In this document: piece after piece, positions 1-64,000 of the stretch
Layout of the letters: each line of letters begins with the position of its first letter
How positions within the stretch are numbered: the first letter of the stretch is position 1
IMG/VR virus record: IMGVR_UViG_3300031088_000735
From: a virus
Lineage: Duplodnaviria > Heunggongvirae > Uroviricota > Caudoviricetes
Reading direction: 5' to 3' (one strand)
DNA: 64,000 nucleotides
Notes under the pieces: generated by a model
Seen by the model: only the letters and a program-made list of their open reading frames with translations
What the model was told of the DNA's origin: nothing
The model's database searches: none
Translations under genes and position numbers: made by a program

Positions 1-189
1 GACATTTACGAAGACTTTTTCACTAATAATAAGGCTTTCAATTTTGAAACTGAAATCAATGAATTTGTTGTTAACTTTTTGAATGACTGGATTATCAACT
101 TTCATAAAGATCGCCCAGACATTTCATTTATTCCTGATGAAGTGTCGTTTAAAGATAAAGTGGAACTGTTTAAAATGATTGCGATTTAA
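1..189 (+). CDS. 3' end of a truncated hypothetical protein with the C-terminal M-tag (...KVELFKMIAI*)
   Basis: Frame 1 is open from base 1 to TAA at 187-189; translated by hand. Confidence 0.75.
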   Translation, partial: DIYEDFFTNNKAFNFETEINEFVVNFLNDWIINFHKDRPDISFIPDEVSFKDKVELFKMIAI

Positions 190-278
190 GCAGATTAATA
201 CTTTATCATTAATACCAACTTGTTGTTGATTAAAACTGTTAATATGTTAATATAATAGGCTCTTTGCAGGAGCTTATT

Positions 279-569
279 ATGTCTAACTATTTTGTAGAGC
301 TATTTAAGTATCATTCAAAACTCATCAACAAAAAAGTGGTTGTTGTATCTAATAAACATGTCGTTTTTGGAAAGCTCACAAGTTTCAAACAAGTCATCCA
401 CGGTGCAAAGCCAACATTTACGATTAAGTTTGAAAATAAAGATTGTGCTCTTTTTACCACTTCTGGTGTCATTATCCCTTACTATGATGGCGTAGAACAC
501 GATTTAAAACAAGATTTGAAATCAGTGTGTGAGCGATACCGTCTCGGTCCTTATTCGTTTACTCCTTAA
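279..569 (+). CDS. hypothetical protein, paralog of 27324..27584
   Basis: AGGAG SD before ATG 279; INKKVVVVSNKHVVFGKLTSFKQVIHGAKPTF resembles IGKKVSVVSKNNVSSGVLKSVSQVVYGVKPTY. Confidence 0.75.
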   Translation: MSNYFVELFKYHSKLINKKVVVVSNKHVVFGKLTSFKQVIHGAKPTFTIKFENKDCALFTTSGVIIPYYDGVEHDLKQDLKSVCERYRLGPYSFTP

Positions 570-616
570 TTGATTGAACTCTCAGACAGCTTCTGTTATA
601 CTACGGATCTATATTT

Positions 617-823
617 ATGGGAGATAGCATAATGGTTCAAGTATTTGAATTTGAAGGCGGCTGGGATGTGCCAGAAGAACGATCCAACAAAGATTTTAAA
701 GGTTTCGATGATCGTGATGTTTTTGGTGATGATCTCCCTACTCACAACATCAGTGGCCCCACTGCTGATGGTTACATGGAAATCGGTGGTAAGGTCTATG
801 ACATGAGTCGAACGCGGTCGTAG
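617..823 (+). CDS. small acidic hypothetical protein
   Basis: 68-aa ORF, no recognisable motif. Confidence 0.55.
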   Translation: MGDSIMVQVFEFEGGWDVPEERSNKDFKGFDDRDVFGDDLPTHNISGPTADGYMEIGGKVYDMSRTRS

Positions 824-893
824 TGTTGTTAATGGTAGAATTTATCAATAAAAGCCAGTAACTTATTTATTTTCAATTATTGAGGATACATTA

Positions 894-1379
894 ATGCGAA
901 TTCTAATTTTGATGGTCTTTTTGGTGAGTGCTTTGGGAACTTTTAAAATGTTCTCGGAAGGTAATGCAATTACAAGTCCACAGCCAAGGGAAGTAACACT
1001 TGTTGATACCAGTGTGAGCCAAACTTACCACGTTAGCCGCAAAGGTGATCGAACGTATAACGATCTAAATCAATGGGTGGTTACTGTAAAAGGTCACTTC
1101 ATTGACAAAAAGACTGGCACTACTTTTACTATGCTTATCCGCGATAAGTTGTTCTATGAATTTAAAGATGGTGTTGGTAAACCTATTCCATTGACCCTCA
1201 ATCTTCGTGCTGATTTGTTGGATGGCAACAATCTTGGGATGATAGCTTGGTTCTTGGGGTATTTTCTATTTTTTGTCAGTGGTGTTTCACTGGTTGCCTT
1301 TTTTGTCTATCCTAAAATGTATGAGCGAGTTTCATCTGATATCAATGAGACAATTGTTAAATTTGGGAAGACTGCTTAA
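894..1379 (+). CDS. two-TM membrane protein, member of a 4-copy paralog family
   Basis: GAGGA SD; hydrophobic N- and C-terminal segments flank VTLVDTSVS...KGHFIDKKTGTTFT..IRDKLFYEF, shared with 28724, 31327, 31813. Confidence 0.8.
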   Translation: MRILILMVFLVSALGTFKMFSEGNAITSPQPREVTLVDTSVSQTYHVSRKGDRTYNDLNQWVVTVKGHFIDKKTGTTFTMLIRDKLFYEFKDGVGKPIPLTLNLRADLLDGNNLGMIAWFLGYFLFFVSGVSLVAFFVYPKMYERVSSDINETIVKFGKTA

Positions 1380-1414
1380 AATTAAAGCCAATTTGATTGT
1401 TAAGTTGGCTTCTT

Positions 1415-2053
1415 TTAATACATTAACATTTCCATTATATCATTTGTTTCTTTTCCGCTGAGTATTTCAAAATCAACATAATTTTTAATATAATAAGCAA
1501 TATGTTGTTTATCTTTGAAATTGATGTTTTTAATGTCTAGTGTATTGCTTGACTCTACACTTAGTATTGTCCAATCGAAGTCTAATATTTTTGGGCCATT
1601 TGATTGTATATGAATATATTTGTCTTTAATAATCATGGTAAAACAATTTAATTCTTTAAAGACTAGTTTACAATATACGTTTTGTGTCATCATTTTTTCA
1701 TATTCTTCAATGCAACTATCAAGAAGCATGAGTATCCATCCATGATTTTGTATAGCCAGCGGGTTTATTTCTTCATCTTTTTTCAAAGGGAAATTCAGTC
1801 CCGGTAAATAATCTAAATACTCTTTTAACTTTTCAGCCTCATGGTCAAAAGTAAAATCAACTATGTGCTTTAAACTGCCACTTTCAGGTAGTAATTCTTG
1901 ATCTAACATAGCATTCAAAAAATAAAAATACCTCTCATTCCATATCTGAGAACTTCCCATAAATGCGATTTCATTTATTTCCCTTATAAAAGCCATTAAT
2001 ACAGCGATTTCTAATTCGTTTTTAAGTTCTTCTTTTATTTTATTTTCCATCAA
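1415..2053 (-). CDS. hypothetical protein with C-terminal M-tag (..DIMEMLMY*)
   Basis: 212-aa AT-rich ORF with GAGGA SD. Confidence 0.8.
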   Translation of the reverse strand: MMENKIKEELKNELEIAVLMAFIREINEIAFMGSSQIWNERYFYFLNAMLDQELLPESGSLKHIVDFTFDHEAEKLKEYLDYLPGLNFPLKKDEEINPLAIQNHGWILMLLDSCIEEYEKMMTQNVYCKLVFKELNCFTMIIKDKYIHIQSNGPKILDFDWTILSVESSNTLDIKNINFKDKQHIAYYIKNYVDFEILSGKETNDIMEMLMY

Positions 2054-2067
2054 TTCCTCTTAGTGTT

Positions 2068-2634
2068 TCAATAATAATATTCATAAATCTTGCCATTTAA
2101 TATATCACCAGTGTTCGGATCAAATGAATAGTAGGTGTATACATAATCATTATTTGCAGCTTCTTTTTTACCAAAAGACAAATTTGGTATTGATGAGTTG
2201 TCTGTTAAGGTAGACATCACATTGTTTTGACCTTTTATATTCACTTTAATGGATTTAATGTCTTTGTTGCTGATCTTTTCTTTGATCACTTTAAAATCGG
2301 CAAATTGCAGCTTTCCTAACCCCTTATCCAAATCTTTACCTGTTTCATTTAAACAAACATGATTAGTGCCTATGTCCATTTTCAAGTAATTGTTGGAATC
2401 TTTTTTCTTTCTGGCGAAGCAGTGCATTAGATATTTATCAGTGGCGGTTCTGTCTTCTGTTTCGTAACTGATAGACGCCGCTTCAAATAACCCACCAAAT
2501 GTTGCTAACTTAACCGTTTTGTTCGCTGGTACATTGATGAGTTGCACACCATTGTCTGCAGTAAACACTTTGGGTTCATCTGCCATTGCAATTGAAGATA
2601 TTGCACCCAGCAATACCATGACACTTAATTTCAT
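2068..2634 (-). CDS. secreted hypothetical protein
   Basis: AGGAG SD; Sec-type signal peptide MKLSVMVLLGAISSIAMA. Confidence 0.8.
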   Translation of the reverse strand: MKLSVMVLLGAISSIAMADEPKVFTADNGVQLINVPANKTVKLATFGGLFEAASISYETEDRTATDKYLMHCFARKKKDSNNYLKMDIGTNHVCLNETGKDLDKGLGKLQFADFKVIKEKISNKDIKSIKVNIKGQNNVMSTLTDNSSIPNLSFGKKEAANNDYVYTYYSFDPNTGDILNGKIYEYYY

Positions 2635-2812
2635 GATAAATCTCCTTAAAATATCAAAATTTTACCATTGTGCTATATGTTGTCAATATTATTAAAATAT
2701 TCTTCGATTAACGGAACTATTTCCAAGGACATACAGATGTTGTTTGCGGTTTTAATCCTTGTCTATTTTTATGTTTTTTGCTATAATCATGGAAATCGAA
2801 TAGGAACCTATC

Positions 2813-3157
2813 ATGAAAAAGAAAACTCCTTTGTCAAAGATTGCGGAAGTCGATGTTCAGATTGTAAAAATGAGCGAATCCTCTGGTAATGATCAGTTCT
2901 TTGTTCGTATGGTTCGAAATGACTGCACTGACTTTTTCAGCACTTCTGGACAGCTAGAACACTCTTGCTGGCAAACCCTTAAAAATAAACTTTCAAAAGA
3001 AGAGTGCCTTGCCCGTGCTTGGTTTGACGCTGGCTTCTTAGCTCGTTTCGTTGGCCTTAAATCTTTGAGCGAAATCAAAGTGCTTGGCCTTGATGAAGAA
3101 GAAGAAAAAATTCTTCGCAGCTCAATGACGCTGTTTCGAGAAAATGACGACGATTGA
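2813..3157 (+). CDS. hypothetical protein
   Basis: TGCTATAAT promoter, AGGA SD, terminator downstream. Confidence 0.75.
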   Translation: MKKKTPLSKIAEVDVQIVKMSESSGNDQFFVRMVRNDCTDFFSTSGQLEHSCWQTLKNKLSKEECLARAWFDAGFLARFVGLKSLSEIKVLGLDEEEEKILRSSMTLFRENDDD

Positions 3158-3260
3158 AACATAGGGGTATACGGCCCCTTTTTTTCTTGCATTCACATTA
3201 AAAACACTTTATCTGTCTCTTGAATTATGGTATAATTTACCAAATTTAGGAGACTTTCCA

Positions 3261-4394
3261 ATGTCTAAAACTTATGACCCACAATATTCAACTCAGGTAG
3301 CATTTAACCGCCCTATCATGGTCGAAATGCTGCAGAAACGAGACATTAATCTCGTTAAACACTGGTTTGAGCATGGTGAGCCAAACAAGAACTTAGCAGC
3401 GTCTGCACTGGACACCATGCTGTTCATGGGCTGGATTGAAGCTCTTGACCTCTTGTGGGATCTGGGTTGGCTGACGAAAAAGAACATCGTCACCAAAGCT
3501 TGGGATATTATCACCACGCCTAATGGCCGGTATTATGGTGAACCTATTGCCAGAACCCCAGCCGAAGCATGGCTCATTAACAAAACCTACAATGAAAAAG
3601 TGCTTTCGGCCAATGAGCTTAATAACTTGCGGTTGAATGTTTTGGCACAAGTCAGCAATTCTTCTGATTACTACTGGAACATGTTTTTCACACCAGATTT
3701 GAAGATGAAAGGCAAGCTGTCGCACACCATTTTCCATTCAGTCAAGTATTTCGCTTATTACGAACATAGCAACAAAGGTAATAAGCTGCAAAAGTCGCTC
3801 GACAATATTGATCGGATGAAAGCTCGGTTAGTTGAAGTTATCACACACCCTAATGGGTTTGAAGTGCCTTACTATTACATTCTTGATTTCTTGGTTGAAA
3901 TTGAAGACTATGATATGTTTTGGTTTATCATGAACAATAAGTTTATTGTCACTCAAAAAGAACTGTTCATTTTGGCAACACTGGCTTCTGTCTACTTCAA
4001 TGTCGTGGCTACCCGAATCAAGAAGATTGATGTAAGTGAAGTTGAAACAACTATTGATGAATTGTTGAAGTGTTTAGTAAAAGGCGGTTTGAAAGAGAGC
4101 GTTACCTTTACCAAAGAAGACTTCTTGGACACTTATTCGAGATTGTTTTCGAGTGGTTCGATGTCGCTTAAAAACATCAACATGTTGACACGCTATGGCT
4201 TCGACACAAGTGCTAGCCACCTTGAACGTGCTCCAACCTACTACAATGACCCTAAGCTTAGGGACATTACGTTCTATGTAGGTGATGCGGTCTTTGCAGT
4301 GCCTAAGAAGGATCGCTTTGACGTTCGTTATCTGCCACTGACTGAGCAAGAGCAAATGACGTTTAGACAGAAAATGTTGGCTTATCTCAAATGA
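3261..4394 (+). CDS. hypothetical protein, N-terminus weakly ankyrin-like
   Basis: 377-aa ORF with AGGAG SD; DINLVKHWFEHG...GWIEALDLLWDLG only loosely resembles ankyrin repeats. Confidence 0.8.
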   Translation: MSKTYDPQYSTQVAFNRPIMVEMLQKRDINLVKHWFEHGEPNKNLAASALDTMLFMGWIEALDLLWDLGWLTKKNIVTKAWDIITTPNGRYYGEPIARTPAEAWLINKTYNEKVLSANELNNLRLNVLAQVSNSSDYYWNMFFTPDLKMKGKLSHTIFHSVKYFAYYEHSNKGNKLQKSLDNIDRMKARLVEVITHPNGFEVPYYYILDFLVEIEDYDMFWFIMNNKFIVTQKELFILATLASVYFNVVATRIKKIDVSEVETTIDELLKCLVKGGLKESVTFTKEDFLDTYSRLFSSGSMSLKNINMLTRYGFDTSASHLERAPTYYNDPKLRDITFYVGDAVFAVPKKDRFDVRYLPLTEQEQMTFRQKMLAYLK

Positions 4395-4406
4395 GGCTTC
4401 GGCCTC
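4393..4406. terminator. Rho-independent terminator GAGGCTTCGGCCTC (copy 1 of 5 exact copies)
   Basis: 5-bp GC-rich stem, TTCG loop, T-run; identical at 16686, 18458, 22836, 27599. Confidence 0.85.
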
Positions 4407-4504
4407 ATTTTTGTTAGGACGTGATTCGTAAACAAAAAATAAATAATAAAACAGGCTTCTGGTATTTTATTGTAGACAATAAAAAAGAGGCCGTAGCCTC
4501 ATTT

Positions 4505-5107
4505 TTAATATGGTTTTATTTTTAATGGTGGTCTGCTTTTTGCTTCTGGACTGGTGTATTCTTCCATCATCTTCTTCACATATTCAGCCGTTTTTACTTT
4601 CAAGTCAGCTTCTGGTGTTTTTGATGTTTTCCATAAATCTCTCATTTCTTTAAATTCATCATAGTCACTGATGTGTTGTGAATACACTTGAATACCTGCT
4701 TTGTTTAAATCCATAACCAACTTTTCTTCAAACTTAGCATAAGATCCCATATCAAGCAGTGGCCCAGTGGTTAATCGACTTCTGAAATTTTCTCTTAATG
4801 TTTCAATACTTCTATGCATGCCAGTATAAATGAATGACATAGCAAGGGAGGCGTAGCCACCTGTTTTGATAATATCAGGGCTAATTGTATACAATTCATA
4901 GTTTTGAGAAATCGCCATGCCAATGGTAACTAAACCAACAGTGCCTGCTACTGCTCCAATGACGTTGTGTATTTTTGCCTTGGTTTTTATTGTCTGATCA
5001 AGTTCTTCTGTTTCTTTTTTCTCATTGTGCAACTTTTTGAAAAAATCAAAAACATCATAATACAATGATTCGCTAATTCTATCTTTGAATACTTGTTTGT
5101 TTTCCAT
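4505..5107 (-). CDS. two-TM hypothetical protein with basic C-terminal tail (..SRPPLKIKPY*)
   Basis: AGGTG SD before ATG 5107; two hydrophobic segments. Confidence 0.8.
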   Translation of the reverse strand: MENKQVFKDRISESLYYDVFDFFKKLHNEKKETEELDQTIKTKAKIHNVIGAVAGTVGLVTIGMAISQNYELYTISPDIIKTGGYASLAMSFIYTGMHRSIETLRENFRSRLTTGPLLDMGSYAKFEEKLVMDLNKAGIQVYSQHISDYDEFKEMRDLWKTSKTPEADLKVKTAEYVKKMMEEYTSPEAKSRPPLKIKPY

Positions 5108-5253
5108 AGAACACCTATTAAAAATGTGTATATTCATCATTATAACATATTTTTATATTTTTTGAAAATTGTTCTATTTATCTTTAATAGTTTTATTGAC
5201 TTTTTTACTTTTTTATCATAATATTTTGTTATATAACAAAAAAGTATATAAAT

Positions 5254-5670
5254 ATGAGATTGAAACAAACCGCTTTATTTTTTCTATGTATAATCCCAAT
5301 GTCAGCTTTCGCAAATTTTACTGTAATTTTACCATTAGAAGCTAGTAGTGGTGGTAGTTTGCCAAACAGCAGCATTGTTTTTTCTAATTCTGGTGGGGAC
5401 ACATCTATTCCACCACCGCCACCTGTTGACTCCGGTACAGACCCGGTTGATCCTAATGAAGATCCACGTATGCAAGCTTGTCGTGATAAGGAAGCACAAG
5501 TCATTAGTATTGTAGAACGTTATGGTCAAACTTTCAGTGGGCTTCGTCCTTACCATGACACTGATGAAGATGTTGTTTACTGTACGGCTGATTACACTCT
5601 TCCTGACGATCCTGAACGCAGTCAAGTTATTCAAGAATTAAAAGATATTGGTGTTGGCACCGCTATGTAA
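5254..5670 (+). CDS. secreted protein with signal peptide and FTVILPL mature N-terminus
   Basis: Signal peptide ending SAFA, followed by NFTVILPLEASSGGSLPNSSIVF, a Pro-rich linker and two Cys. Confidence 0.8.
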   Translation: MRLKQTALFFLCIIPMSAFANFTVILPLEASSGGSLPNSSIVFSNSGGDTSIPPPPPVDSGTDPVDPNEDPRMQACRDKEAQVISIVERYGQTFSGLRPYHDTDEDVVYCTADYTLPDDPERSQVIQELKDIGVGTAM

Positions 5671-5690
5671 TGTTGTTTTTGATAATAAAA

Positions 5691-5704
5691 GGGGCTTCGG
5701 CCTC
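5691..5704. terminator. terminator variant GGGGCTTCGGCCTC
   Basis: One-base variant of the repeated hairpin, flanked by A- and T-runs. Confidence 0.8.
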
Positions 5705-5730
5705 TTTTTTATTGTCTTTTTTGTCTAAAT

Positions 5731-6306
5731 TTGTTATTCTGCATCATTATTTGGAGTAACCATCAATTGAACAAACAAGATCACCTCACCTTTTTTTCAA
5801 GACTTCGTATTTTAGAAAAAATTGATACTATACATCCTATTGATATCAGTGGGTTGTATATAGATCTTTTATTTTTATATTCGAAATTGATTGAAAACAA
5901 CTTTGTCTTTGACGTTAAAACCGTTACTTATGAAGATTTGATTGAATTTGAGAAAGATTTTCCAAATAAAGTTGTCAAACCATTAAATAAAAGTTCAGTT
6001 CAAGCTCGTTTAATTTGGCTTAAAAAAATATATGCATTTGAACATGATGTAAAATCAGATTATGAAGGAAAGCCTGCATTGTTTTCAAACTCTGATTTGA
6101 GTTTGATTGTTACTGACGACAATATTTCCGTTAAAGTCTTCATTGATGGTAATTTGTTGCGTTATCATTCTTATAGTGTTGACGGCGTGGAATATCAGAT
6201 TGAAGACTCTATTTTGATGAAGCACTCTACTTTTTCACGTTTCATCTCGAATATTGTTGAGTATCATGCTTGCGAAAAATCTGTTCTGAAAATGGCATTA
6301 TATTGA
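5731..6306 (+). CDS. hypothetical protein with C-terminal M-tag (..SVLKMALY*); start may be TTG 5767
   Basis: AT-rich ORF; GGAG SD precedes TTG 5767. Confidence 0.7.
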   Translation: MLFCIIIWSNHQLNKQDHLTFFSRLRILEKIDTIHPIDISGLYIDLLFLYSKLIENNFVFDVKTVTYEDLIEFEKDFPNKVVKPLNKSSVQARLIWLKKIYAFEHDVKSDYEGKPALFSNSDLSLIVTDDNISVKVFIDGNLLRYHSYSVDGVEYQIEDSILMKHSTFSRFISNIVEYHACEKSVLKMALY

Positions 6307-6314
6307 TTTAAGAA

Positions 6315-6503
6315 TTATAGATAAACAATCACATACTCGCCGGGAAGCATTTTGTAATAGCACATGACATTTTGTTTTCCATCTCCAATCTTTGGATTGT
6401 GTTCCAATACATCGCTATTATCTTTTCTTTCTAAGGCTATGCCTTCAAATCTTCTTTTCTCTACATTTTTTACATCGTATACAACTGTATGAGGCACTTT
6501 CAT
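6315..6503 (-). CDS. small hypothetical protein
   Basis: 62-aa ORF with AGGAAG SD in an otherwise empty interval. Confidence 0.55.
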   Translation of the reverse strand: MKVPHTVVYDVKNVEKRRFEGIALERKDNSDVLEHNPKIGDGKQNVMCYYKMLPGEYVIVYL

Positions 6504-6674
6504 AACAACTTCCTACTTATTAAATCATTTATTTATTTAAATAATACTATAATGTACGGCTATATCAATAGATTATTTAATATTATTTATTTTTACTTGT
6601 GTTGTCTTTGTTTTGTATTTAAATTATTCATATTTATGATATAATAATATTATTGAATAAAAATATTATTACTT

Positions 6675-8519
6675 ATGAATTTGAAAGAAAGTTTAAGAGC
6701 CATAGAGAAAGCTACTAGTCGTGTGGTTGATACAGGTTGGGATAGTGTTTATGGAGAACGTTTAAATTACAATGAAATGTACTTTATACCCCATTTTAAA
6801 AATAATAAAGCCAATAGAAGAATGTCACAAATACCTTTGTTGGCAGATACGATTGCTAAATTATCCAATTATGTTGAAACTATAAAAAATACTGATATTC
6901 ATGCATTGACAACAGTAGACGCAATTAATCTATATGGTTCACATGTATACCCGACTGAGATGGAAAGACAGAACGTTACTAAAAGAACATCTCTCGACTT
7001 TGAATTAAATCATGCATGGCTTGGTTTTTACTCGGCTGAACTTAATGGTTCTCGTGAATTTGATGACGACATGTCAGATGATCTCGAAGATCAAGTTATC
7101 GCCATTAATCGCATGGCTGAAAAACTTGAACAGCAACATATCAACATTAATAAGTTTTTAATGTTTAACTACACAGTGACTAATCAGTTAGCTATTTCAT
7201 TGCAACATGAAGATGATAGAGCTTACGTTGCGGAAGCCGCTATCAATTACATTACCCACAACCTTCCAGACATCGAAGATTTTAAATCTTTGTATGCAGA
7301 CTATGTGGCTGCGAATGACAAATTTTTAACTGATGTTAAAGCTGAACTTGTTAAAATCAACCCTGATATATTTGTTACTAATGCTGAATTGTTTATCTCA
7401 GCCTTAGAGAAGAGCACTGGTACTAATGCAGTTGAAGGCTTCTTGATTGAAAAAATGTTGACGGACGAGGCTGTTATTACCTCAGTTGATTTTACTGCAG
7501 GACAAGCTATTAATAAGGCTATTCTTTTTGATGATGCCAGTATTGCTTATAAACAAGATGGTCAATACCATACATTCAAAGACAACCAAAGTCTTGATAA
7601 CTTCATGTTTACGCTCAACCATAGTGCTCTTTCTTACATATTAAGAAAAAAGCCAACTACTATTCCTTTTTTCAAGGAAAAATTAATAGAAGATAAACAT
7701 TACGCTAACGCTATCAGTGCGGCTACATCGTTTATTGATAATTACACTGTTTTGAAACAATATAACTATGACCTCAATTCTTTCAAAGATAAGAGTTTTG
7801 AGGCTATTGATGACGAAATTAACCATGTTGTTGACAGAAATAAAATTAAACAATATGCATTTAGTATTCTTAGTTCTAAAAATAAACACTTATTTAATGA
7901 TGAAACAGAGTCTTATTTCAAAGCATTGTTTGACAACAATGTAACGACATCACAACTGCAAACGTTTGTAGGCAAAAAACTGGCTGCTTTGCATTCTAAC
8001 GAAGATGTTATTATGATGTTAAATGGAATTCGTAACCATTTCGATGGATTTACTCAGGAAGCGTTAACGTTGAAATTAGAATCTTTTGGTATTAAGAAAT
8101 TACATGATCAAGATAATGTGGTTACATTTGCTGTTGCTAATTACACTCAATGTGAAGCGTTAGGGTCAACTTCTTGGTGTATTGTTCGAGATCAAGACTA
8201 CTATGATCAGTATGTGACAGACCATCGTAATATCCAGTATATGATGTATGACTTTAATAAACCATCTACTGACATCAATTCTATGATTGGCTTCACTGTA
8301 GAGCGTTCTGGGGCTATTTATGCCGAACATTTGAAAAATGATGATGCGATTTATTCTCATAGCAAAGATGAACAATTGACCCATATACAAACCAACACTA
8401 TTTATCAAAACAGAAAGAACCATAAATTATCAGAAGAAACCCTATTCGCAATGGAAGAGTCTCTGGGCGTTCAGAATGTTGTTAAACCAACTAAACCTTT
8501 AAAAATGAGAACTATATGA
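6675..8519 (+). CDS. large hypothetical protein A1 (GxTSWCI domain, possibly PcfJ-like), basic tail ..KPLKMRTI*
   Basis: 614 aa; clear paralog of 11043..12875 (LRKKPTTI, FDNNVTTSQLQTFVGKK, LGxTSWCIVRD). Confidence 0.85.
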   Translation: MNLKESLRAIEKATSRVVDTGWDSVYGERLNYNEMYFIPHFKNNKANRRMSQIPLLADTIAKLSNYVETIKNTDIHALTTVDAINLYGSHVYPTEMERQNVTKRTSLDFELNHAWLGFYSAELNGSREFDDDMSDDLEDQVIAINRMAEKLEQQHININKFLMFNYTVTNQLAISLQHEDDRAYVAEAAINYITHNLPDIEDFKSLYADYVAANDKFLTDVKAELVKINPDIFVTNAELFISALEKSTGTNAVEGFLIEKMLTDEAVITSVDFTAGQAINKAILFDDASIAYKQDGQYHTFKDNQSLDNFMFTLNHSALSYILRKKPTTIPFFKEKLIEDKHYANAISAATSFIDNYTVLKQYNYDLNSFKDKSFEAIDDEINHVVDRNKIKQYAFSILSSKNKHLFNDETESYFKALFDNNVTTSQLQTFVGKKLAALHSNEDVIMMLNGIRNHFDGFTQEALTLKLESFGIKKLHDQDNVVTFAVANYTQCEALGSTSWCIVRDQDYYDQYVTDHRNIQYMMYDFNKPSTDINSMIGFTVERSGAIYAEHLKNDDAIYSHSKDEQLTHIQTNTIYQNRKNHKLSEETLFAMEESLGVQNVVKPTKPLKMRTI

Positions 8520-9952
8520 AAAAAGCAATGTCAGAAGATTTTTTAACTTTACTTGATGATTTCAAATTATCCAACAATATTACGGATACTAACTTTGACT
8601 ATTATGCAACCTTGAAATTCTGTAAATCTACATTTTTGAATGACTTTTATGATATTTCTCTTGTAAAAACAGACTCTCAACAATATCCTATTTTATTACA
8701 AATGAATGGTAAAGCACTTGTTTTTAAAATGAAAGATGCTAATTTTGCTGGCATTTCCGATGATGAAGTCAAGAATTTTGTACCTTTTTTAACAAATAAA
8801 GACTATTCTCATGTCAGTCATCTAAACACTATACTGAAAGAGAGCACATCTTTTAAATCGTTTGTTGATAATGTTAATTCTGTATTTGGTGAAGGCTTTG
8901 ACTTACATGCACTTGGTGGTGTTTCTAAAGACATCATGGCTTTTAAGGTTTCTAACACACTTAATACATTAATCAATAAATTAAAAGACGTATATATAAA
9001 AGATTATGAGATTAGCTATTTATTACAAGTATTAGAGGACGAATTGTCTTCTGGTATATTTGTTGGTCGTGGTATTGATGTCTCACAAATGTCACATGAT
9101 TTTAAACGTTATGTGAAGCCCAATTCGAATGAATTTTCAGGTGATCCAGAAACTTATTATGATGTTTTAATGGAAAAATATTATAAACACTTAGATCAAT
9201 ATTTTGATTTGTTTAAATTTCAGCAAACGTTAAAAACAGGTGTTATGCTTAATTCAAAAACGGATGATCAACTGTTAGACACAGCTTTGTTAAATGAATT
9301 TATTACTGTCGTTAAGGCGAGACAACCAACTTGGTTTCAGTCGTTTGATGAATCAATGATTCACTCAGTGACCGATGATAACACCATTAGAGCCGCTGGA
9401 ATACCTTTGATTGACAAGACTGCTGACTTTGATTTGATTAATCCTAGATTGTGTTTGGCAAGTGCTTATCCAACCAGTATAGATGGCTACACTAATGTTT
9501 CAGAAAGTTTTATGAAAGCAGATACCAACTCAGTCCATTTGTATGGCGATAATGTGTTCTTTAAACCTTATTACCATAATCTTATTATCAATGAAAAGGA
9601 AAATCTAAGGGTTTGCACTTATGTTCATTCTGAACTGGGACTGTCTTTAAGTGATGATATGAAATTCAGTTTCCTTTTACCTGTATTAGATTACTTAGAA
9701 AAAAACAAAATCATTCTTGATTTAGATGACAGCAATGAGTATTACTTAACTCTCTTGAATTATATAAAGAAAGAAGACCTATCAGCACTTATAAAAGAAA
9801 AATACCCTAATCTTATCTTTTTAAATTCTGACACAGACCTTAAGAAGTCTATTGAAATTAGCCATGCAACATCCTTCAAAGAAGCGTTGAAAATCTATAA
9901 GCAAGATGATAAACCAACTCCCAAAAACACTACATTAAAAAACGCCTTGTAA
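8516..9952 (+). CDS. hypothetical protein B1, translationally coupled to A1
   Basis: ATGA stop/start overlap; paralog of 12872..14278 (TDDNxIRAAGIPL, VHLYGDNVFFKxYYHNL). Confidence 0.85.
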   Translation: MKKAMSEDFLTLLDDFKLSNNITDTNFDYYATLKFCKSTFLNDFYDISLVKTDSQQYPILLQMNGKALVFKMKDANFAGISDDEVKNFVPFLTNKDYSHVSHLNTILKESTSFKSFVDNVNSVFGEGFDLHALGGVSKDIMAFKVSNTLNTLINKLKDVYIKDYEISYLLQVLEDELSSGIFVGRGIDVSQMSHDFKRYVKPNSNEFSGDPETYYDVLMEKYYKHLDQYFDLFKFQQTLKTGVMLNSKTDDQLLDTALLNEFITVVKARQPTWFQSFDESMIHSVTDDNTIRAAGIPLIDKTADFDLINPRLCLASAYPTSIDGYTNVSESFMKADTNSVHLYGDNVFFKPYYHNLIINEKENLRVCTYVHSELGLSLSDDMKFSFLLPVLDYLEKNKIILDLDDSNEYYLTLLNYIKKEDLSALIKEKYPNLIFLNSDTDLKKSIEISHATSFKEALKIYKQDDKPTPKNTTLKNAL

Positions 9953-10030
9953 GGTGTTTTTTTGTGGCTAACATTATTGTTTTATGATATAATATCAACA
10001 ATATTTTATTTATCTACAGGTGATGGTGTT

Positions 10031-10993
10031 ATGATTAACGACTATATCGAAAAGATTCAATATATTGCTGCTGATCGCAAGCGGGGTGATACCTTTCTTG
10101 TGGATAACGTCGTTTTTCGATTGCCACATCTATATCCTCGACAATTGGCAGATTACCGTGATAACCCATCTATGGTTATTGACGCATTTATTCAACCTAT
10201 TCTTGAAAGCAATCCTAGTGAATTTATAGTCGTTTCTGATTTTGAGAGCCATAATTCTGTTTATACGCTTTACACCGTTAAAACTGAGAACATTTCAAAA
10301 GTTTTTACTCAATTTGCTGATGAACAATTTAGAATGGCTCAACGAAATGATTTAATTGTTCGCACCGAGCTTTCTAATTTCTTTGAGATTTTTTTTGAAG
10401 AATTTTTTGTCGCTGACGATTTCAAAGAAAAGTTTTTAACTGACTTAAAGACAAAAAGTGTATCGACTGATTTTCGTGTTTCTGGATCTCATGCACCTAA
10501 TAGATTTATTGAACGGTCTAATTTGCATTTAGTTGACATTAATATTAAATTTACACCAGAACATGAAGCTTTTTTGCGAAAGATGTTGAATATTAAAACG
10601 ACATTCAAACTCTTATATCGTGGCTATGTCTCATTTAATGGCGACTTTACTGTTCGTGAGTTTAAATTGAAATTGTTTTCAGATAACGATCTTCATCGTG
10701 AACATCTTGAATACTATCGTTCATCACCAACATATGGTTTCATTAGGTCTACAAAAAAAGCAAATCCTTATTCGTATGAGCCAAATCCAAAAGTGTTTTT
10801 CACGCTTTTTACAAAAGAAGATTATAAATTTACCTTGTATAAACTTTTGAAGTTTCACAATGATTCTGACACACTTGAAAAATACACTACCATGTTTCCT
10901 GAACTGTATACACCATCAGCGTATGATTTTGCAAATCTATCTCTGGAAGAATGGGATACTCGTTTCATACTTCAAGACATGATTGATATTTAA
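10031..10993 (+). CDS. hypothetical protein with PE..SAYDF module and M-tag (..RFILQDMIDI*)
   Basis: AGGTG/GGTG SD before ATG 10031. Confidence 0.8.
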   Translation: MINDYIEKIQYIAADRKRGDTFLVDNVVFRLPHLYPRQLADYRDNPSMVIDAFIQPILESNPSEFIVVSDFESHNSVYTLYTVKTENISKVFTQFADEQFRMAQRNDLIVRTELSNFFEIFFEEFFVADDFKEKFLTDLKTKSVSTDFRVSGSHAPNRFIERSNLHLVDINIKFTPEHEAFLRKMLNIKTTFKLLYRGYVSFNGDFTVREFKLKLFSDNDLHREHLEYYRSSPTYGFIRSTKKANPYSYEPNPKVFFTLFTKEDYKFTLYKLLKFHNDSDTLEKYTTMFPELYTPSAYDFANLSLEEWDTRFILQDMIDI

Positions 10994-11042
10994 TAATTAT
11001 ATTTGTGTGGTATACTGTTAATATCTAATTACACTATACAAC

Positions 11043-12875
11043 ATGAATTTAAAAGACGGTTTAAGAAGTATTGAATCATTAAACAACATTGTTCACTATG
11101 AATCACTACATGGTGAAAATGATGTTCGTTTGAATTACAATGAGATGACGTTTATACCTTATCTCAGTAAGAACAAAGGAAACAAATACATTAGAAATAA
11201 AAATGCTCTTAAAGATGCTGTTGATACATTGGCTGGGTTCGTTTCTATTATTAAAGAAACCGATTTGAATACATTGACGACTATACCAGATGTTGTGAAA
11301 TTTTCAGCTCGTTTTTCAAGAGGTTTATTTGATCTTGATGGTATTTCTGCACACACTAAAACACAAGCAGAATTTAATGGTGCATGGATAGACTTTTATG
11401 CTTATGGTATTAAAACTGAAAATAAAAATCCACATATTATAAATAAAATTGAAGACCAACGTGAACAAATCAATCATGTTGGACAAGAATTAGATAAAAA
11501 ATACAAAGAACTTAGCAACTTTCTTTTGTTTCACTACACATTACTTCAACAACTACCAAAGTCTTTGTTACATGAAGAAGATCGTGCTTATGTCGTTAAA
11601 AGTATCAATACATACACTGAGCAAATGCCTTCTATTCAAGAATTGGCTTCATTGCAACAACAATATCAAGATTTAAACAAACAGTTTCTGGTTGATGTTA
11701 AACAGCATATTGTTGATATTGCTCCTGACACTTTTGTTTCAAAAGCTGACGCTTTCATATTGAAGGAACAAGAACACCAGACTAATAATACTGTTGAAAA
11801 CTTCTTGAATGCTAAACTGTTGGAAGAAGACGTAAAAGTTGCCATTGAATTCACGGCAGCTCAAAAAATTCAAAAAGTCTTTTTATTTGATGATAGGAGT
11901 ATCGCCTATAAAAGAAACAATGAGTATCATACGATTAAGGATTCGACTGCAATATCTATGTTTATTAATGAACTTCATCATGAAAGTTTATCATTTATCC
12001 TTAGAAAAAAACCAACGACAATTGCGTTCTTTCAAAATAAACTAAAAGAAGATGGTGGATACTCAAATGCCATTAAAGCAGCGACTTCTTTTGTTGAACA
12101 TTCACAAGTATTAAAACAATATAACTTCGATTTAAATACCTTAAAAGACAAAGGATTTGAAGCAATTGATGACACTATAAACAACTTGGTTTATAAGAAT
12201 AAAGTTAAACAGTTCGCTTTCAGTATTTTGAGTGCTAAATATAAACACCATTTCAACAGTGAAACTGAGCCTTATTTTAAAGATCTCTTTGACAACAATG
12301 TGACAACTTCTCAGTTGCAGACGTTTGTGGGCAAAAAAATCGCCGCTTTGAAATCAAATGAAGATGTCATCAAAATGATTAATGGCATGCTGGATCACTT
12401 TAATGGGTTTACACAAGAAGCCTTGTCTGAAAAACTTCAATCCTTGGGGATCGAGAAGATACATGATGCGAATAACGCTGTCAGTTTCGAAGTAACCACC
12501 TATGAGCAATGTAAGGCGTTAGGTACCACGTCTTGGTGTATTGTGCGTGATGAAGACTATTTTAATCAGTATGTGCATGAAAGAGGAAATCGCCAGTATA
12601 TCATCTATGACTTCAATAAATTATCGACAGACATTCAATCCATGATTGGTTTCACTGTAGAAGAAAATGGAGACATTTATGCTGAACACTGGAAAAACGA
12701 CGACTCTATTAGTCGTTACGGTAAATCAGACACCTTAACTAACATCCAGACTAATACAATTTATAATAACCAATCACGTCATTCTTTATCAGAAGAAAAG
12801 ATTGTTGAGATGGAAGACATTCTTAATATCAAAGATGTCAAAAAGAATAAACCTTTAAAAATGAGAGTGGCATGA
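11043..12875 (+). CDS. large hypothetical protein A2, basic tail ..KPLKMRVA*
   Basis: 610 aa; paralog of 6675..8519. Confidence 0.85.
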   Translation: MNLKDGLRSIESLNNIVHYESLHGENDVRLNYNEMTFIPYLSKNKGNKYIRNKNALKDAVDTLAGFVSIIKETDLNTLTTIPDVVKFSARFSRGLFDLDGISAHTKTQAEFNGAWIDFYAYGIKTENKNPHIINKIEDQREQINHVGQELDKKYKELSNFLLFHYTLLQQLPKSLLHEEDRAYVVKSINTYTEQMPSIQELASLQQQYQDLNKQFLVDVKQHIVDIAPDTFVSKADAFILKEQEHQTNNTVENFLNAKLLEEDVKVAIEFTAAQKIQKVFLFDDRSIAYKRNNEYHTIKDSTAISMFINELHHESLSFILRKKPTTIAFFQNKLKEDGGYSNAIKAATSFVEHSQVLKQYNFDLNTLKDKGFEAIDDTINNLVYKNKVKQFAFSILSAKYKHHFNSETEPYFKDLFDNNVTTSQLQTFVGKKIAALKSNEDVIKMINGMLDHFNGFTQEALSEKLQSLGIEKIHDANNAVSFEVTTYEQCKALGTTSWCIVRDEDYFNQYVHERGNRQYIIYDFNKLSTDIQSMIGFTVEENGDIYAEHWKNDDSISRYGKSDTLTNIQTNTIYNNQSRHSLSEEKIVEMEDILNIKDVKKNKPLKMRVA

Positions 12876-14278
12876 AGAAAGCAACCAGTAAAGAGTTCTT
12901 GGACTTATTAAATGATTTCAAAGTGAAAAACAATATTGAAGGCAACATCTTCGATTATTATGCGACGTTTAAATTTTATAAATCAATATTCTTGAATGAA
13001 TTTTATGATATGTCGTTGATTAAAACGGACTCTATTGATCACCCAGTCATGATTAAACATTCGAAGCATAGTTTACTTGAGCTGGGAAATGAGCGTTTTA
13101 CAACCTTGGGTGATAATTACATCGACTACATACCAATAGTAAAAGATAAACATGTTGACCATATAAAATACATGTTTAATGCTTTGCAAAACAGCAATAG
13201 TTTTAAAAGTTTTGTTAATGCCGCTATTGCTGATACCCATAATGCTCATTCTAGTTTCATTTCGAACAAAGACAACATTTATCCTCACCCTGATTTTAGA
13301 AATGAAAAAACAATAAAAATGGTAGATGCTTTTTTAGGTTTAAAGAATGCGGTAGAAGAAGAATTAAAAAGAGATAAAAGCAATGAAACTGCACTCCTTT
13401 ATCATCTTGATAATTTAATTGAACAAATGCCCCGTGACAGTTTAAGGAAATATCAAATTGTCAGTGTTTTTAGAGGACGTGAAACCAATGATCCAGAGCT
13501 TGTTATGGATAAACTTTATGAACAATTTGAACCTCATTTTCAATTATTCAAAATTGAAGAAATGTTGAACTATGGTCGATTGTTGAATGCGGCTACTGAA
13601 AATGCAACGATTGATACACCCTTGCTTAACCAGTTTATTGAAACATTAAAACACTCCCACCCAGAGTGGTTTGTGACCTTTGATGAATCGTTAACTCACG
13701 CTATGACAGATGACAACGCTATTAGAGCGGCTGGTATTCCTTTGCTTGAAATGACGGCTGATTTTGACTTAATTGATCCTAAATCGTTTATGGCGACGGC
13801 CTATCCTAGTTATACTGATGGATTCTCCCATCTCTCAAACCGTTTTAAAGAATCTGAATCAAATGCTGTTCATTTGTATGGAGATAATGTCTTTTTTAAG
13901 GCTTACTATCACAACCTTCATATTGAACAAGACAATGGCCTTACTTACTGTAAAAGTGTGGATTCTGATGTTGCTTTCTGTTTAAAAGATTCCGATAGAA
14001 AAGACTTTATCACACCTGTCTTGGATTACTTGAATAAAAACGAAATCGTTCTTAATCTTTCAAGAGACAGCACCCTTTACCATTACATTAAAAAAGATGA
14101 CTTAGCAGTATTAGTGAAAAGCGAATACCCTAATCTTGTTTTTATTAATGATGAACTTGGTTATAAGAAGTTAGGGGCTATATTTGAAGCCAAAACCTAT
14201 AAGGAAGCACTTTCAATTTATCAGGGTACTGATGAGCAAGCTGTTGCTAAACGGATAAAAAATAAAGCAAGTATTTAA
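12872..14278 (+). CDS. hypothetical protein B2, translationally coupled to A2
   Basis: ATGA overlap; paralog of 8516..9952; ends KRIKNKASI. Confidence 0.85.
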   Translation: MKKATSKEFLDLLNDFKVKNNIEGNIFDYYATFKFYKSIFLNEFYDMSLIKTDSIDHPVMIKHSKHSLLELGNERFTTLGDNYIDYIPIVKDKHVDHIKYMFNALQNSNSFKSFVNAAIADTHNAHSSFISNKDNIYPHPDFRNEKTIKMVDAFLGLKNAVEEELKRDKSNETALLYHLDNLIEQMPRDSLRKYQIVSVFRGRETNDPELVMDKLYEQFEPHFQLFKIEEMLNYGRLLNAATENATIDTPLLNQFIETLKHSHPEWFVTFDESLTHAMTDDNAIRAAGIPLLEMTADFDLIDPKSFMATAYPSYTDGFSHLSNRFKESESNAVHLYGDNVFFKAYYHNLHIEQDNGLTYCKSVDSDVAFCLKDSDRKDFITPVLDYLNKNEIVLNLSRDSTLYHYIKKDDLAVLVKSEYPNLVFINDELGYKKLGAIFEAKTYKEALSIYQGTDEQAVAKRIKNKASI

Positions 14279-14340
14279 AATATGATTGTTATTTTTCTTA
14301 TTATTTGATATAATTCCTTTTCGAATGAAGAGGATTTTTT

Positions 14341-14742
14341 ATGAAATTTAATCTTACACCTGTCGATAGTGATGGCACACCACGTTTTGAAGTGTCAATT
14401 CAATATACATATGGTGAAACTGACTATAGTGTACGCACACAGACAATTATTTTACCTATTAAAGATCTTGATGATCTCGAAAAATACATCAAGCGTTTTA
14501 ATGAACTTAGAGATATGGTTAACGCAAACCGAGATGATGGTGTTGAGTATCCAGTAGAATACAGAGCTGACTTTGAAGATTACTTTTTTAGTTTTGATGT
14601 AGAAGGTCTTGACAATGTTTCCATTGATTTAGTGAGTGATGACACTAATGATGATTTTGATAGTTTTGCTCGTATGGAGATTGATAAAATCTTCTATTAC
14701 AATGAACATGGTTCAAAATTCAAGGTGGATGTTGAAGCATAA
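14341..14742 (+). CDS. very acidic hypothetical protein, tandem paralog 1
   Basis: GAGGA SD; TPRFEVSIQY...DLEKYI shared with the next gene; 32 D/E versus 14 K/R by hand count. Confidence 0.8.
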   Translation: MKFNLTPVDSDGTPRFEVSIQYTYGETDYSVRTQTIILPIKDLDDLEKYIKRFNELRDMVNANRDDGVEYPVEYRADFEDYFFSFDVEGLDNVSIDLVSDDTNDDFDSFARMEIDKIFYYNEHGSKFKVDVEA

Positions 14743-14800
14743 CGTTTGCACTTTTGATTGATTTTTGCTATAATGCCTTTTCTAACGAAGAGGCTTTTTT

Positions 14801-15205
14801 ATGCAATTTGAACTGAAACCTATTGCTCAGAATGTTACACCACGTTTTGAAATTGAAGTCTCCTATGGTCATGGTGATTCCGATCATAACAATTCGAGTT
14901 GGACTACTATTTCTAGTGGCAACTTGAAGGATCTTGAAAAATATATTCTACTCTTCAACGAACTAGAAGCTGCTGTTAGTGCAAACCGACAGCAAACCAC
15001 ACCATTTCCTGATAAGTTTTGGATAGACATCAAGCGTTGGGAGTTTGATTTTCAGGTTGATGTTGATGGTGAACCTGTCTACATTGGACTCGAACGTGAT
15101 GCCACTGCTCATGAAGACATGTTGTATTTTGCAGACATGACTCTGATGCAAGTGGTCTTTTACGATGAGAAAGGTGAAAAGTTTCAAGTTTACTGGAAAA
15201 TTTGA
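14801..15205 (+). CDS. acidic hypothetical protein, tandem paralog 2
   Basis: GAGG SD; TPRFEIEVSY...DLEKYI...FYDEKGEKFQV. Confidence 0.8.
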   Translation: MQFELKPIAQNVTPRFEIEVSYGHGDSDHNNSSWTTISSGNLKDLEKYILLFNELEAAVSANRQQTTPFPDKFWIDIKRWEFDFQVDVDGEPVYIGLERDATAHEDMLYFADMTLMQVVFYDEKGEKFQVYWKI

Positions 15206-15325
15206 GTTTTATCTTGATTGATTAAAGGTCACTTTGGTGGCCTTTTTTGCATATTATCGAATATAAGTTGACTAATTTTAAGCAATTTGATACTATCCAG
15301 CTAATTATTATTCAGAGGTGTTATT

Positions 15326-16093
15326 ATGGATTCCGACAATCGCGTTTCTTTTTATACAGACTTAACCAAACATCATGAGTTTCTATCCCGTTTGAAAGAA
15401 ATCATCAATCATCCAGAAAGCAACATTGTGGATTGTTATTTCGCTCAGTCTACTTCCAATCGTTTTTCCCTTTTTATTGATACCAAGAATCCACGTTATT
15501 CTTTTAAAAGTATTGTCTTCGATTTTACGAATCCTTTCTGGCGGGAGTCTTGGAACGAATCTGACAGCACCTATTTAGAGGATGGCTTATCTCAGGTAGA
15601 CATTGACAGTCTTAAACATTTTCTGGCTGATTTTACATTCAAAAACTCCTATGAAGGACTTTTCTTTGCTTCTGTATTCTTTGGCGAAACGTTCAACCCC
15701 AAGAAAGCATCCACGATTTATTTAAAATTCACACCTGATGTTGAAAATAATAAGTACACTGTTGATGGTAAACATTGTGAACTTCAGTTGGCAGTCACTT
15801 CACGGGAAAATTTGATTTATGAATTGAAACGTGAACGCAATAAAAAACATGCCAATCTGTATAAATGTAACACTTACAGTTTTCAACATCATCGAGAAAT
15901 GAAATACTGCATTGACCAGATTAATAAAGTGTCGGGACACGTCCCTAAACCAGACTGGTATGTAGTTGAGTTTTACCATGACCTTGAACACCTTGGCAGC
16001 TACATCAAAACTGTTTACAAAGTCGTTGATGAACAACTTGTTGAAGTTGATATTGAAGAATTTGTAAAACAAAACCAACCGGCTATTACTTAA
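15326..16093 (+). CDS. hypothetical protein
   Basis: 255-aa ORF with GAGGTG SD. Confidence 0.8.
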   Translation: MDSDNRVSFYTDLTKHHEFLSRLKEIINHPESNIVDCYFAQSTSNRFSLFIDTKNPRYSFKSIVFDFTNPFWRESWNESDSTYLEDGLSQVDIDSLKHFLADFTFKNSYEGLFFASVFFGETFNPKKASTIYLKFTPDVENNKYTVDGKHCELQLAVTSRENLIYELKRERNKKHANLYKCNTYSFQHHREMKYCIDQINKVSGHVPKPDWYVVEFYHDLEHLGSYIKTVYKVVDEQLVEVDIEEFVKQNQPAIT

Positions 16094-16105
16094 AAGGAAA
16101 GTAAT

Positions 16106-16309
16106 ATGAGTAGTAAACTAATCTATATTGTTAATTATTTAAATGCTCACAAGCAAGATCCAACTAAGATTCCTGATCATACTCGGAAAGCATTAGTCGT
16201 CAGTTCGATTGTTACAATTTCTCCAACTGAGAATGATCATGTTCTTATATTGAATGATAAGTTTTATGTTCTCAAAGAAGATCTATGTCAGTTTTTTGAA
16301 TATAATTAA
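16106..16309 (+). CDS. small hypothetical protein
   Basis: AAGGA SD; 67 aa. Confidence 0.6.
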   Translation: MSSKLIYIVNYLNAHKQDPTKIPDHTRKALVVSSIVTISPTENDHVLILNDKFYVLKEDLCQFFEYN

Positions 16310-16340
16310 TTAATTTACAACACTTGAAGAGGACTATTAT

Positions 16341-16682
16341 ATGAACCTTAAAAATGATTTTTACTACACGGTGCTTAAAGATACAGAAAACGATTGCATT
16401 GTTCTTCAGATGGTTACCCGTAAAACATGGGACAATGAACATCTTATGGATGAACCTGATTTCTTAATGGAATATTCTGAACAATTCGCCTTGCCGGGAT
16501 ACATCTTTGAAAGCTCTGGAGCGAATGGTGATGATTGTCTTGACACCATTGATCGTGTGGATGGGAAACCAGTCGATGGTTATCAATTGTTGAATGATCT
16601 AAAATCGAATGGCTATACAGTCAATGATGATTTTGGTAGACATCTTGAACAGTCATCCTGTGGATATTTTGTGAAAGTTTGA
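16341..16682 (+). CDS. acidic hypothetical protein
   Basis: GAGGA SD; 113 aa. Confidence 0.75.
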   Translation: MNLKNDFYYTVLKDTENDCIVLQMVTRKTWDNEHLMDEPDFLMEYSEQFALPGYIFESSGANGDDCLDTIDRVDGKPVDGYQLLNDLKSNGYTVNDDFGRHLEQSSCGYFVKV

Positions 16683-16685
16683 AAA

Positions 16686-16699
16686 GAGGCTTCGGCCTC
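16686..16699. terminator. bidirectional terminator GAGGCTTCGGCCTC between convergent genes
   Basis: A-run, hairpin, T-run. Confidence 0.85.
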
Positions 16700-16703
16700 T
16701 TTT

Positions 16704-17048
16704 TTAATGTCCACTTGTTTTTGAAAACATATTGATAATGATTACGCCCACTACGATGAACGCTATCCCCGTCATCGCTGGCACATCTATTTTCTGGTTA
16801 AAGACAAACACCCCTATAATTGCAGTGGCAACAATGCCTACACCTGCCCATATCGCATAGGCAATGCCTAATGGAACGACTTTAAGCGATTGCGATAGGC
16901 AATAGAAGGATGCCACGAAGAACGCCGCCATAAGTGCCGTAGGAATGAGTTTGCTGAATTGTTCGCTCTTGGTTAGGAAGGTGGTTCCTATGAGTTCACA
17001 GACGATTGCGGTTGTCAGGTAAAGGTAAGCGGCATATATCGGATTCAT
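16704..17048 (-). CDS. emrE: SMR family small multidrug efflux transporter (EmrE/Qac type)
   Basis: 114 aa, four TM helices, membrane-embedded Glu (AIVCELIGT), KSEQFSK loop, PLGIAYAIWAGVG motif; symbol indicates family only. Confidence 0.9.
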   Translation of the reverse strand: MNPIYAAYLYLTTAIVCELIGTTFLTKSEQFSKLIPTALMAAFFVASFYCLSQSLKVVPLGIAYAIWAGVGIVATAIIGVFVFNQKIDVPAMTGIAFIVVGVIIINMFSKTSGH

Positions 17049-17148
17049 GATCGTGTCTAAATGTTAATCATAATAGTATATATTTTGCTTATATATTGTC
17101 AAATTGTTTATTTTGGTGTATACTCTTCAATCATTTTGAGGTGTCAAT

Positions 17149-17964
17149 ATGCGGCCAGAAATAAGTGATTTATCAAGTGAAAATGAATGGCGTTTAATTA
17201 GTTCTGGCGTTAGTGATAATGACTACTTTATTTTATGTGATCGAATTGAACAAATTTTTAAAAACTTATTTAAACTTGATTACAATGTAAAAGAAATCAT
17301 AGAAAATAAAGAAATACCCCTATGTAAAAATGTTCTTTCTGAATATAAAACTTATGTCCCTTTTAAAACAGAATTATTTTCTGTTGGATTTGTATTCAAC
17401 ATGACAAAAGTAGACGAACTCTTTATTTTAGGCGATTGTATATTTTCTGTCACTGATTCATATTTATTGGATAAATTACCAATGGGTTCAGCCATCACTG
17501 AAAATGCTTATTGTGTATGTTTTTTTAATGATGACGAATTAATGAGTTATCAATCAACGTCTGTCACTTATCTCACCACTGTATCAAATCCTAAAAAATT
17601 CAGAGGATTTAATTATTATTACGTTAATTTAAGTTATACATATTATATCGATCATCTAGATAGAATGTCATTTCAACTAGAATATACTTATGAAGATGAT
17701 AATTTATTTTACAGTAAAGAGCCTTCGAAGCACTTTGTTTTATCTGAAAGTGTTGTTAGTGATCATATGTTATTAAAAATTCGACAACTTTATAAATTGC
17801 TTTCTTTTTATTCTAGTGGACTTGATCTGTCGCCTTTTTATTCATTAATAAATTATTCAAACATCAATGATGCAGTAGCCATGTACAATATATCTTTAAA
17901 TTTTATTCGTTCAGCTAATGATGAGCATGATAATCTTTTACTTTTAGATATGCTTAAAATTTGA
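17149..17964 (+). CDS. hypothetical protein with M-tag (..LLLLDMLKI*)
   Basis: GAGGTG SD; very AT-rich 271-aa ORF. Confidence 0.8.
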   Translation: MRPEISDLSSENEWRLISSGVSDNDYFILCDRIEQIFKNLFKLDYNVKEIIENKEIPLCKNVLSEYKTYVPFKTELFSVGFVFNMTKVDELFILGDCIFSVTDSYLLDKLPMGSAITENAYCVCFFNDDELMSYQSTSVTYLTTVSNPKKFRGFNYYYVNLSYTYYIDHLDRMSFQLEYTYEDDNLFYSKEPSKHFVLSESVVSDHMLLKIRQLYKLLSFYSSGLDLSPFYSLINYSNINDAVAMYNISLNFIRSANDEHDNLLLLDMLKI

Positions 17965-18049
17965 AGTTGTGATCGTAAGTTTTCGTAATTGACTTAAAAT
18001 GAGCTATTTGTTATAATTCAAGCTTCAAATCTCTTATAGGAAAAACACC

Positions 18050-18433
18050 ATGCCATCGACCAGTTACCCAGCTCATGAACCTGTACAAGAACCAGTTCAC
18101 TTTCTCCGTAGTTCGCTGGAAAACGTGTATGTCGTCTCTCATGAAGGTGGAAAACTCTTTCATCTCAAAGATCTGACCATGACCGAAGAAAAGCTTCCAG
18201 AAGAATGCGAACCGGGTTGGGTGGTCACTAAAAATGCGACTGGGGTGTTTGAAGATTTCGAACTTGATGACAATGTGAAGGAACAACTGACTGAAGATCC
18301 AGAACTGATTACGTTGCTCAACAAGATGATTGTTGATTCTTGCACTGGTAAAACCAACTATGATGTAGCTTGGTGGGTTGGTGGTTTCAATAACTTCATG
18401 GCGGGTTTCTGCAATCGTCATTACAATTTCTAA
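18050..18433 (+). CDS. hypothetical protein
   Basis: TGTTATAAT promoter, AGGA SD, terminator at 18458. Confidence 0.75.
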   Translation: MPSTSYPAHEPVQEPVHFLRSSLENVYVVSHEGGKLFHLKDLTMTEEKLPEECEPGWVVTKNATGVFEDFELDDNVKEQLTEDPELITLLNKMIVDSCTGKTNYDVAWWVGGFNNFMAGFCNRHYNF

Positions 18434-18457
18434 ACGTAATAACTATGTTTAACATAA

Positions 18458-18471
18458 GAGGCTTCGGCCTC
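18458..18471. terminator. terminator GAGGCTTCGGCCTC
   Basis: Exact copy followed by a T-run. Confidence 0.85.
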
Positions 18472-18574
18472 TTTTTTTGTTCTGTAAAATATAAGTTGCT
18501 TTATTCTTAGTTTTCATTTACAATCCAATTTTTTGTAAGAATTATGAAAAAATTATAATAGGAATTTATAATAA

Positions 18575-19876
18575 ATGAATCAAGAACTTTTTGTTGAAAA
18601 AATCATTAGAGATCCATTAATTTTATTGAGTGATCTTTCTGAATTAGGATTTAACCTGTATGACAATCGCTTAGGTCAATCTAATTATGAAACAGGAGTT
18701 AATCGTGTAAATTTTGAAGATCATAGAATTACTTCAGTTTTTGATTATGATAATGACCTTATTATAACTATATTTGAAAAAATATTTCCCGAAAAGGGTA
18801 AGTACACTGTTAAAAACTTCTTTTCTATTCTTAATTTTTATCAAGTAGTTTTTTCTAAAGATTGTTACTACGATGAAGAATGTCACATTGTATTTTTAAA
18901 AAATTATTTTAGCTTTAAAAGTCCCTTATTCAGTTTTAGCTTTGTTGATGGTGTTTTTGAAGAGATTAAATTGACTAATGAACTGTTTTTTAAATACAGA
19001 AATATTGAAAAAATAACGATAGACGCATTGTATGAATTAATTTTAAAAAACTTTAAATCTGCGTTTTACCAATATTTTAAAGATGACAACATTATTGTTG
19101 ATAATAATATTGTACATAAAATTATTAATGAAACTACATGGGAATATTATGAAAAAAATTTTTCTGATAAATCTTTTAAAATTATGGATGATTACACATT
19201 TAATGAAAGACTTCGTAACTACACCCATCCAATTAAAATAAACCACACTTCTGTAACACTAGAAAACATTCCATTAAAAACGTTGCTTGTTGGTGCTTTT
19301 GATGAAGATTTTAAAGATGGTGAATGCATAAATCAATTGGGATTTTTCAAGGATTTTGATTACTTTATAGAAGAGCATTACTTCTCTGAGATAAGCTTCA
19401 ATTCAAATGATCATTTTTTTGTTAAATATATTTTAAAAGATGTTTTGGATGAAATAGAACTTTCTTATTTAACTTCTGTATTCTCTTTACTTCAATTTTA
19501 TGATGAACTTTTTCTTAATAATTGTGCTACAAGAGATTTTAAAAGAAGATCAAATGCAAAATATTCTGATGATTTACAATACCTTATTGGTAAAAAAATT
19601 TCTATGCATAGGCGTAGTTATTCAGATATTGATCGATCACCTAGAGAAAATGATTATGCTTATCTGTTTATATTATCTAGTTTTGCTTTGTATTTAGGCA
19701 ATAAAAATTTAGAATTAAGCCTTCCTAACAATGAAAAAATAATTAAGGATAGTTTTATTGATATATATGATGAGTTATTAAAAATTGTAACTAAAAAAAT
19801 AAAAGAAGCTCTCAATGTTGAGTCTGATATTGTCAACGTTAATGATCTTCGATTATTAGAAATTATGCTATATTGA
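18575..19876 (+). CDS. hypothetical protein with M-tag-like end (..LRLLEIMLY*)
   Basis: 433-aa very AT-rich ORF. Confidence 0.8.
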   Translation: MNQELFVEKIIRDPLILLSDLSELGFNLYDNRLGQSNYETGVNRVNFEDHRITSVFDYDNDLIITIFEKIFPEKGKYTVKNFFSILNFYQVVFSKDCYYDEECHIVFLKNYFSFKSPLFSFSFVDGVFEEIKLTNELFFKYRNIEKITIDALYELILKNFKSAFYQYFKDDNIIVDNNIVHKIINETTWEYYEKNFSDKSFKIMDDYTFNERLRNYTHPIKINHTSVTLENIPLKTLLVGAFDEDFKDGECINQLGFFKDFDYFIEEHYFSEISFNSNDHFFVKYILKDVLDEIELSYLTSVFSLLQFYDELFLNNCATRDFKRRSNAKYSDDLQYLIGKKISMHRRSYSDIDRSPRENDYAYLFILSSFALYLGNKNLELSLPNNEKIIKDSFIDIYDELLKIVTKKIKEALNVESDIVNVNDLRLLEIMLY

Positions 19877-19942
19877 CTAAATATCACATTTCTAGATGCT
19901 AAAAAAGAGGCCATAGCCTCCTTTTTTTTACTTCAAAAATGC

Positions 19943-20632
19943 TTATACTAAAATCATATCAACCAATTCCAGCCTACTTTTGAAATCATCTGAATTGAAA
20001 TCGTAAGCTGAATCAATCGCTATCTCTGGCAAGGCTTCTTTCAGTAGTGGGTGGTCTTTATTAAATTTCATATTTAACAAAAACAACTCATTTTCTTCGT
20101 CCATCATCATATCTTCAGTTTTCTTTACTGTCATTGATGTTATCTTTTTTGTTTGTATGTTGTAATCACTTTCATTTAAATCAAGAGCGACTAATGCAAA
20201 TTTTGCATCGTATACCATTTTGATAGAACCACGTTCAAATCGAGAGCCATTGATACGGTAATTAAACGAAAAAACAATATCACTAATGTTTTGATTGTTG
20301 TCGAAATTGATCACAAAATTCCATTCGTTAGCTTGTCTGTTTCCGCCTAGAAGAAAGTTGAATGGGTTTCCAACCTTTTTAAGTGTTATGGAAGAAGGTG
20401 GTATTCTTTTTCCTTTGGCTGGACTACCAAATTTGAATGAGAACTGATCGTCAAATTGTGTATCTCTGACCACAAGACAATCTGTAAGATGATGAGCCAG
20501 TGCTTGATCGAGTTTAAAATGATTGATAAGTCGAATTGTGTGATGACACACCTTTGCTTTTACTTTCTTAAATTCGTCCTTCTCACCTTTGTTATCAAAA
20601 AAACTACCTCTTTGTTTCATTGTTTTAGACAT
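19943..20632 (-). CDS. hypothetical protein with PE..SAYDF module and M-tag (..RLELVDMILV*)
   Basis: Full-length paralog of 25074..25760. Confidence 0.85.
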   Translation of the reverse strand: MSKTMKQRGSFFDNKGEKDEFKKVKAKVCHHTIRLINHFKLDQALAHHLTDCLVVRDTQFDDQFSFKFGSPAKGKRIPPSSITLKKVGNPFNFLLGGNRQANEWNFVINFDNNQNISDIVFSFNYRINGSRFERGSIKMVYDAKFALVALDLNESDYNIQTKKITSMTVKKTEDMMMDEENELFLLNMKFNKDHPLLKEALPEIAIDSAYDFNSDDFKSRLELVDMILV

Positions 20633-20753
20633 GAACAGTTCCTGTTATGTTTTAAGAAATAGTATATTATCATACTTGATGAAAAGTATCAATATCTTTT
20701 GACTATTTGATATTTCTGATGTATGCTTGCTGTATTCAATAGGAGTAATGTTT

Positions 20754-21374
20754 ATGGATTTTGCTGATGGTTTATTCAAAACGCTTGATATTGCAACAAG
20801 ACCTGTTTGCTGGGTAAAATATTCAGTCAATTCCCTTGGCTTACTTAAAAAAGAACTCTGCTCATTTTTGAACAACTATTATCAAGTGGATACGTTTAAT
20901 CCCAAAGACTATGGTGTTCGTGTTTATCTTTTTGGTGGATTTTACATTTACCATAAGAAAACTAGTGAATCTATTGCTAGTAGCTCAAAAATGAACTCAA
21001 ATTATCTTAAAATAGACTTAGATCATATGAAGTCTAAAGAATTCCCAGAAAAACAACTACCTGAACTTAGTAAATTTTACAAAGTTGAAGAACGCATTTA
21101 TCTTTCCTATGAAGATAGCAAGATTACTCAAGTTCAAAATACAATTACCTTAGTGCCACACCATGTTGAAGACATTATTCTGGATGATGAAGAAGTTTAT
21201 GTCGATATTTGCGTCATTAAGGATAGTAATAATAAAGTGACCAAATTGTATAAAGAACTTTATAACTTTGTTTTTATGCACGGAAATCGACTTAGTTTAG
21301 TGAATTATTCTAATAATTATAACATTGAAGAGATTTTTACTGATATCATTAATGAAAAGAACGCAGTGGTTTAA
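20754..21374 (+). CDS. hypothetical protein
   Basis: AGGAG SD 8 nt before ATG 20754. Confidence 0.7.
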   Translation: MDFADGLFKTLDIATRPVCWVKYSVNSLGLLKKELCSFLNNYYQVDTFNPKDYGVRVYLFGGFYIYHKKTSESIASSSKMNSNYLKIDLDHMKSKEFPEKQLPELSKFYKVEERIYLSYEDSKITQVQNTITLVPHHVEDIILDDEEVYVDICVIKDSNNKVTKLYKELYNFVFMHGNRLSLVNYSNNYNIEEIFTDIINEKNAVV

Positions 21375-21463
21375 GCGGCGTTTTTATTGAATCTCTGAAA
21401 TGGTTGCTTGCAAACACACCTTTAAAATGGTAAAATAAAGCTCAATTTAAAGAGATATCTTTC

Positions 21464-21805
21464 ATGAGTATTCATATTAATTATCAGGAATGGAAATCAG
21501 CCGAAGAATGCCTTCAATGGCTCTTTGAGAACCATTCGGACATGAGAGCCTACGGTGGCATTCATCTGTGGCAAGAATCTTTTGCTACCTTGGGTGGTGG
21601 CATGTTGGCTGGTAGTTTTGCACACCTTCGTCCTTCTATGTTGGAAGGCCGCGTATATTCTGTCAGATTTTCAGACCATTCAGTAGCCGTTTGTTATCAT
21701 GATCAAGTATTCATTCCAGCAGTTGCTAATCGTAGCTATCCACAACAGACACGGCTGGTTATAGCACGTTTACCAACAACTGCAGCTTTGAAAGATAATC
21801 ATTGA
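21464..21805 (+). CDS. hypothetical protein
   Basis: 113-aa ORF with upstream promoter-like sequence. Confidence 0.7.
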   Translation: MSIHINYQEWKSAEECLQWLFENHSDMRAYGGIHLWQESFATLGGGMLAGSFAHLRPSMLEGRVYSVRFSDHSVAVCYHDQVFIPAVANRSYPQQTRLVIARLPTTAALKDNH

Positions 21806-21914
21806 TTCTTTACGGGCAGTTTGATATACTGTTTGTAACACGGCCATCATTTGTAGGAGTTTTTAACTTTTTCAACTTGATGGTTTTTTATTTCTACTGC
21901 ATAGGAATTATTTC

Positions 21915-22232
21915 ATGTCCAGTTCCGTAATTCTCGCCATCGGCCACAAATGCCCAATCAATAGCAACCTCGCTCAATACGCTCCTGAAAGTGTCAATGT
22001 TTGGCACCAGAATGGTTCTGCTTTTGTCGGTATGCTGGTTAATGACAATTTCAAAGATATTTTTGATGTGATGACCATCGACAAAGAAAAAATCGAAGCT
22101 CAATTCAAGGATTATTCCAAGCTCGTTCAAACCGTTGCTATTGATAGCGAATGGAAAAGCCTTGATGACCGACATGACTGGTTTGAAATCTTTAATGCTG
22201 GCAATCCCGAACTGGTTCTTTTGGTCGTTTAA
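21915..22232 (+). CDS. hypothetical protein
   Basis: AGGA SD; 105 aa. Confidence 0.7.
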   Translation: MSSSVILAIGHKCPINSNLAQYAPESVNVWHQNGSAFVGMLVNDNFKDIFDVMTIDKEKIEAQFKDYSKLVQTVAIDSEWKSLDDRHDWFEIFNAGNPELVLLVV

Positions 22233-22278
22233 CTTACTTCTAAAACCTATACACTCACTTAATTGATGGAGATACTTT

Positions 22279-22815
22279 ATGTTTGAATTGGTTGTTGTTC
22301 CTAAGCTTGATAAGGTTACTGTTCAACGTGTGTTGGCTGGCGAATTCACTATGAAAGAATTCGATGCTATTAAACCGCAACTTGAAGACCGAATGAATTA
22401 CGTTGTTCGCAAAATCGTAGAGTTGAGCAATCTCAGCTTGCAATGGTGGGATTTTGACAATCTGGGTGAAGGGCAAGAGGATCGTGGTTCATTCAATCCG
22501 CTCGCTTATAGTGAATTTGTAGGTATTGTGCGTGAATGCACAGGTCACTCTTATAAAAACATGTGTTTTGAAAAATATGAAAGCAAAATTCCAGTTCGTT
22601 TCCTTTGGATGGACTTTGAAGAACAAGTTGCCAAAGAGTTTGAAGATTTCAAAACGCATATTGATGTCAATTTCATTACTGCTGCTAACAAAGCAGTGGA
22701 ACACAACAAAGAACTTGATGCCATCATGGCTTCTGTTAAATCAAAACTCACACCGGAAGAATTGCGATATATCCAGTTCAGGCTTCCGGCTCGTTCTAAA
22801 CGCCATCGTGAATAA
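22279..22815 (+). CDS. hypothetical protein
   Basis: GGAG SD; terminator at 22836. Confidence 0.8.
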   Translation: MFELVVVPKLDKVTVQRVLAGEFTMKEFDAIKPQLEDRMNYVVRKIVELSNLSLQWWDFDNLGEGQEDRGSFNPLAYSEFVGIVRECTGHSYKNMCFEKYESKIPVRFLWMDFEEQVAKEFEDFKTHIDVNFITAANKAVEHNKELDAIMASVKSKLTPEELRYIQFRLPARSKRHRE

Positions 22816-22835
22816 GTAATCGTTGTTCATTAAAA

Positions 22836-22849
22836 GAGGCTTCGGCCTC
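22836..22849. terminator. terminator GAGGCTTCGGCCTC
   Basis: Exact copy. Confidence 0.85.
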
Positions 22850-22944
22850 TTTTTTGTTTTGTAAACTATATCAAATTAAAGAAATTTTGCTCTCTTTTTT
22901 CTTTCATGCTATGATATAACTAATAATTAAAATATTGATATGCT

Positions 22945-23460
22945 ATGAGTTTAATCGTTGCTGCTGTTATAGGTGAATTTGCTTTAATCGCATCTTCTCG
23001 TAAACAATCTTTTGTTTTTAATGATGTTGAAAACATAGAAGAAATTGTTGTTCATGATGTAAATGATACCAATCTCGTTTTTTCTAATAATTACGCTATT
23101 GCTCCTTGTCACGATAGTTCACCTGAATTTTTTACTCTTGTTCTAGATAATTCGTTTTCATTAGGATTTGAATTATCCTTTCATACCGTTAACCATTTAA
23201 CTAAAATAGAAAACAAAAAACCATTGTTTGCTGGCGAATCTTTATTTATCGCAGTTAATGATTTAAAGAAAAATGAACTAAGAAACGGATTTAATTACTA
23301 TATTAATTATAATAAGATAACTAATCAAAAAGATATAATAAACGCTTTAAAAAACTTTTACAAAGTGTGTAGTAGATTAAACAATTCAGTTAATGCTGGC
23401 TTCCATCTCCTTTTAGTGCATAAATCAAAACCTTGTATTTTTAAATTCATTGAAAATTAG
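22945..23460 (+). CDS. hypothetical protein (AT-rich)
   Basis: 171-aa ORF, no motif. Confidence 0.6.
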   Translation: MSLIVAAVIGEFALIASSRKQSFVFNDVENIEEIVVHDVNDTNLVFSNNYAIAPCHDSSPEFFTLVLDNSFSLGFELSFHTVNHLTKIENKKPLFAGESLFIAVNDLKKNELRNGFNYYINYNKITNQKDIINALKNFYKVCSRLNNSVNAGFHLLLVHKSKPCIFKFIEN

Positions 23461-23551
23461 TTTTATATTTTAATCAATATTTTCATGAGCTTATTGCTAT
23501 TTTAGTTTTCCTTTGTTACCATTGTGAAACTATTTAGGAGATAAGTCATAC

Positions 23552-24952
23552 ATGCTTAAACATCAATTCAAATTTTCAGAAGTCACTGCAGTCCGTGAAG
23601 TTCCAAAAGCTGTTGAAGTCATCGTCAGCACTTATAAGTCCACCGAAGATGGCCCTATTGTTCATGAGTCTATTCCAGTTGCTATCCATCCATTCCTTGA
23701 TGATGAGAATTTCAGTGCTCAACATGGGGCTGTTCTTTATGTCATGCTCCATGTCAAAGAAAATGATAAAACCGTTGCTAAAAAAGTAACTTCAGCTATT
23801 GCTAGCCTGCCAAAGCATATCACCAAAGTTTCGGTACTCGCTGATGTGGGTTGCCTGAAACAGTTCACGGCTGGTTTGCTGGTGGCTACTGCTAATCAAT
23901 GGTCTGCTAAGTCCGAACAGAAAACCAAAGAGCCAAAAGATGTCTCTGTCATTTATGAAGGTGATGAACCGCTGGGTGAATTGAACGATCAGATTGCGTT
24001 GGGTAAAGCTCTGGCTTTTGCTCAGGCTACCAAAATTCGTCTTATCGAAATGCCTTCCAACTATCTCACGCCATCAGCTTTGCTTGAAGAGGCTAAAGCC
24101 ATCAGGGATTCTAGCCAAAAGGTTACTCTTTCCTATGTCAGTGGTAAAGACTTGGAAGAAGAAGGCTATGGCTCGCTTTACGCTGTTTCCAAAGGCTCTG
24201 TTGAAGAAGGTCATTTGATCACTCTTGAATATAACGGTGGTGAGAAAGGCGAAGCCCCTATTGTGCTGATTGGCAAAGGTTTGACTTTCGACTCAGGTGG
24301 TATTTCTATCAAGCCTTCCCGTGGCATGGGACGTATGAAAGGTGACATGGGTGGTGCAGCTACCGTTCTGGCTTCCTTGATTTATGCTATTGAAACAGAT
24401 GTGAAGAAAAACATTGTGGCTATCATTGCTACGTGTGAAAACATGCCAGACGCTGCTGCTCTGAAACCGGGTGATGTGATTACCGCCAAGAATGGTAAAA
24501 CCATCGAAGTAGAAGACACTGACGCAGAAGGTCGTTTGGTCTTGGCTGACGCTCTTTGCCATGCTCAAACCTTCAACGGTGCGGTTACCATTGACTTTGC
24601 TACCCTAACAGGTGCAGTTATCGCGGCTATCGGTCATGTTCACACTGGTTTGTTTACTGAAAACGATGAATTGGCTGAAACCATCCTTGCGGCTGGTAAA
24701 GCTTCTGGTGATACAGCGTGGCGTTTGCCGTTGGGTGATGAGTATAATCACTTCCTAGAAAGCTCAGTGGCTGACCTCAACAACCTTTGCTTGGGTCAAG
24801 GTGCGGGTGCAACCAATGGTGCTATCTTCTTGCGTGAGTTCGCTCCAAAAGAAAACTGGGTTCACCTTGATATTGCTGGCACCAGTGATCACAACGGCGG
24901 TACCGGACGCCCAGTTGGTTTGATGTCGCATTTCTTGGACACATTCCGTTAA
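23552..24952 (+). CDS. pepA: M17 family leucyl aminopeptidase
   Basis: IVLIGKGLTFDSGGISIKP, MKGDMGGAA, ATCENMP, DTDAEGRLVLADAL, WVHLDIAGT; metal-binding K/D/D/D/E and catalytic K/R intact. Confidence 0.95.
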   Translation: MLKHQFKFSEVTAVREVPKAVEVIVSTYKSTEDGPIVHESIPVAIHPFLDDENFSAQHGAVLYVMLHVKENDKTVAKKVTSAIASLPKHITKVSVLADVGCLKQFTAGLLVATANQWSAKSEQKTKEPKDVSVIYEGDEPLGELNDQIALGKALAFAQATKIRLIEMPSNYLTPSALLEEAKAIRDSSQKVTLSYVSGKDLEEEGYGSLYAVSKGSVEEGHLITLEYNGGEKGEAPIVLIGKGLTFDSGGISIKPSRGMGRMKGDMGGAATVLASLIYAIETDVKKNIVAIIATCENMPDAAALKPGDVITAKNGKTIEVEDTDAEGRLVLADALCHAQTFNGAVTIDFATLTGAVIAAIGHVHTGLFTENDELAETILAAGKASGDTAWRLPLGDEYNHFLESSVADLNNLCLGQGAGATNGAIFLREFAPKENWVHLDIAGTSDHNGGTGRPVGLMSHFLDTFR

Positions 24953-24968
24953 GTTTCATTGATGTCAT

Positions 24969-24994
24969 AAAAAGAGCCTTCATAGGCTCTTTTT
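24969..24994. terminator. terminator AAAAAGAGCCTTCATAGGCTCTTTTT, identical to 25780..25805
   Basis: 26-bp exact direct repeat flanking one gene. Confidence 0.85.
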
Positions 24995-25073
24995 TTATTA
25001 TTATATTTAAATGTTGATTAATTTTCTATTTTTTGATATTATTGGAATTCATTTAATTAAAAGGTATTTCGCT

Positions 25074-25760
25074 ATGTCTAATTCCGTTAGAAAAGAAATT
25101 GAAATTAACCAACAACAGAACACCTTAAAAAATCAGAAATCAAAAATTGTTGATAACGCCATTAAAGTTATTGAAAAATTTAACTTGTCTCCAAAACTTT
25201 CTTCGCACCTATCTTTTTCGCTTGTTGATAACAATACTTATTTCGATGATTCCTTTTCTTTGTTGATTAACAATTATACTGATACCAATGGTATTGGTGG
25301 TGACAGTGAGCTTATGTTTAAAAACATCGAAAATCCTTTAAATTTCAAGTTGGGGTATAATCAAGAAGCCAAAAAACCAGCTCATATTAAAATTAACTTT
25401 GATGAAGAACAAAATATTAAAAACATTGTCTTCTTTTTTCACTTTAACGTCAGAAATAACAGATTCGATACTACTGAGATCCATTTCACCTTTGATAGTG
25501 CTTTTAAATTAGTTGATTATAAGTATAATTCTATTGTTTTTAATCCTAGTACAAGGTCACTATTTAGAAATGAAATTCTTAAAGATGAGAAGACATCCCT
25601 TGACTTAGAAGATGAAGTGTTTTTCATTAATATGAAACTCAATAAACAAAATGATGTTCTGACTGATTTGTTGCCTGAACTCTTCATTCCATCTGCTTAT
25701 GATTTTAACAGTCTTGATTTTCAATCTCGTTTTGAAATGATTGACATGGTTATTTATTAA
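25074..25760 (+). CDS. hypothetical protein with PE..SAYDF module and M-tag (..RFEMIDMVIY*)
   Basis: AAGGT SD before ATG 25074; paralog of 19943..20632. Confidence 0.85.
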   Translation: MSNSVRKEIEINQQQNTLKNQKSKIVDNAIKVIEKFNLSPKLSSHLSFSLVDNNTYFDDSFSLLINNYTDTNGIGGDSELMFKNIENPLNFKLGYNQEAKKPAHIKINFDEEQNIKNIVFFFHFNVRNNRFDTTEIHFTFDSAFKLVDYKYNSIVFNPSTRSLFRNEILKDEKTSLDLEDEVFFINMKLNKQNDVLTDLLPELFIPSAYDFNSLDFQSRFEMIDMVIY

Positions 25761-25779
25761 TTAAGGATTCAGCCTAATA

Positions 25780-25805
25780 AAAAAGAGCCTTCATAGGCTC
25801 TTTTT
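25780..25805. terminator. second copy of the 26-bp terminator
   Basis: Identical to 24969..24994. Confidence 0.85.
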
Positions 25806-25809
25806 GTTT

Positions 25810-26000
25810 TTTGGTCGAAATATTTGTGTATCGTTTGAGGTTGTTGTCACTCTCGTTAAGACCAATTCATCAGGATTGCTGTCATCTTCAATTACCCAAT
25901 CAAAGAATAACAATATCGCTAAACTTTCTCTGTCTTCTTGTTCATACGATAAATTAGGCTTATTAGTGTCTAAGTATTCATAAACAGCTTGATAGTCTTT
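25810..26000 (-). pseudogene. possible gene remnant without a canonical start
   Basis: Open minus frame KIKDYQAVYEYLDTNKPNLSYEQEDRESLAILLFFDWVIEDDSNPDELVL.. looks protein-like but has no ATG after the upstream stop. Confidence 0.3.
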
Positions 26001-26093
26001 ATTTTACATGAACAAAAAATAAAAACAATTTAATAATTTGATATCTTTCTCTATTTATGGTATCATTGAAGTCTTTCATTTGAGGCAAGAACC

Positions 26094-26801
26094 ATGTTCA
26101 GAACTGATAACTTAATGAAAACTGGTGAGCGAGAACTCGATTATCTCTGCCGTCTAGACGTGACAGAACTGCCATCTTCGAAACCATCGAAAGCTGCCAG
26201 TAAGCTTATGGTGGATTTTATTCTTCGGAATAAGCTGAGTCTCAATGGTCAAAAAGGCAATAAATATGTAGCGTTTCGAGAACATGACCAAGATGTTTCA
26301 TTTATCGGCGGTTTTGGTTCTCGCCATCAAATTGCACACATTATTATTGATCAAGATTTCAATGTTAAAAAACATGCAGAAGACTTACGAATATATTTGG
26401 CAACACTGTATGATATGCTTGATTTTGATGTCAATTTGAATGAAGAATGTGTCATCTTTTCATTGAAAGACGGTTATACCAAGCTGGAAGATGTCGAATA
26501 CGTTGAATTTGTCTATAATGCTTACCTTGCTACGGACAAGGGGTATTATCCAGAGTCAAAAATCATTGTTCGTCATTATCTTGATGGTGTTGAACACACA
26601 CCAGCATTATCCATGATTGATCGTGAAGATATTGACATGGATCTTGTTATCACATTAAATACATCGTTAACGAATTTTAATGAGATTCTTCCATTTTTTA
26701 TTGAAATTCACAAAGAATCTTTTGGTCGGAAGCTAGGTGTTGATGTCTCAAATTTTAATGATGATACCAACCTTCTTATTCAAATGATGTTGGTGACCTA
26801 A
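26094..26801 (+). CDS. hypothetical protein with M-tag-like end (..NLLIQMMLVT*)
   Basis: GAGG SD; 235 aa. Confidence 0.8.
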   Translation: MFRTDNLMKTGERELDYLCRLDVTELPSSKPSKAASKLMVDFILRNKLSLNGQKGNKYVAFREHDQDVSFIGGFGSRHQIAHIIIDQDFNVKKHAEDLRIYLATLYDMLDFDVNLNEECVIFSLKDGYTKLEDVEYVEFVYNAYLATDKGYYPESKIIVRHYLDGVEHTPALSMIDREDIDMDLVITLNTSLTNFNEILPFFIEIHKESFGRKLGVDVSNFNDDTNLLIQMMLVT

Positions 26802-26864
26802 TAACAGACTATTGATATTTTAGGTATTTTTTGCTATGATATGGGCTATTAAGGAGATTAACTT

Positions 26865-27098
26865 ATGCTGAATTCTGTTGCAGATGTGGCCGCTTTTGCG
26901 GAATCAATGGGTGACAAACGCTTTTGTTACAATGGCGTCTTGGCGATGATGGAAAAAGATCGAATTTTGCCTTTCTACGAACGTAAAACACTTGAAGTCT
27001 ACAAAGGGGTTGGTAACTCCTATGGCTGGTCGGATGAACTGTGTGAAATCTTTGATGCCTATGTCGATAAACATGGTGCTCAAGAACTCACTGATTAA
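26865..27098 (+). CDS. small hypothetical protein
   Basis: AAGGAG SD. Confidence 0.75.
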   Translation: MLNSVADVAAFAESMGDKRFCYNGVLAMMEKDRILPFYERKTLEVYKGVGNSYGWSDELCEIFDAYVDKHGAQELTD

Positions 27099-27110
27099 TT
27101 GGAGTGCATT

Positions 27111-27320
27111 ATGATCATTAGTGTGAAACTCAAGACATTTAGTGATGAAGAACCGGCTGAAAATCAGGCGTGCCTCTTTGTGCCGGAAGAATCCCCTAAC
27201 AGCTTGCTTTCTGGTGTCTATGACCATTATTCTTGCACGTTTTATGCAAATGGTTATTCCTATGACGCTGATAAAGTCATCGGGTGGTGTTCCAATAACA
27301 TTGTTTTGGCTAGGAGTTAA
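27111..27320 (+). CDS. small hypothetical protein
   Basis: GGAG SD before ATG 27111. Confidence 0.7.
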   Translation: MIISVKLKTFSDEEPAENQACLFVPEESPNSLLSGVYDHYSCTFYANGYSYDADKVIGWCSNNIVLARS

Positions 27321-27323
27321 ATC

Positions 27324-27584
27324 ATGAGTAAACCTTTTGTAGCGTTGATTGAACATCACATGGCAATGATTGGTAAAAAAGTCAGTGTTGTGTCAAAAAA
27401 TAATGTTTCTTCTGGTGTATTGAAGAGTGTTAGTCAGGTGGTTTATGGTGTTAAACCGACTTATCACCTTGTTCTAGATGATCAATCTGTATTGAGTGTG
27501 TCCGGTATTCTTGTACCTTATCATGGTAATAAAATTGATGAGCGAGTTGTTGAACGTTATCTTTTTGAACCTTACACACGTTAA
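27324..27584 (+). CDS. hypothetical protein, paralog of 279..569
   Basis: AGGAG SD; shared KKVxVVS..G.L.S..QV..G.KPT motif. Confidence 0.75.
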   Translation: MSKPFVALIEHHMAMIGKKVSVVSKNNVSSGVLKSVSQVVYGVKPTYHLVLDDQSVLSVSGILVPYHGNKIDERVVERYLFEPYTR

Positions 27585-27598
27585 ATATTCCAGAATAG

Positions 27599-27612
27599 GA
27601 GGCTTCGGCCTC
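27599..27612. terminator. terminator GAGGCTTCGGCCTC
   Basis: Exact copy. Confidence 0.85.
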
Positions 27613-27680
27613 TTTTTTGTTGCTTCATTTCTTTGTTTTTGTTATAATGGCATCCAGATTAATTATTTAGCAGGGTGTTT

Positions 27681-28274
27681 ATGTTCAAGAATATTATCGC
27701 TATTGCATTGTTAACGGTGACCGCCATGTTGTCGGGTTGTTCTATGGTTGATCGACATGAACAATATGGCCCGCTTACTTACGTCCATCAAGATAAATCT
27801 GTTGACATTGGTTCTTATGTTCAGTGGAATGAAGATTATGCGGTGACTGCTAAACATGTTCGCAATGTCAAAAATGTGGCTTATGTTTCTGCTGATTATG
27901 ACTTGGTGTTCTTCGAACATAAATCAACAGCTCCTTTAAAATGGGCTGAAACGAAAAAGAATGAACCGTTGATATCCAAAGGCTTTCCATTCTTTCCAAG
28001 TCGTGAAAAAGAAAAAGTAATTGAAGCTAATAGTGTGGATATCAACCTTACAATGGACGACTTGCCTGATTATTACTTGCTGAATGCTCAGTTAGTTCAA
28101 GGGATGTCTGGTGGGCCTGTATTTAACCAGTTTAATGAAGTTGTTGGTATTAATATCGGTTATACTAAAAGACTTTATAATATTGATAATAAAACACAAA
28201 TATATTCAGTTTACCTGTCATATCAAGGCATTCAAAAAGAGTGGAACAAGTTCCAAAAAGTCAACCAATACTAA
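27681..28274 (+). CDS. lipoprotein with trypsin-like serine protease domain
   Basis: Lipobox LSGC; catalytic triad motifs TAKHV, YDLVFF, GMSGGPV. Confidence 0.85.
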   Translation: MFKNIIAIALLTVTAMLSGCSMVDRHEQYGPLTYVHQDKSVDIGSYVQWNEDYAVTAKHVRNVKNVAYVSADYDLVFFEHKSTAPLKWAETKKNEPLISKGFPFFPSREKEKVIEANSVDINLTMDDLPDYYLLNAQLVQGMSGGPVFNQFNEVVGINIGYTKRLYNIDNKTQIYSVYLSYQGIQKEWNKFQKVNQY

Positions 28275-28382
28275 TAGTTATATTTGTCAATAATCCTCTT
28301 CGGAGGATTTTTTCTTTATTTTAACTATTTGATTTAGGCGAAATAATAAGTATACTTAATTTATTATTTTAAGGAGAACATT

Positions 28383-28661
28383 ATGTCAGACAAAAATCGA
28401 GTAGGTTTTACAGATTATTTAAGAAAGCCCGGTGATGAACGTCCTGATCATGAACGTTTTACGAATGTTAATCCACCACCAACACAAGCACAAATTGATC
28501 GTCTTAGGTCTATGCCAGTGCCGAAATCACCCCCACCACCTCCACAATATGCCACTAAATCACCTTCATTTTTGACATTGAAAAAAATCATTATGGACGA
28601 TGACAGCTTGTCGGCTGAACAAAAACTTAGTTTGATTGATAAAATCAGTAATCTCTATTAA
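28383..28661 (+). CDS. small Pro-rich hypothetical protein
   Basis: AAGGAG SD; PPPPP tract. Confidence 0.7.
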   Translation: MSDKNRVGFTDYLRKPGDERPDHERFTNVNPPPTQAQIDRLRSMPVPKSPPPPPQYATKSPSFLTLKKIIMDDDSLSAEQKLSLIDKISNLY

Positions 28662-28723
28662 TTGATTGCTTAATATAGGTGAATACGCTATACTCTCAGT
28701 TACTAAATCATTGAGGTTTTGGC

Positions 28724-29215
28724 ATGAAAGAGTTAGCCTATTTCAAAAAAAGCATCCTTATTTTCTCAACGCTCTTGGTATTGTGTGGCTTGGGGATGTG
28801 GGGATCTTATGAATTGCGTCAGTTTGGTGAATACCGAACGCATAAAGAAACCCGCCATGCTCGCATGATTGATGTTTTTGATCGGCATAGCCATGTCAAA
28901 GGTCATGATTATTATCACACCTATGGTTATTTTGTGGATCGTGAGACAGGCAAGCATTTTACTGACAGCATTACTGAAATTACGTTTAATCAGTTTAAGC
29001 GTGATGGTAATAAAGGTATTGAAACCAGTTGGCCTTACAGTATCGACAAAATTGAACAAACGTCTATCGGAGAATTTGCCTTAGTTGGAGCGTTCCTTGG
29101 ATTCTTCTTCTGTATGTTTTTTGGAATCTTTAACCTGTCGCAAATCATTATGGCATTCTCTAAATACCGAGAACATCAAGAACATCAAATTGCTCTCAAC
29201 AAAAAAAGCCCTTAG
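28724..29215 (+). CDS. two-TM membrane protein (894 family)
   Basis: TM-(YGYFVDRETGKHFTDSI)-TM. Confidence 0.8.
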   Translation: MKELAYFKKSILIFSTLLVLCGLGMWGSYELRQFGEYRTHKETRHARMIDVFDRHSHVKGHDYYHTYGYFVDRETGKHFTDSITEITFNQFKRDGNKGIETSWPYSIDKIEQTSIGEFALVGAFLGFFFCMFFGIFNLSQIIMAFSKYREHQEHQIALNKKSP

Positions 29216-29240
29216 TGGGCTTTTTTGTTTTCTACTCATG

Positions 29241-31106
29241 TTACGGTGAAACGACAACTGTTAATGTCCTTGTTGATATAACGGATAGCGATTCAGTTGA
29301 ATAGGCTGTCAACGTATACGTTAAGGTGCCAGTCGTTTGTGGGGCAATCGTTGCTTCACCTGCATAGTTAGGAATAGCATTCGCTCCAGATCCTGCTAAG
29401 GTGTAGTAGACCGCATTGTTACCTGTCCACTTCAATGTCATTGGCACAAATTGTTTTTGTGTTGCTGGCCCAGTAAATGACGTAATTACAGGTGTTACGG
29501 CAACGTTTATGGTCACTGACTTTGTGGCTGTTCGTGTCACTCCTGCTAATGTTTTAGAGTTTGTTAAGGTATAAACATAGCTACCACTTGTGGATGGTGC
29601 TGTAATCACTTTTGAACTTCCTGTAACGACACCTACTGATCGATCTATGCTTAGTGTTTCAGCATTACTTACACTCCAAGATAATGTGAAGTTATTACCA
29701 CTACCCACATTACTAGCTGATGTGGTAAAACTGCTTATTGCTGGATCGTTAACTACCGTTACATCTATTTTGTCAGTAACAGAACCACCTGCATCGTTTT
29801 TCGCTGTCATTGTGTATGTATAAGTGCCTGCGGCTGTTGGTGTGATACTAATGAATGATGTTGATCCCATATCAACTGTCCCACTTATACCAGAGCCACT
29901 ACCACCACTGCTCTTAATGGTATACCCAGTTGCTCCTGTTGCCATGACTTGCAAAGAAAAAGGGGCATTTCTAAACACGGTAGTAGAGCCTTTTATACTG
30001 GTTATAACAGGTGCTGGCACTAATACGGATACTGCTATTCCACGGGTTACAGACCCGCCAGCAGGGTTCGTGGCAACCATTATGTAGTTAGTAGTGCTGG
30101 ATACTGCACTGCTTGTAATCGTCATTGCTCCCCCTGTTTTTGGAGCACCATTGAGCACATAAGTAGAAACTCCATCATCATTCCAAACAAAGTTTAATTC
30201 TGTATTCGGAGCTACCGTTATTCCACAGCAAACCCCATTGACTGCAAGAGCACTTAATGATGGCATTGCATACACATCGACTACTTTTTCACTACTAATG
30301 ACTAATCCATTAAAACTGGTTACTTCCAGTTTGTATGTGAATTGTCCCGGTGTTGAAAATGGAACGGCTCTTGAACCTAATTCAGTTTCGTTAGTCCCAT
30401 TAAATTTCACAATTTGAGAATCTTTCACATCCCAACTAAACGTGGCTGAATCTCCTACGCTAGCTTTTGTTTTATCTACAATGAAACTGTTAATAACAGC
30501 AGTGGATTCAACTTCTATTGTGACTGTTTTTGTGATGTTTCCTTGACCCTCGTAACCGTATGCAATCAAAGTGTAGGTTGCTGTTACATTCGGCATGATG
30601 CTGTAGCTGGTATTGGTGTATTCTGTTTTACTCAACAACCCTACAATTTCTATAAATTCTACGTTTTCTGTATTCCATATTAAATTAACTGCATCACCTC
30701 TTCCGATTTTTAATGCACTCGCAGTAAATTCTGCCGTAGGTGCTGGCTGGTTGACGCTTATACTGATTTGTTGTGTGGTTGTTTCGCCACCGTGTTTAAT
30801 AACGACTGTATAGGTGGTGTTGACGGTAGGTGATAAATGAAAAGTGCCGGATTTATTAGTAGATGTGTACGATGAATATCCCTGAATACTTATCTCTTCC
30901 AAATCATTGTAATTCCAATTCAGTGCGGCGGTGTTACCTCTATTTATTACATTGGGTGTTACTTTTAAATCTCTTACAGGTTGTTGCGGTGTTTCTGTTC
31001 TGCCTGAGAATCCTTCTTGTGGCAATGGTATCATCACTGTATATTCTGCGGAAGCTATTCCAGTTGACATCATTATCATCAATAAGCTTATTATTTTTCT
31101 ATTCAT
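29241..31106 (-). CDS. secreted Thr/Ser-rich protein with repeated Ig/PKD-like beta-sandwich units (adhesin-like)
   Basis: Signal peptide ending IASA then EYTVMIPL; repeats such as VINSFIVDK..SATFSWDV, AISSFTTS..NFTLSWSV, VITSFTGP..MTLKWTG. Confidence 0.8.
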   Translation of the reverse strand: MNRKIISLLMIMMSTGIASAEYTVMIPLPQEGFSGRTETPQQPVRDLKVTPNVINRGNTAALNWNYNDLEEISIQGYSSYTSTNKSGTFHLSPTVNTTYTVVIKHGGETTTQQISISVNQPAPTAEFTASALKIGRGDAVNLIWNTENVEFIEIVGLLSKTEYTNTSYSIMPNVTATYTLIAYGYEGQGNITKTVTIEVESTAVINSFIVDKTKASVGDSATFSWDVKDSQIVKFNGTNETELGSRAVPFSTPGQFTYKLEVTSFNGLVISSEKVVDVYAMPSLSALAVNGVCCGITVAPNTELNFVWNDDGVSTYVLNGAPKTGGAMTITSSAVSSTTNYIMVATNPAGGSVTRGIAVSVLVPAPVITSIKGSTTVFRNAPFSLQVMATGATGYTIKSSGGSGSGISGTVDMGSTSFISITPTAAGTYTYTMTAKNDAGGSVTDKIDVTVVNDPAISSFTTSASNVGSGNNFTLSWSVSNAETLSIDRSVGVVTGSSKVITAPSTSGSYVYTLTNSKTLAGVTRTATKSVTINVAVTPVITSFTGPATQKQFVPMTLKWTGNNAVYYTLAGSGANAIPNYAGEATIAPQTTGTLTYTLTAYSTESLSVISTRTLTVVVSP

Positions 31107-31326
31107 GATATATAAAAGATGTTATACTTATTATATATATTATAGTATAAAAAGATGAGTGCAATGGATTTATTTCAATTTATTTTTAATTTTTTCCTCT
31201 ATAAATAGGAAAAATGATTCGACAACCTATCATAAAACTCAATTTCTCATGCAACAAAAAAATTGATTTTGCATTATTTTTGTTGTATAATCCGATTTCG
31301 AATTATCAAAATAGGTTTGTTATAAA

Positions 31327-31755
31327 ATGAATAAAATAACTCCGATGTTTTTAACATTTGCTATCTTGGCATTGTTTGGTTTGAGCTATTTTTCTTCCAA
31401 TCAGGCTAACGATAGACAAATTGATAGAACTCGCAATTTTGTCCTATTTGAAACCAAAATTGTTGAAAAACGACATAACAAAATACCTTACAATGTCATT
31501 GAAGGTCAATTCTTTGACATTTTCAGTAATCGAACCTTTACTGCAGAAATTGATAATGATTTGCAAGAAGCTTTCTTGAAAGCTGGCAAAGCTATTGATG
31601 TTCGACGCTCCTTTAATTTGGATACCATTGAAAGGACACCTTCTCTTGGAGCTGCTTATAGAATGGTTAGTGGTTTCTTGCTTTTGTTGGGTTTTTATAC
31701 TTTGATTGATGGATTATTTATCAATCGAAAACTGATGATCAAGCCTCAATATTGA
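31327..31755 (+). CDS. two-TM membrane protein (894 family)
   Basis: TM-(IEGQFFDIFSNRTFTAEIDNDL)-TM. Confidence 0.8.
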   Translation: MNKITPMFLTFAILALFGLSYFSSNQANDRQIDRTRNFVLFETKIVEKRHNKIPYNVIEGQFFDIFSNRTFTAEIDNDLQEAFLKAGKAIDVRRSFNLDTIERTPSLGAAYRMVSGFLLLLGFYTLIDGLFINRKLMIKPQY

Positions 31756-31812
31756 TTGAATATTTTATGTTTTTTAGTATAATCCATTCATGTTTTTTTT
31801 ATAGGTGAATTT

Positions 31813-32304
31813 ATGAAAATTAATAAAATTGTTGTTTTATTGCTAACATGTGTCATTATCTCAGCATTAATTTCCAGTTACCTGATGTTTCAGGAGTCTT
31901 CTATCCGAACCGCGAAGACGTTGCGGGATGTCACCTTGTATGACACGTCCGTCTCTACTTATCAAGCAAAAAGTAACACCATTGTTAACACAAATGGTTA
32001 TTTTTTGGACAAAGCTACAAACCTCAAATTTACAGCGTCTATTCAAGATAAGCTCTATCGTGAGTTTCAAGAAGGTAAAAATAAACCTATTGATATTCAG
32101 CGGGAATTTAGCCTTGATAATATTGAAAGTAAATCAGATGGTTTGATTATGAAGCTTTGTGCCACTCTATTGCTTGTTATGCTGGTGGGTGGTTTAGGTT
32201 GTGTTGTTATTATTAATCTGCAAGCAAGGCGTGTTGCGATAATAGAAAAACGTGTTGGTGCAGTAGAAAATAAATATAACTCCCGTAATGAAGGCACTTT
32301 TTAA
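31813..32304 (+). CDS. two-TM membrane protein (894 family)
   Basis: VTLYDTSVS..NGYFLDKATNLKFTASIQDKLYREF. Confidence 0.8.
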   Translation: MKINKIVVLLLTCVIISALISSYLMFQESSIRTAKTLRDVTLYDTSVSTYQAKSNTIVNTNGYFLDKATNLKFTASIQDKLYREFQEGKNKPIDIQREFSLDNIESKSDGLIMKLCATLLLVMLVGGLGCVVIINLQARRVAIIEKRVGAVENKYNSRNEGTF

Positions 32305-32454
32305 TATATTGGTTGCTGATTACACACAATCTTCGATTAAAGACACTTGGGCAAAACGAAAATTAAAAACGGCTGAAACTCCTACATAAGTCTTTACTCG
32401 AAACCTGCTTTTTGCTATAATCATTCCCTACAAATGACCAAATGAGTAATCGCC

Positions 32455-32643
32455 ATGACTAAACAAGTAATCACCGATACTGCGAAAATGAACCTCATCA
32501 ATGCCATCAAAAGTGAGTTGGCAAATGATGCGAACGAACAGCATGATACTGCAGCTTATGGTCGTGTGGGCGTCTACAAAATGACCGAAGAACAGCTTCT
32601 GACTGAGTTTAAAAGCTTTGGTCTTGACCCTTACGAGGTTTGA
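32455..32643 (+). CDS. small hypothetical protein
   Basis: 62-aa ORF with promoter-like upstream sequence. Confidence 0.65.
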   Translation: MTKQVITDTAKMNLINAIKSELANDANEQHDTAAYGRVGVYKMTEEQLLTEFKSFGLDPYEV

Positions 32644-32646
32644 ATT

Positions 32647-32925
32647 ATGATTAAGTGTGTAACCTTGCGGGACTCCGCTGGCAGAATTAAAACCTTTTCC
32701 AAGAATCAAGATTTTTCAGCCTATGAACAGCACAAATGGAGTCTTGGCATCGGTGCTGATGGTAAGATGGTTACTTACTTAACCATCGGACAAGATTCTT
32801 TAATGACGCTGAGCTTTGGCAGTCATGATAGTTTTCTGTCTATCCATATTTTTGCAGGTGATTACTTCACTTTGGAAGAAGAAGGTGCTCCGATTGTTAA
32901 TCCTTTGACTCCACTGGCTTCTTGA
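32647..32925 (+). CDS. small hypothetical protein
   Basis: GAGG SD; directly follows the previous gene. Confidence 0.65.
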   Translation: MIKCVTLRDSAGRIKTFSKNQDFSAYEQHKWSLGIGADGKMVTYLTIGQDSLMTLSFGSHDSFLSIHIFAGDYFTLEEEGAPIVNPLTPLAS

Positions 32926-33190
32926 TATGCAAATGAGTTCAGTAACCATTAAGAATCATTCTTCGCAATCAGAATGGGCTTTCATGATGAACTTATCGTT
33001 TGCTGAGTGCATGATAGTTGCATCAAAGGTAGCTCTTTACCATCAATTGTGTCAAAAATACAATATTTGATGATAAAAGTTCTTTCAAATAGGTCAACTT
33101 CGGTTGGCCTTTTTTATTGAAACTCTTATTTTTGTTGCCTTTGAGCTTAGTTTTTGCTATAATTCCTGCAATTAAACAGAGATCATTATT

Positions 33191-33625
33191 ATGAACGCTA
33201 AACATCTTCTCAGCTATCTTGAAAGTTACCAGACTTATCAAGGACTCAAAAAAGACATGGAAGATATTTTCACTCAGGTCACTTTTGATCCGGTGAAAAA
33301 TAAAGCGGATATTGATCAAATCAATTCGATAATCAAAGATCATGAACAGTCTATGACTTTTGAACAAGAAGCTTTTGATCAGGAATGTGGTTTTCACATT
33401 GACCTTGCCGTGGTTGATCATCATATCCTCTATTCGGCTTTGAAAGAGCTGAAAGAAGAATCGAATCACCTCAGTGGTATGGCTGAAGCATGGGAATCCG
33501 ACGATCCCTATGCTATGGCCGAAAATGATCCCGGCTTGCAGTTTGAGCAAGGTAATAAGGTTGAAAGCCTTTGGGATGATTTTAACAACAAATTCAACAA
33601 AAAAAATAAACAGGAGAATGTATGA
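33191..33625 (+). CDS. acidic hypothetical protein
   Basis: TGCTATAAT promoter; ATGA overlap with the next gene. Confidence 0.8.
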   Translation: MNAKHLLSYLESYQTYQGLKKDMEDIFTQVTFDPVKNKADIDQINSIIKDHEQSMTFEQEAFDQECGFHIDLAVVDHHILYSALKELKEESNHLSGMAEAWESDDPYAMAENDPGLQFEQGNKVESLWDDFNNKFNKKNKQENV

Positions 33626-33924
33626 TTAAAAAAATTATTTTGGCTTTGGTCTTAGTTTGTTGCTCTATTTCAGCTCAGGCGAGAGACACCTACGATATCA
33701 CTGGGAATTACAACTTGCCATCTGATATGTTAGATTGTAAAATTTATCAAATGAGAGATGGTCTTTTGTCACCTATTTTGTATGTAACCAAGTGTCCGCT
33801 GTCAAAAACATCAACCACAGTTTCTAAAAAAAATCCAACCACCACCATTCTGGATTATGATGAAGATGTGCCAGAATCACCTATTATCCAAATGAATGGC
33901 AAGCGTTATATGGAAATCAAATAG
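33622..33924 (+). CDS. secreted small protein with two Cys pairs
   Basis: AGGAG SD; signal peptide ending AQA; LDCKIY..LYVTKCPLSKTSTT. Confidence 0.75.
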   Translation: MIKKIILALVLVCCSISAQARDTYDITGNYNLPSDMLDCKIYQMRDGLLSPILYVTKCPLSKTSTTVSKKNPTTTILDYDEDVPESPIIQMNGKRYMEIK

Positions 33925-34170
33925 TTTTTGTAATTCTTCTCAAAAGAGAGCTTCGGCTCTCTTTTTTTCTTTTGATTTAGCATTGATTATTGAGTTAATT
34001 TGACTTTGTTTTTTTGAATGTTATTCTATTTTTAAGGTTTTTACAACCTTGCCATGTAGACTAGAAGGCGAAGCGACAGCAGTAATTAAATATCAATTAA
34101 AATCAATCTTCTTTAACGATCATTGATGTCATCTACAGCCATTTTCCGATCATAATTAAGGAATATAACG

Positions 34171-34962
34171 ATGAACTCAAATAATATAACATTAAACAAC
34201 CAAAATCTTACGGTATCTAAGAAAAACTTAAAAAAATCTTTGGAAGCTATGGGGATTGAGATAACACTTTCAAACTCAGCTAACATATTAGCTCAAACTT
34301 TTGGTTTTAAACATGAGCATGAATTACAAGAAAACTTAAAAAAAACCATTTTTGAACAAGATGATTATGAACTACTGTCATTTTATTTTGATGAACTTCT
34401 AGAACTCTTTGAGCTTGGGGTTAATTTAATAGCAAAATATAAAAACAATACTTTTAATATTTTTGATTCAGTCAATTCTGGAATTACATCTTTTGATGAT
34501 TTTACTGTACAGAAAATACATGAAATTAGAGATCTATTTAAAACAAATAAAGATATTATTATTCATTCTGGCATGAATTTGCCATACTTTAGAGTTGTTA
34601 GACGATTATTTAATACAGTAAGCCTTAGAAACCTAGGCAAAGAAAATCATGATTTCTATTTGTTTTACCAGTTCTATAATTATCATAATATTGAACCTTA
34701 TTTTTTAATGAAGAACGAACATAGGAAAGATTCTTATTTTCAACCAAAATCATTTGAACATGACATTAATTGTTACCATTCGGATTATGATGGGTCATTT
34801 GCACCTACAAAAAAAGTGGATCGATCAGTTGAAAGTTATGACAAGCTTTCTGGTATTCTTATTAAACGTGACATTTATTCTATAGGCTGCGAAAAAATAG
34901 ATGTCGGTCAATCATTTCATAGCCATTCTTATGCAAGAATCAATAAAAAACAATCTTTATAG
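34171..34962 (+). CDS. protein with an N-terminal small helical domain of the so-called glyoxalase-superfamily type
   Basis: KNLKKSLEAMGIEITLSNSANILAQTFGFKHEHEL fits the pattern K.L...L...G..L.hS..L..hA...GF..W..L. Confidence 0.6.
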   Translation: MNSNNITLNNQNLTVSKKNLKKSLEAMGIEITLSNSANILAQTFGFKHEHELQENLKKTIFEQDDYELLSFYFDELLELFELGVNLIAKYKNNTFNIFDSVNSGITSFDDFTVQKIHEIRDLFKTNKDIIIHSGMNLPYFRVVRRLFNTVSLRNLGKENHDFYLFYQFYNYHNIEPYFLMKNEHRKDSYFQPKSFEHDINCYHSDYDGSFAPTKKVDRSVESYDKLSGILIKRDIYSIGCEKIDVGQSFHSHSYARINKKQSL

Positions 34963-35022
34963 GGATTGTTTTTTGATGGTTTTAATGGTAATATTACGCT
35001 ATACATCTTAGGAGATCTCCAA

Positions 35023-35280
35023 ATGCCACCGATTAAATATTGGGTCAATGACAAGTCGCGTATGTGCTCTATGACGATGGGAGAGCAAGAATCTGCTGAT
35101 AACATTAAGGCGGGCTTCCGTGAAGTGACTGCAGAAGAACAAGACGCTTTCCGTGCCGAAACCAAGGCTTTGAAGGCCGCTAAAACTTCCAAGAAAGGCA
35201 AGAGTAAAGAACAGGCTGGTTTGGTTATTAATGCTACTGCGGCAGAACTGACGAAGCTCGTTGAAGATTTTAACAAATAA
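35023..35280 (+). CDS. small hypothetical protein
   Basis: AGGAG SD before ATG 35023. Confidence 0.75.
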   Translation: MPPIKYWVNDKSRMCSMTMGEQESADNIKAGFREVTAEEQDAFRAETKALKAAKTSKKGKSKEQAGLVINATAAELTKLVEDFNK

Positions 35281-35325
35281 CATCAACAAAATTATAACAA
35301 TTACACTAATTAGGAGATAGTTACA

Positions 35326-35535
35326 ATGGCTGAATCACATCCAGACGCAGGTTTGAGCAAACAAGATTATTACCGCCAAGCCCGCCATGAGGTCAATCAA
35401 GAGTTTGATAAACGCATTGAGAAAAAATCATTTTTCGATTCGAAAAAATCCATTGAGGCTGATCGTGAAAAGGCTTTGAAAAAAGTTCATGATGATCATT
35501 GGGGTGGTGGCGGCTACGGTGGTTTCTGCGACTAA
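35326..35535 (+). CDS. small helical protein ending GGGGYGGFCD
   Basis: AGGAG SD; related to 35651 and 35918. Confidence 0.75.
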   Translation: MAESHPDAGLSKQDYYRQARHEVNQEFDKRIEKKSFFDSKKSIEADREKALKKVHDDHWGGGGYGGFCD

Positions 35536-35650
35536 ACAGACGCTCATTAAAAAAATAGACACTTAGGTGTCTTTTTTTTGTTTAAAATAATTGTGTATTA
35601 ACGTTATTTTTGATATAATTTCACCATATTAATTGAGTCGAGTATTGATT

Positions 35651-35845
35651 ATGGCATTTTTTGAAGGTGGTGGTAGTTCTCGTATTCATCAGGATGTTGC
35701 TGATGTTCATAAGCGTTTTGACGCTGCTGTTAAATCGGCTACTACAGATAGCCAAAAACGTCATCTAGAAGCTGAACGTTCAGAAGCTGTCCGCTCCGTT
35801 TGTAAGCGTTATGGACAGACTGGTAATGGTGGGTTTCTCGAATAA
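35651..35845 (+). CDS. small helical protein ending GNGGFLE
   Basis: Own promoter; similar length and GGF end to 35326. Confidence 0.7.
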   Translation: MAFFEGGGSSRIHQDVADVHKRFDAAVKSATTDSQKRHLEAERSEAVRSVCKRYGQTGNGGFLE

Positions 35846-35917
35846 TTCTTCATTTTCTGTTGGTTGACTAACTCCTTATTTGTGCTAATTTAAAAATTTA
35901 CACAAACAGGAGTTTAT

Positions 35918-36307
35918 ATGTCAAAACAACAGGATGAAAACACAAATATTCAAGATACATTTTACAATGATGGCGTTCTATTGATTAATCGTCATTATAA
36001 TAATGAATTGTTGACCAAATCTTTTCTGACCTCAAAAAAGTCAATTGAGCGATCTCGTTTACTGGATTTGAAGAAGCTTCAACAAGATCGAGATAATCTC
36101 AAAAAGAAAAACAACCCAGTCCTTTTGGATGATGTTGCAAGTGAGCGAGAAGCCGTTTATCAGAAATCCGTTAAGCTTATTAATGATTTTTTTGACAAAA
36201 AGATGTTGAAAAAAAGCTTGTTTTCTTCTATAATAGCGATACAAATGGCTCGTAACGTAGAGCTAGATAAACTTGAAAAGAAATTCTTTGTTAAAAATCT
36301 TCGATAA
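35918..36307 (+). CDS. hypothetical protein with two copies of the KSF..SKKSIE..R unit
   Basis: AGGAG SD; KSFLTSKKSIERSR versus KSFFDSKKSIEADR in 35326. Confidence 0.75.
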   Translation: MSKQQDENTNIQDTFYNDGVLLINRHYNNELLTKSFLTSKKSIERSRLLDLKKLQQDRDNLKKKNNPVLLDDVASEREAVYQKSVKLINDFFDKKMLKKSLFSSIIAIQMARNVELDKLEKKFFVKNLR

Positions 36308-36333
36308 CTACCACTTCATTTAGGTGCCTTTTC

Positions 36334-36798
36334 ATGAAAAGCTATATCATCTCTCAACATTCAGCGATTGATTATGAAGGCACTACTAGCAGCCCAGTGG
36401 CTATCCGTCATGGTGATGAGGCTAATGTGATTGCAGAGGTGGATATTTTGAATGCTCACGTTACGACTGATCGTGATGATTTGGTTACTCATTACTACAC
36501 CTACACTGAACTGCCAGAATCCGGTTTTGGCAAAACGTTTGACCTTCCTTCCAAAAAAGCAGAATACAACTTGATTTCCTTCAGGAATATCATGGAACAA
36601 GATATTGAGCGTGACCATGTTTTTTACAATCATGGTAAAGAAAACACGTTTTGCAGCCGTCATGACAACTTTAAAGATTATGTTCTTAAACAGACCCGTT
36701 GCAGAAACCACACTGCTGGTCTAACCGAAGAACAGATTGAAGCTGTCTTTGACGATGTTTTTGCCAACTATGTAAAAAGAGGCATCAGGTTGGTATAA
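36334..36798 (+). CDS. hypothetical protein
   Basis: AGGTG SD; terminator downstream. Confidence 0.75.
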   Translation: MKSYIISQHSAIDYEGTTSSPVAIRHGDEANVIAEVDILNAHVTTDRDDLVTHYYTYTELPESGFGKTFDLPSKKAEYNLISFRNIMEQDIERDHVFYNHGKENTFCSRHDNFKDYVLKQTRCRNHTAGLTEEQIEAVFDDVFANYVKRGIRLV

Positions 36799-36904
36799 TC
36801 TTCATTTTGTTTTCAAAAAGGTCACTTCGGTAGCCTTTTTTTATTGCTTCATTTCTCATTTTTTGATAGAATAGCGGTATATATAATAGAACGGATTAAT
36901 TACC

Positions 36905-37267
36905 ATGAGCAAGAGATCAAAAGCAGGCAAAGGACATTCAATCCCAAGTCGTGTTGTTTTTGCTGTCACCATTGATACAGATGATGATTTTACGGTCGAT
37001 GGTAACACTCAGGTTAAACGAAGCGTCACCGTTTCGAGAAAAGGTGATGTGGTTGTCAGCTTTGTTCAATACCTGTTGGATCTGCATTATGAGTCGAGTG
37101 CTCGCAATGCGTTCAAAGTGGATGACTTCAAAAAAATGATTGGTAGCTTGGATTTTAAGTCTGCCATTCAAAAGCTGCTGTTGCCAGAAGAACATTTTGA
37201 TTTCACTTCGCGGGTGATGGCTGGTGGTAATCATACGATTGTGGTGACTTTGGAAGAAATTGTTTAA
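36905..37267 (+). CDS. hypothetical protein
   Basis: 120-aa ORF with promoter and SD-like sequence. Confidence 0.75.
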   Translation: MSKRSKAGKGHSIPSRVVFAVTIDTDDDFTVDGNTQVKRSVTVSRKGDVVVSFVQYLLDLHYESSARNAFKVDDFKKMIGSLDFKSAIQKLLLPEEHFDFTSRVMAGGNHTIVVTLEEIV

Positions 37268-37274
37268 AAAGAGG

Positions 37275-37303
37275 TTGACGATGTAGGTGTTTTCATCTAT
37301 AAT
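37275..37303 (+). promoter_or_regulatory. sigma70-like promoter for the tRNA-like pair
   Basis: TTGACG-17 nt-TATAAT. Confidence 0.75.
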
Positions 37304-37424
37304 GGTCATCACAAGTTAGGGGAAACCATAACTTAATGGTTGTAAAAAAGATGTGGATTATTTTAAGATTCTCATAATCTGTATCGAGGGGCGTAGGAGA
37401 AATTTTACGCTTTGTCTGTTCCAC

Positions 37425-37497
37425 AGAGGTGTATATCAGTCGGTAGATAATCTCTCTAGCAGAGAGAAGGTCGCGGGTTCAAGTCCCGTCACTGATG
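37425..37497 (+). tRNA. tRNA-like gene, anticodon AGC (Ala), irregular acceptor stem
   Basis: D-stem TATC/GATA with GG in loop; anticodon stem TCTCT/AGAGA, loop CT-AGC-AG; T-arm GCGGG-TTCAAGT-CCCGT; acceptor has two purine mismatches; no encoded CCA. Confidence 0.7.
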
Positions 37498-37525
37498 TGG
37501 ATTTAGGCCGAGAGGTCAGGACGTA

Positions 37526-37599
37526 TACGGTGTATATCAGCGGCCTAGATAATTTCTCTAATCGAGAAAAGGACGTAGGTTCAAATCCTACCACTGTAT
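37526..37599 (+). tRNA. tRNA-like gene, anticodon AAT (Ile), unusual C37
   Basis: Acceptor TACGGTG/CACTGTA; D-stem TATC/GATA; anticodon stem TTTCT/AGAAA, loop CT-AAT-CG; T-arm GTAGG-TTCAAAT-CCTAC; no encoded CCA. Confidence 0.75.
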
Positions 37600-37614
37600 T
37601 GCAAGAACCAAAAA

Positions 37615-37630
37615 GACTTCTTCGGAAGTC
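37615..37630 (+). terminator. terminator after the tRNA-like pair
   Basis: GACTTC-TTCG-GAAGTC followed by a T-run. Confidence 0.85.
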
Positions 37631-37707
37631 TTTTTTTTGCTTTATTTTTAATGTTGATGTATAATAGGCTTTAATTTTATACTTTCAATGGAAAAGGAGT
37701 TTTAATT

Positions 37708-37875
37708 ATGAATTCAAATATTCGGTTGGTATTTGTCATTATTTTACTGGTCGCTTTCACCGCTTATTTTTCTATCAAAGGCACTTTCCATGTCGTAAGT
37801 ATTAATTGCGACAAAAATGGGACTATCTTTATTGATAATGTTGAATACAAGTGCGTGGCTGTTAAAAAAGAATAA
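37708..37875 (+). CDS. 55-aa single-TM protein with two Cys (not in the ORF track)
   Basis: AAGGAG SD; MNSNIRLVFVIILLVAFTAYFSIKGTFHVVSINCDKNGTIFIDNVEYKCVAVKKE. Confidence 0.65.
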   Translation: MNSNIRLVFVIILLVAFTAYFSIKGTFHVVSINCDKNGTIFIDNVEYKCVAVKKE

Positions 37876-37944
37876 ATAGTTCTTTAATAATCATCTTGTA
37901 TAGTGTATAATCTATTTCTTATTTATTCCTATTTGGAGGTTTCC

Positions 37945-38217
37945 ATGTTTACTGCCGATAATGCACGATCTTTGAACAAGCTTTCGTCCGAAGAGCAAAC
38001 ACGTCTGTTGGATGATCGTATTAAACGTGAAGTTGAAGAGTCTGTTCGTTCAGGGATTACGCATGGTCATCTTCGTATTTATGATACTGACTGGTTCTTT
38101 GATTCGATTGAATATGAACTCAATCAACGTGGATTTCACAGTGTTCAAGTTCCTCGAATTATCTTGAGTGGTGATGTGTATTTCAGTTGGGCGGATGAAG
38201 AAAATCCAGACGATTAA
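37945..38217 (+). CDS. small hypothetical protein
   Basis: GGAGGT SD before ATG 37945. Confidence 0.75.
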   Translation: MFTADNARSLNKLSSEEQTRLLDDRIKREVEESVRSGITHGHLRIYDTDWFFDSIEYELNQRGFHSVQVPRIILSGDVYFSWADEENPDD

Positions 38218-38288
38218 TCTGTTTTTTGATTGTCTTGGTTTTAAAATTCTGCTATACTCATTCCATTATTCAATGAAAGAGATAGCCA

Positions 38289-38873
38289 ATGAGCCAAGAT
38301 TTGAAATACTTCATGCACGATATGCTTAATGTTAAGCATGATCAGTCCATTCAAATCATCGGTAAGCTTAATCCTACCGATTTGGCTCAAATGCATAGCT
38401 ATTTTCCAGAATGTGAAGCTATCGGTTGGGATTTCACCGAACGTCTTCAAAACGTTGGTGTTTCGAAAGCGGCTGGCATTGATGAAGTTGTTTTTGCTCA
38501 TGAAGAATTTTTGTCATTCAATGTTGATGAGGATTGTTCTGCATTCGAAAATTTCTTGAATGAACACTATCCACGATTGGCTGATGTTAGTAGCACCTAT
38601 ATGTTTTGCGATGCGTCTTATGCTCAAATGCATGATGATTCTAATTTGGAGTCTCGTGGACAGCTCATGTTCATTGCTAGCAACCCATCTAATCACACCT
38701 TTGTATCTGTTGATGTAGATGGTGTAACGCATGAAGTCATTCCAGAAGCCGGTGACATTTTGTTCTTGGATATTGCTTGCCGACATGCCTTGTTTCCAAA
38801 ACAGGTTGATGTTAACGACTTGGCATCTATTCAACCAATGAAAATGGCAATGGTTTCAATCAATGGTTTTTAA
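38289..38873 (+). CDS. 2OG-Fe(II) oxygenase-like (double-stranded beta-helix) protein
   Basis: HxD (AQMHDD) plus distal His (PEAGDILFLDIACRHALFP) in the typical spacing and context. Confidence 0.6.
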   Translation: MSQDLKYFMHDMLNVKHDQSIQIIGKLNPTDLAQMHSYFPECEAIGWDFTERLQNVGVSKAAGIDEVVFAHEEFLSFNVDEDCSAFENFLNEHYPRLADVSSTYMFCDASYAQMHDDSNLESRGQLMFIASNPSNHTFVSVDVDGVTHEVIPEAGDILFLDIACRHALFPKQVDVNDLASIQPMKMAMVSINGF

Positions 38874-38988
38874 GAATTAAAAAAAAGCAATCAATAAAAA
38901 TAGAGACGCTTGCTTTCTTTTGCTTGATTGTTTTTATTCTTTTTGGTATAATAGTGCTAATTAAAATCCTTGCTGCAGGAGTGTTATC

Positions 38989-39474
38989 ATGAGCGAAAAT
39001 TTCTGGTCTAACTTATGCACATTGACTACACTTATCAATACCAATTTTGATGAAAGCTTCGCACTCATTAGAACCTATATTTTGACTCGAACTAAAACAG
39101 AACCTTCTCTTGTTGATGGTGAATTCAAATTAATGTTTAACAAAAACAAGGCTCTTAAAGCAGATTTTGAGTCCATCGTTAGAAAATATCATTCTCAAAT
39201 GACCGAACTGACTGTTGATAATGTTAAAGTTAGCGACAGCGAAATGGCAGCTTTTAATAAAGCTTGCGACATTCAGCAGGAAAAACTGAAAGCTCAAAAA
39301 CAACAGCTTATTTTTTTGGGTGCTTCTGAAGCAACGCTTCAACTTTTTGACAACGATGTTAATGAATGGTTGAATTTCCAATCAGAATTTCATGACTATA
39401 TCAAAAATCTTAAATTCTCATCTATCCGAATTCAAGGTGAACAAATTACAAAACGGTGGATGGTTTGTGTTTAA
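38989..39474 (+). CDS. helical hypothetical protein
   Basis: AGGAG SD; 161 aa. Confidence 0.75.
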   Translation: MSENFWSNLCTLTTLINTNFDESFALIRTYILTRTKTEPSLVDGEFKLMFNKNKALKADFESIVRKYHSQMTELTVDNVKVSDSEMAAFNKACDIQQEKLKAQKQQLIFLGASEATLQLFDNDVNEWLNFQSEFHDYIKNLKFSSIRIQGEQITKRWMVCV

Positions 39475-39889
39475 TCAAACTCTTGAATACAGCTTAAAAA
39501 AATCAGATAAAGGTGGCTTGCATGCCATCTTTTCTGATTCGTCATTTGAATATGAGGTTCATGTTCAAGATGATTCTGTTGATCAACGTTTCTTGACTGT
39601 ATCTATTATTGCTGGATCTAATGGACTTAACAAGAGTGATGACTTAACTGGATTTGGAAAGCCAATCCCTGTATTATCAACCACAATTAAGATCCTGTTA
39701 GACCACTTGAACATTCATGGAACTCGACCAATTAGGCTGCTGGCTGTTGATGAGCCACGGTGTAAATTGTATTACAATCTCTCTCGCAAAATCCTTTCTG
39801 ACTGGTATATATGTGTAGCTGGCAATAATGTAATTCTTTTGCCATTGTCTTACTTTGAAAAAGAAGAAAATGAAATCACGCATTTTTAA
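39467..39889 (+). CDS. phage-type hypothetical protein, possibly GNAT-like fold
   Basis: GTG start overlapping the previous stop; LTGFGKPIPVLSTTIKIL...RCKLY pattern. Confidence 0.6.
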   Translation: MFNQTLEYSLKKSDKGGLHAIFSDSSFEYEVHVQDDSVDQRFLTVSIIAGSNGLNKSDDLTGFGKPIPVLSTTIKILLDHLNIHGTRPIRLLAVDEPRCKLYYNLSRKILSDWYICVAGNNVILLPLSYFEKEENEITHF

Positions 39890-39979
39890 AAACCTGTCTA
39901 ATCCTTGATGGCTTTTTCTTTTCTTTTACCTTTTGTTGTGGTATACTTACTCCGTCAAACACATAAAGGAAACACTATT

Positions 39980-40165
39980 ATGAAAGCTTATGGTCACTCC
40001 CGTCATGACAAAATCGAATGCAAATATGGCTGCTGCACCCTGAAATCCGGCAAAGCTAAAAATTGCCGTAGTCTCGTAGACCGTGCCAACCGCAAAACCG
40101 CTCGCCAATCCGGCGTCAAAGAAATCACTGTTCGTATCTGCGAATCCTTGGTGGTTGAGGATTAA
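39980..40165 (+). CDS. small basic Cys-containing protein
   Basis: AAGGA SD; MKAYGHSRHDKIECKYGCC..RANRKTARQ. Confidence 0.75.
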   Translation: MKAYGHSRHDKIECKYGCCTLKSGKAKNCRSLVDRANRKTARQSGVKEITVRICESLVVED

Positions 40166-40167
40166 TC

Positions 40168-40539
40168 ATGGATCTCGACTTCATCGTCAGTCATATTCAT
40201 CAAACACTGACCGATGATCTGTTGAAGCCTGTTTATCGCCAGATGACAGACAGGCATTTGACCACTGGACATTGCTATGCCGCCTCTGAGGCGGTTTTTC
40301 ATCTTCTTGGTGGGAGTCAACACTGGATGTCGTGTTGTGGCCGTGATGACACTGCTGGAACTCATTGGTGGCTGAAAAACAAAGCGTCTGGTGAGTTGCT
40401 TGATGTTACGTCTCAACAATTTACGCATTTTGGCAAAACACCACCTTACTCCAATGGCCGTCCGGTCGGATTTCTTACCAAACTCCCTAGCAAACGTGCG
40501 GTTATCATTATCGAACGATTAAAGGCGTTGAAAGTTTAA
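40168..40539 (+). CDS. putative papain/transglutaminase-like Cys-His-Asp protein
   Basis: GHCYAASEA (Cys), THWWL (His), LLDVTSQQF (Asp). Confidence 0.5.
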   Translation: MDLDFIVSHIHQTLTDDLLKPVYRQMTDRHLTTGHCYAASEAVFHLLGGSQHWMSCCGRDDTAGTHWWLKNKASGELLDVTSQQFTHFGKTPPYSNGRPVGFLTKLPSKRAVIIIERLKALKV

Positions 40540-40585
40540 TTTCATCATGGTATAATTATGGCATACTCAATAGAGACTTGATGCC

Positions 40586-40864
40586 ATGAAAATTATTAAA
40601 CGTATTCAACAAGCCATTCACGACTACAAAAACCCTTCGGACGCAAAACTGTTTGCAAAAGCAGCCAAGCTGTATGATTTTTATGCCAGCTACTATACCT
40701 TGCAACATACTCGTCGTGGTTTTCTTGAAGCGGCTGCACGAAAACAAGTCATGTTTGCTCGCCTTGAAGCTATCCGTGATATGGATGCGAATGACGCTCG
40801 CACACAAGAAATTAAAGCGACGATTGCTGATTTCAAAAAAATCAACAAAATCGGATTTCGTTAA
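40586..40864 (+). CDS. small basic protein, tandem paralog 1
   Basis: KNPSDAKLFAKAAKLYD shared with the next gene. Confidence 0.75.
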   Translation: MKIIKRIQQAIHDYKNPSDAKLFAKAAKLYDFYASYYTLQHTRRGFLEAAARKQVMFARLEAIRDMDANDARTQEIKATIADFKKINKIGFR

Positions 40865-40873
40865 TTCACCCAG

Positions 40874-41173
40874 ATGGTGTTCAATATGAATGTGTTTAAA
40901 TGGTTTCAACAAGTGATGCTTAATCATAAGAATCCATCGGATTCGAAATTGTTTGCATATGCTCGAAAGCTCTATGATGTGTATGTGCAAAACAATGTTC
41001 ATTATCATAACCATTACAGTAGCAAAAAGTTTGGTTACGATAAAGCCATTGCTAATCGTGATGAAATGTATGCGACACTTTGTTCTATTGGGCTGGTTCC
41101 AGTTGGAGAAGAACGCACACAAAAACTGAAAGATACCGTGAAACGGTTTAAAGAAATCAACCGTAATGGTTAA
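40874..41173 (+). CDS. small basic protein, tandem paralog 2
   Basis: KNPSDSKLFAYARKLYD. Confidence 0.75.
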   Translation: MVFNMNVFKWFQQVMLNHKNPSDSKLFAYARKLYDVYVQNNVHYHNHYSSKKFGYDKAIANRDEMYATLCSIGLVPVGEERTQKLKDTVKRFKEINRNG

Positions 41174-41200
41174 AACAACTAATTAATACAGGATAAAAAA

Positions 41201-41467
41201 ATGAAACTCATTAATGCTCTCAATCGTCTTGGGAAAACCAACGAAAAACGCTTGCTTTCTAAAGCAAACGGACTTTGCAATCGTTACCGTAATAACATTC
41301 ATCTTCGCAAGCCGCTGGTGTCGTATGACCTTGCTGAAACCACCAGCCAAATCATGAACGACATTCTTGGGTCTGTTGCGGCTATGCCTTCTGGCCCTGC
41401 AAAAGTCTCTGAACTGAAAGACTTGATCGGTATTGCTCAGCGAACCATCAAAAAAGATCTAAAGTAG
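41201..41467 (+). CDS. small basic hypothetical protein
   Basis: AGGA SD. Confidence 0.7.
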   Translation: MKLINALNRLGKTNEKRLLSKANGLCNRYRNNIHLRKPLVSYDLAETTSQIMNDILGSVAAMPSGPAKVSELKDLIGIAQRTIKKDLK

Positions 41468-41527
41468 TAGTCATTTCTTAGTTTTTTTGGTATAATGGGT
41501 TCACTTAATCAATAGGATGAACCCAAA

Positions 41528-41956
41528 ATGACGACCCATGCAGAAATCCTGAAATCTTTGGCTCAAAATGCAATCAACCGTATTGAATCATCAAAACGAG
41601 TTCTTTGCAGTATGCCCGGTGTTGTGGATACCTCCATCATTGATATGTTTTATGATCTCAAGATCGGCTCCATTCAAAACTTTTTGAAAGCCCTGTCTTT
41701 TTCCAACGAGATTGATGTTGAACTCTGCGAACTTCTCGATAAAGCTGATTACACCGTGACTGCAGAAGCAATTAACGAAGAAGTGAAAGAATTTGCTGTT
41801 GCCTTCAATCAACTTCATATGTTTATCATCAGCACGCCGGTAGATCCAGCAAACCCAGCAGAAGATAAAATGAAAGTGTATCACGACCAGCACTGGGCCA
41901 TGATTGAAGCGAAGTCTGACTTTTATGAACTGTATAACAAGGTTCGTTTCCACTAA
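41528..41956 (+). CDS. hypothetical protein
   Basis: TGGTATAAT promoter, AGGA SD. Confidence 0.8.
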   Translation: MTTHAEILKSLAQNAINRIESSKRVLCSMPGVVDTSIIDMFYDLKIGSIQNFLKALSFSNEIDVELCELLDKADYTVTAEAINEEVKEFAVAFNQLHMFIISTPVDPANPAEDKMKVYHDQHWAMIEAKSDFYELYNKVRFH

Positions 41957-42029
41957 CGGTTGTTGAATTCTTGTTAAAAAAAGACCACCTTCTGGTGGTT
42001 TTTTTTACCTTTTGTTTTGTTATTGATGT

Positions 42030-42860
42030 TTAAATTTCTACCATATCATGAATTAATACCATGTCACTGGCATTTGTGTAATCTGTTCCATATTCATCAT
42101 TATAACAGGCTACAAAACTCTCTTCTAATTGTTTAATGTTCATATTGTTTGTAGCATGCACACTGACTGTTTCATATTTAATTTGTGTTGTCGTTTTTTT
42201 TCTTAATACAATTCCATTATTTGAAATTGAGAATAATACATTGCCAAAGTTTAAGAAAATATAATAGCCAGACTCATTTTTGTACAAATTTGCTGCAACA
42301 TGTCCAAATTTATGGTTTTTGTTCTGGTCATCTTCATAGAATGAATCTAAATACGAAAAGGCTTTAAATAAAGTATCATTTTTAAATAAAAGTTTATCAA
42401 CTATTTTTAAATTTTCATAGAATCCTTTCTTATCGTCAATCGTTGAGAAACGTGACAAGAAATATTTATTATTTTCGAATTTATTATTAATGATTTCATT
42501 AAGAATATTACAAACAGCACTATCGTTTGTACATTCGTTGATAGTAAATTCATGGTTTATATGATCTTGTAAACCGTCGAAAGCAGATTCTTGATAATAG
42601 AACGGGTATCCTTTTTTAAAACTAATAGTTAATGTTGTTCTGTTTATTTCCAGATTGATTTCAGTGGTGTAGTCACCGTTATATATATTGATAAGATCAT
42701 CAGCGACAATGTTTAAAATCCTTTTTACTTTTTCTGCTTTTTCTGGCAGATAAAGGACGTTTTCAATCCGCGATGTATCTACATTTTTTAGTTCGCTGAC
42801 TTTAATACTTTTTGTCATCCAAGCATCTATTACCAGTGGGGCATTAATTGTTGTGTTCAT
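42030..42860 (-). CDS. hypothetical protein with M-tag (..MVLIHDMVEI*), tandem paralog
   Basis: ILNIVADDLINIYNGDY..ISFKKGYPF shared with the upstream gene. Confidence 0.85.
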   Translation of the reverse strand: MNTTINAPLVIDAWMTKSIKVSELKNVDTSRIENVLYLPEKAEKVKRILNIVADDLINIYNGDYTTEINLEINRTTLTISFKKGYPFYYQESAFDGLQDHINHEFTINECTNDSAVCNILNEIINNKFENNKYFLSRFSTIDDKKGFYENLKIVDKLLFKNDTLFKAFSYLDSFYEDDQNKNHKFGHVAANLYKNESGYYIFLNFGNVLFSISNNGIVLRKKTTTQIKYETVSVHATNNMNIKQLEESFVACYNDEYGTDYTNASDMVLIHDMVEI

Positions 42861-42861
42861 T

Positions 42862-43695
42862 TTAAATCTCCATCATGTCGTGAACCAACACAAGATCTTT
42901 TGTGTCAGTGTAGTTTGTTTCATATATTTTGTTATATAAATCAATGAAGCTGTTTTTAACATCTTGAAAGCACACTTCTGGTGTATTGAACACTTTTCGA
43001 AGTTTTGATTGTTCTTCTACTCTTGATGACCGCATTAACATACCTTTTTCAGTCACCACCATATTGATTAGTCCGTATTCCAAAGTAATACTTGGGCTAC
43101 TTCCATTTTGGATAACGATTCTTAAACTGTTAATCTTATGGTAATGATAATTGGTTTCAATTGGATATGGAAAATAAATTGATTTCATAAAAGAACATGC
43201 TTTAACGATTTTTGGCTCATTAAAAAACAATTGGTCAAGATAGCTTAGGTATCTATACAGGGTTTGAGCTTCTGGCAATACTGAATATGGTTTGGCATAC
43301 AGCCAATTGTTTGAACTTTCTTCAACATGGTGAGTAATTTCATCATCTATTGTTTGATGAATGCTCGCATCGTCCTTACAGCGTTCATAATAGAACTCAT
43401 ACTTCAGATTTTCAACAGTGCCATCCTGTTCGATGAAAATGAATGGATAGGATTTTTGAACAGTAATCTTTAGCGAGAAATCATCCACTTCTATTTTCAT
43501 GTGAGTTTCATAATCACCACCATTAATCGTGATCAGATCATCCGCAAAGATTTTCAAAATATTGACAATGGTATCGTTATATTGTTTAGCGAATTTTTCT
43601 CTATTGAATAAGGCTAATTCAATGTTTTTCAATCGGCTGACTGATAAGCTTCCTTCGGTTACATTCCGTATTTGTAATGGGTTATATAGGTTCAT
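42862..43695 (-). CDS. hypothetical protein with M-tag (..LVLVHDMMEI*), tandem paralog
   Basis: GAGG SD before ATG 43695; ILKIFADDLITINGGDY..ITVQKSYPF. Confidence 0.85.
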   Translation of the reverse strand: MNLYNPLQIRNVTEGSLSVSRLKNIELALFNREKFAKQYNDTIVNILKIFADDLITINGGDYETHMKIEVDDFSLKITVQKSYPFIFIEQDGTVENLKYEFYYERCKDDASIHQTIDDEITHHVEESSNNWLYAKPYSVLPEAQTLYRYLSYLDQLFFNEPKIVKACSFMKSIYFPYPIETNYHYHKINSLRIVIQNGSSPSITLEYGLINMVVTEKGMLMRSSRVEEQSKLRKVFNTPEVCFQDVKNSFIDLYNKIYETNYTDTKDLVLVHDMMEI

Positions 43696-43899
43696 CTCAT
43701 CAGCCTCGTTATTGAACTCAATTTTTCTAAAAAAAATGATAGAGGCTTTATTATATGGCAAATCCTATCAATAAGCAAGGAATTTAAGCTGTTTTTATAG
43801 GTTTTCAATGCTGCTCGCTGGTGGATTTTGAATTATAAACATGTTTACAAATTGCTTGATTTTTGGTATAATTGACCCATCTTAAAAGAGTTTAAAATC

Positions 43900-44625
43900 A
43901 TGTCTAAAATCAACAGTAGCAAAAGTAATGGCACCTTGTTCGAGCAGATAGGCTTGGCGTTCATCGCTGCAGCCGGTCAGCCTTACTTTGCCAATAACGG
44001 CTACATCGCTACTTCCGACGCAGACATTGCTCGTTGGGTGGAGAATGATTATGACTTGTTCACCAAATACCTCAAACCAGATGGTTTTTATCGCGGTTGG
44101 GGTGTTCAAGGCAAAATTCACATTGGCAATATTCGCATTGATCCAGACTTCTTTGATATGGCAACTGGCAGCATTTATGAGTTCAAATATCAGGAAAGCA
44201 ATGGTTCGATGGTTGAAAAGCTTTACAAAAACTTCTTGACCTATCAAGCCCTTAAAGATCCTTCGTTTATTGTTCATCATGGTGTCGGTTTCAGCGAGCG
44301 TTTTTTCTCTTGCTTAAATGAACATCGCCAGTTCATGAAACATCCTGACTTGACCCAGTTCATTACGTTTAACCAGTTCATCCAAGAAAAACTTGGTTTG
44401 AACATTGATGTTAGCAATTCGCACATGTCGATTGCCACTGACAAAACAGCTACGGCTGCTGTTCGTCGCAAGCATGTTAAGTTAAAGGATTACGTTGAAC
44501 GTGTTGTTTACGACACGAAAAGCAACAAGGAAATTGCTCGTTTCAAAACATTGCAGCTTCTTGAAGACGCATCTAACGATGGCTTCAAAGACGACCATTT
44601 CTTTAAAAAGTGCTCTTTCAACTAA
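43900..44625 (+). CDS. PD-(D/E)xK family nuclease-like protein
   Basis: RIDPDFFD...IYEFKYQESNGSMVEKL (PD...ExK). Confidence 0.65.
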   Translation: MSKINSSKSNGTLFEQIGLAFIAAAGQPYFANNGYIATSDADIARWVENDYDLFTKYLKPDGFYRGWGVQGKIHIGNIRIDPDFFDMATGSIYEFKYQESNGSMVEKLYKNFLTYQALKDPSFIVHHGVGFSERFFSCLNEHRQFMKHPDLTQFITFNQFIQEKLGLNIDVSNSHMSIATDKTATAAVRRKHVKLKDYVERVVYDTKSNKEIARFKTLQLLEDASNDGFKDDHFFKKCSFN

Positions 44626-44637
44626 TTAGGAATTCTT

Positions 44638-44928
44638 ATGACCGATTTGCAAACCATTGAACTTATTCAAAACCCTTTCATGAAAGTCAACAAAGGACTT
44701 GAAATTGTAGGGAACTGGCCGAAACATATCCGTGCTCTGGCTGAAGGCACTGTTCAAGAAGAACTTCGTTGTGCGTGTTTCTATTATATTCATAAGAAAA
44801 CACCAAAACTGCAGTCTGAAATCATGACCGATGATATTACAGCAGGTATTATTAATGTTATTTATATCATTCAAGAAATTGTCAATGAAATTACAGGTAC
44901 CACTCAGCATCCAATTGTGGTAGAATAA
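44638..44928 (+). CDS. hypothetical protein
   Basis: AGGA SD. Confidence 0.7.
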   Translation: MTDLQTIELIQNPFMKVNKGLEIVGNWPKHIRALAEGTVQEELRCACFYYIHKKTPKLQSEIMTDDITAGIINVIYIIQEIVNEITGTTQHPIVVE

Positions 44929-44961
44929 GTCAACTTAAACCAACATAGTGAGAATTTCAAC

Positions 44962-45339
44962 ATGGAACTGACGCAAAAAGCAATTCAAATTGCCCATGAA
45001 GCACAAGAATCTGTTCTTAAAGCTCAGAAGACTTACCAGCGTACTAAAGATCTGATCCGCGAAGCTCTGGCCGCTGAATATCCACTCAGTTCGTTGGTAG
45101 GTAAAGACTACATTTATACGCGAGCCATGTGGGGTGAACCCAACAAAGGCGTAACCGACGAAGCTTATCTGAAACAGCATGAGCATATGCAAGCTTACCA
45201 GCTTGAATTTGGTTCTAATCCTGACAGCTATCTTGGCTTTGAACCGGGTGCGATCTATGCGTGCTACGTTGTGCTGGAAGAAGATACGACTTGGGAAAAT
45301 GAAGAGTTTTGGGAATTGCTGTTCATCAAAATCAATTAA
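44962..45339 (+). CDS. hypothetical protein
   Basis: 125 aa; terminator downstream. Confidence 0.75.
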   Translation: MELTQKAIQIAHEAQESVLKAQKTYQRTKDLIREALAAEYPLSSLVGKDYIYTRAMWGEPNKGVTDEAYLKQHEHMQAYQLEFGSNPDSYLGFEPGAIYACYVVLEEDTTWENEEFWELLFIKIN

Positions 45340-45435
45340 AAGCAACGTTACTGAAAAGCATCCTTACGGGTGCTTTTTTGTTGTTCATTTTAGACATTTA
45401 TGCTAAAATGCTTATCTTCATTTAAGGAGTTTTTC

Positions 45436-45930
45436 ATGGCTGAACATCCGATTCTTTCACTTGTCGTTTTTTTGCTGATTCTGTTGGCAGTTTTGACTTA
45501 TCTACCGACTAAGAAAGAGCAGTTAGAAACAGGTCGTTGGGTTGATTTTAACGATGATTACAAAGACATGATGTCTAAACTAACGCAAGCGGCTTTGCAA
45601 TATGCTGACCCTATGGGTGGGCGTCATCTGATTTATCGTCATCTTGATCGTAATGCTGTCGTAAATGGCAAGCGAATTGATGGTGAAACAGTTAGCATCA
45701 AGTTCATGTTGAAAGCTTTTGGTGATGGGCGTCAAGAAATCCATGCTTACACAGAATGCCACTATGGCAAACCTGAGTTTAGTGGTGGTGAAGTCTTTCA
45801 AAACTATAATATCACCGAGCAACATTTTGAAGCGAATGCTTACGAATTTGAAAAATTATGGAAACAAATTTTAGAGTTTCATTTTTCAGTCAAACTTGAT
45901 GGCGTCAATGACAAAATCAAGTTGGTTTAA
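45436..45930 (+). CDS. single-TM-anchored hypothetical protein
   Basis: AAGGAG SD before ATG 45436; N-terminal hydrophobic helix. Confidence 0.8.
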   Translation: MAEHPILSLVVFLLILLAVLTYLPTKKEQLETGRWVDFNDDYKDMMSKLTQAALQYADPMGGRHLIYRHLDRNAVVNGKRIDGETVSIKFMLKAFGDGRQEIHAYTECHYGKPEFSGGEVFQNYNITEQHFEANAYEFEKLWKQILEFHFSVKLDGVNDKIKLV

Positions 45931-46017
45931 TTTTTCGCTTGAAAAACATCCTACGGGATGTTTTTTTTGCTTATTTTAAACTTATATGCTATTATCAAGG
46001 ATTATTGGAGAAATCTC

Positions 46018-46227
46018 ATGTCAGGCATAATATTACGAGTGGTTAAAAATGGTTCCTTTGGTTCTGTTGATACCTTTAAAATTCAAGAACGCAAGTTTTT
46101 TTTCTGGTTTGATTTTAAAGAAGCTGGTGTTGTTCGGACGTTTGACAGTATCGTGATGGCAAATATGTATGCACAGCTCAAAGCCCGTGCAATGAAAGGA
46201 ACTTTTATCTTTCAAGGTAAAAAGTAA
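46018..46227 (+). CDS. small basic hypothetical protein
   Basis: GGAG SD before ATG 46018. Confidence 0.7.
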   Translation: MSGIILRVVKNGSFGSVDTFKIQERKFFFWFDFKEAGVVRTFDSIVMANMYAQLKARAMKGTFIFQGKK

Positions 46228-46261
46228 TGTGTTATAATCAATCATCATTACGGAGCCAATT

Positions 46262-46762
46262 ATGAAATACATTAAAATTCAAGATACTGTTGTGGTGTTT
46301 GATGAACTGACCAATCATGGTTTCATGGCTCGTTTGCTTAGCGAACATGGCGATGTTCAAACAGCCGGTTTCGTTAAACTGTTCCCAACGGCTGACAACA
46401 CCATTTGTCACAGTGTGGGTGGTCGTAGCACCACATTGAAAATCGACTCTGATCCTGTTGTCGATAAGGTTATTGTTCAAGAACATTTCAAAATGTCGCC
46501 TGATAATCCAGTGAACTTTATTGCGTCTGATGACACGCTTATCCTGTTCCCTATCAATTGTGCCTTTGATATTGTGGCAGCGATGAAAGCTATCTGGCCG
46601 GGGGCTGACTTTGTTCATGGGCAAGTGTCTTTTACTACGGTTGAAACTGATGATTTCCGTTTCGAATCTGGTTACAGGGCTATTCCAGCATTCTCCAATC
46701 TGGTTGGCACGGTTACTGACGCGACAAAGTTTACATTTGATTGCAATATTCGGGCGGATTAA
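46262..46762 (+). CDS. hypothetical protein
   Basis: GGAG SD; 166 aa. Confidence 0.75.
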   Translation: MKYIKIQDTVVVFDELTNHGFMARLLSEHGDVQTAGFVKLFPTADNTICHSVGGRSTTLKIDSDPVVDKVIVQEHFKMSPDNPVNFIASDDTLILFPINCAFDIVAAMKAIWPGADFVHGQVSFTTVETDDFRFESGYRAIPAFSNLVGTVTDATKFTFDCNIRAD

Positions 46763-46835
46763 ACCGCCTTTTTTCTTTCAATAATCTTAGTTTTGTGCTA
46801 TCATTAATTCATCTTAAATAGACAGGTATCTTGAT

Positions 46836-47111
46836 ATGCCACTTTTCAACATGATCCAGCAAATTGAAATTAAAACGGTTCAAGATTTTCTTAAATCAGA
46901 ACCATTTCTCGTTCGTCCTAAATGCGAACACAATGAAATTGTGCTTGTGCTCTACTTCGAAGATGCTTACAAAGATCTCATTGAAATCGGTCGAGTCAAC
47001 AAGCCAGTTGAATTCTTTTCCGTTGAAAATATCGGCAACCAATCTATTGAAGAATGGATCGAATTGAACCCGGATCATGTCATTCCATCGGGTATTTTCA
47101 AAAATACTTAA
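46836..47111 (+). CDS. small hypothetical protein
   Basis: AGGT SD; terminator downstream. Confidence 0.7.
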   Translation: MPLFNMIQQIEIKTVQDFLKSEPFLVRPKCEHNEIVLVLYFEDAYKDLIEIGRVNKPVEFFSVENIGNQSIEEWIELNPDHVIPSGIFKNT

Positions 47112-47312
47112 AAAAAAATAAGTTTCCACGGTATACAAACCAGCTTCGGCTGGTTTTTTGTTGTATGCTTAAAAAAGTATTTAGTTTACCTATCACTTTA
47201 AATACAAATAATTTTCAGTTTTTTACTAATAGCGTCTAGTTGAGAATGATTGTTATTATTGACAAATACAATTATTATGATAAAGTATGTCCAACAAACA
47301 GAGGGTATGTAT

Positions 47313-47666
47313 ATGAAAAATAACAATTTATTAATCGCTGCAGTTTTACCAATTGTTTATGGTGCTTACAAATTTTACACCGATAAAACTTTTAAAGAAA
47401 AAGTAACCAGCAATTTAGATAAAATCTATCAGTCGGTTGATAACGGGGCACAAAAGTTGAAAAGACGTGCGGGTCACGCTGAAATAGAGCTAAAATCATT
47501 TTTTAATGAAGCCTATGATGAATTAAAGCTGACAGATGAGCAAATCGAAGACATTCACGAGGTTTTGAACAATAAAACGTCTGGTCTTGTGAATAGAGTC
47601 AAGAAGCTTCTTAACGAAGAGCAGAGAAAAATTTATGAATCTTCATTACACACATTGAAAAAATGA
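47313..47666 (+). CDS. membrane-anchored helical protein
   Basis: GAGGG SD; short N-terminal hydrophobic stretch. Confidence 0.7.
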   Translation: MKNNNLLIAAVLPIVYGAYKFYTDKTFKEKVTSNLDKIYQSVDNGAQKLKRRAGHAEIELKSFFNEAYDELKLTDEQIEDIHEVLNNKTSGLVNRVKKLLNEEQRKIYESSLHTLKK

Positions 47667-47775
47667 ATGTTCATATCTAACAAGGTCGTAATACCCTTTT
47701 GAACGGCTGTTCATAAACGATTGTATCCATCTACAATTGATTACACACAATAAACTTTCCTTTGGAGGCAATTCT

Positions 47776-47919
47776 ATGAATACACAACAGAATCAATCTC
47801 AACATAAAAATGAACAAGGTAAGCAGAATCTGAAACAACCACAAGCTGGTAATGGGACAAAACAAACACAGGCAAAAACTGCCGATAAGGCACAAAGTCC
47901 TACTCAAAAACACAAGTAG
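47776..47919 (+). CDS. 47-aa Gln/Lys-rich low-complexity peptide
   Basis: GGAGG SD before ATG 47776. Confidence 0.55.
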   Translation: MNTQQNQSQHKNEQGKQNLKQPQAGNGTKQTQAKTADKAQSPTQKHK

Positions 47920-48126
47920 GACATAAAGCGGCTTTAACAGAATGGCCTTCGGGCCACACTTACAGCCTAACACTGATTAGGCATGCAATAAATACTATTT
48001 GAACTTTCAAATACAAAAAGACCCATTAATTTGGGTTTTTTTGTTTTTTTTTAGAGATATTCTGTTAGTTGCTTAGTTGTATTATTCATGGTATTATAAT
48101 ATAAAAACAATAATAATATTAAAAAT

Positions 48127-48987
48127 ATGAAAAAAATAATTATTGGATCACTTTCTGCATTAACAATCTGTATTACACAAGCGTCCTATATTGTAAAAGT
48201 AAACTTAGGTGAAGAAGTAACTTTTTATCAATGGGCTGATGAAACGCCATTATTAGGCCCGTGGATCAATACTGGTTCCGTTTACGATTGTTCTAATTGG
48301 TCACCATCTGTGGAATCAATGACAACAGGTGTTAGTTTTACTCAAACGGCTACTGATTGTAAGCAAGACCAAACCCAGTCTGCACAAAATAGAGAAGTTG
48401 ACAATGTGAGTGGCGTGGTTCGCAATAAAGGGGATGCTTATACAAATACTCAACATATTACAGCCAATAACACTCGAACCGCTATTGGATCACTGGAAAC
48501 GTGGAATGCTATTTCTGCTGATTACACCGTATGGGTAAACTCAGGATCTATTTATAACTGTGCGAATTGGTCACCAGCAACTTCGACTGTTGCTACTGGT
48601 CAATCTTTTACTCAAACGGCTACAGATTGTAAACAACCTCAATCACGTAACAAACAAGAGCGAGAACAAGAATCAACTACATTGGCTATTCGTAATAAAG
48701 GTGCTGCCATTATTGAAACTCAAAATATTGCTGCATCCTCTACAAGAACAGCTACTGGCACTAAAATTATGACTGAATGTCAGTTTAATGAAGCTGCTGG
48801 TTATTATTCTTATAACTTTGGTAGTGTGGCTGATTACATGTATATTTGGAATAACGAATATATTGGCGGTGGGCCTGCTGTTTTTAATTATAATGGTTAT
48901 CAATACTCTGTATCTACATTTGTTAGATCTGAAAACTCAGCATATATATTAACTAATTATTACTATATTTGTAGAAAACCTTTATAA
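48127..48987 (+). CDS. secreted protein with two ~90-aa Cys-containing repeats
   Basis: Signal peptide ending ITQA then SYIVKVNL; C-x-N-W-S-P...SFTQTATDCKQ repeated; DNA TTTTACTCAAACGGCTAC at 48336 and 48606 (270-nt period). Confidence 0.85.
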   Translation: MKKIIIGSLSALTICITQASYIVKVNLGEEVTFYQWADETPLLGPWINTGSVYDCSNWSPSVESMTTGVSFTQTATDCKQDQTQSAQNREVDNVSGVVRNKGDAYTNTQHITANNTRTAIGSLETWNAISADYTVWVNSGSIYNCANWSPATSTVATGQSFTQTATDCKQPQSRNKQEREQESTTLAIRNKGAAIIETQNIAASSTRTATGTKIMTECQFNEAAGYYSYNFGSVADYMYIWNNEYIGGGPAVFNYNGYQYSVSTFVRSENSAYILTNYYYICRKPL

Positions 48988-49075
48988 GCTATATAACAAA
49001 AAAAACAATTATTTTAAAATATTCTAAATCTTTTTGATAATTGTTTTCTAATAACTAATTAAATATGAGATTAAT

Positions 49076-50470
49076 ATGATAGACATGAAAATGCTAATGA
49101 TTGAAAACATTGTAACTGGTCAACGTTCTAATTTTTCAACCATGTCGTTAAATTCATCAATGAATTACATAAAAAATCAAGAAAAAATTAATGAATCTAT
49201 ATCGTCTTTGTTTGATAACATTTCTCCAACTGACCGTTATGTTTTCAATGATTCATTATTTAAAGGATCAGACAATGTTCAAAGTATGCAATTGTCAGCG
49301 ATACATACAGGTTTAGTTAATTTAGCTATACAAAACCCAGATTTCGCTAACTATGGATCAGACTATGTTAACTTAAATATTATTAAAAAAGCTTACGATA
49401 AGTTTGATGATAATGTAATATTATCAGAAGAAGGCAATAATTTATTAAAAAAATATAATTTAGAACCATCACAATTAAATGCTTTTGATTCTGATGAACT
49501 TCTTGACTCTTTAAAAAACAATCAAAAGAATTTATCAGTTCATTATTTAACGAATAAAACAAATACTTTTATGGTTCATTCTATTTCTGGATTTAAACCC
49601 GATGCCAATAGTCCGATTCAAGGTGATATAGGTCATTTAACAAAGGTTGAATTACTTAGAAGTGTCAGTCCTGAAATATCTTGCTCCACTTTTGTTAGTG
49701 GTGTTCGTCATGAAAACGTTGATTTTGGATATTCAACACTGGGTGTGATTGTCTCTGGCGGATCTGTTCTATTTGCTTCTGGTGGTGATGCTGGTACAAA
49801 AGTTGATTCTAATGGTGAACGATATAATTATGACTCTCAAATAGAACAATCTGACATTGAGCAAGTGTTAAAAGATAGAGATTATGGTGGATTAAACGAG
49901 ATAGTTGTAAAAAAACCTCAAATTGCAGGAGCTTATTTAAATCTAGACGCTCGAAAAGAAAATGAAAGAGGATTCAATATAACTCAATCTGTTTCAGCTA
50001 ATAATTTAATTTCATCTATTAACATGTTAAAGACGATGACACAAGATACTGAGAAACCTTTACCACAACTTGTGGTTTACAAAGGGGAGTTAAGAGAGGT
50101 GTCTTTTGATGTTGATAAAATAAAAGAGTTTAAGGAGTCTCTAGAAAGTTCATCATGGTATAATCTTTCTGATAAAGAGTTTCTTACTAAGTTTGCCACT
50201 CTTGGTGAGCCTTTGACACATAAAAAACTTAGTGAACTTGGAGAGACTAATGATCTCAGTAATTCTAGAAAGTTGGAGCTACTCGATAAAAATGAAAATT
50301 CATTGAGAGGTAATATAATTTCAAGAAAAGTTGCTGAACTTAGAGAGAAAACATCTGATGATGAAATTAATATGAATTTTTCTGTTTTTGATAACCTTAA
50401 CTATCAGAAAACGAAAGCTTACCTGCCTGATTATGCTCATAAGATTAAAAATTCTTCTAAACCAAATTAA
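49076..50470 (+). CDS. hypothetical protein with a candidate ADP-ribosyltransferase-like central domain and basic tail
   Basis: FMVHS...EISCST...GLNEIVV (H/R-S-E-like spacing); ends KIKNSSKPN; the CDS is firm, the ART call tentative. Confidence 0.45.
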   Translation: MIDMKMLMIENIVTGQRSNFSTMSLNSSMNYIKNQEKINESISSLFDNISPTDRYVFNDSLFKGSDNVQSMQLSAIHTGLVNLAIQNPDFANYGSDYVNLNIIKKAYDKFDDNVILSEEGNNLLKKYNLEPSQLNAFDSDELLDSLKNNQKNLSVHYLTNKTNTFMVHSISGFKPDANSPIQGDIGHLTKVELLRSVSPEISCSTFVSGVRHENVDFGYSTLGVIVSGGSVLFASGGDAGTKVDSNGERYNYDSQIEQSDIEQVLKDRDYGGLNEIVVKKPQIAGAYLNLDARKENERGFNITQSVSANNLISSINMLKTMTQDTEKPLPQLVVYKGELREVSFDVDKIKEFKESLESSSWYNLSDKEFLTKFATLGEPLTHKKLSELGETNDLSNSRKLELLDKNENSLRGNIISRKVAELREKTSDDEINMNFSVFDNLNYQKTKAYLPDYAHKIKNSSKPN

Positions 50471-50547
50471 CCTCTTCGGAGGTTTTTTCTTTAAGGTTCT
50501 CAAATAATTTGTGTCTTCAAAATATTTTTTTAAAATTAAAAAAAAGC

Positions 50548-50576
50548 TTTACACCTTTGCTACTTTTCGCTATACT
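50548..50576 (+). promoter_or_regulatory. promoter of micro-gene copy 1
   Basis: TTTACA-17-TATACT. Confidence 0.75.
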
Positions 50577-50611
50577 TCACCTACACAAACAAAAGGTAAC
50601 GGAGAAACACA

Positions 50612-50752
50612 ATGTCCCAAGTAGCACTGACCAAAGAGCAAGAAATCGACGCAGCTTACGCCCAGATGAAAGCTCAGGAACAAAAGGATAAAGATTCGGC
50701 TTGGAAGCAAGCTGACAAAGAACTGGGGCATCAGCAGAAGTCCTCGGTTTAA
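50612..50752 (+). CDS. 46-aa micro-protein, copy 1 (not in the ORF track)
   Basis: GGAG SD; MSQVALTKEQEIDAAYAQMKAQEQKDKDSAWKQADKELGHQQKSSV. Confidence 0.85.
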   Translation: MSQVALTKEQEIDAAYAQMKAQEQKDKDSAWKQADKELGHQQKSSV

Positions 50753-50846
50753 CACTGACCACAAAGAAAGCGGCCTTCGGGTCGCTTTTTTTATTTCTTT
50801 ATTTTATTTTATTGATATACTGTAATTAATTAACATTCAAGTACAT

Positions 50847-51659
50847 ATGAAACTAATTCATAATAAAATAACAAAATCTACTGAAAATATAACTAGAATA
50901 AACTATGAACATGAATTAACTACACTTGAAAAATATGTAGAAACAACCGCCGAATTATCGAATGTAGAAAATAAACAAGAGTTATTTTTTTCTTGGTTAA
51001 TCTATTCTTTATCTTTTTTAGGTGTTTTGTCCATTCTTGGTATTTTCTTTTCTTTTATTGACGGTAATGAATATGTTTCATTAGAGAGCACGCTTTTAGT
51101 CTATATTTCATTATGTATATTTGCTTACACATCTAAAGACTTTTTATATCTTCTGTTGGTTTTAAATATTATGAAATCTAATCTTAATATGCGAGTAAAG
51201 CTATCAAATATTCAAGAGCATAAACTGGTTTCTGGTGGTTATTTATATTTGGTAAAAGTTCTTGTTGTTATTTTAAGTATTCTTTTATTATTTAGTTTTG
51301 CCGCATATTTTACTAACTATCTTAAACATCCATTATTAACATCATTGTTAATTTATTTATTATTATTGACTACTGTTAATGTCGTTCGCAAAAAACTTCA
51401 TATAGCTGTTCACATATCATTCTTTATTTTTACACTTTTGTTATGTCTTATTAATCTATTTGTATTAGCTGATATTAGACATGAAGAACGATTGAACTCT
51501 TATGAGGAACCTCTGTATACAGATAAAGAAATCGAACTTGAAAAAGAAGCTGACGTACACGAAATAATTGACGATTTCATGAGTAAACTAATTATTAATG
51601 AACTAACGAAAGATAAAGAAGAACATCAATCTTTAATAAATGAACATATAAACAAATAA
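50847..51659 (+). CDS. multi-TM membrane protein, tandem paralog 1
   Basis: Several hydrophobic helices; EHKLVSG..VKV...HP..SLLIYLLL shared with 51884. Confidence 0.8.
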   Translation: MKLIHNKITKSTENITRINYEHELTTLEKYVETTAELSNVENKQELFFSWLIYSLSFLGVLSILGIFFSFIDGNEYVSLESTLLVYISLCIFAYTSKDFLYLLLVLNIMKSNLNMRVKLSNIQEHKLVSGGYLYLVKVLVVILSILLLFSFAAYFTNYLKHPLLTSLLIYLLLLTTVNVVRKKLHIAVHISFFIFTLLLCLINLFVLADIRHEERLNSYEEPLYTDKEIELEKEADVHEIIDDFMSKLIINELTKDKEEHQSLINEHINK

Positions 51660-51883
51660 AGAGCAGACATTCTAAAAAAGACTTCATGGTCTTTTTTATT
51701 TATTAAAATATACTTTTTTATTTTTTTTGATATACTGTAATTAACATTCAAGTATATATGAAAATTCGCAATGAAAATATCATTAATAAACTCAAAAAGA
51801 GTCAAAAAAAACCATACACATATGAAAAACATGATGACGTAAAGTTAAAGAAATAAGAAGAATTAAAAGCTGATTTATGTCCT

Positions 51884-52546
51884 ATGGAAGACCCATCTGA
51901 TATGATCATTACTTGGCTTTTGGTTTCATTTGGTATTATAGGTGGTATTTTCTTTTTAGATGTTTTCTTATCTTTTTTTACTGGGCGAACCGAATTTAAT
52001 ATTGATTTTTCTACAGTCCCCTATCTTATTTCAGCTATTTTTATTTTAGCTGCCAGTGTGTTTTTCATGTTCTATTTGAATTCAAAAATAACACAATCAG
52101 ATTTATCACTTGATGAAAAAATAGACAGACTTGAAAATAATAAACTTGTTTCTGGATTTCATTTAGTGTTTGTTAAAGTTATGATATTTAATTTGTTTAT
52201 TTTATTGTTATATAGTTTTTATTGTTATTTCGACCCTGAAATAACACATCCATTTGGAAATTCTTTTATTATTTACTTATTGCTTATGATATTTATCAAT
52301 ATCGTTAAAAAGAATGTTTCTTTATTCTATTACATTACCTTTGCGATTATCAGTTGCATATTGTATCTTTTTAATTATATTGCATTTGGTGATATAGCTT
52401 ATGCAGAAGAAGACAACGAAGATGATACACATCAAACTCAATCTGTTGATCCTGATGAAAATCTTAACTTTGACGAATACAGAAATAACGAAAAACCAGA
52501 TTATATTCCAACACCTGAACCTTTTGAAAATTTCAAAAAGAAATAA
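51884..52546 (+). CDS. multi-TM membrane protein, tandem paralog 2 (5' end disrupted; original start probably 51758)
   Basis: ENNKLVSG..VKV...HPFGNSFIIYLLL; the duplicated promoter/start region leads to ATG 51758, which is followed by in-frame stops. Confidence 0.7.
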   Translation: MEDPSDMIITWLLVSFGIIGGIFFLDVFLSFFTGRTEFNIDFSTVPYLISAIFILAASVFFMFYLNSKITQSDLSLDEKIDRLENNKLVSGFHLVFVKVMIFNLFILLLYSFYCYFDPEITHPFGNSFIIYLLLMIFINIVKKNVSLFYYITFAIISCILYLFNYIAFGDIAYAEEDNEDDTHQTQSVDPDENLNFDEYRNNEKPDYIPTPEPFENFKKK

Positions 52547-52622
52547 AAAAGACCTTCAGGTCTTTTTTCTTGCCTAAAATACCAATGTTTGCTATAATAG
52601 ACCTCTAATTCAGGAGGTTTCT

Positions 52623-53357
52623 ATGATCATTGACCCGATTTACAAAAGTGAATACTCCGACAGTCTTTTGAAGATGTCGTACACCTTTGCAATGGAAGGC
52701 CATGCTTCTGTCATCTCTTTGCGTGAGGGTGATTTGGTTGCCTTCATGAAGAAATACACATCAGATATTGATGTAGACGCTTACAAAACGGCATCACTGA
52801 AAAAGATGGCTAACGATCAGCGTTATCATCTGCAGGTGAAAGTTCGCTATAATCTGGACAAAGTTATTGAACCAGTCTTCTGTGTTGGTCTTTACGACAT
52901 GTCTTTTTCGGACGATGATTTTTATGCCGTTGATGGATTTAAAGATTTTGTCGAAGGCGACAATTTTCCAGCTCTCTTTGAAGTAGCCGAAAAGATTGTC
53001 GATACGTTGTATACAGATGGAGCTTTGTATATCACTCGTAAGATTGATTTCAAAGAGCGTTTCTGGTCTTTTGAGCAAGGGGCTGTTTGTGAAACTGAAT
53101 TTCATTCGTTGGTTTTGAAGGATGCTGCAATTCAGGCGATTGCCCAACATATTCGTCAGGATGTTGAACTCAACGGTGCTGGCACGTTAGCGAAAGCTGA
53201 AAAATCGGCTAACACGTTTTACATGCCTATGTCGTTTGAGAGCTTCAAAGAACAATGGCCGGTTGATTTAAAGCTTTTAAAATCAAGCGATTTGAGTTAT
53301 AATACGTTCAGAAACTTCCTTCAAAAATACAATCTTAACAAGGTAAAAGAGGTCTAA
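52623..53357 (+). CDS. hypothetical protein, tandem paralog 1
   Basis: AGGAGG SD; DLVAFMKKYTSDID...VRYNLD..IEP shared with the next gene. Confidence 0.8.
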   Translation: MIIDPIYKSEYSDSLLKMSYTFAMEGHASVISLREGDLVAFMKKYTSDIDVDAYKTASLKKMANDQRYHLQVKVRYNLDKVIEPVFCVGLYDMSFSDDDFYAVDGFKDFVEGDNFPALFEVAEKIVDTLYTDGALYITRKIDFKERFWSFEQGAVCETEFHSLVLKDAAIQAIAQHIRQDVELNGAGTLAKAEKSANTFYMPMSFESFKEQWPVDLKLLKSSDLSYNTFRNFLQKYNLNKVKEV

Positions 53358-53358
53358 T

Positions 53359-54099
53359 ATGCACATTGGAAAACAACTTCAAGTTCCTTATGTGGTTGAA
53401 ATTGCAGAACTCAGTTATTCGATTTCTTTGAAAAACGGCTGTTCTGTTAAAATCAGCGGGCCTGATCTCATTAACTTCATGGAGCGTTATGTTCCTGATA
53501 TTGATATGACACCTTACGCAGATTTTGCGACTCAGTATCGTAAACGCAGTCAGGCGATTGATTTGCTCTACGCTATTCGCTATGTGCTTGACCCCATTAC
53601 CCAGCCATATCTCTATTCTCAGATGTATGAACAGTCTTTTGATATGGATGATGATAGTAGCGACCGTCCACGTTATGAAGATCTGAAAGCCACTGACATG
53701 GATAATCTGTTGGGAGCACTGGCAGCTTTCTACAATAGCGTGAAAACAGGCGAGAAAGAAAAGTTTAAGCCCATTGAACAACTCTCTGGCGATGGGGCTT
53801 GCAAATGGTCGTTTAATGGTAACCTAATGACGTTGGCTGATGACGAGTCTGTTATTACCTTGACTGAAACTTCGGTTGCTTACCTGACCAACCATTTCCG
53901 CAATGACTTCATTGTGAATGGTCAAGAAAACCTGCAGGCCAGTAGTAATGGCAAAATAGATTTTGATAAGTATATTTCACTGGAATATTTCCTTGAAAAT
54001 TTTGAACAGGATATTGCCAAATTTAAAGCTGATGGCATGACCTACGAAGGGTTTGTTGACTTCCTTCTGGCTTACAAAATTTGCGAAAAATACGAATAA
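53359..54099 (+). CDS. hypothetical protein, tandem paralog 2
   Basis: GAGG SD; DLINFMERYVPDID...IRYVLD.ITQP. Confidence 0.8.
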   Translation: MHIGKQLQVPYVVEIAELSYSISLKNGCSVKISGPDLINFMERYVPDIDMTPYADFATQYRKRSQAIDLLYAIRYVLDPITQPYLYSQMYEQSFDMDDDSSDRPRYEDLKATDMDNLLGALAAFYNSVKTGEKEKFKPIEQLSGDGACKWSFNGNLMTLADDESVITLTETSVAYLTNHFRNDFIVNGQENLQASSNGKIDFDKYISLEYFLENFEQDIAKFKADGMTYEGFVDFLLAYKICEKYE

Positions 54100-54104
54100 A
54101 ACGC

Positions 54105-54133
54105 TTTACATAAAACCAGTTTTTAGCTATACT
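54105..54133 (+). promoter_or_regulatory. promoter of micro-gene copy 2
   Basis: TTTACA-17-TATACT. Confidence 0.75.
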
Positions 54134-54167
54134 AATCTCACACAAACAGAAGCAATGGAGAAACACC

Positions 54168-54302
54168 ATGACCCAAGTAGCACTGACCAAAGAGCAAGAA
54201 ATCGAAGCCGCTTACGCTCAGATGAAGGCTCAGGAACAAAAAGACAAGAACGCCGCGTGGGAACGTGCGGAATCCGACCAGAACAAAGGCAAAGATCTGT
54301 AA
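54168..54302 (+). CDS. 44-aa micro-protein, copy 2
   Basis: GGAG SD; MTQVALTKEQEIEAAYAQMKAQEQKDKNAAWERAESDQNKGKDL. Confidence 0.85.
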   Translation: MTQVALTKEQEIEAAYAQMKAQEQKDKNAAWERAESDQNKGKDL

Positions 54303-54427
54303 TAGGTCAAGCTAACGAACAAAAAGCCCTTCACGGGGCTTTTTTTGTTTCTATGGTTTCTTAAAACTACCTTTTTGTGTTTTTTTGTGGTATAATCACC
54401 TTTCAATTTTAATAGAGTATTTGAACA

Positions 54428-55084
54428 ATGCCAACAAAGACTACATTTATCGTTTTGGATAATGAAGACCATCTAGATGATTTTGACAGTCATTCGCTTG
54501 ATTTCAACCATGAAAGTGATCTGGATAAAGTGGCTGGTGTTATTTTCCGTGACACTCGTAAATCAATGTCTTACCTTCCGGTTTTTTATTATGATCGTGA
54601 AGGCTACATCACAGGTTTTGAAGGCTGGGGTTGTGGTGGACACGAAGTTGTTGAAGTCATTGACGTTCCGTCAGATTTGGACTTGTCCACAACTCTGGTT
54701 ACTATCGAACCACCAAAATCGAAATTGCCGTATTATCGTTATAGTGCGAGAGCAAGCCAAGAAGGCGGTCAAGGAGGTCTTGAAGTCAAGATTTACACTA
54801 AGCAATCTAATTTGCAGCCTGTCATTGTGGTTAAAGCCATTGTCACACAACTGCTTAAAAAAGATGTTTCGCCTATTTTGGATTTGAAGCTTGCTGTTTA
54901 TCAAGATTTCAAAGATGGGCGGTTAAATCAGCCTAATGACCCTTATTATTCAGTGATGGAAAAAGAAGCTGTTTCACTGGTTAATGCAATTGACCAGAAG
55001 TTTCAAGATGGCGATCATAATCCAACCTCGCTGATTATGTTGGTTCATCATTTCTTGGTGAGTGGTATTGCTGGTGCTGCTTAA
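54428..55084 (+). CDS. hypothetical protein
   Basis: TGGTATAAT promoter; 218 aa. Confidence 0.8.
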   Translation: MPTKTTFIVLDNEDHLDDFDSHSLDFNHESDLDKVAGVIFRDTRKSMSYLPVFYYDREGYITGFEGWGCGGHEVVEVIDVPSDLDLSTTLVTIEPPKSKLPYYRYSARASQEGGQGGLEVKIYTKQSNLQPVIVVKAIVTQLLKKDVSPILDLKLAVYQDFKDGRLNQPNDPYYSVMEKEAVSLVNAIDQKFQDGDHNPTSLIMLVHHFLVSGIAGAA

Positions 55085-55182
55085 CAAATTTTTTTATAAA
55101 ATTGGCCTTCGGGCCTTTTTTTTGCTTGTTGCAATTATATTTTTTGTTGATAAACTAACGATAATCAACATTTAATTTAATT

Positions 55183-55365
55183 ATGAAAACAGATAATATT
55201 AAAACAGATAAAACCACAATTGTCGCTATAACCGGCCTTATTCTTTTTGTATTAGGTTTTATAGCCTTCTTTCTTTTAAGTGATTTTAATCACACTGGTG
55301 TTTTAGATAATTGTAAGCGTAATAATGACAATTATTCCATGAATTGTAGACAATCTGATTTATAA
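55183..55365 (+). CDS. small single-TM protein with two Cys
   Basis: 60 aa; same architecture as the next gene. Confidence 0.6.
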   Translation: MKTDNIKTDKTTIVAITGLILFVLGFIAFFLLSDFNHTGVLDNCKRNNDNYSMNCRQSDL

Positions 55366-55427
55366 TCAAATTTTGCAATTAAATTTTTGTTTGTTATCCT
55401 TGAAGATGACCAACCTTTATTTCTATT

Positions 55428-55610
55428 ATGAAACAAAAAACAGCTATCATTATCACTACAACCAGCTTCATTGCTTTTGTCATAGCTTATGGTGCTATAT
55501 ATTTTTCTGGATCATATGACCAAATTGGTGATTATGAGGATTGTCGCTATCCTAGCTATTCAAGATATTCGCACAATTCAGAAACGTCATTTTGTCCAAA
55601 CAAATATTAA
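55428..55610 (+). CDS. small single-TM protein with two Cys
   Basis: 60 aa. Confidence 0.6.
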   Translation: MKQKTAIIITTTSFIAFVIAYGAIYFSGSYDQIGDYEDCRYPSYSRYSHNSETSFCPNKY

Positions 55611-55672
55611 ATTGAATTGCTTTTTTTATCATTTTTTTGTATAATTCCTTATCTTATTAAAGGTAAATACCT

Positions 55673-56575
55673 ATGCCTACTCCAACATTACGTTTCACTG
55701 GATTCAAAGATGCCAATGGTCTGGATATCCATGAGGGTGACTATCTCGTTCTCAAACTCAGTGACCTACCCGAAGAAGAAATCAAACAACGCACGTTGAA
55801 TGTCATGATGGACGCCTATGATATTCAATACATGCAAGCCTACATCAAGCCGACTGGTCAACTTCGCTATGACCTCGACGTTATTTATGTCGATGGTAAT
55901 AACCGGGCATTAACCGAAGTCGAATATGCGTTCATTTATGAGCAGCATGACATGAGCAAAGAAGATTTTTGGACGGAATTTGCAACACATTCCAAGCTTG
56001 ATGAAATTGAAACCAGCCCAAGCTTCCATTATTTCTCTATGTTAAACGGTATGGTAAAAACTAAATTGTGGTCAAAATCACAACCGCTGGTTAATCGTGA
56101 CCATATTCAGGCAATGGATTTGCAACTGGTTGACAATCAACAAAATCCAATCACTCAGGGGCAACATTTCTTGTTTACTGTTCCTGATGATGTTTTCAAT
56201 GCGGAACACAACACTTTTTATGGTGGAAATCTTGGTAAAGACATGCGAAAAATCGCCTGCCGTCATTTTTTGGTGTATGTTATTCCCACTGAATTTTTGG
56301 CCGTTCGTTTGATGACGTGTTTTCTTAAAGATGACATGACACCGTTTACCATTGCAGAAGATGAACAAATTTTTGAACATGACGCTGAGTATTTTGCTCA
56401 TGATGGCATTGATCTGAATACTGTTGATAAGCAAGAAGTATCCTTATCTTATGTAGAAGACGCCTTTACCTTTGTTCGTTATCTTACGGGTAAACGTTGG
56501 TTAGTTTACGAACCTAATCCAGCGATTGATTTATCCAAACTCAAAGTTGGCTACAAACACTTTTTCTCAGCTTAA
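55673..56575 (+). CDS. YopX-like domain protein (apparently two degenerate units)
   Basis: RFTGFKDANGLDIHEGDYL matches the YopX pattern (Q-F/Y-T-G-L-K-D-K-N-G-x-E-I-Y-E-G-D); second weak unit LVDNQQNPITQGQHFL. Confidence 0.6.
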   Translation: MPTPTLRFTGFKDANGLDIHEGDYLVLKLSDLPEEEIKQRTLNVMMDAYDIQYMQAYIKPTGQLRYDLDVIYVDGNNRALTEVEYAFIYEQHDMSKEDFWTEFATHSKLDEIETSPSFHYFSMLNGMVKTKLWSKSQPLVNRDHIQAMDLQLVDNQQNPITQGQHFLFTVPDDVFNAEHNTFYGGNLGKDMRKIACRHFLVYVIPTEFLAVRLMTCFLKDDMTPFTIAEDEQIFEHDAEYFAHDGIDLNTVDKQEVSLSYVEDAFTFVRYLTGKRWLVYEPNPAIDLSKLKVGYKHFFSA

Positions 56576-56589
56576 TAGGAGATTATTAA

Positions 56590-56853
56590 ATGAAACTGCC
56601 ATTTCTACAAACTTATTCCAAAAGTCTTACCAGAATTGATGATGTGTTAGTTGCACTTCATCATATTGCTCATACAGCACCTGTTTTTACAGACCATATT
56701 AATGTTTCTGTCAACAGGCCATTAGAGATTAAAGCTTTGAAACAAGTCACTCTTATCGACGGTTCAGTTCATTATGTGGCTGCTAAATTATTTAATAGTT
56801 TGATCGATGTTGAAACGCCTTACGGACTTCAAGCAGATGATAATGGGGAATAA
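56590..56853 (+). CDS. small hypothetical protein
   Basis: AGGAG SD. Confidence 0.7.
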   Translation: MKLPFLQTYSKSLTRIDDVLVALHHIAHTAPVFTDHINVSVNRPLEIKALKQVTLIDGSVHYVAAKLFNSLIDVETPYGLQADDNGE

Positions 56854-56892
56854 AAAAACCACCTGAGAAGGTGGTTTTCTGTTTCTGGTGGA

Positions 56893-57078
56893 TTACTCTC
56901 TACCTGAAAAATCCGTCTGCAAATACGCATCTTCTGAACGTGCGTCTTGCATTTTCTTTTCAACGATGTATTTCAATTCATCCAGCAAACCAGCAGCTTT
57001 GAATTTTTCAAAGACTTCGTTACATTTTTCGACATCTTCAACCTTGTCTTGCCAATGATACAATTCTTCTATTTCCAT
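56893..57078 (-). CDS. small acidic hypothetical protein
   Basis: GGAG SD before ATG 57078. Confidence 0.65.
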   Translation of the reverse strand: MEIEELYHWQDKVEDVEKCNEVFEKFKAAGLLDELKYIVEKKMQDARSEDAYLQTDFSGRE

Positions 57079-57238
57079 GTCAAACACTCCACCTATGAAA
57101 TTTCTTGTATGTATTATACTTTATTTTAAATTTTTATTCAATTAAAAAAATACATTTATTGCGTTTACGTTGAAATAGGTTGTCTTGAAAGCTGTTTTTT
57201 GCTATAATGGCTTCATTAAATATCTACGGAAGCCTACC

Positions 57239-57667
57239 ATGACAACTGCACAAGAACACGTTTGGACGAATGCCGACATTGAAACGATGTTGAGTGGTTT
57301 TAAAGCGTCTTTGGAAATGATGGATGGCTATTACAGCACTAGCGAAGCTGGTCAAGACCTTCGTGACCTTTACAACAGCTTCAAGCAACGCCGTGAAGAC
57401 TTGAAACCTGTCGTAGTCTCTACTTTACACAATGCCAAATGCAAAATCTGCGATAAAGAGTTCGTCCGCTCTGGTCATGGTAAATTGTTGAGTGCAACTG
57501 AGCAAAACTCAGCCGTTATGAGCCACATCATGAACGTTCATAAAATTCATGATTATGACGCTCGCAAGAAGAATTTGCAAAAAGCCAGTGTTACTCGTGT
57601 AACATATGCCAACCGTAATGACTGCAATCGTGGAATTGTCCAAAGCGAACGCAAAGACAAAAAATAA
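57239..57667 (+). CDS. protein with a C2H2-like zinc finger
   Basis: CKICDKEF...HIMNVH. Confidence 0.65.
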   Translation: MTTAQEHVWTNADIETMLSGFKASLEMMDGYYSTSEAGQDLRDLYNSFKQRREDLKPVVVSTLHNAKCKICDKEFVRSGHGKLLSATEQNSAVMSHIMNVHKIHDYDARKKNLQKASVTRVTYANRNDCNRGIVQSERKDKK

Positions 57668-57699
57668 TCCACGTTTTCAATTAAAAAAGGCCACAGACA

Positions 57700-58113
57700 A
57701 TGGAAGTTAGACTTCAAGAAAACATCGAATTCAACACGGCGGATGATTTTCAAAAGGTTATCACCAACTTTGAAACCTTGGCGAGCATGTTAGGTAAGCG
57801 TATGGCTCCCACCACTCTGTTTATGATACCTTTCTATGCCATCAACGATGAAATCATTTTCGCCACTACCATCATGGGCGAACGTGAATATATCCGTCAT
57901 CAGCGTGGCAATCGCAACTTCAAAAACAAAGAAGTCATCGATTGCTATGATATGGTCAATGGCTTGCTGAAAAACGAACTCGATACCATTATCAAGAACC
58001 TTTCAAAGCATGAACTGGTGGCTTACGCCTTGGATATTAGCACCGACATGATTACTGGTGTGGTCAAGTTGCACCGTGATGGAACTCCTTATGTAACTGT
58101 AAAAACAGTGTAA
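57700..58113 (+). CDS. hypothetical protein
   Basis: 137 aa, downstream in the same unit. Confidence 0.75.
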   Translation: MEVRLQENIEFNTADDFQKVITNFETLASMLGKRMAPTTLFMIPFYAINDEIIFATTIMGEREYIRHQRGNRNFKNKEVIDCYDMVNGLLKNELDTIIKNLSKHELVAYALDISTDMITGVVKLHRDGTPYVTVKTV

Positions 58114-58127
58114 TTCAATAAAAAAGC

Positions 58128-58156
58128 TTTACACAAAAACACAATTTTGCTATAAT
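58128..58156 (+). promoter_or_regulatory. promoter of micro-gene copy 3
   Basis: TTTACA-17-TATAAT. Confidence 0.75.
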
Positions 58157-58193
58157 CATCCTACACAAACAAACGAAGTAACGGAGAAATACC

Positions 58194-58328
58194 ATGACCC
58201 AAGTAACCCTCACCAAAGAGCAAGAAATCGAAGCCGCCTACGCTCAGATGAAGGCTCAGGAACAAAAAGACAAGAATGCTGCATGGGAGCGTGCAGAAAC
58301 TGACCAGAACAAAGGCAAGCCTGAATAA
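58194..58328 (+). CDS. 44-aa micro-protein, copy 3
   Basis: GGAG SD; MTQVTLTKEQEIEAAYAQMKAQEQKDKNAAWERAETDQNKGKPE. Confidence 0.85.
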   Translation: MTQVTLTKEQEIEAAYAQMKAQEQKDKNAAWERAETDQNKGKPE

Positions 58329-58348
58329 TATCTTGTAGGAGTGTTGCA

Positions 58349-58528
58349 ATGATTTTACACTGGGTTGGTTTTGCACTCTTATTAGTTATCGGATTTGCCT
58401 TGTTCATAGGTGGTCTTTTAAACTTGTTGGGATGTGGTGATCGAACCGGCCCAGAATTTAAAGTCAGCAACATTGTTCAGATTTTAATCGGCATTGCCAT
58501 CTTCATCGGTGCATTTTTCTTAAAATAA
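58349..58528 (+). CDS. 59-aa two-TM membrane peptide (not in the ORF track)
   Basis: AGGAG SD; two hydrophobic helices. Confidence 0.65.
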   Translation: MILHWVGFALLLVIGFALFIGGLLNLLGCGDRTGPEFKVSNIVQILIGIAIFIGAFFLK

Positions 58529-58668
58529 TCCGTTGAAAACCATCAGAAAAAAGCCCTTTTCGGGGCTTTTTTTATTTCTTCATCTTTTTTAACGATGTCT
58601 TTCAATTTTGAGTTTACAAAAATTGTGGTTTCTGTTAAAATCATGGCTCTCTTAAAGGTATCTAAACT

Positions 58669-58869
58669 ATGAGTATTAACCAATTGCTTGAAGACAATCC
58701 AGAACTGGCAAAGGCGTTTGACCAGATTGCCCAAGAATACATGAGCATTGACACGCTAGAAACTCGTAACAGTGATTCGCTTGATTTCTATGACTGCTCA
58801 GTGTGGAGCATCCGTAACGCTCTGACTAAGGCTTATGAATTGGGTAAAGCGGAAAAAGAAACTAAGTAA
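58669..58869 (+). CDS. DUF6900-like small protein
   Basis: TLETRNSDSLDFYDCSVWSIRNALTKAYELG fits the LETRNSDxLDFHDV.VW...AL..AY..G family. Confidence 0.7.
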   Translation: MSINQLLEDNPELAKAFDQIAQEYMSIDTLETRNSDSLDFYDCSVWSIRNALTKAYELGKAEKETK

Positions 58870-58961
58870 TCATTACAAAAAGGTTGAAAATTGACTTGTT
58901 TTTTGCTATAATAGCCTCATTGAAAAGCGGTATTGATGCTTGTTAAATAGAGGTTTCGCTT

Positions 58962-59189
58962 ATGTGTAGCAGAACTGACGCTGATGGTTTTCTGCCTTGT
59001 CCTTTTTGTGGTGGCACTGTTATCCATATGGAAACGTGGAGTCGCCAACGTGGTGAGTGGCAAGGAAAAGTAACCAATGAATGTTGTGGTTATACCTTCA
59101 TTGTTTTGAATGTCTATAGCTCGACCAAGAAAGAAGTTATCGATTTCTACAAAAAAATGTGGAACAAAAGGCCAGAAAAAGCTTGCTAA
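58962..59189 (+). CDS. Lar-family restriction-alleviation-like zinc-binding protein
   Basis: LPCPFCGG...ECCG...WNKR. Confidence 0.7.
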   Translation: MCSRTDADGFLPCPFCGGTVIHMETWSRQRGEWQGKVTNECCGYTFIVLNVYSSTKKEVIDFYKKMWNKRPEKAC

Positions 59190-59211
59190 GCGGTTCGAAG
59201 TTTGATAGAAT
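59183..59211 (+). promoter_or_regulatory. promoter of a ~390-nt non-coding transcript
   Basis: TTGCTA-17-TAGAAT with upstream TG. Confidence 0.7.
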
Positions 59212-59217
59212 AGCGAC

Positions 59218-59400
59218 ATTGAAACACGGCAGCAAACAGAATTTGGAACCTGCGTAAAAGTGGGTTGGATGGCAGCGGTGTCGCGGGCAAGCCATCAATG
59301 AGACATGAGAGCAATCTCTGTCTCGCGGTAGAATGGGAATTATGGCCCAAGAGGCTATGATTAAAACGGCTGGGTGAGTCGGCCCTTTCTACTAAACCTA
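59218..59400 (+). ncRNA. GC-rich multi-hairpin RNA of unknown class
   Basis: AACCTGC/GTGGGTT, GATGGC/GCCATC, GAGACA-T-GAGA-GCAA-TCTC-TGTCTC (GNRA loop), GTAGAA/TTCTAC enclosing TGGG/CCCA and GGCTG/CGGCC; no ORF. Confidence 0.6.
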
Positions 59401-59413
59401 ATTTAAAAGTTAT

Positions 59414-59569
59414 ACAGTGGTAGCTCAGTGGATGTTTAAAGAAAGCCGCGACTTACAAGGAGATTCTAGACTCTTTTCTTGACGGTTTGGCCTATGTTAA
59501 ACTAGCTTTCGACAGCAGAGCGTGCCCTAATAAGGCAAGGCGTTGGTTCGATTCCAGCCTACTGTACCA
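59414..59569 (+). tRNA. tRNA-like gene, anticodon AAT (Ile), encoded CCA, ~85-nt insertion in the D-loop
   Basis: Acceptor ACAGTGG/CTACTGT + A + CCA; D-stem GCTC 59423-59426 / GAGC 59518-59521; anticodon arm TGCC-CTAATAA-GGCA; T-arm GTTGG-TTCGATT-CCAGC. Confidence 0.8.
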
Positions 59570-59577
59570 ACAATCGA

Positions 59578-59610
59578 AAACAACTTGTTGAAAGACAGGT
59601 TGTTTTTTTT
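59578..59610 (+). terminator. terminator after the non-coding transcript
   Basis: AAACAACTTGTT-GAAA-GACAGGTTGTTT followed by a T-run. Confidence 0.75.
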
Positions 59611-59702
59611 TGCCTAAAAACTATGGAATATAATCAAAAAATACTTTCTTTGCTTACCGATTTTTGGTATAATGAACCTTCAATATTTGGAGATACTACG
59701 AA

Positions 59703-59900
59703 ATGATGACCAATACGACTTCCCAAATCAAAGTTGTCAAAAATGAAGGCGACTTCAAACGTGCTTTGAACGCTGGCTTCGCTGTCAACCTCTTCGAATG
59801 TTCTGAAACCGAAATGTGGTTGGTTCTGCCGATGGAAAATACTGACATGAAGAAACATGCTGAACATCATGGTTTTGAACCAGTAGCTATCATTCAGTAA
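59703..59900 (+). CDS. small hypothetical protein
   Basis: GGAG SD; own promoter. Confidence 0.7.
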   Translation: MMTNTTSQIKVVKNEGDFKRALNAGFAVNLFECSETEMWLVLPMENTDMKKHAEHHGFEPVAIIQ

Positions 59901-59916
59901 GGCAAGGAAAACTATC

Positions 59917-60126
59917 ATGGTTGATATTGTTAGCTTGGCAGAAAAAAGGATGTGTGTTTGCATCAAATGTAAATCTGTCTTGTCTTTTTCGCCAAAGGAT
60001 GTGACTGAGTTTGTTGAACGTAAATATATCGGTCAGGCTCAGAAACGATATTCCTTGATTTGTCCTGAGTGTGATTACAAGCTGGTTTCTTCGTTGTCTT
60101 GGTTTCCTGTCGGGCACTGCGAATAA
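59917..60126 (+). CDS. small zinc-ribbon protein
   Basis: CIKC...CPEC. Confidence 0.7.
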   Translation: MVDIVSLAEKRMCVCIKCKSVLSFSPKDVTEFVERKYIGQAQKRYSLICPECDYKLVSSLSWFPVGHCE

Positions 60127-60228
60127 CTCATCGAAAACAATATTTTTGAACTTAATGGTCAATGAATTTTGTTTTTAACCTTCAAATCTGTTATAATTCA
60201 TCCACTTAATCAAATAGAGAACTCAATC

Positions 60229-60657
60229 ATGAATCCAGTTATCATTTCCTTGCCACTGAACTCCTACGATGTTGGCCCACTGGATGCGTCCATTGCTGTC
60301 ATCAACACCACCTTGTCGGTTCCTGAGTTTGATGCATTATTCCGTGATGCCATCCATACCTATCTTGAAGGCTGGCTGGAGTTTGATCCGGCTGTTCAAC
60401 GCCTGCTGGCTGAAACTGAAAAATTTGAGTATGAAACGCCTGAACACAACGAAGCTCTTGAAGCATTCAACGTTGAATTCGTTAAACAGCGAGAGTTTGG
60501 TGAGGCCAACCAAGTGTTTGAGTATGAAGGCCAGAAACTGCTGTTGACTCGTTTCATCGAAAACCAGCAAGCCCCAGCAGAATTTTCTGTCATGAGTTTG
60601 GCAGAATGGCTTCAAATGAAGAACGCAGAAACAACTACCGGATTTACCGTAGAGTAA
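60229..60657 (+). CDS. acidic hypothetical protein
   Basis: GAG SD before ATG 60229. Confidence 0.75.
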   Translation: MNPVIISLPLNSYDVGPLDASIAVINTTLSVPEFDALFRDAIHTYLEGWLEFDPAVQRLLAETEKFEYETPEHNEALEAFNVEFVKQREFGEANQVFEYEGQKLLLTRFIENQQAPAEFSVMSLAEWLQMKNAETTTGFTVE

Positions 60658-60782
60658 CTGCAGTTCGTTCATAAACGACCCTAGATCAGATGATTTAGGG
60701 TTTTTTTATGCTCAAAATTTGTTGACCATCCCATGAAAAACCTGTAAAATAAGCTCATTAAACATATCAGGGTACATTTAAA

Positions 60783-61454
60783 ATGATCAACATGATCGAA
60801 TTAGTTAAAGAAAAGTTTGAAAATGCTCGACTTTTCGACAATACGAATAACGATGCGATTGTTCCCATCAATTTCAATATTGATACCACTTCCAAGATTA
60901 TGTTTGTTGTCGGATCGAATGCCAGCGGCAAAAGCCTTGTGGGCCGTATCGTAGAATTGATTTCCAAGGAAGCTGGCGTCCCTAAGCGTTCCTGTTCGAT
61001 GCGAAATCGCACGTCTGGTGAGCTGGGTCAGCGTATGGTCTTTGGTACAGAAGACGACGACAGCACTGGCAACAATAGCGTTCACACCACAGTCATTGGT
61101 CTGAAATCGACCGTAGAATCTAATAATGCTGTTTTGATCTTGGATGAGCCAGATATCGGCCTTGCTGATGAGTATTCTGCTGCTTTGGGTCAATACATCG
61201 CTCAAAATGTCAATGAACACCATGAAAAACTTGGCCTCATTGTCCTTATCACTCATTCCCATAAGTTGATTGATATGGCTATCAATGAACTGACAGTGCC
61301 ATTTTCTACCGTTTTTGTAGGGGATGATAAAACGACTTTTGAAGAGTGGCGTGAACGTCCATTCAAAGCGGCCAGCATTGAAGAGTTGTTAGCTCTCAAA
61401 AACAAAAGCCATGAAACTTGGGGCAGGGTGCAAAAACTGCTCAATGGAAAATGA
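60783..61454 (+). CDS. stand-alone ABC-class (AAA_21-like) ATPase
   Basis: Walker A GSNASGKS, Walker B LILDEPDIGL, H-loop LITHS; degenerate signature (STGN). Confidence 0.8.
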   Translation: MINMIELVKEKFENARLFDNTNNDAIVPINFNIDTTSKIMFVVGSNASGKSLVGRIVELISKEAGVPKRSCSMRNRTSGELGQRMVFGTEDDDSTGNNSVHTTVIGLKSTVESNNAVLILDEPDIGLADEYSAALGQYIAQNVNEHHEKLGLIVLITHSHKLIDMAINELTVPFSTVFVGDDKTTFEEWRERPFKAASIEELLALKNKSHETWGRVQKLLNGK

Positions 61455-61537
61455 TTGTTGGGAAACATCATTTTTGACTTGCACTCACAACCTTTTTTAG
61501 CTATAATTTCACCACTACTTAATGCGGAGTTGACGAC

Positions 61538-61831
61538 ATGATTACTAAACACAATGGTTTCATCATTCTCGGTTCTACTGGCTGCTCTTGCTGCCGTTGC
61601 GATAACTTCGTTCAAGGTATTTTTGACAACGAAGAAGACGCCAAAGCCACGGTTGAACATCATCGTCGCAATAAAACAGTCGCTTCGCAATACTCGGCAA
61701 CTGGCAATTACACCATCAAGCCTGTTGAATACGAACTCATCAATGATGGTCGGGTTATTTTGGAAGACCGCGTGTTGGAAAGCACTTCCTTTACGTTGAC
61801 TGGCGAAGACAACTACTACGCTTTCTCTTGA
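61538..61831 (+). CDS. small hypothetical protein with a Cys cluster
   Basis: GGAG SD; GSTGCSCCRC. Confidence 0.7.
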   Translation: MITKHNGFIILGSTGCSCCRCDNFVQGIFDNEEDAKATVEHHRRNKTVASQYSATGNYTIKPVEYELINDGRVILEDRVLESTSFTLTGEDNYYAFS

Positions 61832-61893
61832 ATTGAAGGCTTAAAACGTCATAAACCTGTTGACATCATGGCGTTTTAAAAGTAATATAGTCT

Positions 61894-61992
61894 CAACAGC
61901 GTTACATCCTCTCATGCTTTTACAGCATTGACGTTGTAGCCATTATAGCTTAAAACACCTAAACCCTTATTGGACGCTCTAAGGGTTTTTTT
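61894..61992 (+). ncRNA. candidate small RNA 1
   Basis: TTGACA-17-TAATAT promoter, no ORF, ATGCT/AGCAT hairpin, terminator AAACCCTTA..TAAGGGTTT. Confidence 0.45.
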
Positions 61993-62051
61993 GTGTCTAA
62001 AATTCAATAAAAGTGCTTGCTATTTTTTATTGGTTATTCTATACTAGTCTT

Positions 62052-62150
62052 AATCGAGCCAGCTCCCATGTTGTTAACTAGATTTTCAATACGTGTTGGC
62101 CTTCTGCAACAGCAAACCAAACCCTTATAGGACGCTTTAAGGGTTTTTTT
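62052..62150 (+). ncRNA. candidate small RNA 2
   Basis: TTGCTA-17-TATACT promoter, GCCAGC/GTTGGC long hairpin, terminator nearly identical to that of sRNA 1. Confidence 0.45.
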
Positions 62151-62242
62151 GTGCCTAAAATTTGATAAATTAATTGTTGTTATTTTTCATTTGTTGTATA
62201 ATAGCTTCAATCTAATCCATCCACGTTTTGAGGAATTTAATC

Positions 62243-62653
62243 ATGGCCGCATTTTCCTACGCTGCTGCTTACCTTGCTTACGGTTCCAATAAGCTTTTTG
62301 AAGACCTTGGCGTAGAAAAAGGCAAGCTGCATATGACGACTTGCTTTGATACTACAGCGACACTCAAACCTTCTGACAATATTGATATTGTTTACAAGTC
62401 TGCTGTTGTCTCCAAAATCACCGAACGACTTACCCCTTATGGTGTTTATGTCATTGCTGAATTGTCTGAATGTGGTTGGAGCACAGTGCTTAATGCCCAT
62501 TTTACAGCAAAAGGTGCGGTTGAAGATTTACCTCATTTCCCACACATCACCCTGTTGAAATCTTCTTCGCCTGAGTTGGTTAAAAACCTTCAATCTCTGG
62601 TGGGTAAGACCGTTTATTTTGACAGTCATGTCGTCAAGGTTAAAGGGCTTTAA
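62243..62653 (+). CDS. acb1: Acb1-like 2H phosphoesterase (anti-CBASS nuclease homolog)
   Basis: GAGGA SD; YAAA, LHMTTCFD, GAVEDLPHFPHITL line up with T4 Acb1 YVAA, IHSTICYS, GATHDFDDYTPHITL (recalled sequence); both HxT motifs present. Confidence 0.75.
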   Translation: MAAFSYAAAYLAYGSNKLFEDLGVEKGKLHMTTCFDTTATLKPSDNIDIVYKSAVVSKITERLTPYGVYVIAELSECGWSTVLNAHFTAKGAVEDLPHFPHITLLKSSSPELVKNLQSLVGKTVYFDSHVVKVKGL

Positions 62654-62703
62654 TCTCAGATGCCTTTGTGTTATAATACCTCATCAGAATTGAGGTTTCA
62701 GCC

Positions 62704-63243
62704 ATGACCAATAAAATTGTTCGTTTTGCTAATATTTTGCATCCTGCTTATTTGGGTGGTTCGGCGTATGCTCTTAGCCAGCAAAGCCTTTACGAAACCA
62801 GTGAAAAAGCAGTCAAAATTGCGGGTAATGGCATTCAAGAAGGGCGACTGTTGCACGATTGCGTCAAGATTGAATTCACGCCTGAATGCGATGAGCACAC
62901 TCATGAAGTGCCAGAAGGCTACATTGTGCGGTTTATCAACATTCAACGGCCAGACAATTTAAGAGCTGACAACTATGCAACCGGTCAAGTTGCCATGTAT
63001 CCGACTGCAGAAGCTGCAAGGGCACAAGCCAAGCATCTCAGCAAAGGGTACTGGATGATTTCTCATTATATTGCTATGGCAGTTCCTGTTATATTCAAAG
63101 GTTTGCCAATGGCTGATGGTTGGGTTGAGCAAGAAGGCATTAATTACAAGGCGGTTCATCGGGAAGAATTGTTAGTGATTGATATTACTCCAACGGACTA
63201 CACACCAGAAGTTATTGAAAAATACAAGTGGGCGATTGATTGA
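62704..63243 (+). CDS. hypothetical protein
   Basis: GAGGT SD; own promoter. Confidence 0.8.
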   Translation: MTNKIVRFANILHPAYLGGSAYALSQQSLYETSEKAVKIAGNGIQEGRLLHDCVKIEFTPECDEHTHEVPEGYIVRFINIQRPDNLRADNYATGQVAMYPTAEAARAQAKHLSKGYWMISHYIAMAVPVIFKGLPMADGWVEQEGINYKAVHREELLVIDITPTDYTPEVIEKYKWAID

Positions 63244-63267
63244 AATACATCAAAAATGATAAATTAG

Positions 63268-63281
63268 GCAGCTTCGGCTGC
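63268..63281 (+). terminator. terminator GCAGC-TTCG-GCTGC
   Basis: UUCG hairpin followed by a T-run. Confidence 0.8.
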
Positions 63282-63352
63282 TTTTTTATTTTCTTTACAC
63301 TTTGAGCATTATTTGGTATAATAGACCTCACAAACCAATGATGAGGTGTCAC

Positions 63353-63469
63353 ATGAAAAATATCAACGCTACGATTGCTCAGATTGTGAAAACTTGCAAA
63401 TCGGTTAAAAAAGCACTGACCCCTGTTCATGACACTAGCTACAAATTCAGTCAAAATTATTTCAAGTAA
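63353..63469 (+). CDS. 38-aa basic peptide (not in the ORF track)
   Basis: TGGTATAAT promoter, CACAAAC leader, GAGGTG SD. Confidence 0.55.
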   Translation: MKNINATIAQIVKTCKSVKKALTPVHDTSYKFSQNYFK

Positions 63470-63481
63470 CATCATAGGAAA

Positions 63482-64000
63482 ATGATGGATTCTAATTCAA
63501 AATCACTGACTATCGCCTATCAACAGCATGGTGAAGACCTCAATAGCTCTGCAGAACTTGTAGAGCTTCGTCGTATGCGGAACATTCAAGCTGACTGTTT
63601 GTTCTATAACGCCACCCGTGATAGCCTTCCATCGTCTGCTAACAATTTTGAAGCGACAACCCCTGTCGCATTTTTGAACAGAAATGAACTGTACTTACCA
63701 GCGATTCAACTGTTCAGTGATATTCAAAAAACAGACTTTTCTAATATTCAAAATATCTTGAATGTTTTAATTACATCGGGTGTTGAATGTTGTATTTTTG
63801 CTGAAGGGGATAAACAGCTTAAAAACTATTTGGACATGAAGCATGTGATATTTAACAGCATGAAGTCAGTGTATGACATTGCTATTCGTCATGACGGCTT
63901 AATTCGCATGGATAGTCACGAAAAAAGAAAACGAATGCTCAATTTACATTTAAGCTTTGAGTTGGGTGTTTGTGCCGAAGGTTCTTTTGTTAAAACTAAA
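63482..64000 (+). CDS. hypothetical protein truncated by the window end
   Basis: AGGA SD; frame open to base 64000. Confidence 0.7.
   Translation, partial: MMDSNSKSLTIAYQQHGEDLNSSAELVELRRMRNIQADCLFYNATRDSLPSSANNFEATTPVAFLNRNELYLPAIQLFSDIQKTDFSNIQNILNVLITSGVECCIFAEGDKQLKNYLDMKHVIFNSMKSVYDIAIRHDGLIRMDSHEKRKRMLNLHLSFELGVCAEGSFVKTK

Follow-up and report, generated by a model that had tools for sequence, protein, structure and literature searches.

The window, by which we mean the whole 64-kb stretch of DNA analysed here, comes from an uncultivated source and belongs to a phage-like replicon: its GC content is low, its expression signals are of bacterial type and its gene content resembles that of phages. 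Eleven of its genes encode proteins that end in a similar short peptide, hereafter named the tail. These eleven peptides had been picked out in a sequence-only reading, and all 11 directly precede a stop codon at the places given there, although for + strand genes the coordinates mark gene starts and not gene ends. As also proposed in that reading, the genes lie on both strands (seven on +, four on −). The tagged genes are:

1..189, + strand: tagged gene, 3′ end only (62 aa, cut by the window edge), ends ..VELFKMIAI
1415..2053, − strand: tagged gene, 211-212 aa, ends ..NDIMEMLMY; a family of its own (HMM)
5731..6306, + strand: tagged ORF, 191 aa from a TTG (start uncertain), ends ..SVLKMALY; a family of its own
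10031..10993, + strand: tagged gene, 320 aa, SAYDF family, ends ..PSAYDF..RFILQDMIDI; frame open from 9962
17149..17964, + strand: tagged gene, 271 aa, ends ..HDNLLLLDMLKI; a family of its own
18575..19876, + strand: tagged gene, 433 aa, ends ..NDLRLLEIMLY; variant with Met at −3
19943..20632, − strand: tagged gene, 229 aa, SAYDF family, ends ..SAYDFNSDDFKSRLELVDMILV
25074..25760, + strand: tagged gene, 228 aa, SAYDF family, ends ..SRFEMIDMVIY; frame open from 25011
26094..26801, + strand: tagged gene, 235 aa, ends ..TNLLIQMMLVT; variant with one extra residue
42030..42860, − strand: tagged gene, 276 aa, ends ..ASDMVLIHDMVEI
42862..43695, − strand: tagged gene, 277 aa, ends ..TKDLVLVHDMMEI; frame open to 43761, runs straight into 42030..42860

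Relatives of the window are IMG/VR records of 152-290 kb and metagenome contigs of 1.5-1.9 Mb; the relatives G001, G002 and G003 are all fragments of larger genomes. The lineage has no representatives among GTDB species genomes and INPHARED phage records. The truncated product of 1..189 is linked by HMM to two tagged G003 proteins of 253-255 aa, and that of 10031, whose gene sits between both copies of a duplicated 610/470-aa gene pair, has a 320-aa relative in G003. In the relative L001, a WHH nuclease gene and its neighbour occupy the position of 17149; the ESM Atlas model of the 17149 product has low confidence and beta-rich structural neighbours. The product of 1415 gave no Pfam match above chance level. 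Two paralogous pairs had been recognized by eye, and pairwise BLAST and HHalign recovered both, namely 19943/25074 (37% identity) and 42030 with the directly upstream 42862 (28% identity). The only further link between bodies was a 46-aa terminal module common to 10031 and 25074. Conservation of the 25074 product is strongest in its last 35 residues. The ends of 18575 and 26094 had been set apart as looser matches; the ends of homologues show both to be derived variants. The L001 orthologue of 18575 retains the identical end, while a 401-aa G001 protein, homologous at HMM level, has Met at −4 (..LEMSNY). The orthologues of 26094 end ..LIQMMDV or ..LIQMIDI, hence its product carries one extra residue.

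The tail is a 12-residue C-terminal element with a fixed Met at −4, located directly before the stop. In its upstream half, the logo shows Asp at −11, likely a helix cap, and hydrophobic residues at −9, −7 and −6. The C-terminal half has D/E/K/Q at −5, Met at −4 in 99% of cases, a hydrophobic residue at −3 and I/Y/V/L/C at −1, the last residue being mostly Ile. The Met −4 pattern of the earlier consensus was recovered by PSSM and regular expression, but the motif is longer than had been seen. As read from the logo, the hydrophobic positions are spread all round a helix, without a single clean face. Upstream of −12, an excess of acidic residues is the only feature common across families.

The strict motif ([DEKQ]M[LIVMA].[IVY]$) matched 9 of the 893 stop-terminated segments of the window, all nine on the original list. 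Among ATG-called genes it was found in 7/98, against an expectation of 0.05 derived from the internal frequency of the motif or from shuffled last-15 residues (Poisson P ~2e-13). The comparison with shuffled termini proposed in the sequence-only reading therefore came out in its favor, with the strict motif ~100-fold above chance expectation in the window. The controls, namely 3,769 ORFs (≥100 aa) from 1.1 Mb of unrelated bacterial loci, 28 ORFs of a T4 stretch and 63 ORFs from a stretch of a 642-kb phage, contained no match. Control ORFs have Met at −4 in 1.6% of cases, versus 12% in the window. Anchoring of the tail at the free C-terminus is evident from a PSSM built on the final 12 residues, which at a score of ≥12 matched 111 of 1,087 termini but only 7 of 182,019 internal positions, a ~2,600-fold excess at the exact C-terminus. 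Several of these seven are one-extra-residue variants, the best being 26094, shifted by one residue. In addition, the codons of the tail differ synonymously between genes and no common sequence follows the stops, so that the tail is not a DNA repeat; it is selected as a peptide, not as DNA.

Besides the eleven proteins of the window, hundreds of proteins in related giant phage-like genomes end in the tail; 142 carriers, in 54 sequence families, were counted. The share of genes ending in the tail is 10-40% in the relatives. Three IMG/VR records contain 46/466, 59/286 and 42/235 genes with Met at −4; on a 1.84-Mb ENA contig, this holds for 8-9 of the 21 genes surrounding one member. The SAYDF family comprises 141 clusters world-wide; all 141 representatives match at the C-terminal end or a few residues off, with Met at −4 in 83%.

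The tail is better conserved than the body that carries it. Between G001 and G002, identity of tagged orthologues is 0.92 in the tail versus 0.80 in the body, whereas untagged genes show 0.83 and 0.84, respectively. The bodies diverge and turn over fast: the window shares 19 untagged orthologues with G003 and not one tagged orthologue. Carrier bodies fall into 61 families by BLAST and 54 by HMM. HHalign among 22 family profiles, which are shallow, gave one link at 95% and the rest below 10%. Common descent of the 54 families was thus not found by detectable body homology (BLAST, HMM and HHalign with shallow profiles). On the other hand, homologues of tagged bodies nearly always retain the tail, and 12 seemingly untagged ones are mostly Met-to-Ile or one-extra-residue variants. 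There is therefore no sign of grafting; the tail is passed down with each body and is not shuffled between bodies.

The carriers are uniform in several respects. Their median length is 251 aa, with 80% between 200 and 345 aa, and their bodies share a composition rich in Phe, Tyr and Asn. Segments resembling signal peptides or membrane spans are rare. No Pfam domain was detected in 100 carriers, none of which has a recognizable enzyme or other fold, whereas 41 Pfam families were identified among 150 untagged neighbours. AlphaFold models were available for 2 of the 54 families and were compared by element order and structural neighbours. Both show a helix, then 7-8 antiparallel strands in a sheet, then helices, although HHalign relates the two families with a probability of only ~1%. 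Weak structural neighbours are common to both models (3u1w, 6o38, 4fr9, capping protein and one 265-aa Atlas cluster). In model 1 (25074, SAYDF family), the tail has a pLDDT of ~50. In model 2 (family 0), the better one with an overall pLDDT of 90, the tail is a predicted helix of pLDDT 82-94 within a confident helical region, which is as compatible with a role inside the protein itself as with docking. Tagged and untagged proteins could not be told apart by a crude secondary-structure profile computed from sequence.

These data bear in two ways on the proposal of a free C-terminal tag on an unrelated cargo library. The tag itself stands, with its C-terminal anchoring, its conservation above that of the bodies, its many body families and its few signal or membrane segments. 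The unrelated library is not supported, in view of the missing Pfam domains, the narrow size range, the similar build of two families and the co-inheritance of tail and body. The reading that we favor, at about even odds, is that of a hypervariable family restricted to this lineage, in which the constant tail docks to a single common partner. The eleven ORFs would be part of a very large, lineage-restricted set of soluble proteins, mostly of 200-350 aa. Carriers would be diverged paralogues, or members of a few superfamilies, with a common build suggested by the models: an N-terminal helix, an antiparallel 7-8-strand sheet and C-terminal helices. The tail would then act as a constant docking element that plugs variable, probably target-binding bodies into one partner, for which a hub protein, a protease/unfoldase or a translocation/packaging machine are candidates.

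The original proposal was a modular address tag on unrelated cargo, with one machine for virion packaging or ejection, secretion (a coupling ATPase) or compartment import reading the free C-terminus and moving a variable library. Exact C-terminal anchoring, the acidic linker before the tail, the scarcity of signal peptides and membrane segments, the 54 sequence families and the fast turnover of the repertoire all agree with it, as does the low pLDDT of the tail in model 1, as in a flexible end. However, known effector and cargo sets contain recognizable domains, unlike the carriers studied here, and the uniform carrier size, the build common to two modelled families and the co-inheritance of the tail, never seen on a recognizable enzyme, make this proposal unlikely. 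Moreover, ~700 kb of the lineage yielded no receptor, secretion system, capsid or protease adaptor. The terminase search gave no match in 635 kb of IMG/VR relatives, and capsid, portal, shell and secretion ATPase families are absent from the Pfam/PHROG families listed for the window and 150 G003 proteins. In a broader version, a phage-like replicon of ~1.9 Mb, larger than any described phage to our knowledge, would over long stretches set aside between a tenth and a third of its genes for one library of C-terminally addressed proteins, delivered or deployed by the single machine that reads the tail. Such a system of protein sorting or recruitment would be new to bacteria and phages; we regard it as rather doubtful.

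Alternatively, the carriers could share a single hyper-diverged fold, the last helix being merely a conserved structural part of each protein's own C-terminal helical bundle, with neither partner nor addressing. The similar order of secondary structures in two families, the confident tail helix of model 2, the constant inheritance of the tail with its body and the uniform size and composition are in favor of such a role. Nevertheless, the tail is the best conserved part of proteins whose core regions have diverged beyond recognition, and an invariant Met is unusual at a purely structural position. Furthermore, the stop falls exactly three residues past the Met across 54 families, with a handful of one-extra-residue exceptions, a rule that a packing helix does not need. 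A purely structural helix thus appears improbable.

Far less probable still is that the tail, like peptides of T4 and RB69, binds a sliding clamp (phage-type or PCNA-like) and tethers many proteins to it. The RB69 DNA polymerase ends ..KKASLFDMF plus two residues, which places Leu at −7, Phe at −6, Asp at −5, Met at −4 and Phe at −3, the pattern of the tail, and SLDFLF or SLDFLY is found at or near the ends of T4 gp43 and gp55. But domains of nucleic-acid enzymes or transcription factors are absent from the carriers, the tail mostly ends in Ile and not Phe, and 10-40% of genes is far above the handful of known T4 clamp partners (gp43, gp33 and gp55). A gp45-type clamp (PF09116) was without match in G001-G003, which are genome fragments. 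Equally remote is a C-terminal degron through which a protease or unfoldase that reads apolar free C-termini (ClpXP, Tsp or HtrA-like) would remove the carriers in a timed manner. The apolar end is anchored at the free carboxylate, PDZ-type readers accept hydrophobic-x-hydrophobic C-terminal ends, and both the window and G003 encode Trypsin_2 peptidases. But these genes are short (~190-200 aa), the Pfam families listed for the window and G003 include no PDZ family, the tail finishes in Met-h-x-[I/Y/V/L/C], which is not Ala-Ala-like, and a constitutive degron on a fifth of genes under such strong conservation is hard to explain.

Should the tail be a docking element, it would offer a direct experimental handle on hundreds of opaque proteins and would point to the hub or machine that organizes the arms-race repertoire of a giant element. 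Should it be a structural helix only, it would still define a large new protein family, recognizable for annotation by a simple sequence signature.

Short C-terminal motifs for docking or sorting are known as such, but we know of none that combines a near-invariant Met −4 and exact carboxylate anchoring with a spread over >50 sequence families and 10-40% of local genes. The ssrA, ClpXP and Tsp degrons also depend on an apolar free C-terminus; their consensus, however, ends in Ala-Ala and they are found on few proteins, not as a conserved family feature. Encapsulin and microcompartment peptides are, like the tail, short terminal elements; they measure ~10-18 residues, follow a polar linker and direct proteins to a common shell. 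As to flexibility, the two models differ for the tail (pLDDT ~50 versus 82-94). Their carriers are a few recognizable enzymes encoded beside the shell gene, whereas here they are domain-less, make up 10-40% of local genes and have no recognized shell gene. Dot/Icm (type IVB) effectors are, like the carriers, fast-evolving proteins numbering in the hundreds, without recognizable relatives and amounting to ~10% of the genome, with a signal in the last 20-30 residues that includes acidic ones. Unlike the tail, this signal is loose, with a Glu-rich block and no fixed consensus, although the acidic excess is present here too, and the effectors vary widely in size and often have eukaryote-like domains. 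The Pfam families listed for the window and for 150 G003 proteins include none of Dot/Icm type.

The RB69/T4 clamp peptides (gp43, gp33, gp55), through which otherwise different proteins bind a single hub, resemble the tail in being short, hydrophobic and acidic and in lying at the extreme C-terminus. Over positions −7 to −3 of the tail, the match is closer for the RB69 gp43 end (..LFDMF plus two residues) than for the T4 peptide SLDFLF(G). Nevertheless, clamp partners are few and have known DNA or RNA functions, while the carriers are hundreds of domain-less proteins mostly ending in Ile, and the replication or transcription role expected of clamp-peptide carriers finds no counterpart in the 100 searched against Pfam. 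F-box, SOCS-box and poxvirus PRANC proteins belong to eukaryotic ubiquitin-ligase systems, with modules of at least 40 aa that have no sequence or fold relation to the tail; as is proposed for the carriers, they form large, rapidly diversifying paralogue families in which a short constant terminal module docks to one machine. By analogy, a hypervariable family with a docking tail would resemble the constant adaptor end of F-box and SOCS-box proteins, or the clamp-binding C-terminus of the RB69/T4 polymerase and late transcription factors.

Each of the eleven C-terminal peptides picked out in the sequence-only reading directly precedes a stop codon when the translations are checked. In the window, the pattern [DEKQ]-M-[LIVMA]-x-[IVY]-stop closes 9 of the 893 stop-terminated segments, all nine among these eleven. 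It occurs at 7 of the 98 ATG-called genes, where 0.05 is expected both from its internal frequency and from shuffling of the last 15 residues, and is thus above chance, as had been supposed. It is absent from 3,769 ORFs of 1.1 Mb of unrelated bacterial loci. Likewise, Met at -4 is found in 12% of window ORFs, compared with 1.6% of these control ORFs. The two peptides already described as looser matches are indeed variants: 18575 has Met at -3 and its HMM-level homologue in G001 (G001, G002 and G003 are related IMG/VR records) has it at -4, while 26094 carries one extra residue and its orthologues end ..QMMDV or ..QMIDI.

The placement of Met four residues from the end is borne out by a family-weighted logo, but the element is longer than first noted and covers 12 residues.

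Consensus of the C-terminal tail (family-weighted logo)
Position -11: Asp 45%, otherwise Asn/Ser
Position -9: Leu/Ile/Val
Position -7: Leu/Val/Ile
Position -6: hydrophobic
Position -5: Asp/Glu/Lys/Gln
Position -4: Met 99%
Position -3: hydrophobic
Position -1: Ile 65%, next Tyr/Val/Leu/Cys

Upstream of -12, an excess of acidic residues is the sole conservation across families; a candidate longer upstream module, h-[GN]-h-[DE], is only weakly enriched. A PSSM of the 12 residues scores at least 12 at 111 of 1,087 C-termini. Among 182,019 internal positions only 7 reach that score, several of them one residue off the C-terminal end.

The codons of the tail vary synonymously among tagged genes (GAT/GAC, ATT/ATA, CTT/TTA/CTG) and no common sequence follows their stops. 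Hence, a repeated DNA element as the source of the tail is ruled out. False termini through stop-codon recoding are also ruled out, since tagged genes use TAA, TGA and TAG as their neighbours do (the nine carriers called in the window end in TAA or TGA). This ordinary stop usage holds notwithstanding two tRNA(CTA) genes in G003, which look like suppressors.

In orthologues of 25074 (55-91% identity), the last 35 residues are nearly constant and the body is variable. Used as query, an alignment of this terminal module retrieved relatives from JGI metagenome contigs (678 kb and 1.54 Mb) and from three records of IMG/VR (193, 152 and 290 kb), all classed there as 'provirus'. With simple gene calls, Met stands at -4 in 46 of the 466 genes of G003, in 59 of 286 in G001 and in 42 of 235 in G002; nearly all of these genes fit the wider tail pattern. 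On a 1.84-Mb ENA contig, the tail ends 8-9 of the 21 genes surrounding one family member. A profile of the SAYDF family, which includes window carriers 10031, 19943 and 25074, retrieved 141 clusters (50% identity) among 1.84 billion representatives. The match lies at the C-terminal end or a few residues off in all 141, with Met at -4 in 83%. The members sampled all derive from assemblies in Logan, ENA and JGI, with NCBI genomes contributing none. A word-indexed search with the tail region returned known orthologues only. GTDB species genomes yielded neither a relative of the tagged family nor a close match to the M17 peptidase; megablast of phage records gave no match, and tblastn with protein 42033 gave none. 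Metagenomes of phyllosphere, soil, surface and food-production origin contain the sequence, as do runs whose labels name several coded organisms, and no RNA run is listed among the sequencing runs containing it. Tail motif and carrier family are absent from Pfam, and our literature search found no paper on either, nor any on the JGI sample identifiers.

Compared by body alone, the 142 carriers (~700 kb) form 61 families by BLAST and 54 by HMM; when the 22 families with several members are compared profile to profile, one further link emerges. The claim that the bodies are largely unrelated therefore holds at the level of sequence. For the window bodies with their tails cut off, BLAST and single-sequence HHalign detect only three relations:

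19943 and 25074: related pair
42030 and 42862: related pair
10031 and 25074: common 46-residue terminal module

Pfam matches of the eleven window proteins are at chance level, and none of 100 carriers contains a Pfam domain (best E-value 0.003). In 150 untagged G003 proteins, 41 Pfam families were identified, including RNA ligase, NUDIX, M17 peptidase, Na/H exchanger and TnpB. Carriers have a median size of 251 aa (200-345 aa in 80%), are mildly acidic and are enriched in Phe, Tyr and Asn. Membrane-like segments are found in 8% of carriers versus 27% of untagged proteins, and signal-like segments in 4% versus 15%.

The AlphaFold model of the SAYDF family comprises helices (residues 2-52), seven strands (61-169) and helices (178-227). 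That of family 0, a second carrier family, comprises a helix (13-31), eight strands (43-152) and helices (164-247), with a pLDDT of 90. The two families have no detectable sequence relation (HHalign probability ~1%), and the order of elements in the models is identical. They appear to follow a similar structural plan, which, the models having been compared without coordinates, is less than a proven common fold; to that extent, the bodies may be less unrelated than was claimed. Fold searches with both models (PDB by Foldseek, VIA-align wide, BFVD, AlphaFold DB clusters and ESM Atlas) gave nothing convincing, with a best Z of 6.1, a best TM of 0.38 and no E-value down to 0.001. Weak neighbours common to both models are 3u1w, 6o38, 4fr9, actin capping protein and one 265-aa Atlas cluster. 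For three window proteins, the ESM Atlas gave no usable match, models being of low confidence or absent. A crude hydrophobic-periodicity/propensity profile for a helix-sheet-helix plan, run across all families, was uninformative.

Only 12 'untagged' homologues of tagged bodies were found, mostly Met-to-Ile variants, variants with one extra residue, or truncations, and the tail was never seen on a protein assignable to a different, recognisable family. Between G001 and G002, tagged orthologues are 92% identical over the last 12 residues and 80% over the bodies, versus 83% and 84% for untagged orthologues. Reciprocal-best orthologues of the window and G003 number 19 untagged and no tagged. Tandem arrays of carriers are frequent, one in G001 containing 13 copies with 20-38% identity. 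The idea of a mixed cargo library is made unlikely by these results: the carriers are domain-less, narrow in size and similar in build in two families, and the tail is co-inherited with the body.

Window 17149-18421 is a variable island adjoining conserved genes. At 226-1904 of L001, a syntenic relative, a WHH/colicin-DNase gene (173 aa) stands in place of tagged 17149, and the next gene, of 157 aa, may be its immunity gene. The window also contains a second paralogue family, of four untagged proteins of ~140-165 aa (26-33% identical):

894-1379: untagged paralogue
28724-29215: untagged paralogue
31327-31755: untagged paralogue
31813-32304: untagged paralogue

The expression signals are of bacterial type, with Shine-Dalgarno sites at 47 of the 98 window starts versus a background of 8%, and intrinsic terminators visible 3' of several genes. 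Other features are phage-like: genes are short (~630 bp each), Pfam matches are almost nil, and the 290 kb of G003 (L085-L099) contain 35 tRNA genes at scattered positions, with 11 copies of tRNA-Leu(TAA), 6 of tRNA(CAT), 4 of tRNA-Arg(TCT) and 2 of tRNA(CTA); several tRNAs have A34 anticodons, including Val-AAC and Ser-AGA, and two have odd anticodon loops. At 37424-37600 of the window, an adjacent tRNA-like pair, the first of which only is accepted by Rfam, bears A34 anticodons uncommon in bacteria, Ala(AGC) and Ile(AAT). The lineage encodes phage-like functions (T4-type RNA ligase, MazG, NUDIX, endolysin). At 6675-14278, tagged 10031 lies between the copies of a duplicated gene pair (614+478 aa and 610+468 aa, with 51% and 40% identity). 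As a further phage-like trait, the 614-aa protein has at residues 468-590 a domain in common with the 'uncultured phage' genomes LR745206 and LR756502 (635-642 kb). The 614-aa and 610-aa proteins end ..KPLKMR[TV][IA], with Met at -4 and the rest of the tag absent. All 'virion structural' and 'tail' PHROG matches of the window come from one 621-aa protein (29241-31106, minus strand) with Ig-like, PKD-like and carboxypeptidase-regulatory-like repeats, and therefore probably reflect its Ig-like domains alone.

The lineage has been assembled repeatedly (related contigs of 1.54, 1.84, 1.86 and 1.92 Mb), and gatCAB, nrdDG and htpX/lemA are located among tagged genes. Terminase_6N has no match in the 635 kb of G001-G003, which are fragments, and the Pfam and PHROG matches listed for the window and G003 include neither a capsid nor a terminase family. 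The megabase contigs, these genes and the lack of terminase or capsid matches do not fit a simple phage, and we regard the source of the window as either a giant phage-like replicon, so far uncultivated, or a highly divergent cell. Were it a phage, it would exceed twice the size of the largest described one (841 kb; bioRxiv 10.1101/2025.01.14.633092). The type of replicon makes no difference to the analysis of the tail.

Overall, the carriers are hundreds of fast-evolving, domain-less, soluble proteins, and the tail is a peptide-level, carboxylate-anchored and strongly conserved element. We see about an even chance that they are diverged paralogues with one common build, in which the tail would serve as a constant docking element plugging them into a single common partner. 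A purely intramolecular, structural role of the tail helix would agree with its confident placement in the family-0 model. It is nevertheless rather unlikely, because the stop falls exactly three residues past the Met in 54 families, the Met itself is invariant, and the tail is more conserved than any core segment. We similarly doubt the transport address first read from the tail: anchoring at the free C-terminus is compatible with it, but the carriers are uniform and domain-less and no machine was found, the family overviews of the window genes and G003 listing no secretion, capsid, clamp or unfoldase families. The finding of the shared tail is confirmed and much enlarged, and the mechanism proposed for it is supported only in part.

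A sliding-clamp-binding peptide has a precedent in RB69 DNA polymerase, whose C-terminus (..KKASLFDMF plus two residues) fits the tag at Leu -7, Phe -6, Asp -5, Met -4 and Phe -3, and which Shamoo and Steitz reportedly found in 1999 to bind the clamp through this peptide. Given how many carriers there are and what kind of proteins they are, a clamp is a most improbable partner, and the gp45 clamp C-domain has no match in the three fragments G001-G003. That the tail is a degron seems to us just as improbable.

A different shared C-terminal motif, ..LR[DE]xK[LI]NxLL, is present in the unrelated 642-kb uncultured phage LR756502.1, on arrays of small proteins (90-230 aa), for example:

8796-10172: motif carriers
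25016-25824: motif carriers
27321-27599: motif carriers
30188-30526: motif carriers

C-terminal docking and sorting peptides are of a known kind, among which the present tail is new in its consensus, in how strictly it is anchored and in its scale. C-terminal ends common to arrays of paralogues may recur among very large phages.

Follow-up and report, generated by a model that had tools for sequence, protein, structure and literature searches.

Lytic phages produce small early proteins that are directed at the host, among them Gp2 and Gp0.4 of T7, AsiA and Stp of T4, and Kil of lambda. This class has been reviewed; more than two million small genes are known from phage genomes, and most of them have no known function (PMC11323111). 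A second system of interest is found in T4-type phages, whose promoter-early stem-loop (PeSL) cassettes are short non-coding intergenic composites of a promoter and a stem-loop, the latter placed within or next to the former (Arbiol et al. 2010, PMC2839356; Comeau et al. 2014, PMC4122927).

The locus described here shares traits with both systems. It lies in a 64-kb stretch of phage DNA (the window) and contains three paralogous ORFs of 44-46 codons, which start at 50612 (copy A), 54168 (copy B) and 58194 (copy C).

Architecture and expression signals of the three cassettes

The features of the locus are the following:

50534..50576, + strand, copy A promoter: A-tract, -35 TTTACA at 50548-50553, 17-nt spacer, -10 TATACT at 50571-50576
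50584..50611, + strand, copy A leader: CACAAACA at 50584, the likely +1 region; GGAG at 50601-50604
50612..50752, + strand, copy A ORF: 46 aa, A-type tail ...HQQKSSV
50763..50799, + strand, copy A intrinsic terminator: 13-bp stem, TTCG loop, T-run
52623..54099, + strand, pair of paralogous genes for 244-aa and 246-aa proteins, between copies A and B
54091..54133, + strand, copy B promoter: -35 at 54105-54110, -10 TATACT at 54128-54133
54141..54167, + strand, copy B leader: CACAAACA at 54141; GGAG at 54157-54160
54168..54302, + strand, copy B ORF: 44 aa, B-type tail ...NKGKDL
54321..54350, + strand, copy B intrinsic terminator, followed by an extended -10 promoter, TGGTATAAT, for a 218-aa gene
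58114..58156, + strand, copy C promoter: -35 at 58128-58133, TG-extended -10 TATAAT at 58151-58156, 11/12 consensus matches
58164..58193, + strand, copy C leader: CACAAACA at 58164; GGAG at 58183-58186
58194..58328, + strand, copy C ORF: 44 aa, B-type tail ...KGKPE
58349..58528, + strand, 59-aa ORF 3' of copy C: two hydrophobic segments, own GGAG
58546..58580, + strand, intrinsic terminator of the copy C unit, followed by a TTTACA-17-TAAAAT promoter at 58613

The preliminary description had proposed three near-identical peptide genes lying 3.5-4 kb apart, and both points held. When each copy was searched against the window with tblastn, only the other two were matched (E 1e-14 to 1e-23), with no further copy below E 0.3. 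A repeat finder returned a 144-nt family that spans the ORFs, with 74-90% identity and spacings of 3556 and 4026 nt, and two further families, one of promoters (60 nt) and one of terminators (52 nt); the whole repeat is about 250 nt long. The genes had been described as missed by the ORF track, but public callers do annotate them, as 'hypothetical protein'. The common plan of the cassettes needed amendment as well: copies A and B consist of an ORF followed by a terminator, whereas copy C is bicistronic with the 59-aa membrane ORF. The latter is presumably co-transcribed with copy C since no terminator lies between them, and the arrangement is also kept in two related genomes, L001 and L012.

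All three copies are preceded, at exact positions, by TTTACA-17-TATA(C/A)T, a CACAAACA-type leader and GGAG, as first reported. The spacer between TTTACA and the -10 box is 17 nt in 3/3 copies, and the distance from GGAG to ATG is 7 nt in 3/3. The pattern GCTTTACA-N17-TATAnT has only three sites in the 64 kb, which are the three cassettes. The promoters match 10-11 of 12 sigma-70 consensus positions and carry an A-tract. The start region is nearly unstructured, with an MFE of -1.9 to -6.3 kcal/mol for the first ~78 nt of the mRNA. GC3 is 0.52-0.57 in the peptide ORFs, compared with 0.29 ± 0.11 in 25 genes of the window. Preferred codons are ACC, ATC, TAC, GAC, AAC, CTG and CGT, while GAA, AAA, GCT and GTA are retained; we take this choice to be the gamma-proteobacterial optimal-codon pattern and not a plain GC shift. 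The unusual codons and the unstructured start region fit high expression. Judged from its sequence, the cassette bears all the hallmarks of strong expression by host RNA polymerase, in agreement with the design envisaged at the outset: near-consensus sigma-70-type promoter, A-tract, optimal Shine-Dalgarno (SD) spacing, unstructured leader and biased codons. ‘Early’ timing is an analogy, as sigma-70-like promoters appear to be widely used: the 290-kb relative G001 has 4 further promoters with the +1 motif.

Several of these traits recall PeSLs. Strong promoters close to the sigma-70 consensus are repeated, with an AT-rich tract upstream of the -35 box (here, the A-tracts at 50534, 54091 and 58114); the stop codon of the upstream gene lies inside that tract; the 3' end holds the SD and the start codon; and efficient stem-loop terminators accompany the promoters. 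In the window, it is the stop codon of the 246-aa gene that sits in the A-rich tract of the copy B promoter. A difference is that the terminators are located ~190-220 nt from the -35 box in copies A and B, and ~420 nt from it in copy C, past an ORF of 135-141 nt.

Selection on the protein and concerted evolution

Differences between copies had been described as synonymous, and this was corroborated by their distribution over codon positions. In the 31 codons compared, the three copy pairs differ at positions 1/2/3 by 3/0/10, 4/0/12 and 1/0/6, and dN/dS between copies is 0.02-0.08. Between close positional orthologues (window versus L006) dN/dS is 0-0.14, and 12 copies from relatives show the same pattern of third-position changes and low dN/dS. 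Such values, far below 1, favor a protein gene over a mere DNA or RNA repeat, as had been claimed. The substitution pattern thus indicates that the gene is real, translated and under strong purifying selection.

Each of the longer relatives examined (L006, L012, L016, L018 and G001) harbors 2-3 cassettes with promoter, leader, SD and terminator; hence, as far as sequence comparison can tell, the anatomy of the cassette is conserved among relatives. The copy A protein is identical in L006. In the comparison with G001, identity is 43-70% for the peptide versus 23-48% for neighbouring proteins. Surroundings vary: copy A is followed by 0, 1 or 2 membrane-protein genes depending on the relative, an acetyltransferase gene follows the C operon in L001, and the peptide copies of L018 are in tandem. 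Indels between close relatives are located at cassette borders (copy A and the C operon).

When copies B and C of the window were compared with those of L012, 13 sites grouped the copies by genome and only 1 grouped them by orthologue. In addition, all three copies have two synonymous states in common. On the tree, clustering by genome takes 5 changes, compared with a mean of 8.5 for shuffled labels, and none of 200 shuffles gave a value as low. Clustering of copies by genome points to gene conversion, and the pattern of shared sites indicates that the copies evolve in concert.

Concerted evolution has a bearing on the possibility that the repeat is a DNA or RNA element, either a PeSL-like recombination or regulatory cassette or a small RNA, in which the ORF is incidental. 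Gene conversion means that the copies recombine, the indels found at cassette borders point in the same direction, and hardly any synonymous change is seen in codons 3-13. However, a third-position bias with dN/dS of 0.02-0.1 is otherwise inexplicable if selection does not act on the protein. Furthermore, no structure worthy of mention was found other than the terminator, and the Rfam search at E <= 1 yielded five matches, none of which came near its gathering score and most of which fell on terminators. Recombination is more easily understood as a by-product of the repeats. A pure DNA or RNA element seems therefore largely refuted by the substitution pattern, and we regard it as highly improbable.

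The order promoter, short ORF, terminator also evokes a leader peptide or attenuator of the trpL and TnaC type, in which translation of the ORF would control terminator read-through into downstream genes. In support of this view, no good sigma-70 promoter was seen between the copy A terminator and the membrane-protein genes. Fresh promoters are found, however, 3' of the terminators of copies B and C and of the copies of relatives, and a second complete ORF precedes the terminator of copy C. Copies A and B have 17-24 nt between the stop codon and the GC core of the stem, and folding gave no alternative antiterminator. Purifying selection, moreover, covers the whole helix encoded by the ORF, beyond the few codons that regulation would involve. 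Attenuation is thus hardly credible as the function of the cassette.

The peptide, its family and its neighbours

The family comprises ~16 clusters; all members stand alone, are 36-71 aa long and come from relatives of this huge phage. An HMM search that covered 1.84 billion representatives returned stand-alone peptides only. The sole candidate for a longer or fused form, a 91-aa version of copy C in a 678-kb contig, was an artefact of an upstream start. No match was found in Pfam at E <= 1, and no PDB profile scored better than E 0.6. PHROGs contained no relative, with weak matches only, at a best E of 0.0045, to phrog_15485, a family whose function is unknown. No relative of the peptide was detected in 185,579 prokaryote species genomes; INPHARED yielded no DNA or protein matches when queried with the region, with the peptide, and with the 300-aa gene and the 621-aa virion protein; and the ESM Atlas gave sub-threshold matches or none. 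These searches indicate that the family is confined to one huge-phage clade, of which the collections searched hold no cultured member. It adds a new family to the many small phage proteins without a known function.

AlphaFold predicts a single helix from residue 8 to residue 42 (pLDDT 81). The peptide is slightly acidic, with a polar and helical N-terminus. Invariant residues are located on adjacent faces of the helix, which is very polar and has a weak hydrophobic moment. A binding surface is thus plausible in the model, albeit not evident. Prediction of a two-copy homodimer (alignment A3) scored 0.02, the mark being 0.42, a result that speaks neither for nor against a dimer. A reading of the C-termini as PDZ or KDEL-like signals was discarded as inconsistent across members. 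An AimP-like arbitrium pro-peptide was also discarded: the peptide has no signal sequence, and its neighbours have no TPR or AimR domain.

A core of ~31 aa followed by a variable tail of ~14 aa had been reported. The tails, however, do not vary freely: there are two classes, A-type (...HQQKxSV) and B-type (...NKGKDL), and both are preserved in distant relatives; copies B and C differ from each other in the last two tail residues only. Hence the suggestion that a variable tail tunes specificity finds no support. With it loses ground the view of the peptide as an anti-defence inhibitor that blocks restriction-modification, CRISPR, toxin-antitoxin or abortive infection, the tail setting specificity. 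Its small size, the early-type promoters and its location in a plastic, ORFan-rich region would suit such a role, and a search by ESM features pointed weakly (0.79, a lead only) to the C-terminal domain of the MazE antitoxin. Anti-defence genes are, however, usually patchy and fast-evolving. All longer relatives examined keep two or three copies of the peptide, with conservation at least at the level of its neighbours, and its tails are not hypervariable. A conserved target fits these observations better than a fast-evolving arms-race gene; no known family was matched either in the Pfam, PHROGs and PDB profile searches. We consider an anti-defence function quite unlikely.

A gene of the 244/246-aa family adjoins a peptide copy in the window, L006, L012, L014, G001 and L016; in the latter it does so twice, with the layout [peptide-245 aa] x 2. 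The 244-aa protein has a confident predicted fold (pLDDT 90.5), a helical bundle, and its sequence relatives are close ones only. No convincing structural match was found with Foldseek in the PDB (best E 0.14), the best Z in the wide VIA search (6.3) was inside helical-bundle noise, and TM in the Atlas was <= 0.32.

Such proximity raises the possibility of a phage-internal partner. The helix would then be a stoichiometric subunit of phage proteins whose genes lie in the vicinity, or would serve them as a chaperone-like cofactor; candidate partners are the 59-aa membrane protein, the multi-TM proteins encoded after copy A and the 244/246-aa helical-bundle family. Aside from the recurrent adjacency, the 244/246-aa genes also show raised GC3 (0.41-0.42), and copy C and the 59-aa TM ORF are bicistronic in three genomes. 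Against this interpretation, the peptide and the 244/246-aa genes are set apart by terminators and have promoters of their own, the tandem copies of L018 have no such neighbour, and related phages would share gene order by common descent anyway. The 244/246-aa pair may not belong to the peptide system, and we deem a phage-internal partner encoded nearby unlikely.

Proposed mode of action and comparison with known systems

We propose that the cassettes are autonomous, high-expression early units that make a stoichiometric helix able to bind a conserved partner, a proposal that we consider about evenly balanced between right and wrong. Each copy would be a self-contained transcription unit with a strong promoter, a CA-rich leader, an SD, an ORF in preferred codons and a terminator, and the three units would jointly yield large amounts of a one-helix protein of ~5 kDa. 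If they behave like the host-RNA-polymerase promoters of other lytic phages, the promoters probably fire on DNA entry. The protein would most likely act stoichiometrically, by laying a conserved half-circumference on a conserved partner; in the model, the candidate surface is formed by the N-cap T7, E11, I12, A15, Y16, Q18 and Q22, followed by K27, A30, W31 and A34. A host machine is the more probable partner, a phage protein the less probable one. Multiple copies would raise the dose, and gene conversion would keep the cores alike within a genome while two tail isoforms are maintained. Early timing, high dose, action by binding and a host target are thus what we infer from these data. Conservation and codon bias are equally compatible with an abundant component internal to the phage.

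A bolder version is that the peptide is a core, dose-critical takeover factor of the huge-phage clade, an abundant one-helix product of several gene-converted copies with two conserved tail isoforms, which docks on a conserved host machine, such as that of transcription, translation or RNA decay, as early as the first minutes of infection. This version is possible but doubtful; if true, it would represent a new class of phage-host interface. If the target is a host machine, the peptide may also provide a handle on cell takeover by these phages. Strong purifying selection, 2-3 separately promoted copies maintained across deep divergence, concerted evolution and extreme codon bias make it a well-founded candidate for bench work; for few small phage genes does the sequence itself argue so much for the importance of the product.

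Compared with the small early host-directed proteins of lytic phages, the peptide is likewise below 100 aa, and has host-type promoters at the front of what would be an ORFan-rich early region; by analogy, binding would be its likely mode of action, and not catalysis. It differs in lacking sequence or fold matches in the Pfam, PHROGs and PDB searches and in being encoded by three dispersed, separately promoted copies homogenised by gene conversion.

Regarding T4-type phages, L001 carries a T4 Y00F-like domain. No Gp23 (PF07068) T4-type capsid gene was detected in G001, in a search whose control genomes are uninformative for a phage family. The cassettes share with PeSLs a plastic, ORFan-rich location, mutual recombination and indels at repeat borders. 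Unlike PeSLs, the present repeat is centred on a selected protein-coding gene, with the terminator placed after the ORF. The cassette thus shows that PeSL-like promoter/terminator repeats are apparently able to carry a selected gene besides regulatory DNA.

Cassette anatomy in the window

Three ORFs encoding paralogous peptides of 44-46 aa (copies A, B and C) were found in the window, which has a GC content of 35%. A triplicated cassette had been proposed in the preliminary description, and its ORFs, promoters, leaders and GGAG elements could all be confirmed. The units are made of the following elements:

50612-50752, plus strand: copy A ORF, 46 aa
50763-50792: strong intrinsic terminator directly after the copy A ORF
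54168-54302, plus strand: copy B ORF, 44 aa
54321-54344: strong intrinsic terminator directly after the copy B ORF
58194-58328, plus strand: copy C ORF, 44 aa
58349-58528: 59-aa ORF after copy C; it has a GGAG of its own and contains two hydrophobic segments
58546-58573: terminator after the 59-aa ORF, closing the copy C unit

When each copy was used as a tblastn query against the 64 kb, the other two were matched (E 1e-14 to 1e-23), and the rest of the sequence gave no further match below E 0.3. A repeat finder detected three registered families with a common spacing of 3556 and 4026 nt: a 60-nt family at the promoter, a 144-nt family at the ORF (74-90% identity) and a 52-nt family at the terminator. 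All three promoters have a TTTACA -35 box, a 17-nt spacer and a TATACT or TATAAT -10 box; the leader motif CACAAACA begins 8 nt 3' of the -10 box, and GGAG is found 7 nt before the ATG. A window-wide search confined GCTTTACA-N17-TATAnT to the three cassettes.

A repeated motif of ~37 nt ending in TTGATATACTGTAATTA is found at 50792-50828 and 51707-51743, directly upstream of paralogous multi-TM genes at 50847 and 51884. No good sigma-70 -35 box lies beside it, and the motif may represent a second, phage-specific promoter class.

The repeated gene is protein-coding and its copies evolve in concert

Within the first 31 codons, differences at codon positions 1/2/3 amount to 3/0/10 for A-B, 4/0/12 for A-C and 1/0/6 for B-C, with dN/dS values of 0.062, 0.048 and 0.028, respectively. 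Twelve copies from relatives gave the same substitution picture: dN is near 0 between close orthologues, and no comparison gives a dN/dS as high as 1 (~0.02-0.2 among closer relatives, up to ~0.64 against the most divergent copies). The peptide gene is therefore protein-coding and under selection. A dN/dS near 1 between copies had been named beforehand as the outcome that would speak against a peptide; because the values are far from 1 and differences concentrate at third positions, a purely DNA or RNA repeat is ruled out. The same pattern makes it very improbable that the element acts mainly as DNA or RNA, and an Rfam search of the region returned no family at its threshold. A role of the ORF as leader peptide or attenuator is equally hard to sustain: purifying selection acts on the whole ORF length, in A and B some distance separates the stop codon and the terminator core, the copy C unit contains a second ORF, and promoters are present downstream.

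The last ~14 residues had been described as variable and as a possible determinant of target specificity. Across the family, however, two conserved tail classes are seen instead: an A-type ending in ADKEL-x-HQQ-x-x-SV, found in all sub-clades, and a B-type ending in AE-x-x-QNKGK(D/E)L or a close variant. The A-type tails of the window and of L012, a related metagenome locus, are identical despite differing cores. The two tail classes are conserved isoforms and do not form a hypervariable region that would set specificity.

Copies tend to resemble each other within a genome. A14, M19 and CAG at codon 18 are shared by all three window copies, and codon 2 ends in C in each of them (TCC in A, ACC in B and C); all three copies of L012 share Q14, L19, ACT and CAA instead. 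Quartet counts between window and L012 over codons 1-35 favoured grouping by genome over grouping by orthologue, at 13 sites to 1 for B/C, 5 to 3 for A/B and 7 to 2 for A/C. In a maximum-likelihood tree of the 105-nt core, B and C of L012 paired by genome (100/99), as did the two copies of another locus, L018 (93/84), and two copies of G001, a 290-kb IMG/VR record (88/81). Genome labels required 5 changes on the tree; shuffled labels needed 8.5 on average, and none of 200 shuffles came down to 5. B and C occupy syntenic positions in the window and in L012. These sequence patterns are most simply read as gene conversion among copies, strongest for B-C and, in A, limited to the 5' core.

Indels between relatives fall at cassette borders. 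In L001-L004 a GNAT acetyltransferase gene (L001 4134-4598, minus strand) lies between the 59-aa gene and a DUF6900 gene; it is missing at the equivalent place in the window, the indel falling exactly at the terminator-promoter junction.

Relatives and genomic neighbourhood

The family is narrow, with seven clusters by word search and nine representative clusters by profile search of 1.84 billion proteins. All members are 36-71 aa long and carry no other domain; no fused forms were found. Neither window nor peptide had a match in the deposited-phage collection, and 185,579 prokaryote species genomes held no peptide relative. The window itself has a virion-protein PHROG match. It also contains a full-length M17 leucyl aminopeptidase (23552-24952; Pfam E 9e-107), in a phage-like element, and two adjacent tRNA genes (37424-37600), assigned by ARAGORN as tRNA-Ala(AGC) and tRNA-Ile(AAT). 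A34 anticodons are unusual in bacteria and phages.

DNA was compared among loci L001-L007, G001 and metagenome loci L012-L020. Every sufficiently long contig or record has two or three copies: three in a 56-kb syntenic contig, L012 and G001, and two in L006, L016 and L018 (in tandem in the latter). Almost all copies carry an A-tract of their own, a (G/T)CTTTACA-like -35, TATAnT -10, CACA(A/T)AAACA-like leader, SD and terminator, the last commonly followed by a TGnTATAAT promoter. There are exceptions: a G001 copy (in L010) does not show the -35/A-tract pattern, and in the L018 tandem the first copy has no terminator of its own. The cassette relatives L012, L013 and L017 come from contigs Ga0308157_10000028 and Ga0247725_1000001 (677,834 and 1,539,155 bases); by coordinates, the G001 'provirus' lies inside the 1.54-Mb contig, at about 268-558 kb.

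The window, L006, L001, L012 and the 56-kb contig share a gene order: A, 0-2 membrane-protein genes, the paralogues of 244 and 246 aa, B, 218 aa, other genes, 300 aa, other genes, 160 aa, (137 aa), C and 59 aa. Positional counterparts of A and B are retained in G001, 136 kb apart. Peptide identity is 43-70% to G001 (neighbouring proteins, 23-48%) and 71-85% to L012 (neighbours, 50-76%); thus the micro-gene is constrained at least as much as its surroundings. Two adjacent 60-aa ORFs of the window (55183-55365 and 55428-55610), each of which has a hydrophobic anchor at the N-terminus and a tail that contains Cys, are both kept in L006, and one is absent from L001.

The paralogue pair between A and B belongs to a clade-restricted family:

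52623-54099: 244-aa and 246-aa paralogues, ~23% identical

In most relatives a peptide copy has a member of this family next to it, and L016 shows the pairing twice, as [peptide-245 aa] x 2; the L018 tandem pair has no such neighbour. GC3 of the two genes (0.41-0.42) is well above the window mean. The AlphaFold model of the 244-aa protein (pLDDT 90.5) is a mixed helical bundle for which no convincing structural relative was found in PDB or ESM Atlas. From its position, this family is a possible partner of the peptide; the broader notion that the peptide acts inside the phage, with neighbouring proteins, seems to us rather unlikely.

Predicted expression, peptide structure and likeness to known cassettes

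Each promoter agrees with the consensus at 10-11 of 12 positions and has an A-tract upstream. The first ~78 nt of the predicted mRNAs are nearly unstructured (MFE -1.9 to -6.3 kcal/mol), and the centroid folds of the A and C starts are unpaired or nearly so. GC3 is 0.52-0.57 in the three ORFs versus 0.29 +/- 0.11 in 25 other genes sampled as 45-codon windows. Codon choice has shifted selectively: ACC, ATC, TAC, GAC, AAC, CTG and CGT are favoured, and GAA, AAA, GCT and GTA are retained. This combination is the classical optimal set of gamma-proteobacteria and not just a move towards GC. Across 15 copies in five genomes, synonymous sites of codons 3-13 barely vary, which fits selection on the initiation region. 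On these signals we infer heavy expression.

In this window, CACAAACA follows a -10 box only at the cassettes; in relatives the leader shades into CCCATCAAAAC-like forms. TATAAT-N3-8-CCAYMMAAAC occurs four times in G001 (reversed control, 0), once at a peptide copy. Three further G001 promoters carry TATAAT and then CCCATCAAAAC or GCCATCAAAAC at the +1 region:

15777-15796, 36858-36877, 169637-169656 (minus strand): G001 promoters

They suggest a clade-wide conserved initial-transcript motif, of which, together with its promoter, the cassette leader is probably a variant and not a private element.

AlphaFold2 (19-row alignment) predicted one helix at residues 8-42, with a mean pLDDT of 81. T7 (at the N-cap position), E11, A15, Q18 and W31 are invariant, E9, Q10, I12 and K27 nearly so, and Y16, Q22 and A30 are well conserved. 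On a helical wheel the conserved residues fall into two neighbouring stripes that together take up about half of the circumference. The peptide itself is very polar (net charge about -1 to -2), and Pfam, PHROGs, PDB sequences and ESM Atlas gave nothing usable for it.

That the gene is real and under selection, that its cassette has the anatomy described and that the copies evolve in concert is shown by the sequences. We give about even credence to the following scenario, in which timing, abundance, mode of action and host target are what we infer. Each unit would be autonomous and transcribed early by host RNA polymerase; the cell would be flooded with a single-helix microprotein binding stoichiometrically through its conserved face, and several copies would supply the dose. 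A specific anti-defence inhibitor, as contemplated in the preliminary description, is doubtful, slightly more so than a phage-internal partner.

The family is new and clade-restricted, of a kind already known: small phage proteins with no assigned function, of which millions have been predicted (PMC11323111). There is no mechanistic surprise yet; the family stands out as a better-than-average target owing to its multi-copy, separately promoted, gene-converted layout and its extreme codon bias. For comparison we used the promoter/terminator repeats of T4-type phages known as PeSL cassettes (PMC2839356, PMC4122927). Like these, the window cassettes combine recombining copies, indels at borders and a promoter-plus-terminator anatomy; what sets them apart is a gene under selection within the repeat and a stem-loop placed after the ORF.

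What the first reader, a model, noticed from the sequence alone, without database searches (positions are those of the whole stretch)
59414..59569. tRNA-Ile(AAT)-like gene with a ~85-nt structured insertion inside the D-loop
Seen: a complete cloverleaf with encoded CCA, but 91 nt (59427-59517) lie between the two D-stem strands. The loop starts canonically (AGTGG) and ends in A; the insert folds back through TGTT/GACA, GAAAGC/GCTTTC and an inner CAAGGA/TTCTTG hairpin. The junction (4-bp helix, 3-nt GCA on one strand, 4-nt TAAA bulge on the other) resembles the relaxed bulge-helix-loop geometry of archaeal D-loop introns, although cutting there would leave a 13-nt D-loop, longer than normal. 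The anticodon stem has only 4 bp. Established: bacterial tRNA introns are group I/II introns, typically near the anticodon and much longer, and bacteria lack the archaeal splicing endonuclease. Inference: a new small spliced intron class, or an unspliced tRNA-mimic carrying an extra domain (decoy for anticodon nucleases or tRNA-sensing defences, or a protein scaffold). Standard tRNA scanners would probably miss it.
Basis: partly seen in the sequence, partly recalled or inferred. Interest (0 to 1): 0.86.

Follow-up and report, generated by a model that had tools for sequence, protein, structure and literature searches.

The report
Phage tRNA-shaped RNA with D-loop arm
A huge uncultured phage carries a conserved gene for a 156-base RNA that has every hallmark of an isoleucine tRNA but holds an 85-base conserved extra domain inside its D-loop; it is most likely kept as a tRNA look-alike rather than spliced, and no such RNA turned up in Rfam or in the papers I searched.

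Summary
At 59414-59569 (+) a complete cloverleaf with encoded CCA has 91 nt between its two D-stem strands. ARAGORN and Rfam miss it intact. ARAGORN calls tRNA-Ile(AAT) once the insert is deleted.

It is a real gene. The same interrupted RNA (156-157 nt) lies at the same place in 12 other metagenome contigs, giving 7 distinct sequences.
- tRNA body: five pairs change on both sides, including the tertiary 15:48 pair (0 of 500 shuffles reach this).
- Insert: more conserved than the neighbouring genes, with a central hairpin, an invariant loop TTCTAGAC and an invariant 14-nt tract ending ACAGCA.
- No ribozyme, splicing enzyme or spliced read was found.
- The anticodon arm is non-canonical and its loop drifts (CTAATAA, CTAATCG, a 6-nt loop).

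Best reading (about 0.45): an unspliced tRNA-framed small RNA. It is co-transcribed with a conserved leader RNA and probably cut out by RNase P, and the D-loop arm is its working part. Its role as bait or adaptor in phage-host conflict is inferred. Splicing remains possible (about 0.15).

The scan noted this family before on other DNA (e1-1859317, e1-5429487, e1-5432620).

The parts
59183..59211 (+). sigma-70-like promoter (TTGCTA, 17 nt, TAGAAT, TG-extended) of the non-coding unit
   Evidence: Consensus scan. The GATAGAAT box is kept in L001, L003, L015, L020 and L039. Transcription itself is not shown.
59218..59413 (+). structured leader RNA. It ends in module M (about 59330-59400): a hairpin, GATTAAAAC, then a hairpin with a GGGTG loop
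   Evidence: Conserved in all relatives. Both M hairpins show compensatory changes, and M is duplicated in L001/L003. M also sits directly before a normal tRNA-Pro in L004. It occurs 3-4 times per genome in four IMG/VR huge-phage records, with 0 hits for the control pattern.
59414..59431 (+). 5' part of the tRNA frame: acceptor 5' strand 59414-20, T8 A9, D-stem 5' strand 59423-26, D-loop A14 G15 T16 G18 G19 (59427-31)
   Evidence: Pair 6:67 is G.U, A-U or G-C in different relatives, and position 15 covaries with position 48.
59432..59516 (+). 85-nt D-loop insert between G19 and A21. It has a variable 5' linker; helix P2 (59444-48 with 59488-92; the weaker 59450-53 with 59484-87); hairpin P3 (59456-63 with 59474-81) with loop 59464-73 holding the invariant TTCTAGAC; a variable 3' linker; and an invariant tract AGCTTTCGACAGCA, 59504-59517, whose last base is A21, one past the insert's end
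   Evidence: Folds of three haplotypes share P2 and P3. The pairs are kept in all sequences, but only by one-sided changes (plus inspection). The insert is 79-88% identical between clades, against 70-82% for the neighbouring ORFs and 68% for the spacer after the terminator.
59517..59569 (+). 3' part of the tRNA frame: A21, D-stem 3' strand 59518-21, G 59522, anticodon stem 59523-26/59534-37, loop 59527-33 (anticodon AAT 59529-31), variable loop AGGC 59538-41, T arm 59542-58, acceptor 3' strand 59559-65, A73, CCA
   Evidence: Compensatory changes occur in two anticodon-stem pairs, one T-stem pair, pair 6:67 and pair 15:48.
59576..59612 (+). intrinsic terminator. CGAAA at 59575-79 is invariant and complementary to TTTCG at 59507-11
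   Evidence: Terminator scan. The region is 93% identical between window and L020. The TTTCG/CGAAA pairing is a possibility only, because neither strand varies.

Best explanation
This is a functional, tRNA-derived small RNA whose mature form keeps the D-loop insert: a 'tRNA-framed' RNA rather than an intron-containing tRNA gene.

Shown: it is a conserved gene with promoter-like and terminator-like signals around it. The RNA keeps a complete tRNA core (acceptor stem, D-stem, G18 G19, T-loop, the 15:48 pair, A73 and CCA) through compensatory evolution. The 85-nt insert is itself under purifying selection.

Inferred: the unit 59218-59612 is transcribed as one RNA with a structured leader. Host RNase P cuts at 59414, and 3' trimming stops at the encoded CCA. 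The insert sits in the variable pocket between G19 and A21, where ordinary tRNAs already tolerate extra bases, so it can project from the elbow as an extra arm without breaking the L-shape. The tRNA frame supplies processing, stability and recognition by tRNA-binding proteins. The arm (a hairpin with the invariant loop TTCTAGAC, plus the invariant single-stranded tract ending ACAGCA) is the effector or docking part.

Most speculative step: the RNA acts as a tRNA-Ile look-alike, either as bait for a tRNA-targeting host enzyme or as an adaptor for a phage protein, in an accessory and possibly anti-defence region, and does not decode on the ribosome.
For: 1. ARAGORN calls tRNA-Ile(aat) only after the insert is deleted, in the window and in all relatives with a 7-nt loop.
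2. Thirteen contigs, 11 from different samples and 2 (L011, L018) from different runs whose samples I did not check, carry it in conserved gene order, as 7 distinct sequences of 156-157 nt.
3. Cloverleaf plus 15:48 pair: 99.3% of cells are paired and 5 pairs change on both sides. No shuffle of 500 reaches this, and slid controls give at most 1 such pair.
4. The distal 5' strand, not the internal ACAGCAG look-alike, covaries with the 3' acceptor strand, so the whole 156-nt molecule is the selected fold.
5. The insert is more conserved than neighbouring coding DNA and the spacer. Its loop and 3' tract are invariant.
6. With the tRNA pairs enforced, the predicted fold is only 2.3-5.6 kcal/mol above the free minimum, and P2 and P3 form in all three haplotypes.
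7. The anticodon arm is a poor decoder: 4 Watson-Crick pairs plus G.A, and loop variants CTAATAA, CTAATCG (pyrimidine at 37, C32-G38 pairable) and a 6-nt TGATAA.
8. No Rfam ribozyme or intron family matches at E up to 10.
9. Context: a weak Lar-like match sits upstream, an Acb1-like gene downstream, and an Rnl1 RNA ligase at the matching place in L016.
Against: Nothing shows what the mature RNA looks like. The only RNA-library data are 151-nt contigs, and they cannot separate RNA from DNA.

The insert helices have no two-sided compensatory change. One substitution in L020 breaks a P2 pair, so the arm's fold is not proven.

The anticodon AAT is kept in 6 of 7 variants and matches ATT, the phage's dominant Ile codon (62% of Ile codons). 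That would also suit a real decoder. Phage tRNAs are known to carry odd anticodon loops, proposed to escape nucleases (PMC10264068).

No partner protein and no target was identified.
Confidence: 0.45

Rival explanations
1. It is a true tRNA-Ile(AAU) gene with a protein-dependent intron, or with a cleavage module that leaves a nicked 'split' tRNA. A phage or host nuclease removes the D-loop insert, a ligase such as Rnl1 may rejoin the halves, and the product decodes ATT.
For: The exons alone make a tRNA that ARAGORN accepts. AAT is a Watson-Crick match to the dominant Ile codon ATT, which makes up 397 of 642 Ile codons. A relative carries a T4-type RNA ligase 1 gene at the matching place. A kinase-like AAA_33 gene and a 2H-type (Acb1-like) phosphoesterase gene lie nearby in relatives.
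Against: The junction helices needed for a bulge-helix-bulge site are not conserved. No splicing endonuclease, RtcB or Rnl gene was found in the 64-kb window. The insert is conserved like a working part. The anticodon stem is one pair short, and 2 of 7 variants have C37 G38 and one a 6-nt loop. The window already has an uninterrupted tRNA-Ile(AAT) at 37526-37599. No read joins the exons, which is weak evidence.
Confidence: 0.15
2. It is an expanded but working tRNA. The insert stays in place, and the molecule is still charged by IleRS and used on the ribosome, as class II tRNAs carry a long variable arm.
For: All core and elbow nucleotides, A73 and CCA are kept. The anticodon is kept and matches codon use. 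The insertion point is the D-loop pocket that tolerates extra bases (established tRNA structure; my own knowledge).
Against: An 85-nt domain beside the D-stem would probably clash with neighbouring tRNAs and helix 69 on the ribosome (inference). Loss of A37 in some variants removes the t6A37 site used by bacterial IleRS (my own knowledge). The 4-bp anticodon stem and the 6-nt loop in L015 also argue against it.
Confidence: 0.1
3. It belongs to the 'stem plus ACAGCA handle' family of phage tRNA-mimic RNAs that earlier notes of this scan link to Ro60-like proteins. TTTCG (59507-11), ACAGCA, the tRNA 3' part and CGAAA (59575-79) would form the handle, and a Ro60-like ring protein would be the partner.
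For: ACAGCA lies in the most conserved tract of the RNA. It is directly preceded by TTTCG, whose complement CGAAA follows the CCA by 4-5 variable bases and is itself invariant. Earlier notes describe handles that interrupt tRNAs (e1-1842169, e1-5371223). Those notes are unchecked leads.
Against: Neither strand varies, so the stem cannot be tested. It would cross the acceptor stem as a pseudoknot, or exist only in the precursor. The motif reads ACAGCAG, not ACAGCAA. Rfam YrlA does not match. The bacterial Y-RNA motif GNCGAA(N)G (PMC4201824) is absent by inspection. No TROVE or DUF2828 protein was found among the ORFs scanned. The two other ACAGCA-bearing units in the window do not fold as handles.
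Confidence: 0.12
4. It is a decaying tRNA gene disrupted by an inert or selfish insertion and merely carried along.
For: Scanners reject it. One relative has a 6-nt anticodon loop.
Against: Compensatory changes keep every tRNA helix and the 15:48 pair across clades whose flanking proteins are only 60-80% identical. The insert is single-copy in all DNA held, has no ORF, and is conserved above background.
Confidence: 0.04

Closest known systems
YrlA-type bacterial and phage Y RNAs (Rfam RF02553; Chen et al. 2014, PMC4201824)
   Same: A non-coding RNA that mimics the tRNA core (D and T arms, elbow contacts). Compensatory G15:C48 / A15:U48 changes serve as evidence, and it is expected to be a substrate of tRNA enzymes such as RNase P.
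   Different: YrlA has its ends in a Ro60-binding stem where the anticodon arm would be, a closed 'acceptor' hairpin, and a neighbouring Ro60 gene. This RNA has a normal open acceptor stem with CCA and a full anticodon arm, and its extra domain lies in the D-loop. There is no RF02553 match and no Ro60 gene nearby.
Archaeal non-canonical tRNA introns in the D-loop, cut at bulge-helix-bulge motifs (e.g. Aeropyrum pernix, PMC3241643; listed, paper not read)
   Same: An insertion outside the anticodon loop of an otherwise complete tRNA gene.
   Different: Those introns are defined by a 3-4-3 bulge-helix-bulge at the junction and by the EndA endonuclease (my own knowledge). Here the junction helix is not conserved, the host is bacterial-type, and the insert sequence is conserved like a functional domain.
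Bacterial and phage group I introns in tRNA genes
   Same: An interrupted tRNA gene in a bacterial-type genome.
   Different: Those introns are about 200 nt or longer, lie in the anticodon loop and have a catalytic core (my own knowledge). This insert is 85 nt, lies in the D-loop and matches no intron or ribozyme family.
tmRNA
   Same: A tRNA-like frame (acceptor, T arm, CCA, RNase P processing) carrying a large internal domain.
   Different: tmRNA lacks an anticodon arm, carries a tag ORF and pseudoknots, and its insertion replaces the anticodon arm. ARAGORN's tmRNA search finds nothing here.
Class II tRNAs (long variable arm), and the stable 'species 1/2' RNAs of the phage T4 tRNA cluster (my own recollection; no paper was found)
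   Same: An extra helical arm tolerated on a tRNA body, and phage-encoded stable RNAs of unknown role made with the tRNAs.
   Different: The arm here is in the D-loop, not the variable region, and is about four times longer than a class II arm. I could not check sequence relatedness to the T4 RNAs.

Membership tests
Canonical elongator tRNA (Rfam RF00005) | 7-bp acceptor stem, discriminator base, T arm with TTCRA loop | tested here: met
   Pairs are kept in all 7 sequences, with both-sided changes at 6:67 and in one T-stem pair.
Canonical elongator tRNA (Rfam RF00005) | D-arm with a loop of about 7-11 nt carrying A14, R15, G18 G19 and A21 | tested here: not met
   The conserved bases are present, but the loop is 91 nt. 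It is 90-91 nt in the relatives.
Canonical elongator tRNA (Rfam RF00005) | 5-bp anticodon stem and 7-nt loop with U33 and a purine at 37 | tested here: not met
   There are 4 Watson-Crick pairs plus G.A in every member. The loop is CTAATAA in 4, CTAATCG (C37) in 2, and a 6-nt TGATAA in 1 of the 7 distinct sequences.
Canonical elongator tRNA (Rfam RF00005) | Scores above the family threshold or is called by a tRNA finder | tested here: not met
   Rfam gives 21.4 bits against a cut-off of 29, and only for the 3' part. ARAGORN finds no gene in the intact window or in L001, L003 and L015.
Canonical elongator tRNA (Rfam RF00005) | Tertiary Levitt pair 15:48 | tested here: met
   G15:C48 in the window and A15:U48 in the six other sequences.
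Archaeal-type bulge-helix-bulge tRNA intron | Conserved 4-bp helix flanked by two bulges at the exon-intron junctions | tested here: not met
   TGTT/GACA loses a pair in 4 of 7 sequences and GAAAGC/GCTTTC in 6 of 7, with no compensating change.
Archaeal-type bulge-helix-bulge tRNA intron | Splicing endonuclease (EndA) and an RNA ligase encoded by the host or element | tested here: inconclusive
   Thirty ORFs scanned with Pfam gave no such family. There is no Rnl1 in the window, but an Rnl1 gene lies at the matching place in L016. The rest of the genome and the host are not available.
Self-splicing group I/II intron or small self-cleaving ribozyme | Recognisable catalytic core | tested here: not met
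   No intron or ribozyme family matches at E up to 10 over 58900-59750, or up to 5 over the whole window. The insert is only 85 nt.
YrlA / Y RNA with Ro60 | Ro60-binding motif GNCGAA(N)G in a terminal stem, a match to RF02553, and a Ro60 gene nearby | tested here: not met
   The motif as defined in PMC4201824 is not present in 59218-59612 by inspection. RF02553 gives no hit. No TROVE, vWA or DUF2828 family appears in the scanned ORFs.
'ACAGCA-handle' phage RNAs (this scan's earlier notes; unpublished, unchecked) | Closing stem followed by ACAGCA(A), with a tRNA-like cargo, beside a Ro60-like gene | tested here: inconclusive
   ACAGCA (59512-17) with a possible TTTCG/CGAAA stem is present and invariant. 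There is no covariation, no family model and no Ro60-like gene. The DUF2828 search of relative G001 was blank, but the control genomes were blank too.
tmRNA | tRNA-like domain without an anticodon arm, plus a tag reading frame | tested here: not met
   ARAGORN's tmRNA search found nothing. An anticodon arm is present.

The most novel reading that the evidence does not exclude
The insert is a genuine intron that does not splice itself, or a processing module that yields a split tRNA. Proteins remove it (a nuclease plus an Rnl1-type ligase such as the one found at the matching place in relative L016), giving a working tRNA-Ile(AAU) tuned to the phage's dominant ATT codon. This would be the first protein-spliced tRNA intron of a bacterial virus, and it lies in the D-loop.
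Probability: 0.1. Interest if true: 0.9.

Novelty: new variant of a known kind. Interest (0 to 1): 0.62.

Why it matters
tRNA-shaped RNAs that are not ordinary decoders (tmRNA, YrlA, viral tRNA-like ends) each revealed a new use of the tRNA fold. This RNA has an unreported architecture: a full cloverleaf with CCA and a conserved 85-nt domain in the D-loop pocket. It is maintained in a clade of huge phages found in leaf-surface, soil and other metagenomes, and standard annotation cannot see it.

If the arm is retained, it is a natural version of the engineered 'tRNA scaffold' and a candidate player in the contest over tRNAs between phages and bacterial defence nucleases. If it is removed, bacterial viruses have a splicing route nobody has described.

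Either result can be tested with one Northern blot or a small-RNA library, once a host is found. It also shows that tRNA counts for huge phages are underestimates.

Tried and rejected
1. RNA evidence. Two run searches listed no strong RNA holder. Contigs of four runs were laid on the locus.
- 151-nt contigs of the L020-type relative in two RNA-labelled libraries cover leader-to-tRNA and 5' part-insert-3' part without a break.
- No joints were seen. One contig runs past the terminator, so it may be DNA or read-through.
- This is no evidence on expression or splicing either way.

2. Alternative D-armless mini-tRNA starting at the internal ACAGCAG (59512), which is how Rfam aligned it. Rejected: the 3' acceptor strand covaries with the distal 5' strand, and the internal copy gains mismatches in L003, L015 and L020.

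3. Outer insert helix (GTTTAA/TTAAAC in the window). Each haplotype pairs in a different register, so there is no common helix.

4. Micro-ORF in the insert (ATG at 59433, 16 codons). It is absent from the L001-type sequences, which have no ATG and an early stop.

5. The insert as a repeated mobile element. There is only one copy per locus in all DNA held. TTCTAGAC occurs once in the window.

6. Pattern scans.
- The exact 3' part and the insert core gave nothing in IMG/VR or in species genomes.
- A relaxed pattern gave two chance hits: L025, inside a Nocardioidaceae coding region, and L026, a 3' fragment of a tRNA-Leu gene beside a weak integrase match, probably an attachment site.

7. INPHARED phages: no DNA match. 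The ATPase neighbour has no relative in IMG/VR.

8. The two ACAGCA-bearing small units at 61888-62155 do not fold as stem-ACAGCA-cargo-stem.

9. IMG/VR huge phages that share the leader RNA (G001-G005) have no copy of the interrupted tRNA. In G001 the same leader is followed by about 300 nt of unrelated RNA.

10. Literature searches for D-loop introns, disrupted tRNAs or tRNA-like decoys in phages found no description of this architecture.

11. The whole-fold energy z-score of the intact RNA is not significant (-0.24). Thermodynamics alone neither supports nor rejects the structure.

Full report
**What is there.**
The stretch 59414-59569 (+) reads as a complete cloverleaf.
- Acceptor stem: 59414-20 pairs with 59559-65, followed by A73 and an encoded CCA.
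- D-stem: GCTC (59423-26) pairs with GAGC (59518-21).
- Anticodon arm: 59523-37, loop CTAATAA, anticodon AAT.
- Variable loop: four bases, AGGC.
- T arm: loop TTCGATT.

Between the two D-stem strands lie 91 nt. The first five (AGTGG) and the last (A) are the canonical D-loop bases A14 R15 Y16 G18 G19 ... A21. The real insertion is therefore 85 nt (59432-59516), in the variable pocket between G19 and A21.

ARAGORN finds two ordinary tRNAs in the window (37424-37498 Ala-AGC, 37525-37600 Ile-AAT) but not this one, even with its intron option. When about 80-90 nt of the D-loop are deleted in silico, it calls tRNA-Ile(aat). Rfam reaches only 21.4 bits (cut-off 29), by treating an internal ACAGCAG as the acceptor strand and skipping the D-arm.

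**It is a real, conserved gene.**
The window is a protein-dark, phage-like contig.
- Of 30 ORFs scanned with Pfam, two passed the curated cut-off or came near it: an M17 peptidase and a weak Lar-like protein.
- One ORF matches virion-protein PHROGs.
- It has no DNA match in GenBank phages.
- It is found in leaf-surface, soil and other metagenomes.

I fetched related contigs through the neighbouring ATPase (60783-61454) and the 65-aa gene (59703-59900), and one more by a pattern scan. Twelve contigs carry the same interrupted RNA between the same genes: L001, L003, L007, L015, L017, L018 (cut), L019 and L020-L024. L015 comes from a 678-kb contig. Together with the window they give seven distinct sequences of 156-157 nt. 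The flanking proteins of these phages are only 60-86% identical to the window's.

**The tRNA body is under selection as a fold.**
On alignment A4, the cloverleaf plus the tertiary 15:48 pair has 99.3% of cells paired and five pairs with changes on both sides:
- 6:67 (G.U / A-U / G-C);
- two anticodon-stem pairs (C-G / U-A / U.G);
- one T-stem pair (U-A / C-G, with U.G and C.A intermediates);
- 15:48 (G:C in the window, A:U elsewhere).

No shuffle of 500 reaches these values, and sliding the partners gives at most one such pair. The sample is small, effectively four clades, so the numbers are indicative only. The direction is still clear: the 3' acceptor strand co-evolves with the distal 5' strand, across the insert. 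The internal ACAGCAG copy does not compensate and gains mismatches in L003, L015 and L020. G18 G19, T54 T55 C56, A58, U8, A14, A21, G26/A44, A73 and CCA are invariant.

**The insert is conserved but is not a recognisable intron.**
Window against L020:

| Segment | Identity |
|---|---|
| insert | 79% |
| tRNA parts | 89% |
| two downstream ORFs | 70-72% |
| spacer after the terminator | 68% |

Window against L001, the insert is 88% identical and the ORFs 76-82%.

Folding three haplotypes, alone or with the tRNA pairs enforced, gives the same centre:
- helix P2 (59444-48 with 59488-92);
- hairpin P3 (59456-63 with 59474-81), whose loop holds the invariant palindrome-containing TTCTAGAC.

The enforced cloverleaf-plus-arm fold is 2.3-5.6 kcal/mol above the free minimum. 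P2 and P3 stay paired in all sequences, but only through one-sided changes (G.U to G-C or A-U). One weak pair is broken in L020. The arm's structure is therefore plausible, not proven.

The outer part of the insert pairs in a different register in each clade. The last 14 nt before the D-stem (AGCTTTCGACAGCA) never change.

The relaxed bulge-helix-loop geometry is thus not a conserved feature. No intron or ribozyme family matches. At 85 nt the insert is shorter than the roughly 200 nt or more that, from my own knowledge, group I introns in tRNA genes measure.

**Is it a decoder?**
For:
- AAT is kept in six of seven variants (GAT in L015).
- It is the Watson-Crick partner of ATT, which is 62% of Ile codons in 26 window ORFs.
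- The neighbouring tRNA-Ala(AGC) likewise matches GCT, 50% of Ala codons.

Against:
- Every member has only four Watson-Crick pairs plus a G.A in the anticodon stem.
- Two variants have the loop CTAATCG, with a pyrimidine at 37 and a pairable C32-G38.
- L015 has a six-base loop.
- The window already has an uninterrupted tRNA-Ile(AAT).

Odd anticodon loops in phage tRNAs have been proposed as escapes from anticodon nucleases (PMC10264068), so this argument is not decisive.

**Expression.**
A promoter-like site (59183-59211) and a terminator (59576-59612) bracket a unit without ORFs. Both are conserved in relatives.

RNA-labelled libraries from two studies contain 151-nt contigs of the L020-type relative. 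They run unbroken from the leader into the tRNA and from the 5' part through the insert into the 3' part, and no joint was seen. One contig continues past the terminator, and contigs cannot separate RNA from contaminating DNA. I treat this as no evidence either way.

**The leader.**
The 195 nt upstream form a separate conserved RNA. Its last module (hairpin, GATTAAAAC, hairpin with a GGGTG loop) shows compensatory changes in both hairpins and is duplicated in L001 and L003.
- It stands directly before a normal tRNA-Pro in L004.
- It occurs three to four times per genome in IMG/VR huge phages, against none for the control pattern.
- There it is often followed at once by a terminator.
- In the 437-kb phage G001 the same promoter and leader sit at what looks like the same locus but are followed by about 300 nt of unrelated RNA.

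The leader is thus a constant module with variable downstream cargo, and the interrupted tRNA is the cargo in the window's clade.

**Leads from earlier notes of this scan.**
The same family was noted on other DNA:
- e1-1859317, followed up as a 'new structured RNA fused to a tRNA-like piece with a large extra arm';
- e1-5429487 and e1-5432620, first readers only.

Other notes describe phage tRNA-mimic RNAs built on a 'stem plus ACAGCA' handle next to Ro60-like genes. Here ACAGCA (59512-17) is preceded by TTTCG, whose complement CGAAA follows the CCA after four to five variable bases. Both are invariant.

I could not test this. There is no covariation, no model of that family and no Ro60-like gene in the ORFs scanned. 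Rfam YrlA and the published Y-RNA motif (PMC4201824) do not match. The two other ACAGCA-bearing units of the window do not fold that way. It stays a minority hypothesis.

**Verdict.**
The finding is real and unusual: a conserved, tRNA-derived RNA with a constrained 85-nt domain in its D-loop. The best-supported mechanism is that the domain is retained and the tRNA frame serves for processing, stability and recognition. The role in phage-host conflict is inference from context:
- a weak Lar-like match upstream;
- an Acb1-like gene downstream;
- Rnl1, CinA and a kinase-like gene in relatives.

Splicing by proteins is not excluded and would be the more remarkable outcome.

Noticed in passing
window 59218-59413; L004 1200-1293; L028-L033, L039-L050: The leader is an RNA family of its own. 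Its 3' module (hairpin, GATTAAAAC, hairpin with a GGGTG loop) covaries in both hairpins. It occurs 3-4 times per genome in IMG/VR huge phages. It precedes a terminator, a normal tRNA-Pro, the interrupted tRNA or other RNA. It has no Rfam match.
   Followed up: partly
window 37424-37600: Two tandem tRNAs have A34 anticodons (Ala-AGC and Ile-AAT) and C32-G38-pairable loops; the Ile one has C37. Their anticodons are Watson-Crick partners of the phage's most used Ala and Ile codons (GCT 50%, ATT 62%). This suggests either unmodified-A34 decoding or a phage- or host-supplied deaminase.
   Followed up: partly
L016 277-1398: In one relative, a T4-type RNA ligase 1 gene (Pfam RNA_lig_T4_1) lies where the window has the Lar-like gene, the RNA unit and two small genes. 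The contig starts just upstream, so the RNA could not be checked there.
   Followed up: no
L021, L022, L024 position 1: Three independent assemblies of the L020-type phage all break at the same base, inside the first hairpin of module M. This hints at a repeat or a strain-variable copy number of that module, as in the duplication in L001 and L003.
   Followed up: no
L039 1545-1830 (G001, 437-kb phage): The same promoter and leader are followed by about 300 nt of unrelated, ORF-free sequence up to a similar terminator. It may be a different RNA cargo. It has no Rfam match.
   Followed up: partly
L004 1480-1535: A lone T-arm-like hairpin (TCAGG TTCGATT CCTGA) followed by ACCA stands 120 nt after tRNA-Pro, without an acceptor stem. 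It may be a tRNA fragment or a mini tRNA-like element.
   Followed up: no
L011 and L013 7024-8187: An IS605-type OrfB/TnpB gene is inserted in two of four otherwise collinear relatives of the ATPase locus.
   Followed up: no
window 6675-14278: Two consecutive gene pairs of similar sizes (614+478 aa and 610+468 aa) have no Pfam or PHROG match. It looks like a tandem duplication of an unknown two-gene module, but the two pairs were not compared with each other.
   Followed up: no
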